Positions 1-64,000 of a DNA stretch of 64,000 nt are shown here, piece after piece. The notes beneath the pieces were generated by a model. The model saw only the letters and a list, made by a program, of their open reading frames with translations, ran no database searches and was not told the DNA's origin. Each line of letters begins with the position of its first letter. The stretch's first letter is position 1. The position numbers and the translations under genes are program-made. This stretch comes from Eledone cirrhosa. Taxonomy: Eukaryota. Location: positions 217,558,001-217,622,000 of the forward strand of contig OZ024741.1 of assembly GCA_964016885.1 (NCBI GenBank), read 5' to 3'.

Positions 1-95
1 CGCAGAGCTCAAGCCGCTTCGACGGCTATTTCTGGACCAGAAATAGCCGTCGAAACGGCTTGAGCTCTGCCGTCGGGGTCCTACTTTTTCCTATA
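1..95. mobile_element. Fold-back (palindromic) Penelope-like element derivative containing the 3' half of a hammerhead; cut by the window edge
   Basis: Hairpin GAGCTCAAGCCGCTTCGACGGCTATTTCTGG-A-CCAGAAATAGCCGTCGAAACGGCTTGAGCTC. Same family as 31438-31645. Followed by (TA)n. Confidence 0.65.
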
Positions 96-101
96 TATAT
101 A

Positions 102-300
102 TCATCAACGTTTAACATCTATTTTCCACACTAGCATGGGTTAGGTGGTTTGTCCTGTTTGAGGCAAGTTGGGCGGGTCAGGTGACCATGTCTTGCTCAT
201 ACAGAACTGTTTCTAGAGTGGTTACGGCTGGATGCCTTTCCTAATGCCAACCACATTTATAGTGTGGGCTGGGAGCTTTTTGTCGTGACATCTACATGAC
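102..300 (-). mobile_element. RTE-tailed SINE fragment
   Basis: Reverse complement resembles 15177-15410 and 21825-22125 (AGGAAAGGCATCCAGC … CCCATGCTAGTGTGGAAAA … tail). Confidence 0.7.
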
Positions 301-309
301 CACTTTACA

Positions 310-357
<48 letters not shown>

Positions 358-519
358 CATATATATATGTATAGATATATAATGTGTGTGTATATGTCTA
401 TATATATGTGTGTATATCTATATAATCCTTATGGCTAATCGTTTCTATTTTAAAATTACGTAATATCACAGACCTAATCTATGAGAAGTCTTCAATACAC
501 CCCCCCCCCCCCCTGCCAT

Positions 520-946
520 TGTAAAGGGGGCGGTTTATATAGAGTTGCAACCAGATGAGAGAACAAAAACAAAAATAAATTAACTAAATTACTAATCTCT
601 TAATATTTACAGAATCAAATATTTTGGAAGAAGAAGGTGGGAGTAGGGTAGTGTGGGGTGTGATGTGTTTATGTGGTGGGGACTTGGATTTTAATGACGT
701 CATATCCGGTTGCTTGCCCATTCATGAAGAAAAATATTTCTCGGTGAATAACTTCCTGTATTGCACAAAACAGCATGTCTGTGTGCACGCACCTGCCGTG
801 AGCTGCTCATGGGGTCCGGTGTTTCTGTTGGTTTAACTACCACCACCATCATCATCACTACAGCACCGCTAAACCACGTCTGCAGCCTGTCTTGTTGACT
901 TCACTCTTACCAAAGTAGAATCAGTTTGTTTACATCGAACACGAAA
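520..946 (+). promoter_or_regulatory. Candidate promoter/5' UTR with GC box, CRE and ETS-like site
   Basis: GGGGCGG near 527-533, perfect TGACGTCA at 695-702 followed by ATCCGGT, TGCACGC at 784-790 and TGTTTAC at 927-933. This is unique sequence immediately upstream of the candidate ATG. Confidence 0.4.
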
Positions 947-956
947 ATGTCTGCAG
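947..956 (+). CDS. Probable first coding exon (ATG TCT GCA G|gt) of the UBL-repeat/TIR-domain gene
   Basis: AAAATG start context, CAG|GTATTT donor, and a phase-1 end that matches the phase required by the exon at 44572. It lies downstream of a non-repetitive promoter-like segment. The link across a 43.6-kb intron is inferred. Confidence 0.5.
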
Positions 957-1092
957 GTATTTCTAAATGTGCGCGAAATTGTACATTCAAGTTTCTACTC
1001 ATGTTTTAAACAGCCATTTATTTCGACTTTTCGTTCTTAAAAATATAACCATATTTTGTGTGTGTATATCTCTCTCTCTCTCTATATATATA

Positions 1093-1123
<31 letters not shown>

Positions 1124-1158
1124 CGATCTATTTACTTATATATCCATCTATCTATATA

Positions 1159-1259
1159 AAGGGTGTTCTCCAAAAATGTATACACACTTCAACAGCATTC
1201 TAATAAATATTTCTTGTAAAGGTAATTAAAGTGTGTATACACTTTTTAGGGACACCCTG
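1159..1259. mobile_element. Tc1/mariner-type MITE
   Basis: Imperfect ~33-bp TIRs (AGGGTGTTCTCCAAAAATGTATACACACTT / AAGTGTGTATACACTTTTTAGGGACACCCTG) flanked by TA. Confidence 0.7.
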
Positions 1260-1652
1260 TATATATATATATATATATGCATGCGTTCTTTTACTGGTAC
1301 CAGTCATTGGACTGAGAACATGCTCGTACCACTTTCTATCTATCTGTCTGTCTGTCTGTCTCTTTATCTGTCTACATTTTCATCTTTCTTTCTATCTGTC
1401 ATTTATATTGTATACTCCGCTCACATGTTTGTCCGTTCTATGTACGCGTGTATATAAAACAGCGCCTTAATAACAATAGTATATATATGTATATATAATG
1501 TGTATATGTTTACAGAGGGGGTGGGGCAGGTTATTAAAAAATGTCGATGAAAATCAGTCTTTATTTTACACATTCATAATTGTCTTCTATTTGAAATAAA
1601 AATCGATACAAACGCGAGTCAACTACATGCACACACTCATACATAAACATAG

Positions 1653-1712
<60 letters not shown>

Positions 1713-2049
1713 ATATACACACAATGACACATATATACATAAACAGACACACATTGCTGTGTTTGTATATTTCTGTATACATAAACACACACACACACAC
1801 ACACACACGTGTGTACGTCCGTCCATATTCACAAGCAATACACTGTGTTAATTAAGAGACCGGTTCTCAAACTTGACGGTGTATGTATCTCGCCCCATAA
1901 CAATATATACTTTGTCAATATTATACAATTTTAATTCAATCTTGTAGTATATAGCCTAGCAATAAAATAGGGTGTATATATATATATATATATATGACCT
2001 TAAATGTGTATATATATATATAGATAGATATATGTGTGTGTATCCATAT

Positions 2050-2225
2050 GTGGTAGACGGCTGAGAGAAAAAAAGTACTCAATACCGAAGTAGAGTTTTA
2101 ATATTCATTTTATTGGGGCTAAATAGTGAGTTTTGTTACTCTGGAGTTTCGCCTGTTTATCACAGGGTCAAACAGGCGAAACTCCAGAGTAACAAGACTC
2201 ACTATTTACCCTTAATAAAATGAAT
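2050..2225 (-). mobile_element. Fold-back PLE derivative
   Basis: Inverted arms at 2103-2225 around GTTTC-GCCTGTTT…AAACAGGC-GAAAC. Shares the ACTCTAC…GTATTGAGTACT motif (minus strand) with the elements at 16850 and 31570. Confidence 0.6.
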
Positions 2226-2668
2226 CACACACGCACACACACAAACACACATATATATATACATACACACAGTTTCTCAATACATTAATTTGCCCTGCAT
2301 TATATAATGTACTGTGTACACCTACAGTACATTAGGGTGTTAATATATATGTTTGTGTCAATACAATTATAACTCTATACTGTAACCCAGCTGTATAGAT
2401 ATATATATATATGTACCTTCTCAATACACTGTAATTTAACCCTGTACTATATACCCCAGTAGTACATTAGGGTGATGAAATATTTTTAAATTATATTTAA
2501 TTTACTCCCCTCCCCATCACTCCGTTTTCTCATGAATTCTATCATAAAAATTGTCTGTTGTTAGGTTGAACTGAAAGCTTCAAATTGATAATTTTTATCC
2601 GCTTATTAGTCATGTGGGTTTAGTATATATATATATATATATATAAAAATACATTATGAAGAGAGAAG

Positions 2669-2772
2669 AAACATTTAGATATAATTAGTAATAAAATGTA
2701 TCATACCTAAACTGTTCCTACAGGAACAGTTTAGGTATGATACATTTTATTACTAATTATATCTAAATGTTT
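2669..2772. repeat. Perfect 51-bp-arm palindrome with 2-nt loop
   Basis: 2669-2719 is the reverse complement of 2722-2772. Confidence 0.9.
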
Positions 2773-3014
2773 TAACTCTGATACTGGTTCAGTCTGGTTC
2801 AAACTGAATTGGTCTGTCCCAGTCATTCATTGAGCAACATCGGTGAAGTTGGCACCCTTAACTCACAGTTGGGTGCGGATGCATTCATGTATATATGTGT
2901 GTGTCCGCATGTATCTGTGTGTTTCTAAATATATATATATATATATACTAATGCGTGTGTGCGTGCGCGCGTATTTATGGACGTGTACATATGTGATTAT
3001 TGGCGTGTATACAT

Positions 3015-3046
<32 letters not shown>

Positions 3047-3939
3047 GTATATATACATACATAGTTAATGGTCTTGAGAAGGGCATGAAGGCCACTCAAT
3101 CTTAGTCGTTTCCATTTTCTTATTTAATGTATGAAACCTAAATCTGTATAAAAAGTTTTTTTCCCCACACTCGGTATAACTAAATTACCCCCGCCCCCAG
3201 AGTATCATTTAATTTAATTGTGAGTGGCATGAACGCCTCAGCATCACATTCTCACTACCTCCTCCATCATCAGACACACACACACATATATATACATCCC
3301 TCTCCAACTCCATATTTCACATTAAAATCTCTCTCAACGATAAATGAAGCCCTTAAACACTTTATTTTGTTTAACTGGGAGAGGCATGAACGCCCCACCA
3401 CCACTATATATGTATGTATGTATATGTGTATATATATGTATGTATATGTGTGTGTGTCCCTGTCCAACTCTGTAAAAGCTCACTCAGTTTTACATATTGT
3501 GAAGAATTAAATCAATAATTTACAATCCCCCCCGCCGCCCCGTTCAATTCTCAAAACTGAATTCATCCCTTTTTCTCTTCTCCCATCTCTCTCTCCCTCT
3601 CACTGTATATATATATATATATATATATAATGTGTGTGTATGTGTCAAAATTGATTTCATCCCTTTATTTTCTCACTATTATCGTCTCTCTATCATTATA
3701 TATTTTATATAAATAAATATATATAATATATATAAAACATTATATATATATAATATATATAAAACATTATATAAAAAACATTATATATATATATCTATAT
3801 CTCATATAGATATATATATAGTGGGAGAGAGGGAGTATATTTATGTTGGTAAGTGTGAGGGCGCGCGCGCGCGCGTTATTTGTCTTCGTCGAAATATTAA
3901 ATAAAAGCTATTAAGATTGAGAATCGTTCATGATACAGT

Positions 3940-3987
<48 letters not shown>

Positions 3988-4164
3988 CGCGCACGCACAA
4001 ACATATACGTAAACAAACATTATTTAACAACATTCATACAATCACACATACACGCTCACTCACATTCATAAACGTGTTTATATATGTTGGTAAGTATCTA
4101 TGTATATATGTGTACTTGTGTGTATACGCATGTGTATATGTATATATGTATATATATATACACA

Positions 4165-4209
<45 letters not shown>

Positions 4210-4907
4210 AGAGGACTGTCTTTGTTTAATCAAGCCTAATAAACCTTTATTTTCCACTGTCTCTCTCTATTTGTTTTACAGTAGATCTAATATATACTTA
4301 TGTGTGTTTATGTGTGTGTGTACATACACACGTACTCGCGCGCGCGCGCGCACAAACACATAAGTACACGTACATACATACATACATACAAGACTCGCCC
4401 CAACAAAGAAGTTCGCTTTAAATAAAATAAAATATAATTTTCTAAAATGGTGTTGATGTTGTTGGTATTTGTGGTGTTGGTATTGGTTGTGTGGTGGATA
4501 CATTCTATAAATAAAAATGTATTCCAATATTACTCTGTGTATGTTTTGGATATTGTAAAATAGCGATCGATACTTCTATTTCTCCCCTCCCCCTTCTATG
4601 GAGAGATTTTTGAAAGAATTTCGCTGCTTTGTTTAAAATATTCCCCAATATTTTTTCGTTTTTTATTATTTTTTTAGGGGTTCAGCCTTCTTCTATAGCA
4701 CTATTGTTTCACCCTATATTGCTCTAACCCTTTATTTCTATCCCCTTTTCTTTATTTTTGGTTTGTTTTTTAAAATTGATATTATCAAATTATAAATTAT
4801 TAAATCGTAATTTTATTTATGGCAAGAATTTTTGTATATATACATATATATTATATATATTTTTAAAAAAATGTAAGATATTATATTTTAACTCAATGGC
4901 GCATGAA

Positions 4908-4976
<69 letters not shown>

Positions 4977-5283
4977 GCAAGTCTCTTGTCAGTTTTATTA
5001 AAGCATGATTCCTTATTTTATAAAATTGGTATTCATATTTTTAACATGATAGCTGTAACATGAAACTACTCCCTACTGCAATTCCCTTGTTTTTTTTTCT
5101 TCTATCCACTCCCTCCCTTTTATTTTTTTTTAAGAGAAAATTCTATTCATTTTGTAGGGAGTGTAGGGAGAAGAGAATTTTTGTCATAATGATGAAATTT
5201 CCTGCTTCTCTGTTGCAATATAGGAAAGAGGACATGATATAATTAACTTGCATATCATATACAATATACCATACACAGATGTA

Positions 5284-5315
<32 letters not shown>

Positions 5316-5391
5316 CATATATATATGTGTGTGTATATATATATACATATATATGTGTATATATATATATATACTATAGATATATTATAGA

Positions 5392-5423
<32 letters not shown>

Positions 5424-5564
5424 CACACATATATAAATACATGCACATATATTGTCTAGAGGACTAGTCCTGTTTCATTCTCCACTTAATGCATTCAGTA
5501 CCTTACTTTAATTGTGGTTCCATCTTCTATTCTTTAAAGCTAAACCATTCAACTGTATATATAA

Positions 5565-7070
5565 GTGGTAGTGCTGGTGTCATTATGAAAACACCCAGTT
5601 TACCCTATAAAATGGTAGTGCTGGTGTCATGATAAAATACACTCAGTACACCCTGTAAAGTGGAAGTGCTAGTGTCATTATAAAAACACTCAGTTCACAC
5701 TGTAAAGTGGTAGTTCTGGTGTCGTTATAAACACATCCAGTACACCCTGTAATGTGGTGGTGCTGGTGTCCTGATAAAAACACCCAGTCCACACTGTAAA
5801 GTGTTAGTGTTGGTGTCATGATAAAAACACCCAGTCCACACTGTAAAGTGTTAGTGTTGGTGTCATGATAAAAACACCCAGTCCATTCTGTAAAGTGGTA
5901 GTGCTGGTGTCATGATAAAACACACCCAGTCCACACTGTAAAGTGTTAGTGTTGGTGTCATGATAAAAACACCCAGTCCACACTGTAAAGTGGTAGTGTT
6001 GGTGTCATGATAAAAACACCCAGTCCACACTGTAAAGTGTTAGTGTTGGTGTCATGATAAAAACACCCAGTCCACACTGTAAAGTGTTAGTGCTGGTGTC
6101 ATGATAAAACACACCCAGTCCACACTGTAAAGTGGTAGTGCTGGTGTCATGATAAAACACACCCAGTCCACACTGTAAAGTGTTAGTGTTGGTGTCATGA
6201 TAAAAACACCCAGTCCACACTGTAAAGTGGTAGTGCTGGTGTCATGATAAAACACACCCAGTCCACACTGTAAAGTGTTAGTGTTGGTGTCATGATAAAA
6301 ACATCCAGTCCACACTGTAAAGTGGTAGTGCTGGTGTCATGATAAAACACACCCAGTCCACACTGTAAAGTGTTAGTGTTGGTGTCATGATAAAAACACC
6401 CAGTCCACACTGTAAAGTGTTAGTGTTGGTGTCATGATAAAAACACCCAGTCCACACTGTAAAGTGTTAGTGTTGGTGTCATGATAAAAACACCCAGTCC
6501 ACACTGTAAAGTGGTAGTGCTGGTGTCATGATAAAACACACCCAGTCCACACTGTAAAGTGTTAGTGTTGGTGTCATGATAAAAACACCCAGTCCACACT
6601 GTAAAGTGGTAGTGCTGGTGTCATGATAAAACACACCCAGTCCACACTGTAAAGTGTTAGTGTTGGTGTCATGATAAAAACATCCAGTCCACACTGTAAA
6701 GTGGTAGTGCTGGTGTCATGATAAAACACACCCAGTCCACACTGTAAAGTGGTAGTGCTGGTGTCATGATAAAAACACCCAGTCCACACTGTAAAGTGTT
6801 AGTGTTGGTGTCATGATAAAAACACCCAGTCCACACTGTAAAGTGTTAGTGTTGGTGTCATGATAAAAACACCCAGTCCACACTGTAAAGTGTTAGTGTT
6901 ATGATAAAAACACCCAGTCCATTCTGTAAAGTGGTAGTGCTGGTGTCATGATAAAACACACCCAGTCCACACTGTAAAGTAGTGCTGATGCACACGTAGT
7001 ACACTCTGTAAAGTAATAGTGTAGGTGCAATGATAAAATACACCCAGTACACTTTGTGAGGTGGTAGTGA
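5565..7070. repeat. Tandem satellite, 47-48-bp unit
   Basis: About 30 copies of CCCAGTCCACACTGTAAAGTG(G/T)TAGTG(C/T)TGGTGTCATGATAAAAACA. Homogeneous centre, diverged edges. Confidence 0.95.
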
Positions 7071-7187
7071 AACATGATTCTCTGAACCATCTAGGAAGGT
7101 AGTAATTCTCAATAAGGACTAACTTGACTAACAACCTGTCTAACCCATACCAGCATGGAAAGTAAATGGGAATAATGATAGGACTTA

Positions 7188-7365
7188 TAATTGTTTCTAC
7201 TTTTGGCACAAGGCCAGCAATTATCCCAGTGCATTACTGGTACTTTATTTTATCGACCCTGTAAGGATGAAAGGCAAAGTTAACCTCGGCAGGATTTGAA
7301 CCCAGACCATAAAGGGGGAACTCTTTGCTGCAAAGCATGGTGTCCGACCTTCTACCAATCCAACG
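7188..7365 (-). mobile_element. tRNA-derived SINE, family A (Nin/Deu-like body)
   Basis: Reverse complement of the 14228-14420 family. Confidence 0.8.
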
Positions 7366-7379
7366 ATGAAGTATATATG

Positions 7380-8350
7380 ACGATGATGATCATCATTTCA
7401 TACCCCTTTTTACCTTGCTGACATGGGTTCAACGTGTCCTCTCCAGTACAACCCTCTCCATTCATTCAGTTCCTTTGTCATCTCATCTCTGAGGGTGAAT
7501 GTTTTAAGATCTGCTCTACCCACCTCTGCCCGGGTCTTCCTCAAGCTTCCCTTACTGTAGATTCCTTCCACTAGGATCTCTTGACACTTTTCCACCCAAC
7601 TAACATCATTTATATGAAGGACATCACATGTCCACACCAGTGCAGTCTTCTTTTTTGCAAACTGCATCTGATATTTCTTATACCCAGTTTTTCTCTTAAC
7701 TCATCCATACTTCCTCATACATTTACATTAACATTACACATCCATCAGAACCAGCTTGACTTGTTTCTATCCAGCCTCTCTATATCCTCTGCATTCAATG
7801 TCATACAACATTGCACTTCTTACAGATTAATCATATAATCTACACTTCACTTATAGGGAGAAACCATTTGTTCTCAATAGGAGTAGTAGCAGCTTTCTGA
7901 ACTTTTTCAATTCTGTTCTTATTCTAGTCACTATACTTTTAGATCAACTTCCACCACTACTAATTAGATCACATAGGTAGCGAGATCTATCAACTACTTC
8001 TATGGAGCCTTCCCTGAGTTGGAAAATGTTTATTTCATTGAGAATCTTACTAACGAACTATCCCTGTGTATCTCCCATATATAAAGTCTACCTTTTCTGT
8101 TAGCCTACCTGCTATCCTATAACATCACCTGAGTACCTATATTTTACATTATGTACATTATATATTATTCCTATTTACTCTTTTCTTACTTAAAGAGAAT
8201 GGCTTTGGCTAGTTCCTTGATGGCACCAGCACCCTATATTCTTGTACCAGCGCCCTATATTCTTGTCTACTTACAAAAACTTTGGTCTTTGCTAAGTTTA
8301 CTCTGATCTCTTTTGATTCTATGTTGTTTCCAGAACAGGAACATTGTTTG
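7380..8350 (-). mobile_element. Old degenerate RTE LINE 3' fragment
   Basis: Minus-strand peptide WVEKCQEILVEG…RKTRAEVGRADLK matches the C-terminus of the 38074-41190 ORF. (CAT)n tail at ~7380-7398. Confidence 0.8.
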
Positions 8351-8880
8351 TAGCTTTTCTACAGTGTGCCTGAGAACCAGGTATTAATAAACAGTTGTCA
8401 TGGGCAAGTTGTCTTAAAACGTGTGTTTATGAGGGGAGGGGGGGGGGCAAGCAGCCTTAAACCTTTGGTATATATCTGTGTATGTGGGTGAGAGAGAGAG
8501 AGTAGAGACCTCTGTATTTTCATACATTACCTTCATATTGTACTAATAACTTTGTTTCACCCACTCATCGACTCACACTACCACAGTTGCCAACCTCTAG
8601 TGGATGCTGTCATTTAATTGCAAATTCTTAAGTTTCAAATATGAATAGAAAGTATCATAGGTTAAGGAGTTTGCTTTCAAACCATATCATATTCTATGAT
8701 AAGCTTGGGTTGACCAATTCCTTGTGGCTGGAATTTGGTAGGCAGCTACTGCGGAATCCTGTTGATGTGTGTGTGTATATATATGTGTGTATGTAAAAGG
8801 TAAACAGAAATAACAACACAATCGGTACAGTATATGAAAGGGATATATTAGGTTAACGCTTGAAATAGCAGGAAGAGGGT

Positions 8881-8914
8881 CTTAACGTTTCGGACACTAG
8901 TCTTTCATCAGAAG
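8881..8914 (-). ncRNA. Minimal hammerhead ribozyme-like motif (degenerate)
   Basis: Minus strand CTT-CTGATGA-AAGAC TAGT GTCC-GAAAC-GTT-AAG. Core intact, stem II imperfect, palindromic stem III, 3-bp stem I. Confidence 0.5.
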
Positions 8915-9034
8915 AAAGAATGAGAAATAAGATAGATTGAGGGGACGGGCGGGGTGGAATTGGAAAAAATGTCTTTAGATAAAAATAACATGTTGACATC
9001 TCTTGCAAAACTGTTGGTACTGGCATTTTGTGTA

Positions 9035-9074
<40 letters not shown>

Positions 9075-10489
9075 AACAGAGTGGCTTCATCGACTGCTCC
9101 ATGCATGCACAATCTACACACTTGGACTAGTGAAGGAAGAACATCTTATTCGTTTCCATTTTTCATTTGAAAAGAGGGTACTAACACTGAAATATCATGT
9201 CGAAATAAACTGGGTTAAAAAACTTTACTTTGTTTCTTTGTATTTGTCATCCTTTGTACGTTATATATTTCTACCACATTGTCATCACCAACCAATTATT
9301 ACACACACAGACACACACACGGCTTCTGTTCTGGAATTTGCTACAATGTAGGTGAGGTTATAAATATTGAAAGCAACAAAATTGGGTGAAGAGAAGTGAG
9401 GTTGAGAGTGAAGAGAAAAAATGACCTTGGTAATACTTATTAGTCCCAATATATTTTGGATATACCATCTATTATCAAGGGAACCAATGGGAACATTGGA
9501 GAATGTTGGAGAGGACCTTTCTATGCCTCTGTTTGTCTCATGCTAGAGTTAGAGCATGCAAATTTCAGTCAGTTCAAAGACATGACAACCTCCCTTGTGC
9601 TGGTGCCACACTAAAATACTCTGTATAGTGCAAGAATGTATGTAAATGGGATGTAACACCTGGCTCATCTCAGTGGTCAGTGGCTCTAGTTATGTGATGA
9701 CCTGTCCAACCCTTGCTAACAGAGACAACGGATATTAAATGATGATGGCATATATTTATAATATCTACAAAAGGTGGTGCCCTAGTCCTCAACCAGATGA
9801 CTGGAACAGGTAAAAGTAAATATGTGATTCTGTAGATGTCATCTGGACAGTTAGATTCATTGTTCAGCAGGTCTTCATTGCTAAATAAATGAAGGCCGGA
9901 AGATGTCTTCTTGAGTTTGTACAGGTTACTCACCCAACTGATAGCTGGTGTTAGGGAGGGCATCCTGCTGTAGCTACCAAACCAAACTAGAATATTTGAG
10001 CAAGACATGTTTCTTCAACCTATCCTGGAGGGCAGTAACTCTAAGTAATGAAAATAGGTAAAAAAATATATAGACCAAAGTATTTTATTTGATTGTCAAA
10101 GATATTTACATTGCTAAAATATATAGTTTGAAATAATGGTGGAGTGGTTTTATTATATACCAAGGAATCTATATTTTATATTTGTATGGAATGCGTTGTT
10201 GCATTCCATTCTGTTCCACATTTGGTAAAGGGAAGACAAAAATACTTCAATGTAAAAATATTGACAATTCTAGACAAACATTGACATCTTCAACATTAGT
10301 CATAATAATGATAATAATAGTAATAATAATATTGGTAATATTGATACTAATAATAATATAATAATGAAAATAATAAAATATAAACAGTAATAAATATATC
10401 AATAACAATAATAATAGTTCCTTTATTAGCCACACAGGGCTGACATCAAGAAAACAACAACAATAATGATGTTTATAATAAAAATAATA

Positions 10490-10603
10490 ATTGTTTCTAC
10501 GTTAGGCACAAGGCCAGCAATTACCCAGTGTATTACTGGTACTTTATTTTATCGACCCCGTAAGGATGAAAGGCAAAGTTAACCTCGGCGGGATTTGAAC
10601 TCA
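10490..10603 (-). mobile_element. SINE family A, 5'-truncated
   Basis: Matches the reverse complement of 14305-14420. Confidence 0.8.
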
Positions 10604-10670
10604 TAAAAATAATAATGATGAAAATAGAATATAAAAGTAATAATAAAAAATGATATAAAAATATCAGTAA

Positions 10671-11838
10671 TCTATACATCTATATAAAACTGTAGTTGTC
10701 TGTGTGTGTGTCCTCATTTTTGCAAAGTCTATTCAAATCCACATTTCTACTCTGATTGACTTCAAACTTGCATTTATATATTCCTTGCGGTCTAAAGATA
10801 TTAACTGCAGCTTTTATTTTTCAATTTTGTGTTGTTAAAGGGGTGTTAGGCGCCAGTTATCGATCACCATCGCGCCCTTATAATATCTGTCTGTATGTCT
10901 GGCTGTCTGCATTACGACATTATGACAAACATTGCTGACGTATTATCTTCACTATTATCCGTTCATTGTCAGGAACGTCTTCATGAACCAAAGTATCGTC
11001 TTCCTGTTTTCCTTTGGTTGCAACGTTTTTCAAAATATTTACTTCTGCGTTCACAGATTGATTCTTTTTAGTTTCAGAAGATCCCGTTAAGGGTGAAAGC
11101 AGTGATTCTTTGCTTAAACTTTAATCTGTTATTTTAATATAAAATATAAGCAAGGCAAACCAGCCCAGTTGCACTTCTTGCCAATAAACATTAACCCTTT
11201 GTGCGCCATTCATCTAACTGTAGACCAACAAATACCAACTAAACGGAGCGTTGACAAGAACGATGGCAAATGAATCTTCGAGGTAAAGTTTCCTCCCGAG
11301 CTGTTAGTTCACGCAGGATTCTCTGCTACACCTTTTCGTAATAATACCTAACAACGTACTGCTGGTCATTCCTTCCTCCAAAAGCCGTACAAAGCGGACA
11401 TGTGCATCGGGCAGATGGATCGGGTGCAAATCTACACCAGGCCTACCGAGAAATTCGCAAGAGACTGCACCGAGAGGGATAGAGAGAAAGAGTAACTTAG
11501 TGGAAAGAATGCGAATGAACTTTTGAGGTAAGTAGCCTACGCCTTACTACTGTGACACTGGAACCTTCTGCCAACTTAACCTGTGACTTTCTCTTTCACA
11601 TTTACTCCAAAAGGCCAAAACAGAGGAGTATGAAAAGAAGAGGCTCAACAATATTTCTATGAACAATGCACATAGACAGCTAAACTGTACTTTCAACTTC
11701 TTAATTTTCTCCAAATAAAACAAGTTTCCTGTCGGTATACTTTCGTAAGTTTTTAACAGGCACTCACAAATAAACGTTTCTTATTGGAGGTGCTATTACC
11801 AATGTTCTTACCCGTGCAACGCCGGGATACACTGCTAG
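10671..11838 (+). mobile_element. Non-autonomous Helitron
   Basis: A|TC 5' end (TCTATACATCTATATAAAACTG), 3' hairpin CCCGTGC-AAC-GCCGGG (11811-11826), then CTAG|T at 11835-11839. No TSD. Confidence 0.75.
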
Positions 11839-11959
11839 TCATAATAATGTTTCCCAGAGTCTCAGCTGCCTTCAGAAAAATTCCTGATATATAAAAAGAA
11901 AAAAACTAAAATATGAAATGGAAAACAATATAAAAACATATATACCCCCCCCCCCCAAC

Positions 11960-12405
11960 ACATCACCACTACCACTAGTACTACTACTACTACCACCACT
12001 ACTACTACTACTACCACCACAAGTACCACTAGTACTACTACCACTACCACCACTACCATCAGCACCACCTCCACCACTACCATCACCACCACCTCTATCA
12101 CCATCACCGCCACCACCACTACCATAACCACCACCACCATAACCACGACCACCACCACCACCACCCCTACTACCATCACCACCACCCCTACTACCATCAC
12201 CACCACCACTACTACCATCACCACCACCACTACTACCATCACCACCACCACCATCATCACCACCACTACCAACACCACTACCATCATCATCATCACCATC
12301 TCCACCACCACTACCAACACCACCACTACCAACACCACCACCATCATCACCATCTCCACCTCCACCACTACCAACACCACTACCACCACCATCACCACCA
12401 GTACC
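11960..12405. repeat. Cryptic (CAC/TAC/CAT)n trinucleotide repeat
   Basis: Direct inspection. Confidence 0.9.
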
Positions 12406-12822
12406 ATGTTAGGGGATCGGAGTCAGGTATAAGAGGAGGGAGAGGTAACTCCTTGGGTTGTGTTGGGAGAAGGTGGGCAACTTACTGGGTTGTTTGGGGG
12501 TGGCAGGGAGGTTTAAATGAAAGAGAGAGGGCAACTCCTTGGGTAGTCTTTGGGGGGAAGTAGGGAGGTTTAAGAGAGAGAGAGGGTGGCAACTCCCTGG
12601 GTTGTGTTTGGGGATTGGAGGGAGGTTTGAGAAAGAGGAGAGGAGCAACTAATACAAGGGCATGTTTTGAAACCTAAGGCAGTGATTAACTGTGTTGAAC
12701 AAACAATATTTCAGCTCTGTTGGTAACATAGTGATGTTTTCCTTCATCCTTTCTATGGAAACTTTGTATATCTGTGTGTGTCTATATATATATATGTGTG
12801 TGTGTATATATATATATATATA

Positions 12823-13146
12823 CACTGTTGTCCCCCCCCCCACCCGGTATTTGTGGGGGTTAAGTTCCTAGAGCCCCTACGGATATTGAACGTGGTCCAT
12901 AAAAATGCCTATAAAACATCAAAACATAACATAAAATAAAGCCCGCAAATACAGTGTATTGTTGTTAATAATTTAGTGTTAAAAAGCGTGAAAATATATA
13001 TATTACTACGAAAAAGCCATAAAAAATCGCGGAAAATATCTAATATGCGGTGGTTTCTATGAACAATTATTAGTGAGGTTCTAAGGAAAATTCCATGAAT
13101 AATCGGGATCGTGAAATCTGGGACCGCGAATGTCATGGGTACACTG
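12823..13146. mobile_element. Degenerate pogo/Tigger-like MITE
   Basis: TA-flanked CA(C)TG…/…CACTG ends. Weak subterminal inverted similarity (ACCCGGTATTTGTGG / CCGCGAATGTCATGGGT). Confidence 0.45.
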
Positions 13147-13293
13147 TATTGCATATTGATTGTTTTGTGCTAAATGCTTTTGTTCATTTGTTTCTGTTCA
13201 TGTTTTTTTAAATTTTTATATACAACTTTGCTATATATAGATAGATATAGATATATGTGTGTATGTGTATATCTCTCTGTGTATATTTGTATC

Positions 13294-13326
<33 letters not shown>

Positions 13327-13465
13327 GTATGTCTGTGTCTGTCTATATATATATATGTGTGGGTGTCTGTATATATATATGTGTGTGTGTGTGTGTCTGT
13401 ATAGATGTGTGTGTGTGTCTGTATATATATGTGTCTGTATATATTTGTGTGTGTGTGTGTGTGTC

Positions 13466-13505
<40 letters not shown>

Positions 13506-13944
13506 GGTCTGTGTATATATATGTGTGTGTGTGTATACATGTCTGTGTATGTGTACATATATATATGTCTGTATGTGTATATATATATGACTGTGTGTGT
13601 TCTTGTGTGCATGTTCTGTTTACTGCTTGTGTATGTCCTGTCACTTAGGGATGAGCTCAGTCTAATGACTGAGACCACTAAAACCAGTAAAAATACAATG
13701 CCCCAGCATGGCCACAGTCTTATGTCTGAAACCAGCAAAAGTACAATGCCCCAGCATGGCCATAGTCTGTCTGATACCAGTAAAAGTATAGGAATGTAAC
13801 AATGTCTAGTTCAACCTTTGTGACATTTTCAAAGTCCATCGCCTGTCATCTTAAAAGCTGGGGTATATTGTACTTTGAAACCAGAGAAATTAAGGTGTGG
13901 AATGGGGTGCAGAAGGAGTTCTGATATGAAATCTTAATAATATT

Positions 13945-14125
13945 ATAATTGTTTCTATTTTAGGCACAAGGCCAGCAATTACCCAGTGCATTACTGGTAC
14001 TTTATTTTATTGACTCCGTAAGGATGAAAGGCAAAGTCAACCTCGGCGGGATTTGAACTCAGATCGTAAAGGGACGTAACTATGCTGAAAAGTATGGCGT
14101 CCGACCCTCTACTGATACTGCCAAT
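13945..14125 (-). mobile_element. SINE family A
   Basis: Inverted partner of 14228-14420. Confidence 0.85.
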
Positions 14126-14227
14126 GACTGGTTCCTAACATGAACACTTCCCACAGCTGATTAATAACAAACATGGGAGCCACATCTATTGATAAATATG
14201 ATAGTATGGGAATACTTCATATTATCT

Positions 14228-14420
14228 GAAGGGCGGTGGATTGGCAGTATCGGTAGAGGGTCGGACGCCATGCTTTCCAGCATAGTTACGTCCCTTTACG
14301 ATCTGAGTTCAAATCCTGCCGAGGTTAACTTTGACTTTCATCCTTACGGGGTCGATAAAATAAAGTACCAGTAATGCACTGGGTAATTGCTGGCCTTGTG
14401 CCTAACGTAGAAACAATTAT
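14228..14420 (+). mobile_element. Full-length tRNA-derived SINE family A
   Basis: A-box-like TGGCAGTATCGG, B-box GTTCAAATCC, body TTTCATCCTTACGGGGTCGATAAAATAAAGTACCAG (resembles the Nin/Deu domain), tail GGCCTTGTGCCTAACGTAGAAACAATTAT. About 10 copies in the window. Confidence 0.85.
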
Positions 14421-14454
14421 CTAAAGGTGTACATATAGCCACTCAAAGATACTT

Positions 14455-14895
14455 GACCACTGTGACAGGTGCTCTGTTGTGTCACCATTTGTGACAGGTG
14501 CTCTGTTGTGAAACCACTTGTGACAGGTGCTCTGTTGTGCCACCATTTGTGACAGGTGCTCTGTTGTGCCACCATTTTTGACAGGTGCTCTGTTGTGAAA
14601 CCACTTGTGACAGGTGCTCTGTTGTGTCACCATTTGTGACAGGTGCTTTGTTGTGTCACCATTTGTGACAGGTGCTCTGTTGTGAAACCACTTGTGACAG
14701 GTGCTCTGTTGTGTCACCACTTGTGACAGGTGTTCTGTTGTGAAACCACTTGTGACAGGTGCTTGGTTGTGAAACCACTTGTGACAGGTGCTTGGTTGTG
14801 AAACCACTTGTGACAGGTGCTCTGTTGTGTCATCACTTGTGACAGTTACTTTGTTGTGTCACCACTTGTGACAGGTGTTCTGTTGTGTCACCACT
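14455..14895. repeat. Tandem minisatellite, ~30-bp unit
   Basis: TTGTGACAGGTGCTCTGTTGTG(TC/AA)ACCA(C/T), about 15 copies. Confidence 0.92.
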
Positions 14896-15176
14896 ACAAA
14901 GAAGAGATAGGTAGCTCAAGTCCAGTTGACAAAGCCAATAACAGACCAAGGTCTGTATGTGAAAATGAGAATCTTGTTATCTGTCTCTCTCCCTATTTAT
15001 GTTCTATCTATGTATCTACACATGTCATCATCGTTTTAATATATACTGTCAAAACATATCAATCTCTGTCTATATTCTTGCCTATCTCTTTACATCTCTT
15101 AATCTTTCTTCATCTCTCTCTCTCTATCTCTCCCCTCAACTCTCCATATGTGTGTGTGTGTGCATATAGACAATAT

Positions 15177-15410
15177 GCCTCCATCCCCTCCCACTGTAAA
15201 GTGGTCGTGTAGATGCCACGGCGAAAAAATGTACCCAGCACTCACTGGAAATGATGTTGGTGTAAGGAAGGGCATCCAGCTGTAGAAATCAAGCCTAAAT
15301 CAGTTCCCGTATGAGCAAGACAAGGTGTCACCCGACCTAGCATTGCCAGGACAATCTGTCTAACCCATGCTAGTGTGGAAAAATGGACGTAAAACAGTGA
15401 TAATGATGAT
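15177..15410 (+). mobile_element. RTE-tailed SINE family B, 5'-truncated
   Basis: Matches the 31820-31940 body. Ends in CCCATGCTAGTGTGGAAAATGGACGTAAAA…(TGA)n. Confidence 0.8.
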
Positions 15411-15500
15411 ATATATATATATATATATATATAACTTTGATAGGTTTCTGCCAATACTGGCCCAGGTCATGCCTAACTTAATAGCACCATCTGGCATATA

Positions 15501-16825
15501 TGAGGGGGGGATCAAAAAGTTCGCGGAATTTTTCAGAAAATATTCTATTTTTCAGAAAATATTCTATTTTTCAAAAAATATGATTTACCATCAATTTATT
15601 TTTCTACATAGTTGCTATCCAGGTCAATACACTTGACAAGGCGATGCTTCCAACTTCGTAAGCCGTCTCTAAAGAAAGTTGAAGGCCTTGTTCGAAGCCA
15701 TGTGTTGGCAGTGTTTTTAGCTTCTTCAACACCACTAAAACGGGTTCCTTTTAGCATTTCTTTGAGTTTTGGAAAGAGGAAAAAGTCTGATGGAGCTAAA
15801 TCTGGACTATAAGGCGGGTGAGGAAGCACTTCCCATCGAAATTCTCGAAGAACTTCTTTTGCAACCCACGCAGAATGTGCTGGTGCATTGTCATGGTGAA
15901 ACAAGATCCTACCATGAAGTTTCCCTTTTCGTTTCTTGACTAAAGCCTCTTTCAGCTTCCTTAAAACATTTGCATAGTAAGCTCCTGTCACAGTTTTTTG
16001 ACCTTCAAGATAATCTATTAGTATCACCCCATCTGAATCCCAGAAAATGGCCATCACTTTTTGATCCAACTTTTGAGATTTGAACTTGATTGGCCCCGAT
16101 GATCCACGTGGAAGCCACTGTTTTGACTGCTGTTTGGATTCAGCATCATACTGGTAGATCCAGGTTTCATCTCCGGTGATGATTCTGGTCAGGAAATGCT
16201 CTTCATCAACTTCAATTTTGTTTAATATCGTCAAAGACAGATGACTTCGAAGAATCAGCTGATCAGGGCGCAACGCTTTTGGGACCCATCGCGCTGAAAG
16301 CTTGCTTAGTCCCAAATTATCGTGCAGAATTGAATTTGCCGAACCATATGAAATGTCTAGGGACTTAGCTAACTGATTAACTGTTATTCTTCGATCTTCT
16401 TCAATTAAAGTCTGAGCAGCCTCAACGTTTTGGTCATTTTTTTATGTTCCTAGTCTTCCACTGTGATGGTCGTCTTCAAGGTCGTCTCTCCCTTGTTTGA
16501 ATCGCTGAATCCACTTGTAGCCAGCAGTTTTCTTTGGAGCAGTAGTACTGTAAACTTTAACTAAAACCTCCATAATCTGTGTCCCTTTCCATTTGAGTTT
16601 CACCAGAAACTTGATATTCGATCTTATCTCAAAATAACTATTTTCCATTGTTCCAAAAAGAGGTTTTTTAAAGAGTGTCAGTACTGTACAATAGTCCGCG
16701 CATAACTGCAAGTGACTAATAGCAAGGTAAACACCCAGTGACAATGTTCTGACATGTTTAATATTGTTTTAATCTATTTTTCTTTTACTACGATAAAATT
16801 CTGCGAACTTTTTGATCCCCCCTCG
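15501..16825 (-). mobile_element. Full-length mariner (DD34D) transposon
   Basis: TIRs (T/C)GAGGGGGGGATCAAAAAGTTCGC(G/A)GAATTTT at both ends with TA TSDs; 1325 bp. Confidence 0.95.
15596..16648 (-). pseudogene. Mariner transposase, ~350 codons, one premature stop at 16442-16444
   Basis: The two ORF-track pieces are in the same frame. Motifs WVPK, GDETW, HDNAPAH and YSPDLAPSD are present. Confidence 0.92.
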
Positions 16826-16844
16826 TATATATATATTATAAAGA

Positions 16845-16945
16845 GTTGGGACTAGACAGCTGAGGTCTTGCCGTTTCAACAGCTAGTTCCATACTCTACT
16901 ACTCCAAGTATTGAGTACTCTGCTGAGTAATGGTCTAACTAGTTT
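16845..16945 (+). mobile_element. Collapsed/degenerate copy of the fold-back PLE derivative
   Basis: GACAGCTGAGGTCTTGCCGTTTCAACAGCTA and ACTCTACTACTCCAAGTATTGAGTACT align to 31455-31490 and 31572-31600. Confidence 0.55.
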
Positions 16946-17211
16946 AAAACTAATCCATCCTGTTTTATTTTCACACACACACACACACACACACCCCTCT
17001 CTGGTAAAAATGAGTTGTACCTGTAATTCAAAGGGCCAGTCTTGTCACATGCTGGGCCATGCTGAATCTCCCTGAGAAGTACGTTAAGGGTAAGCAAGTG
17101 CGTCGAATGCTCAGCCACTTGCACGTTAATTTCATGATCCTTTGATCAGATCACTTGTTGTAACTAATGAGTGCCAACCACCATATTATCTATTTCCCTT
17201 TGTTGTATGGT

Positions 17212-17424
17212 TTAACCTTTCAGCATTTAAACCGTCCAAATCCGGCGAGAATTCTCTCACCTCTTACTGTTCAAACGGGCTGTGACCAGCCACTCATACT
17301 GACGTTATTGTTCTGAAAATATCAAAATCTTGTAGATTCGATATTATGTGAGATAATTATGTGAGTAAAGCCTTTACTGCGAAAATACAATAAATATAGA
17401 GTAATGTAAATACTAAAGAGTTAA
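17212..17424. mobile_element. piggyBac-type (TTAA) MITE
   Basis: TTAACCTTTCAGCATTTA … TAAATACTAAAGAGTTAA. Homologous to 51488-51699. Confidence 0.75.
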
Positions 17425-17620
17425 ATAATAGGTAACTGGGTTTGTGACCCAGTCATTCTGATCTGCTGACTTTGATGCATTAAACAAAAGCACTGAACAT
17501 TATGTATCCTCTATGATAGATGTTGTATCTCATGGTTAGTACAGGAACTGAGGTAAATACTTCAATGAAAATATGAGAAAGTCTAATTCCAATAACTTGC
17601 TTTATTGTTGTTTAATTACG

Positions 17621-17965
17621 TCAGTGGTACTATTATGTTTCCTCCTGTTGTATTGTAATGCCTACGCCATTTTAATTTTATTTATTCTTGTCTCTGTCTC
17701 TGTTTGCGTTTGTGTGTGTGTGTTTCCTGTTTGGTATGTGTGTTTGTGTTTATGTGTTTTTGTATTCTATCTTTGTTCACTAGTGTGTGTTTATATGTGT
17801 TTGTTGTTATTGTACTTGTATATATATTTATTTTATTTATATCTCCCTTAGGTCAGTATTTTTCGTTCTTTCTGTTTAACTTAAATAAAAATGGTGTAGG
17901 CATTACAATACAACAGGAAGAAACATAATAGTACCACTGATGATGTTGCAGATGTGTGATGAAAG
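17621..17965. repeat. ~60-bp inverted repeat around a ~200-bp spacer, probably PLE-derived
   Basis: TCAGTGGTACTATTATGTTTC…ATGCCTACGCCATTTT versus AAAATGGTGTAGGCAT…ATAATAGTACCACTGA. The right arm runs into CTGATGA…GAAA. Confidence 0.65.
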
Positions 17966-19084
17966 AACTTTGATAGACTATATATATTTATATCTGTATT
18001 TTGGTTGGTCAATCAATAATAAACATTGATTGCCAGATAAATTAATTATGGAGATATAAAAGATACAGAAGCGAAAACCAACCCAAACCAAACAGGGAGT
18101 ATGTTCTGTTATTATTTCTGGCAATATTATAACAATATGACCCTCCCCAATATAACAATATATATGTGTGTGTGTGTCTGTGTGTCTGTGTATATATATA
18201 TATGTGTGTGTGTGTGTGTATGTATATACACACACAACTGGAACAAGATTTTGAACCAATTCCTCCTCTCTACTAATATATTGTCCCACATTTAACTTAG
18301 TGCAGGTCATGTGATTGTGGGAGAAGATAAGAAAGGTAGTGTGGTATGAGGGGGGTGTTGTATGGTGTTAGGGTGGTGTGTGGTGTTGTGGGTGGTCTGT
18401 GGTGTTGTGGGTGGTGTGTGGTGTTGGGATGGTTGTGTTGTTTGGTGCAGTGGTAGTGGTAATTGTGTGGTGGTAGTGGAGGAAGCTGAGACATAAAATT
18501 ATGAAATATGTCATCTGGTTAGCTTAGCTATCCCCACCTTAAAATGTCTCCACACAGCACCCCCATCCTATCTGGCTCCATCCACCCCCACTGGCCTAAA
18601 ATGACTCCACCCTGTATGACTCCACCCTCCCATCCTTAAATGTCTCCACACAGCACTCACCCCACCAGTCTATAATGTCTCCACCCAGCACCCTCACCCC
18701 CATCCTATCTGTCTCCACTCAGCACCCTCACCCCATCCTATCTGTCTCCATCCACCCCCTCCATCCTAAAATCTCTTCACCCAGCACACCCTGATACAGT
18801 TGACTAGGAGTGGTGACAAGTCATGTATAAATATAGTACAAGATATATGGTTTCTACAATACGCACGCTTGTGTGTGTGTGTGTGGGGGGGGGGGGGGTA
18901 TATGTATGTGTGTTTTTTTTATGTATGTGTGTATATTTGAACATATGTTTGTTTATTTTATCTGTATGTGTATACAAGTGTATTTTTCATATGTATTTTT
19001 ATTTATGACTGAATGTTAATATTTAAATTTGTGTGTATAGCCAAATTTCCTTCTCATTTCCCACCCACCCCATCTCCACCACGT

Positions 19085-20517
19085 TTGGTATACATGCCCG
19101 ACGCTGTACGATAACCGCTCCCTTGTGAATATATTATCGAACAGACAAGGGGTGGACGGAGGCTCCGTAAGCTGTAGTGTAGGCAACCTGTCTAGGAGAG
19201 CTACCACTCCGAATAAATTGGTGCGGGATAGAGAAGTCCAGTAAGACAACTTCCCTAGTGCTGGTGGCACGAATAAAAGCACTCAGTCCATGCTGTAAAG
19301 TGGAGGGGTAACGAGGGCCCTGAGTTCAGTAAGACAACCTCTCTAGTGCTGGTGGCACGAGTAAAAGCACCCAGTCCATGGTGTAAAATGGAGGGGTGGA
19401 TAGGACCCCTGAGTCCAGTAAGACATCCTCTCTAGTGCTGGTGGCACGAATAAAAGCACCCAGTCCATGCTGTAAAGTGGTGCTGGTGTTAGGAAGGGCA
19501 CCCAACCAGTATATATACTACTGCCAAACACTATGAACGCAACGAATGGAATTTGCAAGAGCTGCGTAAACAGCAATAACACTATAGGGCTGCGCACGGT
19601 AGTGGGGTGGCTGGTGCGGCCATGTGTGAGAACCCCCCCGACCGTCATCAAGCAATCGCACAACAGGAGAAAGAACGAGACGTCGCATCTCAGAGTTGCC
19701 ACACTTAATGTTAGCACTCTAACAGGTAGATCTGGTGAGATAGCGGAGATGCTGGAGAGAAGGCATGTGGATGTGTGCTGCGTGCAAGAGGTGAGATGGA
19801 GAGGTGCCTTCTGCGAGACTAAACACAGGCAAACAGCGTAGTTATAAGCTTTTCTGGGTGGGTAATGATGATGGGTTAGGTGGGGTGGGCATATTACTGG
19901 CTGAGAGATGGATTGATAAGACAATAGAGGTAGTTTGAGTTAGTAATAGAATGATTAAGCTTAGATTAGTTGTAGGCAAGAGACTACTGACAACCATCTC
20001 TGCCTATGCTCCACAGGCAGGCCTAGGTAAAGAAGAGAAAGACTGCTTTTACGAGCAACTTTTACAAACAGCCTCAATGACAGAGGACAGAGACATCATT
20101 ATGCTAGGAGTGGACTTCAATGGACATGTTGGACAGCTCCAGGATTGATACACTGGGGTACATGGTGGGCACGGTTACGGCTCAAGAAATGGAGTGAGCC
20201 TACCAACCTAATAAGCTAGTTAGACAGCCAGACAGACAGACAGATGGTGTTAAAAACTAAGGCATACCCTGGGGAAGAATGTACCCCACAGCATAGGTTA
20301 GTCGTTAGTGACATCTCAGTAAGCATGAGAAAGAATGAGACATTCAGTAAAGTGTGGAAAAGAAAGGTCTGGAAGCTAAAAGACCTTTCATTAAAATATA
20401 AATTTAGCAAAGCCCTTCAAGACGTCTATGACGAAAAAGAAGACGATTTAGAGTTGTATGACATAGATAACTGGAATTTCTTACGTGACAACTTACTGCA
20501 GGCTACTGAAGAAACTT
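19085..20517 (+). mobile_element. RTE LINE copy 1: 5' UTR with ~87-bp tandem repeats plus a decayed APE endonuclease region; 3'-truncated
   Basis: Peptides LRVATLNV, DVCCVQEVRW, DFNGHVG and CTPQHRLVV, with stops and deletions. Three tandem UTR units at 19240-19480. Confidence 0.92.
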
Positions 20518-20775
20518 GAGTGCAGATGATATGGTCAGTATCAGTGGATGCGACAATCTTTGTCGCATCCACTGATACTTACCACATCATCTTCACTCTT
20601 TAAATATGACACTGTTAATGGCAACACTAACATCTACGTATCTTTACGATTGTTCTGTGGAATAGGAGGTTAATTATATGTCTAAACTTTGTTAGTGCTC
20701 TGATGATTCCAAACGAAAGTTTGGAAGAAACGATCGTCATCAATAAAATGTTTTGAACATAGTTTTGATTATTCT
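20518..20775 (+). mobile_element. PLE terminal fragment: palindrome (20518-20598) plus hammerhead plus AATAAA
   Basis: Hairpin AGTATCAGTGGATGCGACAA-TCT-TTGTCGCATCCACTGATACT, with the hammerhead ~100 bp downstream. Confidence 0.65.
20696..20742 (+). ncRNA. Type I hammerhead ribozyme motif
   Basis: CTGATGA (20700-06), stem II TTCCAAAC-GAAA-GTTTGGAA, GAAAC, palindromic loop GATC, GTC cleavage triplet. Stem I TGCT/ATCA has one mismatch. Confidence 0.75.
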
Positions 20776-21039
20776 GTAATTTATATTTATATATATATAT
20801 GTATATATTTGTATGTGTTTATGTATATATGTATTTATGTATGTATTTATGGATATGTGTGTATTTATATGCATGTATATGTGTGTGTATTGTTTTACTG
20901 GTCTCAGTCTTTGAACTGGCGCCATGCTGGGGCACCACCTTCAAGGGGTTCTTTGATCTAATTGACCCCAATACTTAATTCAGTCAAGTACTTATTTTAT
21001 TGATCTGTTGAACTGTGTTAGGGGACAGGAAAGACACAC

Positions 21040-21825
21040 ATGGACACATACACTGAGACACACACTTAGACAAAGGCACATACACACACAGGTACACACA
21101 CTCATAAACACACTGACATACACACACTGACACACACACTGACATACACACACTGACATACACACACTGACATACACACACTGACATACACACACTGACA
21201 CACACGCACTGACACACACACTGACACACACACACTGACACACACACACTGACACACACATACTGACACACACACTGACACACACACTGACATACACACA
21301 CACTGACACATACATTACACACACATCACTCCCAGTAAATATACACACACATCACATACAGTAACTATACACATATATCACACACAGTAAATATACACAC
21401 ATACACACACATCACACACAGTAACTATACACACACATCACACAGTAACTATACACACACATCACACACAGTAACTATACACACACATCACACACAGTAA
21501 ATATACACATTACACACACATCACACACAGTAAATATACACATTACACACACATCACACACAGTAAATATACACATTACACATACATCACACACAGGAAA
21601 TATACACATTACACACACATCACACACAGTAAATATACACACACATCACACATATACACCCAGTAATTATACACATACATCACACACAGTAAATATACAC
21701 ATATATCACACACAGTAAATATACACACACAATCACACACAGTAAATATACACATATATCACACACAGTAAATATACACACACATCACACACAGTAAATA
21801 TACACACATATATCACACACACAGT
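21040..21825. repeat. CA-rich minisatellites (CACACACTGA; CACACACAGTAAATATA variants)
   Basis: Direct inspection. Confidence 0.9.
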
Positions 21826-22130
21826 AATGTGTTGTTTCCTTGAGCAAGACACTTTATTTCACATTGCTCCAGTTTACTCAGCTGTAGGAATGAGATGATA
21901 GGGACTGGGGTCCATATCATTCCACTGCAAAGTAGTCGTGGAGGTGCCACGGCAAAAAAGCACCCAGCACACACTGTAAATGAGGTTGGTGTTAGGAAGG
22001 GCATCCAGCTGTAGAAATCAAGCCAGAATCAGTTCCTGTATGAGCAAGACAAGGTCAGCCGACCGGACACTGCCCACAACAGGACAACCCGTCTAACCCA
22101 TGCTAGTGTGGAAGAACAGACGTAAAAAAC
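21825..22130 (+). mobile_element. RTE-tailed SINE family B lacking the tRNA head
   Basis: Close match to 31733-31940. Confidence 0.85.
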
Positions 22131-22419
22131 AGTGAATATACACATACATGACAAACACACAAAAGTTTTACATATACATCACACACAAATATATATATAT
22201 ATATATACATATATCTACAAATGTGGTTGGTGTTAGGGAGGGCATACAGCTGCAAAAGCCCTGATCAAATTTACAATCGCGTCAGAGCAAGGTACAGCGT
22301 CACCAATCCTGGCCAGACTTCTCTCTCAACGTGGATGACCCGTCTGACCCATGCAAGCATGGAAAATTGGACATTACACAATGATAATGATGGTGATGAT
22401 GATAATACATTACAAACGC

Positions 22420-25400
22420 ACAAAAATTATACATATATACACATACATGACAAAAAATTATATACATATATACACATACATGACAAATACACTAAAATTA
22501 TACATATATACACATACATGACAAACACTAAATTATACATATATACACATACATGACAAACACTAAATTATACATATATACACATACATGACAAATACAC
22601 TAAAATTATACATATATACACATACATGACAAACACTAAAATTATACATATATACACATACATGACAAACACTAAATTATACATATATACACATACATGA
22701 CAAATACACTAAAATTATACATATATACACATACATGACAAATACACTAAAATTATACATATATACACATACATGACAAATACACTAAAATTATACATAT
22801 ATACACATACATGACAAATACACTAAAATTATACATATATACACATACATGACAAATACACTAAAATTATACATATATACACATACATGACAAACACTAA
22901 ATTATACATATATACACATACATGACAAATACACTAAAATTATACATATATACACATACATGACAAACACTAAATTATACATATATACACATACATGACA
23001 AAAAATTATATACATATATACACATACATGACAAATACACTAAAATTATACATATATACACATACATGACAAATACACTAAAATTATACATATATACACA
23101 TACATGACAAACACTAAAATTATACATATATACACATACATGACAAATACACTAAAATTATACATATATACACATACATGACAAATACACTAAAATTATA
23201 CATATATACACATACATGACAGACAAATTATACATATATACACATACATGACAGACAAATTATACATATATACACATACATGACAGACAAATTATACATA
23301 TATACACATACATGACAGACAAATTATACATATATACACATACATGACAAACACTAAATTATACATATATACACATACATGACAAATACGCTAAAATTAT
23401 ACATATATACACATACATGACAAACACTAAAATTATACATATATACACATACATGACAAATACACTAAAATTATACATATATACACATACATGACAAATA
23501 CACTAAAATTATACATATATACACATACATGACAAATACACTAAAATTATACATATATACACATACATGACAAACACTAAAATTATACATATATACACAT
23601 ACATGACAAATACACTAAATTATACATATATACACATACATGACAAACACTAAATTATACATATATACACATACATGACAAATACACTAAAATTATACAT
23701 ATATACACATACATGACAAACACTAAAATTATACATATATACACATACATGACAAATACACTAAAATTATACATATATACACATACATGACAAATACACT
23801 AAAATTATACATATATACACATACATGACAAATACACTAAAATTATACATATATACACATACATGACAAATACACTAAAATTATACATATATACACATAC
23901 ATGACAAATACACTAAAATTATATATATATACACATACATGACAAACACTAAATTATACATATATACACATACATGACAAACACTAAAATTATACATATA
24001 TACACATACATGACAAACACTAAAATTATACATATATACACATACATGACAAATACACTAAAATTATACATATATACACATACATGACAAATACACTAAA
24101 ATTATACATATATATACATACATGACAAATACACTAAAATTATACATATATACACATACATGACAAATACACTAAAATTATACATATATACACATACATG
24201 ACAAATACACTAAAATTATACATATATACACATACATGACAAATACACTAAAATTATACATATATACACATACATGACAAATACACTAAAATTATATATA
24301 TATACACATACATGACAAACACTAAATTATACATATATACACATACATGACAAACACTAAAATTATACATATATACACATACATGACAAACACTAAAATT
24401 ATACATATATACACATACATGACAAATACACTAAAATTATACATATATACACATACATGACAAATACACTAAAATTATACATATATACACATACATGACA
24501 AATACACTAAAATTATACATATATACACATACATGACAAATACACTAAAATTATACATATATACACATACATGACAAATACACTAAAATTATATATATAT
24601 ACACATACATGACAAACACTAAATTATACATATATACACATACATGACAAACACTAAAATTATACATATATACACATACATGACAAACACTAAAATTATA
24701 CATATATACACATACATGACAAATACACTAAAATTATACATATATACACATACATGACAAATACACTAAAATTATACATATATACACATACATGACAAAT
24801 ACACTAAAATTATACATATATACACATACATGACAAATACACTAAAATTATACATATATACACATACATGACAAATACACTAAAATTATACATATATACA
24901 CATACATGACAAATACACTAAAATTATACATATATACACATACATGACAAATACACTAAAATTATATATATATACACATACATGACAAACACTAAATTAT
25001 ACATATATACACATACATGACAAACACTAAAATTATACATATATACACATACATGACACACTAAAATTATACATATATACACATACATGACAAATACACT
25101 AAAATTATACATATATACACATACATGACAAATACACTAAAATTATACATATATACACATACATGACAAATACACTAAAATTATACATATATACACATAC
25201 ATGACAAATACACTAAAATTATACATATATACACATACATGACAAACACTAAATTATACATATATACACATACATGACAAATACACTAAAATTATACATA
25301 TATACACCTACATGACAAACACTAAATTATACATATATACACATACATGACAAATACACTAAAATTATACATATATACACATACATGACAAATACACTAA

Positions 25401-26845
25401 AATTATACATATATACACATACATGACAAACACTAAAATTATACATATATACACATACATGACAAATACACTAAAATTATACATATATACACATACATGA
25501 CAAATACACTAAAATTATACATATATACACATACATGACAAATACACTAAAATTATACATATATACACATACATGACAAATACACTAAAATTATACATAT
25601 ATACACATACATGACAAATACACTAAAATTATACATATATACACATACATGACAAATACACTAAAATTATACATATATACACATACATGACAAACACTAA
25701 ATTATATATATATACACATACATGACAAATACACTAAAATTATACATATATACACATACATGACAAATACACTAAAATTATACATATATACACATACATG
25801 ACAAATACACTAAAATTATACATATATACACATACATGACAAATACACTAAAATTATACATATATACACATACATGACAAACACTAAATTATACATATAT
25901 ACACATACATGACAAATACACTAAAATTATACATATATACACCTACATGACAAACACTAAATTATACATATATACACATACATGACAAATACACTAAAAT
26001 TATACATATATACACATACATGACAAATACACTAAAATTATACATATATACACATACATGACAAAACACTAAAATTATACATATATACACATACATGACA
26101 AATACACTAAAATTATACATATATACACATACATGACAAATACACTAAAATTATACATATATACACATACATGACAAATACACTAAAATTATACATATAT
26201 ACACATACATGACAAATACACTAAAATTATACATATATACACATACATGACAAATACACTAAAATTATACATATATACACATACATGACAAATACACTAA
26301 AATTATACATATATACACATACATGACAAATACACTAAAATTATACATATATACACATACATGACAAATACACTAAAATTATACATATATACACATACAT
26401 GACAAATACACTAAAATTATACATATATACACATACATGACAAATACACTAAAATTATACATATATACACATACATGACAAATACACTAAAATTATACAT
26501 ATATACACATACATGACAAATACACTAAAATTATACATATATACACATACATGACAAACACTAAAATTATACATATATACACATACAGGACAAATACACT
26601 AAAATTATACATATATACACATACATGACAAATACACTAAAATTATACATATATACACATACATGACAAACACTAAAATTATACATATATACACATACAG
26701 GACAAATACACTAAAATTATACATATATACACATACATGACAAATACACTAAAATTATACATATATACACATACATGACAAACACTAAAATTATACATAT
26801 ATACACATACATGACAAACACTAAAATTATACATTTATACATGAC
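22420..26845. repeat. 4.4-kb satellite, ~35-38-bp unit
   Basis: CATACATGACAAA(TA)CACTAAA(A)TTATACATATATACA, more than 100 near-identical copies. Confidence 0.97.
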
Positions 26846-27044
26846 AATAAATGTCAACAGTTGACATGATCTTGTATCAGTAATGCCGGATAATATATAT
26901 ATGTGTGTATAAGTGAATGGCGTGAGTGTGTTTGTATGCATGAGTGTTGGTGTGTGAGTGTGTGTGTGTGTGTGTCGTATGTATGTATGAGTGTCAATAA
27001 GTGAGGTTTTTTTTTTTTTAATGTGTGTGTGTGTGTGGGGGGGG

Positions 27045-27350
27045 ATAATCCGGGCTGGATACCCGATTGCGCATTTAAACCACTGGGAGTGAAAGACCCC
27101 TAGCCCTTGTCAGCGCATTCTTCTAGGAGAAGGCATCTCAGGAAACTGGGCTAACTCCGATATAAAACCTGCGGCTCAGTAGTTACCGATGATGTTGATC
27201 TTTTCTTCTTTTCGGGTTATAGCTACTGTCGCTCAGAGAGTGGGATTGGCTCAGTGCACAGTCTTTCCTCACTTTAAAAATATTCTTCAGGCACAGGCAT
27301 TGCACGATTGCATTAATTAATAATTATTAATAGTGTTATTTTTATTATTG
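27045..27350 (+). mobile_element. Short retroposon-like insertion with AT-rich tail
   Basis: Absent from the otherwise homologous junction at ~37930. Contains CTAGGAGAAGG (cf. TCTAGGAGAG in the RTE UTR at 19191) and ends in an (ATT/AAT)-rich tail. Confidence 0.5.
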
Positions 27351-27352
27351 TT

Positions 27353-30300
27353 ATGACCATGCTATAAAATGGAGGGGTAGAGAGGGCCCATGTGTCCAGT
27401 AAGACATCCTCTCTAGTGCTGGTGGCATGAATAAAAGCACTCAGTCCATGCAGTAAAGTGGTGCTGGTGTAAGGAAGGGCATCCAACCAGTAGATATACG
27501 ACTGCCAAAAACTATGAACACAACAAATGAGAATTGCAACAACTGCGTTAACAGCAATAACACTAATCATGTTAGAGCTGCACACGGTAGTGGGGTGGCT
27601 GGTGAGCCCATGTGCGAGAACCTCCCGACTGTCATCAAGCAATCACACTACAGGAAAAGGAACAAGAATATGAAGACGTCGCATCTCAGAGTTGCAACAC
27701 CTAATGTTGGCACTCTCACAAGTAGATCTGGTGAAGTAGTGGAGATGCTAGAGAAAAGGCATGTGGATGTGTGCTGCGTGAAAGAGGTGAGATGGAGAGG
27801 TGCCTCTGCGAGACTAATCGCAGGCAAACATCATAGTTATAAGCTTTTCTGGGTGGGTAATGATGAGGGGTTAGGGGGAGTAAGCATTTTCCTGGCTGAG
27901 AGATGGATCGATAAGACAATAGAGGTAGTTTGAGTTAGTAATAGAATGATTAAGCTTTGATTAGTTGTAGGCAAGAGACTACTGACAATCATCTCTGCCT
28001 ATGCTCCCCAGGCAGGCCTAGGTAAAGAAGAGAAAGACTGCTTTTACGAGCAGCTTTTACAAACAGCCGCAATGACAGAGGATGAAGACATCGTCATGCT
28101 AGCAGGGGACTTCAATGGTCATGTTGGACAGCTCCAGGATGGTTACACTGGAGTACATGGTGGGCATGGTTACGGCTCAAGAAATGAAAAAGGAGACTTC
28201 TTGAATTTTGTGATGCATTAACCATTTGCAACACTAACTTCCAGACACCTGTCAACCACCTAATAACCTACAAATCAGGCGAGCACATAAGCCAGATTGA
28301 CTTCTTGCTAGTTAGGCATCAAGACAGGCAGATGGTGTCAAATACCAAGGTATACCCCGGAGAAGAATGTACCCACAGCATAGGTTAGTCGTTAGTGATA
28401 TCTCAGTAAGCAAGAGACGGAATGAGACATACAGTAAGGTGTGGAGAAGAAAGGTCTGGAAGTTAAAAGAGCTTTCACTAAAATACAAATTTAGGAAAAC
28501 CCTTCAAGATGTGTATGACGAAAAAGAAGACAATGTAGAGTCATATGACATAGATGATAACCGGAATTTCTTACGTGACAACTTAACTGCAGGCTACTGA
28601 TGAAACTTGTAGCTGGAGCAGAGCTCCAATCAGACAGAGAGTGACCTGGTGGTGGAAAAATGGTGGGAGTAGAGAAGGATATACAGCCGCTAACAGAGAA
28701 GCTAGACGTTAGGTGTACTTAGCACGCAGGGAGGCTGAGAGTAGGAGGTTTGCGTCGGGAAGATCAGAGACGTGTGGTGTTCCGCATTGGAAGGCAGTGT
28801 GTCAGTGCAAATCAGGATGTTGTTGGAGATAAATGTGTCTGGAATGATGCCGGTGTACTTAGTGTCATGAATGATCAGAAGAAGGAGGTCTGGAAATGTC
28901 ATTGTGACAGACTGATGAATGTGGAGAACGAATGAGAGGGAGAGAAATTACCCTTAGATCCGACAGAGGGACCAGCTATTGAGATTGACGAATATAGGGT
29001 CCAAAAGGCGATTAAGGAAATGAAAAATGGTAAGTCCGCTGGACCATTGGGGATGGTTGCTGAGATGCTGAAGGCATCAGGGGACGTAGGCACTAAACTA
29101 GTTGCACGCATCATCAATCTGGCTATATATGGCGGTGTCATACCCAAAGACTGGTGCAGCAGTATTCTCATAAATTGCTATAAAGGTAAAGGGGATGCTC
29201 TGGAGAGGAGCAATTATAGGGTCATAAAACAGATGGATCAGGTTATGAAAGTGGCAGAAAGGATATTAGCGCAACTAATTAGAGAAAGGGTCAAACTAGA
29301 TGAGATGCAGTTTGGTTTTGTGCCTGGGAAAAGTACAACAGATGCCCTTTTCTTAGTGAGACAATTACAAGAGAGGTTCTTAGAGAAGAATAAGCCACTA
29401 TACTTAGCTTTTGTTGACCTAGAGAAGGCCTTTGATAGGGTACCCCAATCTGTCATCTGGTGGTCCCTAAGGAAACTAGGTATTGAGGAATGGCTTGTGA
29501 GGACTGTGCAAGCTTTGTACAGTAAAGTGAGGGTAGGAATGGAGTTTAGTGAGGAATTCCAGATACATTATAGTCCTCCAAGCCATAACAGAGGCGTTTA
29601 AGACTGGCTATCCATGGGAACTTCTCTATACTAACGGTCTGGTTCTTATAGCAGAATCAGTAGAGGAGCTAGAGAAAAAATTCTGGCTATGGAAACAGCA
29701 GTTGGAATCAAGAGGACTGAGAGTGAACCTAGCTAAGACAAAAGTGTTGAGTAAGAAAAGAGGACAAAACTCTGATTCCGTCAGGGAAATGGCCATGTTC
29801 GATATGCAGAAAAGGAACTGGCATAAATTCTATAAAATGTACACAATGCAGATCTTGGGTACACAAGAGATGTAGTGGGATAGCAGGCAAACTAACAGGT
29901 AGGGAGAAATACGTATGCTGTAGATGTACAGGGAAATTTGACAGAAGTCGTCGCATTGATGGACACATTTTTAAAATGCAGGTGGGTGCTATAAAAGTGG
30001 TTGATAGCTTCTGGTACCTAGGTGATCAGATTAGCATGGGAAGGGGGTGTTTCGAGGCCATAGTATCTAGAATAAGGATGGGTTGGAAGAAGTTTAGGGA
30101 GTTGCTTCCTTGCTGACGAAGAAGGGTTTCTCCCTGCGTACGAAAGGACGGTTATATGATGCCTGTGTGAGGTGCGCGATGTTGCATGGTAGTGAGACAT
30201 GGGCAGCAACTGCAGAGGATATGCGATGGCTGGAGAGAAATGAGGCAAGCATGCTTTGTTGGATGTGCAATGTCAATGTGCGTGAACGACCGAGCATGGA

Positions 30301-30617
30301 TGTGTTGAGAAAGAAACTGGGTATAAGAGGGATAAGTTGTGGTGTGTAGGAGAGAAGACTGAGATGGTATGGACATGTGATACGCATGGAGGATGACCGC
30401 TGGGTAAAGAAGTGCCAAGAAATCCCAGTAGAAGGAAGACGTAGTAGAGGAAGACCACAAAAAACATGGGCGGAGGTGGTGAGAGCAGACCCCAGATCGC
30501 TGAAACTCACGGAGGAGATGATAAAGAACCGTGACAAGTAGAGAGATGATGTGCTGAATAGGACACATCCCACCCTTGCAAGTAGGGAAAAGCGGACATA
30601 AAATGATGATGATGATA
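27353..30617 (+). mobile_element. RTE LINE copy 2, near full length, pseudogenised
   Basis: Collinear with 37930-41217, with many stops, frameshifts and deletions. YADD has mutated to YTNG. (GAT)n tail. Confidence 0.95.
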
Positions 30618-31402
30618 CATCACACTTAAAAAATATACGCATACATCTGACACATACAGCATTTTTACATTCTGATGGATCTCATATCTATCTATCCTTG
30701 GGCCCTTAACTTTGACAGAGTTGTGGGGACCACTGTAGTGATATGTTCTGTATCTTTGAGCATTTAATTCTCATGGAGCCATTCACTTGCCTGGTTTCAA
30801 CACAGCTGATTTCTTCCAGAGAAAGAGATAACTGAGAACAAAATTGACTTCAGTACATGATTTGTACTTTATTTATCGACCTCAAAAGAATGAAAGGCAA
30901 ATTTAACTTCAGAGGATAACAGAACTCCAGTACAGGACTGGTACTTTATTTATTGACCTCGAAAGGGTGAAAGGTAAAAATTGACCTCGGAGGAAGAATT
31001 GACCCCAGTAATGGACTGGTGTTTTATTTATCATCCATGAAACGATATATATATATATATATATATATGTAAATATTTATAAGTCGTTTGGAAGCCTCGA
31101 CAATGCAGATGGGTAAATCTCCGGGTAACAAGGTCCGGTGGTGGAGAGAGAGATATGTAAGTGGGTGTACGTTGAGATGCGTGGTGTGTATAAGATGTGT
31201 GAGATGTGTAGAATGAAGGGAAGAGTAAAAGAATAAAGATAATAATAACAACACAAGAGAGAGAGTTACCTTGGGAGAGATTTAATAGTCCCTATATATT
31301 TTGGATTCACATCCATCAACTGGGGTTTTTTCCGGGGTGGGGGGAAAAGGTTGTCTGTCGGACAACTCGGAACGCGTCTTTCGCTGTCTGTTGATTTGAA
31401 TA

Positions 31403-31437
<35 letters not shown>

Positions 31438-31442
<5 letters not shown>

Positions 31443-31645
31443 AACGAGTAGGACCCCGACGGCTGAGCTCAAGCCGTTTCGACGGCTAATTCTGGACCGG
31501 AATTCGGGTCCAGAATTAGCCGTCAAAACGGCTTGAGCTCAGCCGTCGGGGTCCTACTCGTTCCTATTACCCACTCTACTACCCTAAGTATTGAGTACTT
31601 TGGTGCGTTATGGTCCACCTGGTTCCTTACCACATTTCCTCTGTT
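31438..31645 (+). mobile_element. Fold-back PLE derivative inside (TA)n
   Basis: ~60-bp near-perfect arms at 31438-31567, followed by ACTCTACTACCCTAAGTATTGAGTACT. Flanked by TA repeats on both sides. Confidence 0.7.
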
Positions 31646-31657
31646 ATATATATATAT

Positions 31658-31989
31658 GGAAGCACATGGCTTAGCGGTTAGAGCATTGGGCTTGCAATCG
31701 AAAGGTTGTGAGTTCAATTCTCAGACCGGGTGATGTGTTGTTTCCTTGAGCAAGAAACTTTATTTCACATTGCTCCAGTTTACTCAGCTGTAGAAATGAG
31801 ATGATAGGGACTGGTGTCCCTATCATTCCACTGCAAAGTGGTCGTGGAGGTGCCATGGAAAAAAAGCACCCAGCACTCACTGTAAATGAGGTTGGTGTTA
31901 GGAAGGACATCCAGCTGTAGAAATCAAGCCAGAATCAGTTCCCGTCCCACCCTTGTAAGCAGGGAAAAGCGGACGTATGATGAAATGAT
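31658..31989 (+). mobile_element. Full-length tRNA-derived SINE family B with RTE 3' tail
   Basis: A-box TGGCTTAGCGG, B-box GTTCAATTC. Tail CCCGTCCCACCCTTGTAAGCAGGGAAAAGCGGACGTA matches the RTE end at 41153-41189. Confidence 0.9.
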
Positions 31990-32042
31990 ATATATAAAAT
32001 AAAATAAATAAGTCAAATATTTAAAATTTGGCTTCGTTTATT

Positions 32043-32097
32043 ACTGCTATATATATTTCAGTGACAGCCATCTTTAGCTGTGACCTCTTCAGGCAGT
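32043..32097 (-). ncRNA. Type I hammerhead ribozyme motif
   Basis: Minus strand ACTGC-CTGAAGA-GGTCACAGC…GCTGTCACT-GAAA-TATATATA-GCAGT. 5-bp stem I, 9-bp stem II with one mismatch, ATA triplet. Same strand as, and downstream of, the Naiad-type ORF. Confidence 0.75.
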
Positions 32098-33209
32098 CCG
32101 AATTGGTGTGGTAGAGACAGGTACACATGTTGTTGAGGTGTTTAACTTCGTCAATACTCCGATATGCCCAGTTCCTGGTTGGGTTGTTATTTCTCTGAGG
32201 AACTGGAATCATATGAATTCGAACAAACGAATTTCAGCATCAAAGGACACTCTCTCCTCCCATTGGTCAGTTGTGAGAACATTCCTCAGTCAAAAGTCTA
32301 TAGAAATTCTTTCTGAGGTTTGTTATTGTTAAGTACAGTTGACCTCCTCCCTTATGTTGGTGTTGGGGGTCAGCTTAAGGCCGGCTGCTGCTATTTTTAG
32401 AAGAATTTGTGTGTGTGTTTTGGCATCTATCCTGCCACCATTTTTCATGGTGGTGGTGGTGGGGAGGGGGTTGTGCCAAGCAGATGAAGAAATAAGATAA
32501 AGTAAAATGGGGAAATAAAAGGCAATAAAATGAATAAAATAAAAAAAAAATGAAGATAAAAATAAAATGAAATAAAAAGGTAAAAAAACTAAAAAATAAA
32601 GAAATAAAAAAGTAAAATAAAATACAATAAAATAAGAAAATAAATAAACAAAAAAATGATAAAATAGTAAAAGGAATAAGATAATAAAAGAATAAAATAA
32701 GATAATCAAATAAAATGCGTGTGTGTTATAACCAATCTCAAAGTTTGAAAGATTTGGAAGATATTGACCGAAGTTAAAGGCTGTGTCAGAATCAATCTTT
32801 ACACTATCATGGTGTGGTGCATTTTAAGAGCAAATGAGACAAGGGTGGAGTGTACTACCCCAGAACCCGGGTGTTAAAATCCGGAAATGCAGAGGACTAC
32901 AGTTCCCATTTTGGCATAGAGCTCATATGCGTGCATGTCAACTCACATCGTTCCAAGCACACACGCACAGGCACAGGCCCAGGTGCATCCCCTAAGCACA
33001 CACACACATTATACCCCCCCCCCCCCCCCACACACACACATTATAAACCCCCACACACACACACCCACATATACACACGTACACACACCCACCCGCATAC
33101 ACATGTAAGTATCTGTGCATGTACAATCTTAAATAACAGTATCTATGTATGGACATATGCATAAGTATGTGTTGTCACAGGAGTCGATCGAGGCAGAGGT
33201 ATGGTGGGG

Positions 33210-33520
33210 CTGCTGTTCTTATAGCTAGAGGGAAGTTCCCATCCCAATGTTTTGTTATTGCCCATATAGCTTGAGGAAGGTCCCGGCCCTGAGGTGTCTG
33301 CACGTCCCGGAGGGGTCCCTATAGCTTGAGGGGAGTTCCCAATCTAATGTGTTGTTACTGTCCATATAGCTTGAGGGAGGTCCCGGCCCTGAGGTGTCTA
33401 CATCTTCTGGAGAAGTGCCTATAGCTTTAGGGAAGTTCACATCCCAATGTGTTGTTACTGTCCATATAGCTTGAGGAAGGTCCCGGTCCTGAGGTGTATA
33501 CATGTCCCGAAGAAGTCAGT
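33210..33520 (-). repeat. ~95-bp tandem repeats of the PLE ORF 3' end
   Basis: About three units containing CCCAATGTGTTGTTACTGTCCATATAGCTTGAGGAAGGTCCCGG. Confidence 0.8.
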
Positions 33521-36150
33521 CCTGAGGTTTATCAGGCGGCTTCCATCTCTTAGTATCTCGAGGGTCTCGCTCAGACATAGTTTGCAGATGCCAGATCCCC
33601 CTTTATCAGGTGGTACTTTCCTGATTATGGACCAGGCCAGAGAGTACGGGGTCCTGTCCAGCTTGAGCTTCCAGATCAGTTCGGAAAGAGCCGTACTATT
33701 CCTTTTGTCCTCCCTATTGAAGGAATGATGATGGTTATACCATCGGTCTTTAAAGCTCGTTGATGTGGCTCCTATGTAAAGGTGTTCAGAGTTGGGGGTT
33801 TTTATTCTACATTTGTATATTAGGTTCTTCCTAAGGCATTCATTACTAAGGGGGCATAATTCGGGGTTTCTGCAGTTGCAGGAGGTGGTCGACCTCCGCG
33901 TACCTAGTGTGGGGTTCCCGTTACGTGTTATATGGTGGTCTTCCCCTGGGCCCGGTGGGGGGTCCTGGGTCTGTTTGGGTTTCCAGGGTGGGCACTGGGT
34001 CCATCCTTCTTTCCTTCCACATGGTTCTGCTGGGTGTTTATATTGCCAGCTTCTGGTTGTGTGTGGTTTTTAAGTCTACTCCTGTTGATGCTAGCTATGT
34101 GTTGGGCCACATTTCTCGTGGTAGAATATGAGAGCTTCACAGTGTGTCTGTTGAAGATCTTGTGGTATCTATGGTCTCTCGGGAAGCATTTATCAAGTGC
34201 TCTAAAGAATCAGCGGGACAAGCTGTTCTTTAGGGCTGCTGAGTAGGGTAGGTTGTACCACGTGATTTTTCTGCGTCTACTCCTATGTGGGTGGGTAGGG
34301 AGTGCCGTGGGCTGTTGGGGAGTTGTTGGGTTGCTGGTGGTTCCCGCATTGTTGCTTCCCCTTTGGGTGCTATGTGTTTTGCTACCTTCTCGGCCCGAAT
34401 CTGTGGGATGGTTGTTGCCCGTGCTGGGAGCTCTACAATGGGATGGTCCCCCGTCACCCCCTCCACGTGTCTTGTGGTTGGGGGCGTCGGGCCTGGGGTG
34501 GTTAGTATCACCCTTGAGACCGCTACTTGTATTGGGTTTCCTCCCATGGTTATGCGTACTGGTCCCCTTCGCCCATGTGGTGGTGTCGGGCTCATGGTGC
34601 TTAGCTGTTTCCATTCTGCCTGTATTGTTAGGGTTCGCCCCCTCCCGGAAACTGTTGGGCCATCCCCATCCTGGCGTCTCGGATTATATGATATATTTTG
34701 GCCATGTGCTGCCTTATTTAGAGCTGCATTGTAATACTCTGCATTGCTTCGAAGATTTCTTCATTTGCGGACAGGCTGGAGATCCTATCTGAGACACTCT
34801 TCACCACGGCCTTAGTTATGGATCTAGGGTGGTTTGACTTGGCGTTATCATACATAAGTTTCTCGTTGGGCTTGTGGTAGGAGTAATATTGCTCGGTGTT
34901 CAGGTTTAGGGTGGTGTCTAGGAAGTTAACTACCTTTCTATTTGGGTCTAGTTTGATACTGAGCCCCTGGTTCTTAAAGAAATGGCGAATACGCCTCTTC
35001 ATTCTATCCACCTTAGTGGTACTCTGGTCATAGACTGTGAAGAGAGCATCGTCACGATACAATCCGCCGCCCAGGCAGGGGATTTCATCTTTTATCTGCT
35101 TCAGCAGGAAGAGCCCAACCAGGTCCGTTACCTGTGCGGAGTCGCTGGAGCCCATCGTGATGTCAAAGTTATTTGGCCAATCACTCCTGGTCCAAAGGTC
35201 TCCATCGAAATGGATCAAGGTCTTTCGTGCGGCATGGATGATGCGCACCTCCTCTCGGGTTAGGTCCGTATTGGACATCGCTAAAAACAGGGCCTTATTG
35301 AGTACTTTAGGCGAGATTGAGGAGTAATAGCCTGCGATATCCAGTTGGATAAAGCTGTTCCTACTTTTCCCAGGTAGTATCTTAAACCATTCTATTACCT
35401 CTCCCGTGCATGACCATTGCTGTAATCTAGTTTTTTTTCCGAAGCTTGGGCAAAACCCTATCTAGTATGCTTTTACTGACGATCCCTAGGTCTGATCTGG
35501 AGGGGGCTATTAGTCTAACATGGAGGTTGGACTCAAAGATTGGCTTGTGATCTTTAAGGGTAATCCGTGGCTTCCTTGGTTGGTATGGAGCCGTCCTGTC
35601 CTCTATGCCGAGTCCGGATATAATCCTGTAAGCTGTGGCGTTGATCTCATCCAGGGTAAATCCAGGTGTTTTTTTGTAGCATTTCCTCAGTCCCTGAAAA
35701 TTAGCTTATTATACAGTTCAATGTCCATGTTGTAGAGGTTGTTGGTTTTGTTGGCATGGACAAGTATTCCAGTTGTCTCTTTAAGTATTGTAATCCGGTT
35801 TCCCAGGTGTTTGAGGTACTCCTGACTTCTGGGTGGGTTTCTGGAGAATTTGAGGTTGGAGATAATGTTAATCATCTCGTTTTCGAACTCCTCCATTATT
35901 CTGTTGTGGGGAAGGTTCCTCCTTGATCTAAAAAGGTACTCCATGTTTTGGGTGTTGGTAATTTTAGGCGTTCCTCTTTCAAAGTGGAACGCCTTCCATC
36001 TCATCCTACGGACAAGGGAGTCCGTACGCCTGATGAGATCACTGGTGTATTCCCGTTTGCCAGGTAGGGGCATATTCTTCAGTGACACCAAGGTTGCCAG
36101 TTTTTTCATAGTGACTTAAGTCCGCTACTGTTTGAAGCGCTCAACATGTG
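33455..36150 (-). mobile_element. Penelope-like retroelement, Naiad-type (RT plus GIY-YIG), frameshifted
   Basis: HANKTNN (DKT-type), ITMGSSDSAQVTDLVG, LYRDD, NFLD, ITWYNLPYS, CNCx5Cx5C linker, LIYK…YIG, CKLC. ATG at 36109, stop at 33455. TTGAGCGCTTC leader next to (TA)n. Confidence 0.88.
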
Positions 36151-36156
36151 GAGGAG

Positions 36157-36194
<38 letters not shown>

Positions 36195-36734
36195 ACAGGG
36201 AGAAAGAGACGATTATGAGGAAGAAAAATATATTTTTTTCCTTTTTTGTTTCTCTCTCTCTTTTTTGGGGGTTAGAAAATGATTAAAACGAAATGTTTTA
36301 CTTTGTGTGAAGTGTTAAGGTATTAGTTGATTTATTTATTATTTAACAATGGCATTTATTTTTCTGTTTATATATTTAATTATTGTCTATTACCGGTTTC
36401 AGCATTTATATGCATTATCAAATGATAGTGAAATGTATTAGTGTGGTGTCGCACATGTTAAACAGAAGGTGCAGAAAGAATAATGTTATATACAAACAAG
36501 GTTTAAGAAGTGAAAATAAAAAAGAAAAAGGAAAAAAAACGTGCATAATGTGGAACGTAAAAAGTCAATGTGGAAGAAAAAATAATGTTATTTACAAGCA
36601 AAGTCATTGAAGTTAAGCTGTTCAAAATGTATTAATAGAGATATGTACATTTATATATTTATATCTAGATATTGCTATCATCATTTACAGTCCCTCTGTG
36701 TTTAATGTATGTTCATTAGTATATGTGTTGTTAT

Positions 36735-37035
36735 TTCTGCTTGCATTTTGCATATATACATATATATAACTATATATATGCTTGCGTGGACCCCTCTCAA
36801 AATTCGTTGGATTTTCTAATTGGATACCCCAACACTGGATACCAACACTGAATACACCTGAACTTCTACCAGGAAATCTTTCGTTGTCATTTCTGCTTGC
36901 ATTTTACATATATAGATATATATATCAATGGTTGCGTGGACCCCTCTTAAAGATTCGTTGGATTTTCTAATTGGATACCCCGAAACTGGATACCAATCAC
37001 TGAATACACCTGAACTTCTACCAGGAAATCTTTCA
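36735..37035. repeat. ~150-bp direct tandem duplication
   Basis: TTTCTGCTTGCATTTT…TTGCGTGGACCCCTC…TGAATACACCTGAACTTCTACCAGGAAATCTTTC occurs twice. Confidence 0.85.
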
Positions 37036-37929
37036 TATCAGTGAAAATTTTCTTTTCTTTGCTTCATATATATTATATATACTTGGCCGCCATTGCAAAA
37101 GGCCATAAATTCAAAATTTTGAAGAGAGAGGAAAAGAGAGAAGTGATCTATGAACTTGTAACATCTCACTGACCCCCCCGTCACCACAATAACAATAACG
37201 CCTACACTCGCTCCCCACCATCACCACATTACTCTAAGGTCGCTGTCCTGTCCCCTGTTGACATACTGCTGACTATCTTTTGATGTATGTATGTGTATAT
37301 ACATATGTGTATGTGTGTGTATATGTGTATATCTCTGTGGATGCGACCAGATTTCAACACAGCAACAACAACTACAACAACAACAGCAGCAACACCAACA
37401 ACAACAACAACAGCAACAACACCATCGTCTGTGTTGAATGTGTGTGTATGTATTTGTATATATGCGACAGCAATAACAGCATCAACACCATTGTCTGCAG
37501 CAACAGCAGCAGTGAAATGAAGGACAACAACAACAGTAACAACTACAGCACCAACAACTGTCACCACCATCACTGACCATCCACCACCACCACGCTGATA
37601 CCATCCACCACCACCACACTGACACCATCCACCACCGCTATTACCAGCGTAAACAAACAATTATTATTGTTATTGTTATTATATACAAGCCGAACTGGAC
37701 TGGGAAAGGTCAACAGTTGACATGATAGTGATTTTGACGATTTTGACTTTGATTTTGATTTTGTATCAGTACTGTCGGTAATATATGTATATATATATAT
37801 GTGTTTGTGAGTTGTGTGTGTGATTGTATGCATGAATGAGTGTTGGTATGTGTGGTTGTGGTTTGTATGCATGAGTATTAGTGTGTGAGTCGTGTCAATA
37901 AGTTTTTTTTTTTTTTTTTTTTTTTTAAA

Positions 37930-40900
37930 TGACCATGCTGTAAAATGGAGGGGTAGAGAGGGCCCTTGAGTCTAGTAAGACATCCTCTCTAGTGCTGGTG
38001 GCACAAATAAAAGCACCCAGTCCATGCTGTAAAGTGGCGCTGGTGTTAGGAAGGGCATCCAACCAGTGTATCAATGCCAAAAAGCTTATCAGCACAGCAA
38101 CAAAACAGCATAGAAAAAAATATGAAGACGTTGCATCTCAGAGTTGCAACACTTAATGTTGGCACTCTCAGAGGTAGATCTGCTGAAATAGCGGAGATGC
38201 TGGAGAGAAGGCAGGTGGATGTGTGCTGCGTGCAAGAGGTGAGATGGAGAGGTGCCTCTGCGAGACTAGTCGTAGGCAAGCGTCTTAGCTATAAGCTATT
38301 CTGGGTAGGTAAGGATGATGGGTTAGGGGGAGTAGGCATTTTCCTGGCTGAGAAATGGATCAATAAGACAATAGAGGTAGTTCGAGTTAGTAATCGAATA
38401 ATTAAGCTTAGATTAGTTGTAGGTAGGAGACTACTGACAATCATCTCGGTCTATGCTCCCCAAGCAGGCCTAGGCAAAGATGAGAAAGACTGCTTTTATG
38501 AGCAACTTTTGCAAACAACCACAATGACAGAGGACGGAGACATCGTTATGCTAGCAGGAGACTTCAATGGTCATGTTGGACAGCTCCAGGATGGTTACAC
38601 TGGGGTACATGGTGGGCATGGTTACGGTTCAAGAAATGAAGAAGGAGTGAGACTTCTTGAATTTTGTGATGCAAGTACATTGACTATTTGCAACACAAAC
38701 TTCCAGAAACCTGCCAATCACCTAATAACCTACAAATCTGGTGAGCACATAAGCCAGATTGACTTCCTGCTAGTTAGGCAGCGGGACAGGCAGATAGTGT
38801 CTAATACCAAGGCATACCCTGGGGAAGAATGTACCCCACAGCATAGGTTAGTTGTTAGTGATATCTCAGTAAGCAAGAGATGGAATGAGCCATATAGGAA
38901 GGTGTGGAGAAGAAAGGTCTGGAAGCTAAAAGACCTTTCACTAAAATTCAAATTTAGGAAAGCCCTTCAAGATGTATATGACGAAAAAGAAGACGATTTA
39001 GAGACGTATGACATAGATAATAACTGGAAGTTCTTACGTGACAACTTGCTGAAGGCTACTGATGAAACTTGTGGCTGGAGCAGAGCCCCAACCAGACAGA
39101 GAGTGACCTGGTGGTGGAACAGCAGTGTAGATAAGGCTATTAGAGACAAAAGACTAGCATGGAAGGCTTGGAATAAGGGTGGGAGTAGGGAAGAATATAC
39201 AGCCACTAAGAGAGAAGCTAGACGTCAGGTGTACTTAGCACGCAGGGAGGCAGAGAGTAGGAGGTTTGCCAATGTTCTGCGACGGGAAGATCAGAGGCGT
39301 GCGGTGTTCCACATTGCAAGGCAGTGTGTCAATGCAAATCAGGATGTTGTTGGTGATAAATGTGTCCGGGATGATGCCGGTGTACTTAGTGTCACGAATG
39401 ACCAGAAAAAGGAGGCCTGGAAATGCCATTATGAGAGACTGATGAATGTGGAGAACGAATGGGAGAGAGAGAAATTACCCTTGGTAGATCCGACAGAGGG
39501 ACCAGCTATTGAGATTGACGAATATAGGGTCCAAGAGGCGATTAGGGAAATGAAAAATGGTAAGGCGGCCGGACCATCGGGAATAGTTGCTGAGATGCTG
39601 AAGGCATCAGGGGACGTAGGCACTAAACTGGTTGCACGCATAATCAATCAGGCTATATATGGTGGTGTCATACCCAAAGACTGGTGCAGCAGTATTCTCA
39701 TAAATTGCTACAAAGGTAAAGGGGATGCTTTGGAGAGGAGCAATTATAGGGGTATAAAACTGATAGATCAGGTTATAAAAGTGGCAGAAAGGATTTTAGC
39801 ACAACTAATTAGAGAAAGGGTCAAACTAGATGAGATGCAGTTTGGTTTTGTGCCTGGGAAGAGTACAACAGATGCCCTCTTCTTGGTGAGACAAATGCAA
39901 GAGAGGTTCTTAGAGAAGAATAAGCCACTATACTTGGCCTTTGTTGACCTAGAGAAGGCCTTTGATAGGGTACCCCGATCTGTCATCTGGTGGTCCCTAA
40001 GGAAGCTGGGTGTTGAGGAATGGCTTGTAAGGACAGTGCAAACTTTGTACAGAGGTACTCTCAGTAAAGTCAGGGTAGGAATGGAGTTTAGTGAGGAATT
40101 CCAGATACAAGTAGGAGTACATCAGGGTTCGGTCCTCAGCCCGCTCTTGTTCATTATAGTCCTCCAAGCCATAACAGAGGAGTTTAAGACTGGCTGTCCA
40201 TGGGAACTTCTCTATGCTGACGATCTGGCTCTTATGGCAGAATCAGTAGAGGAGCTAGAGAATAAATTCCGGCTATGGAAACAGCAGTTGGAAGCAAGAG
40301 GACTGAGAGTAAATCTAGCTAAGACAAAAGTGTTGATGAGTAGAAAAGAGGACAAAACCCTGATTCCGTCAGGGAAATGGCCATGTTCGATATGCAGAAA
40401 AGGAACTGGCATAAATTCTATAAAATGCACACAATGTAGGTCCTGGGTACACAAGAGATGTAGCGGGATAGCAGGCAAACTAACAGGTAGGGAGAAATAT
40501 GTATGCAGTAGATGTACAGGGAAATTAGACAGTAGAAGTCGCACTGATAGACACATTTTTCAAATGCGAGAGGGCGCTATAGAAGTGGTGGATAGCTTCT
40601 GGTACCTAGGAGATCAGATTAGCATGGGAGGAGGGTGTTCCGAGGCCATAGTATCTAGAATAAGGACGGGTTGGAAGAAGTTTAGGGAGCTGCTTCCTCT
40701 GTTGACGAAGAAGGGTTTCTCCCTGCGTACGAAAGGCCGGTTGTATGATGCCTGTGTGAGGAGCGCGATGCTGCATGGTAGTGAGACATGGGCAGCTACC
40801 GCAGAAGATATGCGACGGCTGGAGAGAAATGAGGCAAGCATGCTCCGTTGGATGTGCAGTGTAAATGTGCGTGAACGACCCAGCATAAATGTGTTGAGAG

Positions 40901-41217
40901 AGAAACTGTGTCTGAGAGGGATAGAATGTAGTGTACGGGAGAGGAGACTGAGGTGGTATGGACATGTGATGCGCATGGAGGATGACCGATGGGTGAAGAA
41001 GTGCCAGGAAATGCCAGTTGAAGGAAGACGTAGTAGAGGTAGACCACGAAAAACATGGGCGGAGGTGGTGAGAACAGACCTCAGATCATTGAAGCTCACG
41101 GTGGAGATGACGAGGGACCGTGACGAGTGGAGAGATGCTGTGCTGAATAAGACCCGTCCCACCCTTGCAAGCAGGGAAAAGCGGACGTAAAATGATGATG
41201 ATGATGATGATGATGAT
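37930..41217 (+). mobile_element. RTE-clade LINE copy 3 with intact ORF
   Basis: Single ORF, very short 3' UTR, (GAT)n tail. Confidence 0.96.
38074..41190 (+). CDS. RTE LINE polyprotein: APE endonuclease, reverse transcriptase and PHD-like zinc finger (alternative start at 38122)
   Basis: 1038 codons without a stop. Motifs TLNV, VQE, GDFNGH, QIDF, QHRL, NYRGI, QFGF, DLEKAFD, QGSVLSP, YADD and a C4HC3 cluster. Confidence 0.96.
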   Translation: MPKSLSAQQQNSIEKNMKTLHLRVATLNVGTLRGRSAEIAEMLERRQVDVCCVQEVRWRGASARLVVGKRLSYKLFWVGKDDGLGGVGIFLAEKWINKTIEVVRVSNRIIKLRLVVGRRLLTIISVYAPQAGLGKDEKDCFYEQLLQTTTMTEDGDIVMLAGDFNGHVGQLQDGYTGVHGGHGYGSRNEEGVRLLEFCDASTLTICNTNFQKPANHLITYKSGEHISQIDFLLVRQRDRQIVSNTKAYPGEECTPQHRLVVSDISVSKRWNEPYRKVWRRKVWKLKDLSLKFKFRKALQDVYDEKEDDLETYDIDNNWKFLRDNLLKATDETCGWSRAPTRQRVTWWWNSSVDKAIRDKRLAWKAWNKGGSREEYTATKREARRQVYLARREAESRRFANVLRREDQRRAVFHIARQCVNANQDVVGDKCVRDDAGVLSVTNDQKKEAWKCHYERLMNVENEWEREKLPLVDPTEGPAIEIDEYRVQEAIREMKNGKAAGPSGIVAEMLKASGDVGTKLVARIINQAIYGGVIPKDWCSSILINCYKGKGDALERSNYRGIKLIDQVIKVAERILAQLIRERVKLDEMQFGFVPGKSTTDALFLVRQMQERFLEKNKPLYLAFVDLEKAFDRVPRSVIWWSLRKLGVEEWLVRTVQTLYRGTLSKVRVGMEFSEEFQIQVGVHQGSVLSPLLFIIVLQAITEEFKTGCPWELLYADDLALMAESVEELENKFRLWKQQLEARGLRVNLAKTKVLMSRKEDKTLIPSGKWPCSICRKGTGINSIKCTQCRSWVHKRCSGIAGKLTGREKYVCSRCTGKLDSRSRTDRHIFQMREGAIEVVDSFWYLGDQISMGGGCSEAIVSRIRTGWKKFRELLPLLTKKGFSLRTKGRLYDACVRSAMLHGSETWAATAEDMRRLERNEASMLRWMCSVNVRERPSINVLREKLCLRGIECSVRERRLRWYGHVMRMEDDRWVKKCQEMPVEGRRSRGRPRKTWAEVVRTDLRSLKLTVEMTRDRDEWRDAVLNKTRPTLASREKRT

Positions 41218-41219
41218 AG

Positions 41220-43660
41220 CAAGAGTGCTTAGTTGAACCATGATGGAGGCAAATGATATGATTTCCCTTTTTAGAGAGTTAATATGCAGGAGGAAGCAAT
41301 TGTTGCTGGGTGATATTTAATTTATTTAAGAAAAAGGATTAGGTAGGGTGTGAGGGAGGTAACTCTTGGAAATGTTTGATGGTTTGTTGCAGTTTTAGAT
41401 TGGTCAGATTTTTAGAGTATTGAGTAGTAGTTGAAATTTATTAATGAAATGTGTTTCCTTATTGGTACGTTGGATGAAAGTAGCCTTGTCTATGAATTTG
41501 TAAATGGGGAAAATTTTAAAGTTTGGATGTTGGTTGTGAGCACAATTGGCGATATGTTCACTAAATGCAATCTTTCTGTATTCCTGTATTTTAATTTGTG
41601 ATTTATGGATGGTCATACGTTGATGGAGGCTATTTTTTGTCTGTCCTATGTAGTGCTCTTGTCAACCTGAGCAGGTCAAAACATAGATAAGGTTTTCAGA
41701 TGCACATGTAAAGTTGTGTTTAACTGTGAAACGTCCTTGTTTAAAATGGAATGTTGAACCTTCTATTAGATTTATTCATATGCCACAGTTGGGCCTTCTG
41801 CATTTTGTTACTGTAGGGTTCATTGTGAGGGTTTGTTGGATTTTGGCTTGTGTGAGGATGTTTTTTATGGATTTGGGTTGTCTTTTGCTCTTTACGATGT
41901 TGTGTGTTTGGAGGATATTGTTCATTCTTGGGTCTCTTTTTAGTAAAGGAATGTTCTGGAGGATGGTGTTGAATGCCTCATTGTTGAGGGGGTTGTGTGT
42001 GGAGATGTATGGTAGAGTTTTTTGTTGCAGTTCATTCCTGGGTTTGGGGTGTCTGAGTTCCTGGATGTCTAGTTTTAGGGCACATTGGAATCCATTGGTG
42101 ATTAGGGATGGTGGGTAGTTTCTGCTGATAAGTGTGTTTTTTAATTCTTCTAGTCGTGTGTAGCATGTGTATTTATCTGAAACTATTGTGCAGATCCTTC
42201 TGGCTAGGTTATAAAGAATTGCCATTTTGGTATGTCGAGGGTGGCATGAGTTAAATGGAAGATATTGTTTGGAGTCTGTGGGTTTGTAGTATATGTCTGT
42301 TTCTATTTTGTTGCTTGTTTTCTTGATGAGGATGTCGAGGAAAGGGAGTTGTTCATGGCTGTAATCCATTGTGAATTGTAAGTTAGTGTTGAGTCCATTC
42401 AGAAGGGTTTTAAACTCGAACAGTCTATCTATACTTTCATGCCAGAGGATGAAGCAGTCGTCCAGATATCTCTTCCAGTTCTATCTATGTGTTGGTAGAA
42501 GTGGTTGCCGTATTTGTCTAGAACTTTGCAGTAGAGAATGGTTTCCAAATATCCCATGACAAGGTTTGGCGTATGAGGGGGCTACTTTCGTGCCCATGGC
42601 AGTCCCAGATTTCTGTCTGTAGTATTTGGCATTGAATTCAAAGAAATTGTTTTCCAAGATGAATTTGAGTCCCTCCAACACAAATTCTTTAGGGATGCGC
42701 TGTGGAAGTTCATTAGGGAAATTTTCCATCCAGAATTGTATTGCCTCTATACCTAGGTTGTGTGGGATATTGGAATATAAATTGATGACATCAAAGGTTA
42801 CTAGTAGGGTATGTTCGTTATTGAGTGTTGTTGGGAGGTGGTTGAACATGTCAAGATAGTCCCTTGTGAAGCTTTTTATATGTTTTAGGAAAGGTTTAAG
42901 CAGAATATCTAGGAAATTGCTTAGGCGGTGGGTTTCACATGTGGTGCCTGCTATTATGGGTCTTAATTTAAGGTCATCAGGAGGGGCTATATTGATGGAA
43001 ACGTCTGTGGCTTGCTTGCAGGCCTTGCCTGTTACTTCGCTTTTGTGTGTCTTGGGGATACCATAGAAGAGGGTGGTTCTGCTTTTGAAATTGGTGATGT
43101 AGTTGTATTCCAAGGAATACAACTACATCTTTGTAAAGGGTTGTTAGGGATTTTAGGTTTCTCATTATTTTCTGTTGTGTGTAGTGTTGGGACTTTTCAT
43201 AATATGTTTGGTTTTCTAGAGTTGAGAGTACTATAGTTGTGTAATAATCTGTCTCCATAAGGACAACTGCACTCCCTTTATCTGCCCCTTTCATTGTTAG
43301 GGTTTTGTCGTTTTTTAGACTGTTAAGACCATTCCATTCTTTTTTGCTTAGGTTTGGTTTTATGTCTGTGTAGGTGGTGGTATGGGTTATTAGTAATGTG
43401 TTCGCAGAATTGATCGAGGAATTTATTCTTGCCTTTTGGTGGGGTGTAGTTGCTTCTATTTCTGGTTATTGAGTCATTCGCATTGTATTTGTCATATAGT
43501 TGTTCGCCGAGTCTTAGTTTTCTACAGAATTCTGCAATACCTTCCTTCATTTCGGGGTAGTTTGGTTGTTGGGGAGTTGGTGTACATTTTAGACCTTTGG
43601 AGAGTATGTTGATTTGGTCTGTTGTTAATTCTTTAGAGGTTAAATTGACAATTTATATCA
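41220..43660 (-). mobile_element. Penelope-like retroelement, Neptune-type (RT, Cys linker, GIY-YIG), frameshifted in the 5' half
   Basis: LSKGL, ADKGSAVV, FYGIPKTHK, LRPII, FDVINLY, GTAMGT, RYLDD, LPFLD, YYKPTD, HPRH, Cx4Cxx(TGA), LIY…YIGQT. Stop at 41404-41406. Confidence 0.9.
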
Positions 43661-43663
43661 TAT

Positions 43664-44004
43664 TCATCATCATCATCATTTTACGTCCGCTTTTCCCTGT
43701 TTGCAAGGGTGGGACGGGAACTGATTCTGACTTGATTTCTACAGCTGGATGCCCTTCCTAACACCAACCTCATTTACAGTGAGTGCTGGGTGCTTTTTTT
43801 TTGCCGTGGCACATCCACGACCATTTTGCAGTGGAATGATATGGACCCCAGTCCCTATCATCTCATTTCTACAGCTGAGTAAACTGGAGCAATGTGAAAT
43901 AAAGTGTCTTGCTCAAGGAAACAACACATCACCCGGTCTGAGAATTGAACTCACAACCTTTCGATTGCAAGGCCAATGCTCTAACCACTAAGCCATGTGC
44001 CTCC
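43664..44004 (-). mobile_element. Full-length SINE family B with RTE tail
   Basis: Reverse complement of 31658-31989, with a (CAT)n tail. Confidence 0.9.
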
Positions 44005-44019
44005 CTATAAATTTATTAT

Positions 44020-44415
44020 ATATATATAAATTAATAAAAGATCGGAGGTCATATTCAGTTGATTCAGGTTTATTTAAAACTCCGTTATACATATTTCACT
44101 GAGGATTATCAGTTACAGGGAAATTATTGGATTTTTCCAAAATTTAAAGGTGTCTTAGAAACTTTGAATGTTTTTTTAGGTTCTGCTGTCTGAAGAGCTC
44201 AGGCTATCTTAACTGATATTCCTCAGTGAAATATGTATAACGGAGTTTTAAACAAACCTGAATCAACTGAATATGGCCTCCGATCTTTTATTAATATATA
44301 ATGCTCCGAATTGTACCATTTTATAGGTCGTTGAGCGCTTCTTTTTATCTGCTTCGCAACCAACAGACAATAATGTGGTCCGCACATCTCTGTTTGGTTA
44401 ACCCCATACTCTCTA
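44020..44415 (+). mobile_element. PLE terminal repeat with inverted partial copy
   Basis: ~90-bp arms (44022-44114 versus 44210-44300), an internal hammerhead, TTGAGCGCTTC at ~44331 (also in the Naiad leader), and TA flanks. Confidence 0.72.
44186..44243 (+). ncRNA. Type I hammerhead ribozyme motif, in sense orientation to the host intron
   Basis: CTGT-CTGAAGA-GCTCAGG…CCTCAGT-GAAA-TATGTATA-ACGG. 4-bp stem I, stem II with one mismatch. Confidence 0.68.
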
Positions 44416-44571
44416 TATATAAATGTAGAACATTTTGGAGGTAAACTATTGGAGCATTGAGTAAATTGAAATTCTGGAAAATGTAGAAATAATTATATTA
44501 AAAAGAAAAAAGATTTAAAGACATTTTCTAAAGTGTATTTTATTAATTTCTTCTATATTTTGTTTCTGTAG

Positions 44572-44764
44572 GGACTCATCGATCAAGCAGATGTATCCTT
44601 GGTGTGAAACTAGTCCAGGGTTCTCCTACAAACCTTTGTTTAGGTGTAGTTTCTTTACCAGAATTTATGTTGGCAGGACACTCAGTGAATAATTTAAGGA
44701 CACAGTTGAGTCGTCAACTACAGAAGTATTTACCTTCAAATTTTACCTTCCGGACCAGGAAAGG
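44572..44764 (+). CDS. Exon 2, first ubiquitin-like repeat (GTHRSSRCILGVKLVQGSPTNLCLGVVSLPEFMLAGHSVNNLRTQLSRQLQKYLPSNFTFRTRKG)
   Basis: Pyrimidine tract plus TAG acceptor, open frame, GG|GTAAGA donor. 193 nt, phase 1 to 2, joins exon 3 in frame. Confidence 0.85.
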
Positions 44765-44825
44765 GTAAGATGTTTTTTTATGTTTTATTTTCTTGATGTC
44801 CATTGTTCATTTCCCTTTTAAGAGT

Positions 44826-46620
44826 TTAACCCTTTAGTTACCAACCCAGCCAAAATGGCTCTAGTTCTATGAAATGCAACCACCCATTTTAACCCTTTAG
44901 TTACCAACCCAGCCAAAACTGGCTCTAGTTCTATGAAATACAACCACCCATTTTAACCCTTTAGTTACCAACCCAGCCAAAACCAGCTCTGGTTCTATGA
45001 AATAAAACCACCCATTTTAGCCCTTTAGTTACCAACCCAGCCAAAACCAGCTCTGGTTCTATGAAATACAACCACCCATTTTAACCCCTTAGTTACCAAC
45101 CCAGCCAAAACCAGCTCTGGTTCTATGAAATAAAACCACCCATTTTAACCCTTTAGTTACCAACCCAGCCAAAACCAGCTCTAGTTCTATGAAATACAAC
45201 CACCCATTGTAACCCCTTAGTTACCAACCCAGCCAAAACTGGCTCTAGTTCTATGAAATACAATCACCCATTTTAACCCTATAGTTATCAACCCAGCCAA
45301 AACTGGCTCTAGTTCTATGAAATACAACCACCCATTTTAACCCCTTAGTTACCAACCCAGCCAAAACTGGCTCTAGTTCTATGAAATACAATCACCCATT
45401 TTAACCCTATAGTTATCAACCCAGCCAAAACTGGCTCTAGTTCTATGAAATACAATCACCCATTTTAACCCTATAGTTATCAACCCAGCCAAAACTGGCT
45501 CTAGTTCTATGAAATACAATCACCCATTTTAACCCCTTAGTTACCAACCCAGCCAAAACTGGCTCTAGTTCTATGGAATACAACCACCCATTTTAACCCC
45601 ATAGTTATCAACCCAGCCAAAACTGGCTCTAGTTCTATGAAATACAACCACCCATTTTAACCCCTTAGTTATCAACCCAGCCAAAACTGGCTCTAGTTCT
45701 ATGAAATACAACCACCCATTTTAACCCCTTAGTTATCAACCCAGCCAAAACTGGCTCTAGTTCTATGAAATACAACCACCCATTTTAACCCCTTAGTTAT
45801 CAACTCAGCCAAAACTGGCTCTAGTTCTATGAAATACAACCACCCATTTTAACCCCTTAGTTACCAACCCAGCCAAAACTGGCTCTAGTTCTATGAAATA
45901 CAACCACCCATTTTAACCCCTTAGTTACCAACCCAGCCAAAACCAGCTCTGGTTCTATGAAATACAACCACCCATTGTAACCCCTTAGTTATCAACCCAG
46001 CCCAAACTGGCTCTAGTTCTATGAAATACAACCACCCATTTTAACCCCTTAGTTATCAACCCAGCCAAAACTGGCTCTAGTTCTATGAAATACAACCACC
46101 CATTTTAACCCCTTAGTTATCAACTCAGCCAAAACTGGCTCTAGTTCTATGAAATACAACCACCCATTTTAACCCCTTAGTTACCAACCCAGCCAAAACT
46201 GGCTCTAGTTCTATGAAATACAACCACCCATTTTAACCCCTTAGTTACCAACCCAGCCAAAACCAGCTCTGGTTCTATGAAATACAACCACCCATTGTAA
46301 CCCCTTAGTTATCAACCCAGCCAAAACTGGCTCTAGTTCTATGAAATACAACCACCCATTTTAACCCCTTAGTTATCAACCCAGCCAAAACTGGCTCTAG
46401 TTCTATGAAATACAATCACCCATTTTAACCCTATAGTTATCAACCCAGCCAAAACTGGCTCTAGTTCTATGAAATACAACCACCAATTTTAACCCCTTAG
46501 TTATCAACCCAGCCAAAACTGGCTCTAGTTTTATGAAATACAATCACCCATTTTAACCCTATAGTTATCAACCCAGCCAAAACTGGCTCTAGTTCTATGA
46601 AATACAATCACCCATTTTAA
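44826..46620. repeat. Tandem satellite, ~62-bp unit, derived from a MITE end
   Basis: TTAACCC(C/T)TTAGTTA(C/T)CAACCCAGCCAAAACTGGCTCTAGTTCTATGAAATACAACCACCCATT, about 29 copies. Confidence 0.95.
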
Positions 46621-46792
46621 AGGTTTCCAATTTAAATTAAAATCTTCCAACATAATTCTATATAAGAACCTTACATTAAGTTATTGTCTTATTAATGAAA
46701 TAATTAATAATTTTAATAAATCCCCCAAAATTCTTAATTAATTAATTAACCAAGGGTGTATTTCATTAGAAATGCAGTCATGAAAGGGTTAA
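46552..46792. mobile_element. piggyBac-type MITE continuing from the last satellite unit
   Basis: TTAACCCT … ATGAAAGGGTTAA ends. Related copies at 47324-47955. Confidence 0.7.
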
Positions 46793-47323
46793 TTGAAAGA
46801 GGGGGGGGGGGGGGGGGGGTAAGTTTTCTATTTTATTTATTTTTTTTTTTTAAGGTCCTTTGCTCATTGCCCCATTCAAAATTTAAGTGAAATTGAAGTG
46901 GTGGCAGTGGGGGAATATTATCTAATTATAGGTCTTCAGTTCAAATCCACTTTTGAGATTTGAAGTGAAAGATGAAGAGGATTTACCCAAGCCACCAAAG
47001 ACATAATTCCTATATATTAAGGAATAGTATTTTTTTTTTTCTTTTTTTTGCGAGGGCTACAATACAAATAGGACCCTGAATATTAAAAGTAACATTAACA
47101 AAGTTGTTGCAATGTTACCATGGAGATGTTTAATTAATCCTTAATATTTCGGGGTAAAACCCCTTTGTCAAAAGGTTGGGCAAACTAAGTCAGAACAGGC
47201 TACCTTGTGTTGTTCTTAGGCTGGTATTTATTAATCGGGAAGTTATGGTTGTATGTATTGTTGAAGTGAATTTAACACTGACCTATCACAAATGAAAGCT
47301 TGGTTATTAGAGCTCTACTAGTT

Positions 47324-48158
47324 TTAATCCTTTTCATACCAAACCATATGAAACCACTCCTGCTTTTATGATAAAAGACTTGCTTTTAAAGTGTTTATTT
47401 TTATCTAAAAACTTTCCATCATAATTTTTTGTAATATTCCAAACACCAGCTTAATAAGTTGTATTACTAAATCTCTCCAAATTCTGGATTATTTTCAAAA
47501 TTATTTGAACATCATAAGCAGTGTTTTTCATAAAAAATATGGAAATGTATGGGTCAACCTTCCTGTTACCAACCTGGCCGAAACTAGCTTTGTTTCTATA
47601 AAACAAAATCACCCATTTTAAAGAGTTCCTATAATGTTATATTATTTTTAAATTCATCCAACATAATATAAGAACCACATGTTAAGTTACCATCTTAGTA
47701 ATGAAATAATTAATCATTTTTGTAAATCCCTCAAAATTTTTCATGAATTAAGCCGTTTTGGTACCAGCCCAGGTAAAACCACCCATTTTAAAGGGTTCCT
47801 GTTTAAATTAAAATAATTCAATATAATGTTATATAAGAACTATTAGTTAAGTTACCATCTTAGTAATGAGATAATTAATTTTAGTAAATCCCTCAAAATT
47901 CTCTTAATTAAAGCAGTGTAAATCATTAGAAATATGATCATGAAAGGGTTTAACCCTTTAGCGTTTACATTACTCTATATTGTATTTTTGTGGTAAAAGC
48001 TTTATCTCACATAATATCGAATCTATGAGATTTTGATATTATTTATTTTGAGAACAATACGTTAACATCAGTATGAGTAGCAAGTTACAGCCAGTTTGAA
48101 CAGAAAGTGATGAGAGCATTCTGGTCGGATATGGCCAGTTTAAATGCCAAGGGGTTAA
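47324..48158. mobile_element. Cluster of adjacent TTAA-type MITEs
   Basis: Head-to-tail elements meeting at TTAA-like junctions (e.g. AAAGGGTTTAACCCTTT at ~47943-47959). The last element (47951-48158) is the inverted homologue of 51488-51699. Confidence 0.7.
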
Positions 48159-48554
48159 AGAAGAATTCAATAAAAGTTGGTATTGATATCTGGTTGAAAT
48201 CAGAAGTTTATTTTCCCTTGTTCCTCAGCTAGACACCAAAGTGTTTGTTTCTTTTATCAGGACATGCCTATCAAAGTTTCCTTACTTCGGTAGCTATGAA
48301 GACAAGCACATAAACAAACCTCTTGAAATCCTGTGAGGACATGAAAATAATGTGATTGTGATCAACACTCCTCAAATAAATATGGTTGTCTCTATGACAA
48401 CTGAAAATGTTTATCCTGTTTTTGTTTCATCTTGTGGAAAGAGAAACAGAAAATTTACTTAGATATATTTTCCTTTTCCATATACTTTGTTGTCTAACAT
48501 TTGTTTATTTTTATTACAACAACAACAACAATTGTTTTAAGGCCTTTGTCCAAC

Positions 48555-49140
48555 TCGGTACATCTGTACTTCACATGTGTAATCTCTCTGTACATATGTA
48601 CTCTCTCGGCACATGTGTACTCTCTCGACACATGTGTACTCTCTCGGCACGTGTACTCTCGGCACATGTGTACTCTCTCGGCACGTGTACTCTTGGCACG
48701 TGTACTCTCTCGGCATGTGTACTCTCCAGGTACATCTATACTTTCTCGACACATCTGTACTCTTCCGGCACATCTGTACTCTCTTGGTACATCTGTACTC
48801 TCTTGGTACATCTGTACTCTCTTGGTACATCTATACTCTCGTGGTACATCTGTACTCTCTTGGTACATCTATACTCTCTTGGTACATCTGTACTCTCTTG
48901 GTACATCTGTACTCCCTTGGAACACCTGTACTTTCTCGGTACACCTGTACACTCTCGGTAACATATATAAAATTTCGGTAACATATGTACTCTCTTGGTA
49001 CATATATACTCTCTCAATGCATCTGCACTATCTTGGTACATCAGTACACTTGTACTCCACCTCACTACAACTGTACTCTACATCTGTGCTTTATCTCTGA
49101 CCTCTACAATTGTACTTTAACCTATGACCTCTACCCTGTA
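48555..49140. repeat. ~19-bp minisatellite (CATCTGTACTCTCTTGGTA) grading into the exon 3 acceptor
   Basis: Direct inspection. Confidence 0.88.
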
Positions 49141-49148
49141 CTTTACAG

Positions 49149-49237
49149 ATGGCCAGTTTTAATTGAACAAGAGAAAGATGTTCCTATTGAAGAAATTATA
49201 TCTGAAGATGCCTGTGTTTATATTGAAAGATATTTTG
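49149..49237 (+). CDS. Exon 3 (WPVLIEQEKDVPIEEIISEDACVYIERYFG)
   Basis: TTTACAG acceptor, G|GTAAGT donor, 89 nt, phase 2 to 1. Confidence 0.88.
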
Positions 49238-49487
49238 GTAAGTTCTCCAGAAACCAGGAAAACGTAACACCATATATACTCGGGTAGCAGTTGATCCCCT
49301 ATTCTTTTCCCCTACAAAATAAATTTTTTTTTTTTTTTTTTTTCATATATCTCCTGTAAAATGACCCTGGGTTTTCACAGACAACAGGTCAACATTTGTG
49401 AATTAAGATATTATCCTGACCATAAATTTTTTGATGAAATTAATTTTACTATGCTATCCATGGCATTTCTTCACCCAGTGATCACCA

Positions 49488-49725
49488 TTGATGTGATGTG
49501 CATTGATGATGATCACTGGGCAAAGAAATGCAAAATAATTCGAGTGGAGGGAGGCTGTGGTTGTGGAAGACCAGGATGGAAGTAGTGAGAGCTGATCTCA
49601 GATTGCTAAAGCTCACGGAGGAGATGACGAAAGAATGTGACAAGTGGAGAGATGCTGTACTCAGAAGGACCTGCCCAACCCATGCATGTGTGAAATAACT
49701 GGCATAAAATGTTGATGATGATGAT
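49488..49725 (+). mobile_element. RTE LINE 3' fragment
   Basis: Aligns to 40965-41205, with a (GAT)n tail. Confidence 0.8.
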
Positions 49726-49809
49726 ATTGTGTCCTGATGTACCCAAGTAGAAATATTTATAAGAGCTATGCAATTTTATTTATGTTTTGGTAGTAGAAAC
49801 ATTGGTATT

Positions 49810-50033
49810 AGTTGAGTTGGCAGTATTGGTACAATGTTGGGTAACATACTTTGCAGCATAGAGTTACAGCCCTTTACATTCTTAGTTCAAATCCTGCCAA
49901 GGTTAGCTTTGCTTTTCAACCTTTTGAGGTCAATAAAATAAGGTACCAGTAATCCACTGAGGGTGATTTAATTGACCCCCCCCCCCCCTCCCTTTAAATT
50001 GCTGGCCTTGTGCCAACTGTAGAAACAATTATT
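49810..50033 (+). mobile_element. SINE family A (diverged)
   Basis: TTGGCAGTATTGG, GTTCAAATCC, and a GGCCTTGTGCC…AGAAACAATTAT tail. Confidence 0.8.
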
Positions 50034-50331
50034 ACTGTAAAATCATGGTTTTACTTTAACTCATCTCAAGTCTATTTAGGCCTCTACTTATTGATATAAT
50101 TGTTTCTACTTTAGGCACAAGGCCAGCAAATCACTCAGTACATTACTGGTACTTTATTTTATACTTATTGATATAATATTCTGGATTGTGGTGGGAATTT
50201 TGGCCCCTTGAAACTAGTATCCATATAATAGTTGACCCCATATATTTAACCTCAATTTCAGCTTTTACATGAGTATATACAGTAATGAAATTTGATGTCA
50301 AACTTAAGGTGGTTTGATTTTGTTGTTTCAG

Positions 50332-50438
50332 GTATGCCCAGAATTGGTATAATGACCCAGAAAGGTGAGGGGTTGGGTTATCTTCTGGCAGAATATACAT
50401 TACCCCTGTTAAAACTTCGAGATTTGCTAATTGAACAG
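50332..50438 (+). CDS. Exon 4, start of second ubiquitin-like repeat (MPRIGIMTQKGEGLGYLLAEYTLPLLKLRDLLIEQ)
   Basis: TTTCAG acceptor, CAG|GTTTGT donor, 107 nt, phase 1 to 0. Confidence 0.85.
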
Positions 50439-51487
50439 GTTTGTCTTTTATTGTTGTTGCTTTTCTGTCTGTACACCTGTAACACACACTTCTAGTGCAA
50501 CACTCCACATTTGCATTATTGCACATGTGAAAAAAAAAGAAATTTACAGCTCACACCTATGTATGTTTAGCTGGCCTCCTATGAGGTTGTATCTCATAGG
50601 AGGTTTCTTGGGTGTTTTAATGATAGGGGATCCAGTCCTATCATGTTATTACAGATCACACCTCTGTATGTTTAGCTGGCCTCCTACAAGGTTGTATCTC
50701 ATAGGGGTCCATTGTCCTATCATGTTATTGTTTCAGCTCTCAGACATGTATGTCTAGCTGGCCTCAAATGAGGATACATTTCATAGGAGGCTGCTTGGGT
50801 ATTTTAATAAGGATTCCAGTCCTATCACGAAAAACTATGTGAAATGAAGCATCTTGCTCAAGAACACAAGCCATTTGGTCAAGGAATTGAACCCACAACC
50901 TTATGACTGAGTCTAGTTAGTACCCTAGCCACTAGGCCACATGCCTTCACCATATTAATGTGACTGTGGTGTTGCTACAATTGATGCATCACCATGTCTG
51001 ACTTTCATTGTTGTTGCTCAGATTTCACTGTCTATCCCACCTCTCAGGTTCCCATCATAGGAGTTTTTTAGGATATTTTAATAATAGGGGAAGCCCTCCC
51101 CCCTGTCCTACCAGGAAATGGAACTTGGAGTCAGAATGCACAGAATACTGCAATGCACATAGGAGGTCTATCAACAATAACTGTGAACCAGAACAACCTG
51201 GCAACCTACCATGGAAAAGCTGGTGACAGATGGTAGAATGTGAAGGGCCAAGAGAGTTTTGTTACTTATCATGGAGAAGGTTGTGGCAGATGGTGATATA
51301 TGAAGAGCCACAACAGCTGGGTATATTTTGTTGTAGCACCAGCATTATCACTTTACAGTGTTTCTGATCTATTTTATCATCATCACCATTTAACGTCCAT
51401 TTTTCTAGACTAACGTGGGTTAGTTTTATATAGTAATTTCAGGAGTATTTTTGTGATATTTTCTGAGGTTTTCTACCCTACCGGGAT

Positions 51488-51699
51488 TAACCCTTTAGCA
51501 TCTAAATTGGCCATATCCGGTCAGAATTCTCTCATCTCTTTCTGTTCAAACCAGCTGTAACCAGCCACTCATACTGACGTTAAGATATTGTTCTCAAAAT
51601 AACTAATATCAAAATCTCATAGATTCAATATGTGAGATAAAGCCTTTACCATGAAAATACAATATTAAATATAGAGTAATATAAATGCTAAAGGGTTAA
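51488..51699. mobile_element. piggyBac-type MITE 25 bp upstream of exon 5
   Basis: TTAA-CCCTTTAGCAT … ATGCTAAAGGG-TTAA. Confidence 0.85.
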
Positions 51700-51724
51700 A
51701 GTTTCCCCCTCTTTTATTTGACAG

Positions 51725-51918
51725 AGAATTGTAAACAATGTCCTACCATTCTTGTTCCTCACCTCTAATGGTTGGCCAGTGAGTTTTATCCAAGAACAGT
51801 TTCTACAAGTTATGGATGTTCTCAACAACTCCTCCATCTGCATTATGGATGACCCACCGACAAACTGTGCACTTTTAGACAGTATCATGGACAATTTACC
51901 TACACGTAAACGGAAACA
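51725..51918 (+). CDS. Exon 5 (RIVNNVLPFLFLTSNGWPVSFIQEQFLQVMDVLNNSSICIMDDPPTNCALLDSIMDNLPTRKRK)
   Basis: TTTGACAG acceptor. The CA|GTTAAG donor was chosen because it gives the phase 2 needed by exon 6. FLFLTSNGWPV..QE mirrors FTFRTRKGWPV..QE of repeat 1. Confidence 0.82.
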
Positions 51919-52075
51919 GTTAAGTCTTTCTCTTAGTTCTGTTTTTCCTTCTTAATATTTCTGTTTTTTGTTTTTAACGTACCTGTAATACGTTTTTATT
52001 TACTTTCAACCTACCTGTAATACGTTTTTAGCTACCAATAATTGCTTTAATTTTTATTTAGTTTTAACTTCAATT

Positions 52076-52109
<34 letters not shown>

Positions 52110-52113
<4 letters not shown>

Positions 52114-52322
52114 ATAATAATAATAATAATAATTTTCTACTTTTGGCACAAGGCCAGGAATTATCCCAGTGTGTTACTGGTACTTTATTTCATCGACCCC
52201 GTAAGGATGAAAGGCAAAGTTAACCTCGGCAGGATTTGAACTCGGACCATAAAGGGCCGTAACTCTTTGCTGCAAAGCATAGCGTCCGACTCTCTACCGA
52301 TACTGCCAATCCACCAGCCTTC
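52110..52322 (-). mobile_element. Full-length SINE family A
   Basis: Reverse complement of 14228-14420, embedded in (AAT)n. Confidence 0.85.
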
Positions 52323-52450
52323 ATAATAATAATAATAATGGAAATTATTGTGTACAATGTTTTTTTATCCTTTAAATTCTGTTTTCAGTTCCTACTTACC
52401 TGGAATTATCTGTTTTTAGTTCCATCTCACCTGTATTTGTCTGTTTTCAG

Positions 52451-52613
52451 TGCCAAGTCGTTAGAGAATAACGGTGATGAAATATCTGCTAAGTCAATGC
52501 ATTCCACAGGAAATGCTAAACAAATACTGATTAGTTATGTGAGGGCAGAGTCATCTGAGGTTGCACTCAGCCTCAAACAAGAACTAACTTCACTCAACAT
52601 TAGTGTATTTTTG
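52451..52613 (+). CDS. Exon 6, linker and TIR box 1 (…KQILISYVRAESSEVALSLKQELTSLNISVFL)
   Basis: TTTTCAG acceptor, TTG|GTAAGC donor, 163 nt, phase 2 to 0. ILISY is a TIR beta-A motif. Confidence 0.9.
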
Positions 52614-52699
52614 GTAAGCAACCAGTTTTTTTGTCTTTAAATGCCTTTCTAGTTTAAGACTTTTTTTCCTCTGTTTATTGTATCTATTCTCTTCCCTAT

Positions 52700-54110
52700 T
52701 TACTGTATATCTAGTTTACAATAGGTACACTGTACTCCTGTGTATATCTGGTTTAGAATAGGTACACTGTATCCCTGTGTGTATCTGGTTTACAGTAGGT
52801 ACACTATATCCCTGTGTATATCTAGTTTACAATAGGTACACTGTATCCCTGTGTATATCTAGTTTACAATAGGTACACTGTATCCCTGTGTGTATCTGGT
52901 TTACAGTAGGTACACTATATCCCTGTGTATATCTAGTTTACAATAGGTACACTGTACTCCTGTGTATATCTGGTTTAGAATAGGTACACTGTATCCCTGT
53001 GTGTATCTGGTTTACAGTAGGTACACTATATCCCTGTGTATATCTAGTTTACAATAGGTACACTGTATCCCTGTGTATATCTAGTTTACAATAGGTACAC
53101 TGTATCCCTGTGTATATCTAGTTTACAATAGGTACACTGTATCCCTGTGTATATCTAGTTTACAATAGGTACACTGTATCCCTGTGTATATCTAGTTTAC
53201 AATAGGTACACTGTATCCCTGTGTATATCTAGTTTACAATAGGTACACTGTATCCCTGTGTATATCTAGTTTACAATAGGTACACTGTATCCTTGTATCT
53301 GTCTCTGGTTTACAATAGGTACACTGTATCCCTGTATGTATCATCATCATCATCATCATCAGGTTTAGCGTCCGTGTTCCACGCTTGCATGGGTTTGGAC
53401 GGGGGTTTTCCCACTTGAGGCAAGAGTGTATGTATATGGTTTACAATCGGTACACGGTATCCTTGTGTGTCTCTGGTTTACAATAAGTACACTGTATCCC
53501 TGTATGTATATGGTTTACAATCGGTACACGGTATCCTTGTGTGTCTCTGGTTTACAATAGGTACACTGTATCCCTGTATGTATATGGTTTACAATAGGTA
53601 CGCTGTATCCTTATGTGTCTCTGGTTTACAATAGGTACACTGTATCCCTGTATGTATATGGTTTACAATAGGTACACTGTATCCTTATGTGTCTCTGGTT
53701 TACAATAGGTACACTGTATCCCTGTATGCATATGGTTTACAATAGGTACACGGTATCCTTGTGTGTCTCTGGTTTACAATAGGTACACTGTATTCCTGTG
53801 TGTATATGGTTTACAATAGGTACGCTGTATCCTTATGTGTCTCTAGTTTACAATAGGTACACTGTATCCCTGTATGTATATGGTTTACAATAGGTACACT
53901 GTATCCTTATGTGTCTCTGGTTTACAATAGGTACACTGTATCCTTATGTGTCTCTGGTTTACAATAGGTACACTGTATCCCTGTATGTATATGGTTTACA
54001 ATAGGTACACGGTATCCTTGTGTGTCTCTGGTTTACAATAGGTACACTGTATCCCTGTGTGTCTTTTGTTTACAATAAGTACACTGTAGTATGTACAATA
54101 AGTACACTGT
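52700..54110. repeat. 37-bp satellite interrupted by a short antisense RTE-type tail (53341-53425)
   Basis: Unit GTTTACAATAGGTACACTGTATCCCTGTGTATATCT(A/G). Confidence 0.93.
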
Positions 54111-54189
54111 ACTAGTATGTAGGAAATATTTCTAATAGTGTTATTATGGAAATAATTGTCTTCCCTTTGATTTCTTTCTCTTCTGCTAG

Positions 54190-54315
54190 GATGTTGATGA
54201 GATTAAAACCGGAGCTGATTGGCAAGATTCATTAAATCATGGAGTGAGCAATTGTGAAATATTCATACCTCTTCTTACCCATCGATATGGACTGACACGC
54301 TGGAGCAACAGAGAG
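54190..54315 (+). CDS. Exon 7, TIR core (DVDEIKTGADWQDSLNHGVSNCEIFIPLLTHRYGLTRWSNRE)
   Basis: CTAG acceptor, GAG|GTAAAT donor, 126 nt, phase 0 to 0. Contains a BB-loop-like segment and WxxxE. Confidence 0.92.
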
Positions 54316-54324
54316 GTAAATAAT

Positions 54325-54490
54325 TATTTCTACTTTTGGCACAAGGCCAGCAATTATCCTAGTGCATTAATGGTACTTTATTTTATCGACCCCCATAAAG
54401 ATGGCAAACTAACCTCGGCGAGATTTGAGCTCAGACCATAAAGGGACATAACTCTGTGCTGGAAAGCATGGCGTCCGACCCTCCACCGAT
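54325..54490 (-). mobile_element. SINE family A with 17-bp TSD spanning the exon 7 donor
   Basis: ACAGAGAGGTAAATAAT at 54308-54324 and at 54491-54507. Confidence 0.88.
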
Positions 54491-54511
54491 ACAGAGAGGT
54501 AAATAATAAGG

Positions 54512-54715
54512 GTTTCTTATATAGGCACAAGGCCAGCAATTTTGGGGGAGGAGTAAGTCGATTAAATCGACTCCAATATGTTACCGGTACTTTATTATTT
54601 TATCAACTTTATAAACATGGAAGGCAAAGCTAACCTCGGCAGGAGATGAGCTCAGAACGTAAAGGGCCATAGCTATATGCCGCAAAGCATGTTGTCCGAC
54701 GCTCTACCGATTCTG
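54512..54715 (-). mobile_element. Older SINE family A variant
   Basis: Same tail and body motifs, more diverged. Confidence 0.78.
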
Positions 54716-55069
54716 AATATTTAGAATTCTTAGCATTGTTATATTTTTGATTTTTGTTTTTATGGTAGTTTTAATCAGTTGCATCCATTAGTTACCTCCC
54801 TTGGCCAAATTTCAGAACTTTGTTCTTATCAAACAATAGGAGTCTGGATCCTATTGATTGTGTGACTGGGTGTCTGGATCCTATTGGCTGTGTGGCTGTG
54901 GCCTATTGATAGGGTGGGTGTCCAGAGTTTATTAACTGGGTGGGAGGGTGTCTCAAGTCTATTGGCTGGGTGGGTGTCTGGAGTCTATTGACTTGGTGTC
55001 TAGATCCTATTGATTGGGTGTCTAGATCTTATTGACTGCGTGGGTGTGGGGATATCTAGAGCCTATTGC

Positions 55070-55410
55070 TTGTGAGGGAGACCTCCATCTATAGACTCTG
55101 AAGGAGACCTCTAACTGTAGGTTGTGAGGGAGACCTCTAACTATAGGCTGTGAGGGAGACCTCTAACTATAGGCTGTGAGGGAGACCTCTATCTATAGAC
55201 TGTGATGGAGACCTCTATCTATAGGTTGTGAGGGAGACCTCTATCTATAGGTTGTGAGGGAGACCTCTAACTATAGGCTGTGAGGGAGACTTCTAACTAT
55301 AGGCTGTGCGGGAGACCTCTAACTATAGGCTGTGAGGGAGACCTCTATCTATAGGCGGTGAGGGGGACTTCTATCTAACTATAGGTTGTGAGGGAGACCT
55401 CTATAGGGTA
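55070..55410. repeat. 26-bp minisatellite (ATAGGCTGTGAGGGAGACCTCTAACT)
   Basis: About 12 copies. Confidence 0.9.
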
Positions 55411-55496
55411 AGTGTGGCCCTCTGAAGATAAGGGACCCTGTTTCCCCAAAAACCAATTACTGATCCATTATTTAATATTTATTATTTTATTTCCAG

Positions 55497-55623
55497 GTTA
55501 AACTTGCTGATATCTTAGGAAAATTTATTCTTCCTATCAACTTCCTATCTGAGTGGCCACCAAGTTGTCTCGCAATCCAATTGGCGACAACTCAGTATAT
55601 TAATGGAATACGACAGTCAGCAT
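55497..55623 (+). CDS. Exon 8, TIR C-terminal part (VKLADILGKFILPINFLSEWPPSCLAIQLATTQYINGIRQSA); gene continues beyond the window
   Basis: TTTCCAG acceptor, T|GTAAGT donor, 127 nt. KFILPI is a TIR beta-D-like motif. No stop codon is reached. Confidence 0.9.
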
Positions 55624-55669
55624 GTAAGTATGGGTGGTGGTACGGTGGCTGGTGTAGTATGGTTGTGCT

Positions 55670-58600
55670 GGGAGTAGTATGGTGTGGTGATGATCTTGGT
55701 GTTGTTGGTGATGGTGGTGTTGTTGGTGATGTTGATGGTGATGGTGATGTTGTTGGTGATGGTGGTGTTGTTGTTGGTGTAGTGATGGTGGTGATGTTGT
55801 TGGTGTGGTGATGGTGGTGATGTTGTTGGTGATGGTGGTGATGTTGTTATTGGTGTGGTGGTGTTGTTATTGGTGTGGTGGTGGTGTTGGTGTGGTGGTG
55901 TTGTTGGTGTGGTGATGTTGTTGGTGGTGATGCTGATGTTGGTGATGGTGATATTGTTGGTGATGGTGATGTTGTTGGTGATGGTGGTGTTGTTGTTGGT
56001 GATGGTGGTGTTGTTGGTGTGGTGATGTTGTTGTTGTTGGTGATGGTGGTGATGTTGTTGGTGTGGTGGTGTTGGTGTGGTGATGTTGGTGTGGTGGTGA
56101 TGTTGGTGATGGTGGTGTTCGTGTGGTGATGTTGGTGGTGATGTTGTTGGTGTGGTGGTGTTGTTGGTGTGGTGGTGTTGTTGGTGTGGTGGTGTTGTTG
56201 GTGTGGTGGTGTTGTTGGTGTGGTGGTGTTGTTGGTGTGGTGATGATGTTGGTTTGTTGGTGTGGTGGTGTTGGTGTGGTGGTGATGTTGGTGTGGTGGT
56301 GATGTTGGTGTGGTGATGTTGGTGTGGTGGTGTTGTTGGTGTGGTGGTGTTGTTGGTGTGGTGGTGTTGTTGGTGTGGTGGTGTTGGTGTGGTGGTGATG
56401 TTGGTGTGGTGATGATGTTGGTGTGGTGGTGTTGTTGGTGTGGTGGTGATGTTGGTGTGGTGGTGTTGTTGGTGTGGTGGTGTTGTTGGTGTGGTGGTGA
56501 TGTTGGTGTGGTGGTGATGTTGGTGTGGTGGTGGTGTTGTTGGTGTGGTGGTGATGTTGGTGTGGTGGTGTTGTTGGTGTGGTGGTGTTGTTGGTGTGGT
56601 GGTAATGTTGGTGTGGTGGTGTTGTTGGTGTGGTGGTGATGTTGGTGTGGTGGTGTTGTTGGTGTGGTGGTGTTGTTGGTGTGGTGATGATGTTGGTTTG
56701 TTGGTGTGGTGGTGTTGGTGTGGTGGTGATGTTGGTGTGGTGGTGATGTTGGTGTGGTGATGTTGGTGTGGTGGTGTTGTTGGTGTGGTGGTGTTGTTGG
56801 TGTGGTGGTGTTGTTGGTGTGGTGGTGTTGTTGGTGTGGTGGTAATGTTGGTGTGGTGGTGTTGTTGGTGTGGTGGTGTTGTTGGTGTGGTGATGATGTT
56901 GGTTTGTTGGTGTGGTGGTGTTGGTGTGGTGGTGATGTTGGTGTGGTGGTGATGTTGGTGTGGTGGTGTTGTTGGTGTGGTGGTGTTGTTGGTGTGGTGG
57001 TGTTGTTGGTGTGGTGGTGTTGTTGGTGTGGTGGTGTTGGTGTGGTGGTGATGTTGGTGTGGTGATGATGTTGGTGTGGTGGTGTTGTTGGTGTGGTGGT
57101 GATGTTGGTGTGGTGGTGTTGTTGGTGTGGTGGTGTTGTTGGTGTGGTGGTGATGTTGGTGTGGTGGTGATGTTGGTGTGGTGGTGTTGTTGGTGTGGTG
57201 GTGTTGTTGGTGTGGTGGTAATGTTGGTGTGGTGGTGTTGTTGGTGTGGTGGTGATGTTGGTGTGGTGGTGATGTTGGTGTGGTGGTGTTGTTGGTGTGG
57301 TGGTGTTGGTGTGGTGGTGATGTTGGTGTGGTGATGTTGTTGGTGAGGGGATGTTGTTGGTGTGGTGGTGTTGTTGTTGGTGTGGTGGTGGTGTTGGTGT
57401 GGTGATGTTGGTGTGGTGGTGATGTTGGTGTGGTGGTGTTGTTGGTGTGGTGGTGTTGTTGGTGTGGTGGTGTTGTTGGTGTGGTGGTGTTGGTGTGGTG
57501 GTGTTGTTGGTGTGGTGGTGGTGTTGGTGTGGTGGTGTTGGTGTGGTGATGTTGGTGTCGTGATGTTGGTGTGGTGGTGATGTTGGTGTGGTGATGTTGT
57601 TGGTGTGGTGGTGTTGTTGGTGTGGTGATGATGTTGGTTTGTTGGTGTGGTGATGATGTTGGTGTGGTGTTGTTGGCGTGGTGGTGGTGTTGTTGGTGTG
57701 GTGATGTTGGTGTGGTGGTGTTGGTGTGGTGGTTTGTTGGTGTGGTGGTTTGTTGGTGTGGTGATGTTGTTGGTGTGGTGATCTTGTTGTTGGAGTGGTG
57801 GTGTTGTTGGTGTGGTGATGTTGTTGTTGTTGGTGATGGTGGTGATGTTGTTGGTGTGGTGGTGTTGGTGTGGTGATGTTGTTGGTGTGGTGGTGGTGTT
57901 GGTGTGGTGGTGATGTTGGTGTTGGTGTGGTGTTGTTGGTGTGGTGGTGATGTTGTTGGTGTGGTGATGTTGTTGGTGTGGTGGTGTTGTTGGTGTGGTG
58001 ATGTTGTTGTTGTTGGTGATGGTGGTGATGTTGTTGGTGTGGTGGTGATGTTGTTGGTGTGGTGGTGTTGGTGTGGTGATGTTGTTGGTGTGGTGGTGAT
58101 GTTGGTGTGGTGGTGTTGTTGGTGTTCGTGTGGTGATGTTGTTGGTGGTGATGTTGTTGGTGTGGTGGTGTTGTTGGTGTGGTGATGATGTTGGTGTGGT
58201 GGTGATGTTGGTGTTCGTGTGGTATGTTGATGGTGGTGATGTTGTTGGTGGTGATGTTGGTGTGGTGGTGTTGTTGGTGTGGTGATGATGTTGGTGTGGT
58301 GTGATGTTGGTGTGGTGGTGTTGTTGGTGTGTGGTGTTGTTGGTGTGGTGATGATGTTGGTTTTGGTTGGTTGTGGTGGTGATGTTGGTGTGGTGGTGTT
58401 GGTGTGGTGGTGTTGTTGCTGTGGTGGTGTTGTTGGTGTGGTGGTGTTGTTGGTGTGGTGGTGATGTTGGTGTGGTGATGTTGGTGTGGTGGTGGTGATG
58501 TTGGTGTTGTTGGTGTGGTGGTGATGTTGGTGTGGTGTTGGTGTGGTTGTGTTGTTGGTGTGGTGGTGATGTTGGTATGGTGGTGTTGTTGGTGTGGTGG

Positions 58601-61600
58601 TGGTGTTGGTGTGGTGGTGTTGTTGGTGTGGTGGTGTTGTTGGTGTGGTGGTGTTGGTGTGGTGGTGGTGTTGGTGTGGTGGTGATGTTGGTGTGGTGGT
58701 GTTGTTGGTGTGGTGGTGTTGTTGGTGTGGTGGTGTTGTTGGTGTGGTGGTGATGTTGGTGTGGTGGTGTTGTTGGTGTGGTGGTGTTGTTGGTGTGGTG
58801 GTGATGTTGGTGTGGTGGTGTTGTTGGTGTGGTGGGTGTTGTTGGTGTGGTGGTGATGATGTTGGTGTGGTGGTGTTGTTGGTGTGGTGGTGATGTTGGT
58901 GTGGTGGTGTTGTTGGTGTGGTGGTGTTGTTGGTGTGGTGGTGATGTTGGTGTGGTGGTGTTGTTGGTGTGGTGGTGTGGTGGTGTTGTTGGTGTGGTGG
59001 TGTTGTTGGTGTGGTGGTGATGTTGGTGTTGTTTGCGTGGTGGTGATGTGGTGTGGTGGTGTTGTTGGTGTGGTGGTGTTGGTGTGGTGGTGATGTTGGT
59101 GTGGTGATGTTGTTGGTGTGGGGATGTTGTTGGTGTGGTGGTGTTGTTGTTGGTGTGGTGATGTTGGTGTGGTGGTGATGTTGGTGTGGTGATGTTGTGG
59201 TGTGGTGGTGTTGTTGGTGTGGTGGTGTTGGTGTGGTGTTGTTGGCGTGGTGGTGGTGTTGTTGGTGTAGTGAGGTTGGTGTGGTGTTGTTGGCGTGGTG
59301 GTGTTGGTGTGGTGTTGTTGGCGTGGTGGTGGTGTTGTTGGTGTGGTGGTTTGTTGTTGGTGTGGTGGTGATGTTGGTGTAGTGAGGTTGGTGTGGTGTT
59401 GTTGGCGTGGTGGTGTTGGTGTGGTGTTGTTGGCGTGGTGGTGGTGATGTTGGTGTGGTGGTGTTGTTGGTGTGGTGGTTTGTTGGTGTGGTGGTTTGTT
59501 GGTGTGGTGGTTTGTTGGTGTGGTGATGTTGTTGGTGTGGTGATGTTGTTGGTGTGGTGGTGTTGTTGTTGGTGTGGTGTTGGTGTGGTGGTGTTGGTGT
59601 GGTGGTGATGTTGGTGTGGTGTTGTTGGCGTGGTTTGTGATGTTGTTGGTGTGGTGGTGTTGTTGGTGTGGTGATGTTGTTGGTGTGGTGTTGTTGTTGG
59701 TGTGATGTTGTTGTTGGTGTGGTGGTGATGTTGGTGTGGTGGTGGTGTTGGCGTGGTGATGATTTTGGTGTGGTGATGTTGTTGGTGTGGTGGTGTTGTT
59801 GGTCTGGTGGTGTTGTTGGTGTGGTGATGTTGTTGGTGTGGTGTGTTTTATGGTGTGGTGGTGGTGTTGGTGTTGTTGGTGTGGTGGTGTTGTTGTTGGT
59901 GTGGTGGTGGTGTTGGTGTGGTGATGTTGGTGTGGTGGTGATGTTGGTGTGGTGGTGTTGTTGGTGTGGTGATGTTGGTGTGGTGGTGGTGTTGTTGGTG
60001 TGGTGGTGTTGTTGGTGTGGTGGTGTTGGTGTGGTGGTGTTGTGTGGTGATGTTGGTGTGGTGATGTTGGTGTGGTGGTGATGTTGGTGTGGTGATGTTG
60101 GTGTGGTGGTGATGTTGGTTTGGTGATGTTGTTGGTGTGGTGATGTTGTTGGTGTGGTGATGTTGTTGGTGTGGTGTTGTTGTTGGTGTGGTGTTGTTGG
60201 CGTGGTGGTGGTGTTGTTGGTGTGGTGGTGTTGTTGGTGTAGTGATGTTGGTGTGGTGGTGGTGTGGTGTGGTGGTGTTGTTGGTGTGGTGGGTTTGTTG
60301 GTGTGGTGATGTTGTTGGTGTGGTGATGTTGTTGGTGTGGTGGTGTTGTTGGTGTGGTGATGTTGTTGTTGGTGTGGTGATGTTGTTGTTGGTGTGGTGG
60401 TGGTGTTGGCGTGGTGATGATTTTGGTGTGGTGATGTTGTTGGTGTGGTGATGTTGTTGGTGTGGTGTGTTTTATGTGTGGTGTTGGTGTTGTTGGCGTG
60501 GTGGTGTTGTTGGCATGGTGATGTTGTTGGTGTGGTGGTGGTGGTGTTGTTGGTGTGGTGGTGGTGTTGGTGTGGTGATGTTGTTGGTGTGGTGGTGGTG
60601 TTGGTGTGGTGATGTTGTTGGTGTGGCGGTGTTGTTGGTCTGGTAGTGTTGTTGGTGTGGTGGTGATGTTGGTGTGGTGATGTTGTTGGTGTGGTGATGT
60701 TGGTGTGGTGGTGTTGTTGTTGGTGTGGTGATGTTGGTGTGGTGGTGTTGTTGGTGTGGTGGTGTTGTTGGTGTGGTGGTGATGTTGGTGTGGTGTTGTT
60801 GGTGTGGTGGTGTTGTGGTGTGGTGATGTTGTTGGTGTGGTGGTGTTGTTGGTGTGGTGGTGATGTTGGTGTGGTGTTGTTGGTGTGGTGGTGTTGTTGG
60901 TGTGGTGGTGTTGTTGGTGTGGTGATGTTGGTGTGGTGGTGATGTTGGTGTGGTGGTGGTGTTGTTGGTGTGGTGGTGTTGTTGGTGTGGTGGTGTTGGT
61001 GTGGTGGTGTTGGTGTGGTGATGTTGGTGTGGTGATGTTGGTGTGGTGGTGATGTTGGTGTGGTGATGTTGGTGTGGTGGTGATGTTGGTTTGGTGATGT
61101 TGTTGGTGTGGTGATGTTGGTGTGGTGATGTTGTTGGTGTGGTGTTGTTGTTGGTGTGGTGTTGTTGGCGTGGTGGTGGTGTTGTTGGTGTGGTGGTGTT
61201 GTTGGTGTAGTGATGTTGGTGTGGTGGTGGTGTTGGTGTGGTGGTGTTGTTGGTGTGGTGGTTTGTTGGTCGTGGTGGTTTGTTGGTGTGGTGATGTTGT
61301 TGGTGTGGTGATGTTGTTGGTGTGGTGATGTTGTTGGTGTGGTGGTGTTGTTGGTGTGGTGATGTTGTTGTTGGTGTGGTGGTGATGTTGGTGTGGTGGT
61401 GGTGTTGGCGTGGTGATGATTTTGGTGTGGTGATGTTGTTGGTGTGGTGTGTTTTATGGTGTGGTGTGGTGTTGTTGGCGTGGTGGTGTTGTTGGCATGG
61501 TGATGTTGTTGGTGTGGTGGTGGTGGTGTTGTTGGTGTGGTGGTGGTGTTGGTGTGGTGATGTTGTTGGTGTGGTGGTGGTGTTGGTGTGGTGATGTTGT

Positions 61601-64000
61601 TGGTGTGGCGGTGTTGTTGGTCTGGTAGTGTTGTCGGTGTGGTGGTGATGTTGGTGTGGTGATGTTGTTGGTGTGGTGATGTTGTTGGTGTGGTGGTGTT
61701 GTTGTTGGTGTGGTGATGTTGGTGTGGTGGTGTTGTTGGTGTGGTGGTGATGTTGGTGTGGTGTTGTTGGTGTGGTGGTGTTGTTGGTGTGGTGATGTTG
61801 TTGGTGTGGTGGTGTTGTTGGTGTGGTGGTGATGTTGGTGTGGTGTTGTTGGTGTGGTGGTGTTGTTGGTGTGGTGGTGTTGTTGGTGTGGTGATGTTGT
61901 TGGTGTGGCGGTGTTGTTGGCTGGCAGTGTTGTTGGTGTGGTGATGTTGGTGTGGTGGTGGTGTTGGTGTGGTGGTGATGTTGGTGTGGTGTTGTTGGTG
62001 TGGTGGTGTTGTTGGTGTGGTGGTGTGGTGTTGTTGGTGTGGTGATGTTGGTGTGGTGGTGATGTTGGTGTGGTGGTGATGTTGGTGTGGTGGTGTTGTT
62101 GGTGTGGTGATGTTGTTGGTGTGGTGATGTTGTTGATGTGGCGGTGTTGTTGGTCTGGTAGTGTTGTTGGTGTGGTGGTGATGTTGGTGTGGTGATGTTG
62201 TTGGTGTGGTGATGTTGGTGTGGTGGTGTTGTTGGTGTGGTGGTGTTGTTGGTGTGGTGGTGGTGTTGGTGTGGTGATGTTGTTGGTGTGGTGATGTTGT
62301 TGGTGTGGTGATGTTGGTGTGGTGGTGATGTTGGTGTGGTGGTGTTGTTGGTGTGGTGATGTTGTTGGTGTGGTGATGTTGTTGGTGTGGCGGTGTTGTT
62401 GGTCTGGTAGTGTTGTTGGTGTGGTGGTGATGTTGGTGTGGTGGTGATGTTGGTGTGGTGATGTTGTTGGTGTGGTGATGTTGGTGTGGTGGTGATGTTG
62501 GTGTGGTGGTGTTGTTGGTGTGGTGATGTTGTTGGTTTGGCGGTGTTGTTGGTGTGGTGGTGATGTTGGTGTGGTGGTGATGTTGGTGTGGTGGTGTTGT
62601 TGGTGTGGTGATGTTGGTGTGGTGGTGATGTTGGTGTGGTGGTGTTGTTGGTGTGGTGATGTTGTTGGTGTGGCGGTGTTGTTGGTGTGGTGGTGGTGAT
62701 GTTGGTGTGGTGATGTTGTTGGTGTGGTGTGTTTTATGGTGTGGTGGTGGTGTTGGTGTGGTGGTGATGTTGGTGTGGTGATGTTGTTGGTGTAGTGCTG
62801 TTGGTGTGGTGGTGTTGTTGGTGTGGTGATGTTGTTGGTGTGGTGGTGGTGGTGGTGTGGTGGTGTTGTTGGTGTGGTGGTGTTGTTGGTGTGGTGGTGT
62901 TGTTGGTGTGGCGGTGTTGTTGGTCTGGTAGTGTTGTTGGTGTGGTGGTGATGTTGGTGTGGTCGTGTTGTTGGTGTGGTCGTGTTGTTGGGGTGGTGAT
63001 GTTGTTGGTGTGGTGGTGATGTCGGTGTGGTGATGTTGTTGGTGTGGTGGTGTTGTTGGTGTGGCGGTGTTGTTGGTCTGGTAGTGTTGTTGGTGTGGTG
63101 GTGATGTTGGTGTGGTGTTGTTGGTGTGGCGGTGTTGTTGGTGTGGTGATGGTGAGGTGATGTTGGTGTGGTGGTGTTGTTGGTGTGGTGGTGATGTTGG
63201 TGTGGTGGTGATGTTGGTGTGGTGATGGTGAGGTGATGTTGGTGTGGTGGTGATGTTGGTGTGGTGGTGTTGTTGGTGTGGTGGTGTTGGTGTGGTGGTG
63301 TTGTTGGTGTGGTGATGTTGGTGTGGTGATGTTGGTGTGGTGGTGATGTTGGTGTGGTGGTGTTGTTGGTGTGGTGGTGTTGTTGGTGTGGTGGTGTTGG
63401 TGTGGTGGTGATGTTGGTGTGGTGATGTTGTTGGTGTGGTGATGTTGGTGTGGTTGTGTTGTTGGTATGTTGGTGTTGTTGGTATGTTGGTGTGGTGGTG
63501 TTGTTGGTGTGGTGGTGTTGTTGGTGTGGCGGTGTTGTTGGTCTGGTAGTGTTGTTGGTGTGGTGGTGATGTTGGTGTGGTGGTGATGTTGGTGTGGTGA
63601 TGTTGTTGGTGTGGTGGTGTTGTTGGTGTGGTGATGTTGTTGGTGTGGCGGTGTTGTTGGTCTGGTAGTGTTTTTGGTGTGGTGGTGTTGTTGGTGTGGT
63701 GGTGATGTTGGTGTGGTGATGTTGTTGGTGTGGTGATGTTGTTGGTGTGGCGGTGTTGTTGGTCTGGTAGTGTTGTTGGTGTGGTGGTGTTGTTGGTGTG
63801 GCGGTGTTGTTGGTCTGGTAGTGTTGTTGGTGTGGTGGTGATGTTGGTGTGGTGATGTTGTTGGTGTGGCGGTGTTGTTGGTCTGGTAGTGTTGTTGGTC
63901 TGGTGGTGATGTTGGTGTGGTGGTGTTGTTGGTGTGGTGGTGATGGTGGTGTTGTTGGTGTGGTGTTGTTGGTGTGGTGGTGTTGTTGGTGTGGTGATGT
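55670..64000. repeat. More than 8.3 kb of G/T-rich cryptic simple repeat (TGG/TGT/TGA mosaic)
   Basis: The + strand is almost free of C and poor in A. The tract runs to the window end. Confidence 0.97.

What the first reader, a model, noticed from the sequence alone, without database searches (positions are those of the whole stretch)
947..55623. Spliced gene encoding tandem ubiquitin-like repeats fused to a SARM1-like TIR domain with the catalytic Glu
Seen: eight GT-AG exons join in phase into ~336 aa that the ORF track misses. The N-terminus is internally duplicated: LGVV…LRTQLSRQ…FTFRTRKGWPVLIEQE versus LGYL…LRDLLIEQ…FLFLTSNGWPVSFIQE. It is followed by a basic patch (TRKRKH, possible NLS) and a TIR domain: ILISY…VFLDVDEIKTGADW…FIPLL…WSNREV…ILPI. 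Known: the WxxxE glutamate is catalytic in NAD+-cleaving TIRs (SARM1, plant NLR TIRs, bacterial Thoeris ThsB). Inference: the repeats look like beta-grasp/SPATA1-N-type domains. No signal peptide, LRR, TM, ARM or SAM region occurs in the recovered part, so this may be an uncharacterised intracellular enzymatic TIR signalling protein of invertebrates.
Basis: partly seen in the sequence, partly recalled or inferred. Interest (0 to 1): 0.7.

Follow-up and report, generated by a model that had tools for sequence, protein, structure and literature searches.

The report
Invertebrate ubiquitin-TIR-SLOG signalling protein gene
This is the front half of an intact octopus gene from an ancient, uncharacterised invertebrate family that joins two predicted ubiquitin-like domains, a likely NAD-cutting immune-type enzyme domain, a likely inactive copy of it and a predicted nucleotide-binding fold known from bacterial antiviral defence, whose pocket looks worn away in octopuses.

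Summary
The eight exons are real: GT-AG, in phase, 336 codons without a stop, 92% identical to an annotated Octopus bimaculoides protein. They are only the first 8 of 19 exons; the full protein has 833 aa.

The family runs from sponges to echinoderms, molluscs, chelicerates and tardigrades.

Best reading: a soluble NAD+-cleaving TIR enzyme gated by its own SLOG nucleotide pocket, ThsA-like logic in one chain. The pocket is complete in 45 of 74 SLOG domains but worn in cephalopods, scallops and spiders, while the repeats are nearly invariant in octopods. No activity is shown; only 12 of 61 Glu-bearing animal TIRs were active in one screen. It is neither SARM1 nor Thoeris. The scan already noted this family in another genome, and this gene's back half in the next window.

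The parts
947..956 (+). Exon 1, coding part (start codon); a second donor after 968 gives a 4-residue longer N-terminus
   Evidence: matches the N-termini of annotated isoforms P0007/P0003 and P0001/P0008
44572..44764 (+). Exon 2: most of ubiquitin-fold repeat 1
49149..49237 (+). Exon 3: end of repeat 1
50332..50438 (+). Exon 4: first half of ubiquitin-fold repeat 2
51725..51918 (+). Exon 5: second half of repeat 2, then the start of the low-confidence linker with the basic patch (about 51902-51918); one match in the genome
52451..52613 (+). Exon 6: linker and start of TIR1 (ISY motif)
54190..54315 (+). Exon 7: TIR1 core; Trp codon 54301-54303 and predicted catalytic Glu codon 54313-54315 (W290, E294 of the 833-aa model); one match in the genome
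55497..55623 (+). Exon 8: TIR1 C-terminal part, with the highly conserved WPP...LAIQ segment
55624..64000 (+). Start of intron 8, mostly a 17-bp satellite. It runs past the window's end. Exons 9-19 (end of TIR1, TIR2 with Gln at the Glu position, SLOG domain with a worn pocket, tail, stop codon) lie beyond, at G000:C2:217626224-217661127

Best explanation
An intact 19-exon octopus gene encodes a predicted soluble 833-aa protein ordered Ubl-Ubl-TIR1-TIR2-SLOG that likely works as a regulated NAD+-cleaving signalling enzyme. TIR1 likely cuts NAD+ to ADP-ribose or a cyclic form once copies assemble. TIR2 lacks the catalytic Glu and is inferred to be a scaffold or brake. In most animals the SLOG pocket is inferred to bind an ADP-ribose-type nucleotide and switch TIR1, as SLOG switches the SIR2 NADase in Thoeris ThsA. 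The ubiquitin-fold pair has no di-glycine end and is inferred to be a protein-docking input. In octopods the SLOG pocket has lost its Glu and glycine loops while the repeats are almost invariant, so control has probably shifted from nucleotide to protein input. Shown: gene structure, domain order, conservation pattern. Predicted: folds. Inferred: catalysis, ligand, gating and any immune role.
For: Gene: 19 exons, 18 GT-AG introns, one terminal stop, 89% identical to the orthologue. TIR1: aligns to SARM1 at the ISY, D, WxxxE and EWP positions; Z 15.9, rmsd 2.2 over 128 residues; Glu in 126 of 126 and Trp in 123 of 126. It is the most conserved domain at depth, 58% octopus to sponge against 21-32% for the other domains. 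That Trp favours cyclic products in tested TIRs (10.1101/2022.05.07.491051, passages). TIR2: Glu in at most 6 of 104 at either candidate column. SLOG: Pfam LDcluster4 in 20 of 32 and STALD in 17 of 32 members at E<=0.05; Z 16.3 to a LOG-fold protein and Z 14.3 (rmsd 3.8, 171 residues) to BcThsA SLOG bound to 3'cADPR. The family Arg and Glu lie 23 residues apart, as do LOG Arg99/Glu122. All four pocket features are present in 45 of 74 whole SLOG domains. Repeats: pLDDT 94.6, and the top 50 structural matches are dominated by ubiquitin-fold chains, best Z 8.5. They are 97-100% identical among octopods against 77-86% for SLOG in Argonauta and this species. No di-Gly in 58 of 58.
Against: No activity, ligand or expression was shown. 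Only 12 of 61 Glu-bearing animal TIRs gave products in E. coli (10.64898/2026.04.20.719644, section 6). The SARM1 match is within 1 Z of the TIRs of TIRAP (15.3) and Hydra TRR-2 (15.2). The ThsA match is lower than matches to LOG-type and Moco-carrier proteins, so the ligand is open. The residue mapping to ThsA rests on motif spacing, not on superposed coordinates. The protein in this window lacks the SLOG Glu and both glycine features and its orthologue has no Pfam SLOG hit, so gating probably does not apply to this copy. The full-length model has pTM 0.51, so domain contacts are unknown. Nothing tested ties the gene to immunity.
Confidence: 0.42

Rival explanations
1. Non-enzymatic scaffold. 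TIR1 and TIR2 act as assembly adaptors like MyD88 or TIRAP, and the Glu is kept for ligand binding or structure.
For: Adaptor TIRs tie with SARM1 structurally. 49 of 61 Glu-bearing animal TIRs showed no activity in one screen. TIR2's profile region hits MyD88 weakly (E 0.13). Two TIRs and two Ubls suit a scaffold.
Against: The SARM1-type active-site positions scored are near-invariant from sponge to octopus, while the neighbouring TIR2 lost them. TIR1 is fused to a nucleotide-binding fold.
Confidence: 0.2
2. Writer plus eraser. TIR1 makes an ADPR-type signal and the SLOG domain is a LOG-type N-glycosidase that destroys it. Octopods lost the eraser.
For: The family keeps Arg and Glu at LOG spacing. 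LOG-fold proteins lead the structural list. Some SLOGs are proposed to cleave ADPR derivatives (PMC9503650, passages).
Against: The Thr of PGGxGTxxE is mostly Ala here. ThsA also uses an Arg and a Glu for ligand binding.
Confidence: 0.15
3. A TIR enzyme whose SLOG is only a structural or dimerising module throughout the family, with control by the ubiquitin-fold pair alone. It would have a developmental or neuronal role rather than an immune one.
For: The pocket is worn in at least three separate well-supported clades with TIR1 kept. Fifteen relatives with long non-matching flanks carry only a TIR1 match. The gene gave one match in this genome and the tree follows animal groups, unlike fast-expanding immune families.
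Against: 45 of 74 SLOG domains, from sponges to echinoderms, keep all four pocket features, which implies a ligand.
Confidence: 0.2

Closest known systems
SARM1 / C. elegans TIR-1
   Same: Best solved sequence match for TIR1 (E 2.2e-7), same WxxxE site, soluble, enzyme domain fused to regulatory domains.
   Different: No ARM or SAM domain. It has two ubiquitin folds, a second Glu-less TIR and a SLOG domain instead.
Type I Thoeris (ThsB TIR, ThsA SIR2-SLOG)
   Same: A Glu-bearing TIR and a SLOG fold with Arg, Gly and Glu pocket residues; SLOG joined to a predicted NAD+-cleaving domain.
   Different: One spliced animal gene rather than an operon. No SIR2. Ligand unknown, and the pocket is worn in octopods.
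LOG phosphoribohydrolases / SLOG cluster4 (PF18306)
   Same: Fold, GGxGxxxE loop and Arg-Glu spacing in most family members.
   Different: Fused behind TIRs, the motif Thr is mostly Ala, and the Glu is lost in octopods.
ecTIR-DC families (Gerdol et al. 2017; paper not seen, known only through PMC6321704)
   Same: Conserved invertebrate TIR proteins of unknown role. A Trichoplax ecTIR-DC 15 protein has 865 aa and one annotated TIR, similar in size to this family.
   Different: No sequence was available, so identity is untested. That listing shows no ubiquitin-like or SLOG domain.
Tandem ubiquitin-like domains (USP7 Ubls, ISG15, OASL, talin head)
   Same: Two beta-grasp folds in a row.
   Different: 5-20% identity, best Z only 8.5, a different relative orientation, and no di-Gly for conjugation.

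Membership tests
Catalytic-type TIR domain (TIR1) | TIR fold / PF13676 above cut-off | tested here: met
   70 bits against cut-off 28 in the orthologue; Z 15.9 to SARM1 TIR
Catalytic-type TIR domain (TIR1) | Glu on helix alphaC in WxxxE | tested here: met
   126 of 126 Glu, 123 of 126 Trp; aligned to SARM1
Catalytic-type TIR domain (TIR1) | Glu-dependent NAD+ cleavage | not testable with these tools
   needs an assay
Catalytic-type TIR domain (TIR2) | Catalytic Glu | tested here: not met
   Gln in this gene; Glu in 5 or 6 of 104, by column
SARM1 orthologues | ARM and tandem SAM domains before the TIR | tested here: not met
   The N-terminal region folds as two ubiquitin-like domains; no ARM or SAM family among 32 members
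SLOG superfamily | LOG/DprA Rossmannoid fold | tested here: met
   Z 14-16 to LOG-fold proteins and ThsA SLOG over residues 580-778 of the orthologue model; PF18306 in 20 of 32 members
SLOG superfamily | Intact nucleotide pocket in this copy (first loop, Arg, GGxGxxxE, downstream GG) | tested here: not met
   Of the four features scored only the Arg is kept here; 45 of 74 family domains keep all four
Type I Thoeris | SIR2-SLOG effector encoded beside a separate TIR gene in a prokaryote | tested here: not met
   Single spliced animal gene; no SIR2 family among 32 members
Type I Thoeris | 3'cADPR made by the TIR and bound by the SLOG | not testable with these tools
   needs LC-MS and binding assays
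Beta-grasp (ubiquitin-like) domains | Beta-grasp fold in each repeat | tested here: met
   pLDDT 94.6; Foldseek E 8e-7 to ISG15; VIA Z 8.2, rmsd 2.8 for repeat 2 and Z 6.3-6.4 for repeat 1. These Z values are middling but the list is uniform
Conjugatable ubiquitin-like modifiers | C-terminal di-glycine | tested here: not met
   0 of 58 after either repeat
SPATA1 N-terminal domain | Sequence or profile similarity to SPATA1 | tested here: inconclusive
   No SPATA1 sequence on hand; no such name in Pfam or Atlas results, which does not exclude it
ecTIR-DC 15 | Orthology to the defining sequences | not testable with these tools
   Only a length and a domain sketch were seen

The most novel reading that the evidence does not exclude
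This family is the missing animal receiver for TIR-made ADP-ribose signals: a ThsA-like SLOG pocket, kept since sponges, senses a cADPR-type messenger and fires its own TIR NADase, giving animals a one-chain Thoeris-type amplifier. Cephalopods, scallops and spiders each rewired it away from nucleotide control, in octopods towards ubiquitin-fold protein input.
Probability: 0.2. Interest if true: 0.88.

Novelty: new variant of a known kind. Interest (0 to 1): 0.6.

Why it matters
A 2026 preprint reports that animal TIRs make cADPR. What reads such signals in animals is, to my knowledge, an open question. A conserved animal protein that carries both a Glu-bearing TIR and a SLOG pocket is a direct, testable candidate. 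The family also supplies natural controls: species with an intact pocket (chiton, sponge, sea urchin) against species with a worn one (octopus, scallop, spider). The octopus copy is the least likely to bind the ligand, which lowers the interest of this particular gene.

Tried and rejected
RNA support: no RNA holder listed. The three runs laid are at most one sample, covered exons and introns alike, and showed no GT-AG joint among the best-supported rows printed. This is no evidence either way.

The alternative first exons annotated in O. sinensis and Argonauta were not found in the window by tblastn.

My first automatic choice of downstream exon borders was wrong and was redone by hand.

Prokaryotic relatives of the SLOG: none recognised by a word-seeded protein search of shorter proteins (8 unnamed hits at 48-96% identity, taken as family fragments but not checked) or a pattern scan of species genomes (170 candidates, 0 confirmed). 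Both are insensitive. A SLOG-only profile found no solved structure below E 0.5.

ESM Atlas hits for the repeats were all under 0.9, so leads only.

The intact/worn label on the tree came from a crude pattern that miscalled at least P0028 and P0013. I do not use its count of changes, only the three supported clades.

The place of the TIR1-only proteins is unresolved because the outgroup is very distant.

Burroughs et al. 2015 on SLOG systems (recalled) was not held. Nine paper searches listed no paper that I could see describing this architecture; I opened 6 of the listed papers.

Rejected: chance exon chaining, pseudogene, SARM1 orthologue, conjugatable ubiquitin fusion.
Full report
OBSERVATION. 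They join through seven GT-AG introns into 336 codons without a stop. One exon used as a query found an O. bimaculoides protein (LOC106872313, 840 aa) and an Argonauta protein. The spliced model matches them at 92% and 88%. O. sinensis and O. vulgaris isoforms sit in the same cluster. Two donors behind the start codon reproduce two annotated N-termini, which supports the tiny exon 1 across its 43.6-kb intron. These orthologues are predicted models. The only transcript-like hint is a relative whose 829 residues lie on a 3,178-base contig (that it is a transcript is my inference). The organism is inferred to be an octopod from similarity and tree position.

THE WHOLE GENE. Eleven further exons follow in the 40 kb beyond the window (G000:C2:217626224-217661127). 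The 19-exon model has 833 residues, only GT-AG introns and one stop, and is 89% identical to the orthologue. Exon 5 and exon 7 queries each gave one match in the genome. The domain order is Ubl1, Ubl2, linker, TIR1, linker, TIR2, SLOG, tail. Of 173 search hits examined (many are fragments or other TIR proteins; isoform duplicates left out), 58 have all five domains in this order. Named members come from sponges (Amphimedon, Oscarella), echinoderms, chiton, bivalves, gastropods, cephalopods, horseshoe crab, spiders and tardigrades. A 59-sequence tree groups the named members by animal lineage, as expected for vertical descent.

REPEATS. The duplication is weak between single sequences (1 of 5000 shuffles reached the score) but strong between profiles (98.8%, E 4e-17). 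The pair folds at pLDDT 94.6. Foldseek's top hits are ISG15, di-ubiquitin, USP7 Ubls and talin. The wide structural search is dominated by ubiquitin-fold chains in its top 50, best Z 8.5, which is middling. No di-Gly follows either repeat in 58 of 58. Among octopods the repeats are 97-100% identical, more than any other domain, but only 21-23% identical to the sponge protein. This suggests a tightly constrained partner surface in that lineage (inference). The SPATA1 label could not be tested. A basic motif lies in 28 of 68 linkers against 6.6 expected, mainly in molluscs among the 40 printed; nuclear import is plausible but untested.

TIR1 AND TIR2. TIR1 matches SARM1 best among solved sequences (E 2.2e-7), with the ISY, Asp, WxxxE and EWP positions aligned. 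Structurally SARM1 (Z 15.9) ties with TIRAP (15.3) and Hydra TRR-2 (15.2). Among 126 TIR1-type domains scoring 100 bits or more, Glu is present in 126 and Trp in 123; one model lacking this exon fell below the threshold. TIR1 is the best-kept domain at depth (58% to sponge). TIR2 has a TIR fold but Gln at the equivalent place, and Glu in at most 6 of 104 (the register rests on the recalled WCxxE pattern).

SLOG. The C-terminal domain is invisible to Pfam in octopods, but 20 of 32 aligned members hit SLOG cluster4 and 17 hit STALD at E<=0.05. The orthologue model (pLDDT 73, pTM 0.51) matches LOG-fold proteins at Z 14-16 and BcThsA SLOG bound to 3'cADPR at Z 14.3. The family consensus keeps an Arg and a GGxGxxxE loop whose Glu lies 23 residues on, the spacing of the proposed catalytic pair in CgLOG (PMC4979012, passages). 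Its Gly-to-Glu step of four matches ThsA G399/E403 (10.1101/2022.05.07.491051, passages). These mappings are by motif, not coordinates. Of 74 whole SLOG domains, 45 keep all four features scored and 16 lack both the Glu and the downstream GG, among them this gene, other cephalopods, scallops and spiders. Those three groups are separate supported clades with intact relatives beside them.

MECHANISM. I commit to a regulated NAD+-cleaving enzyme (0.42). TIR1 is the catalyst, TIR2 a dead scaffold or brake, SLOG the ancestral nucleotide gate, and the Ubl pair a docking input that probably dominates in octopods. The logic follows ThsA and SARM1, where a nucleotide-binding domain controls a fused NADase. 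Against it: only 12 of 61 Glu-bearing animal TIRs were active in E. coli, this copy's pocket is worn, and the full-length model does not fix domain contacts. The rivals are a non-enzymatic scaffold (0.2), a TIR enzyme with a merely structural SLOG (0.2) and a writer-eraser fusion (0.15).

WHAT IS KNOWN. It is not SARM1 and not Thoeris by defining features, though it may work like both. It may already be catalogued as an ecTIR-DC family (PMC6321704, passages and supplementary file 1; Gerdol 2017 not seen). The 2026 preprint on animal TIR activity (abstract, passages and sections 5, 6, 8, 13 read) lists SLOG among the domain abbreviations of its Figure 3 of cADPR-making proteins. A member of this family may therefore already have been assayed; the figure and supplements could not be seen, and this bears on both activity and novelty. 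A TIR survey (PMC7075850, passages) has no mention of SLOG in its main text. PMC9503650 (passages) describes SLOGs as sensors or glycosidases. Nine searches listed no description of this architecture (see Tried and rejected); most subscription papers are not covered.

EARLIER SCAN NOTES. I had written down the SLOG reading before finding two notes with the same conclusion, one on another genome and one on this gene's back half. They are not independent evidence. A third note there mentioned an ecTIR-DC figure in PMC6321704, whose supplement I then read.

VERDICT. Observation confirmed; interpretation partly supported and extended. New variant of a known kind; interest 0.6.

Noticed in passing
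window 38050-41187 (+), intron 1: Stop-free frame of 1046 codons with endonuclease, reverse transcriptase and PHD-finger hits: a recent-looking non-LTR retrotransposon. Decayed similar copies lie near 27457-30113 and 19476-19838.
   Followed up: partly
window 15599-16441 (-): Mariner-type transposase frame of 281 codons (PF01359, PF13358).
   Followed up: partly
window 33458-36115 (-) and 41779-43465 (-): Several open frames that look by eye like Penelope-type retroelement pieces (label recalled). The three scanned had no Pfam hit.
   Followed up: partly
window 55697-63996, 22405-26841, 44825-46620, 5563-6980, 52708-54088: Long intronic tandem arrays: 17 bp x490 with extreme strand skew, 38 bp x120, 64 bp x28, 47 bp x30 and 37 bp x37.
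   Followed up: no
P0113, P0115, P0116, P0118, P0121, P0123, P0124, P0128, P0130, P0131, P0134, P0136, P0141, P0142, P0042: Proteins of 470-890 aa matching only TIR1, several with low-complexity flanks. One is named from a mite. They may be stripped-down members; tree position unresolved.
   Followed up: partly
Ubl2-TIR1 linker of P0011-P0016, P0020, P0039, P0043, P0047, P0048: Non-cephalopod molluscs carry a conserved LSF..SKD-like motif just after the basic patch. It is absent in cephalopods and could be a regulatory site.
   Followed up: no
P0012/P0021 and P0203-P0206: Apparent local duplications of the gene in Tegillarca (adjacent locus tags) and Dreissena.
   Followed up: no
window about 54319-54400, 52200-52350, 51680-51700, 50130-50165: Very high-copy short repeats close to exons 4-7, one starting just after the exon 7 donor (depth and joints).
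   Followed up: no
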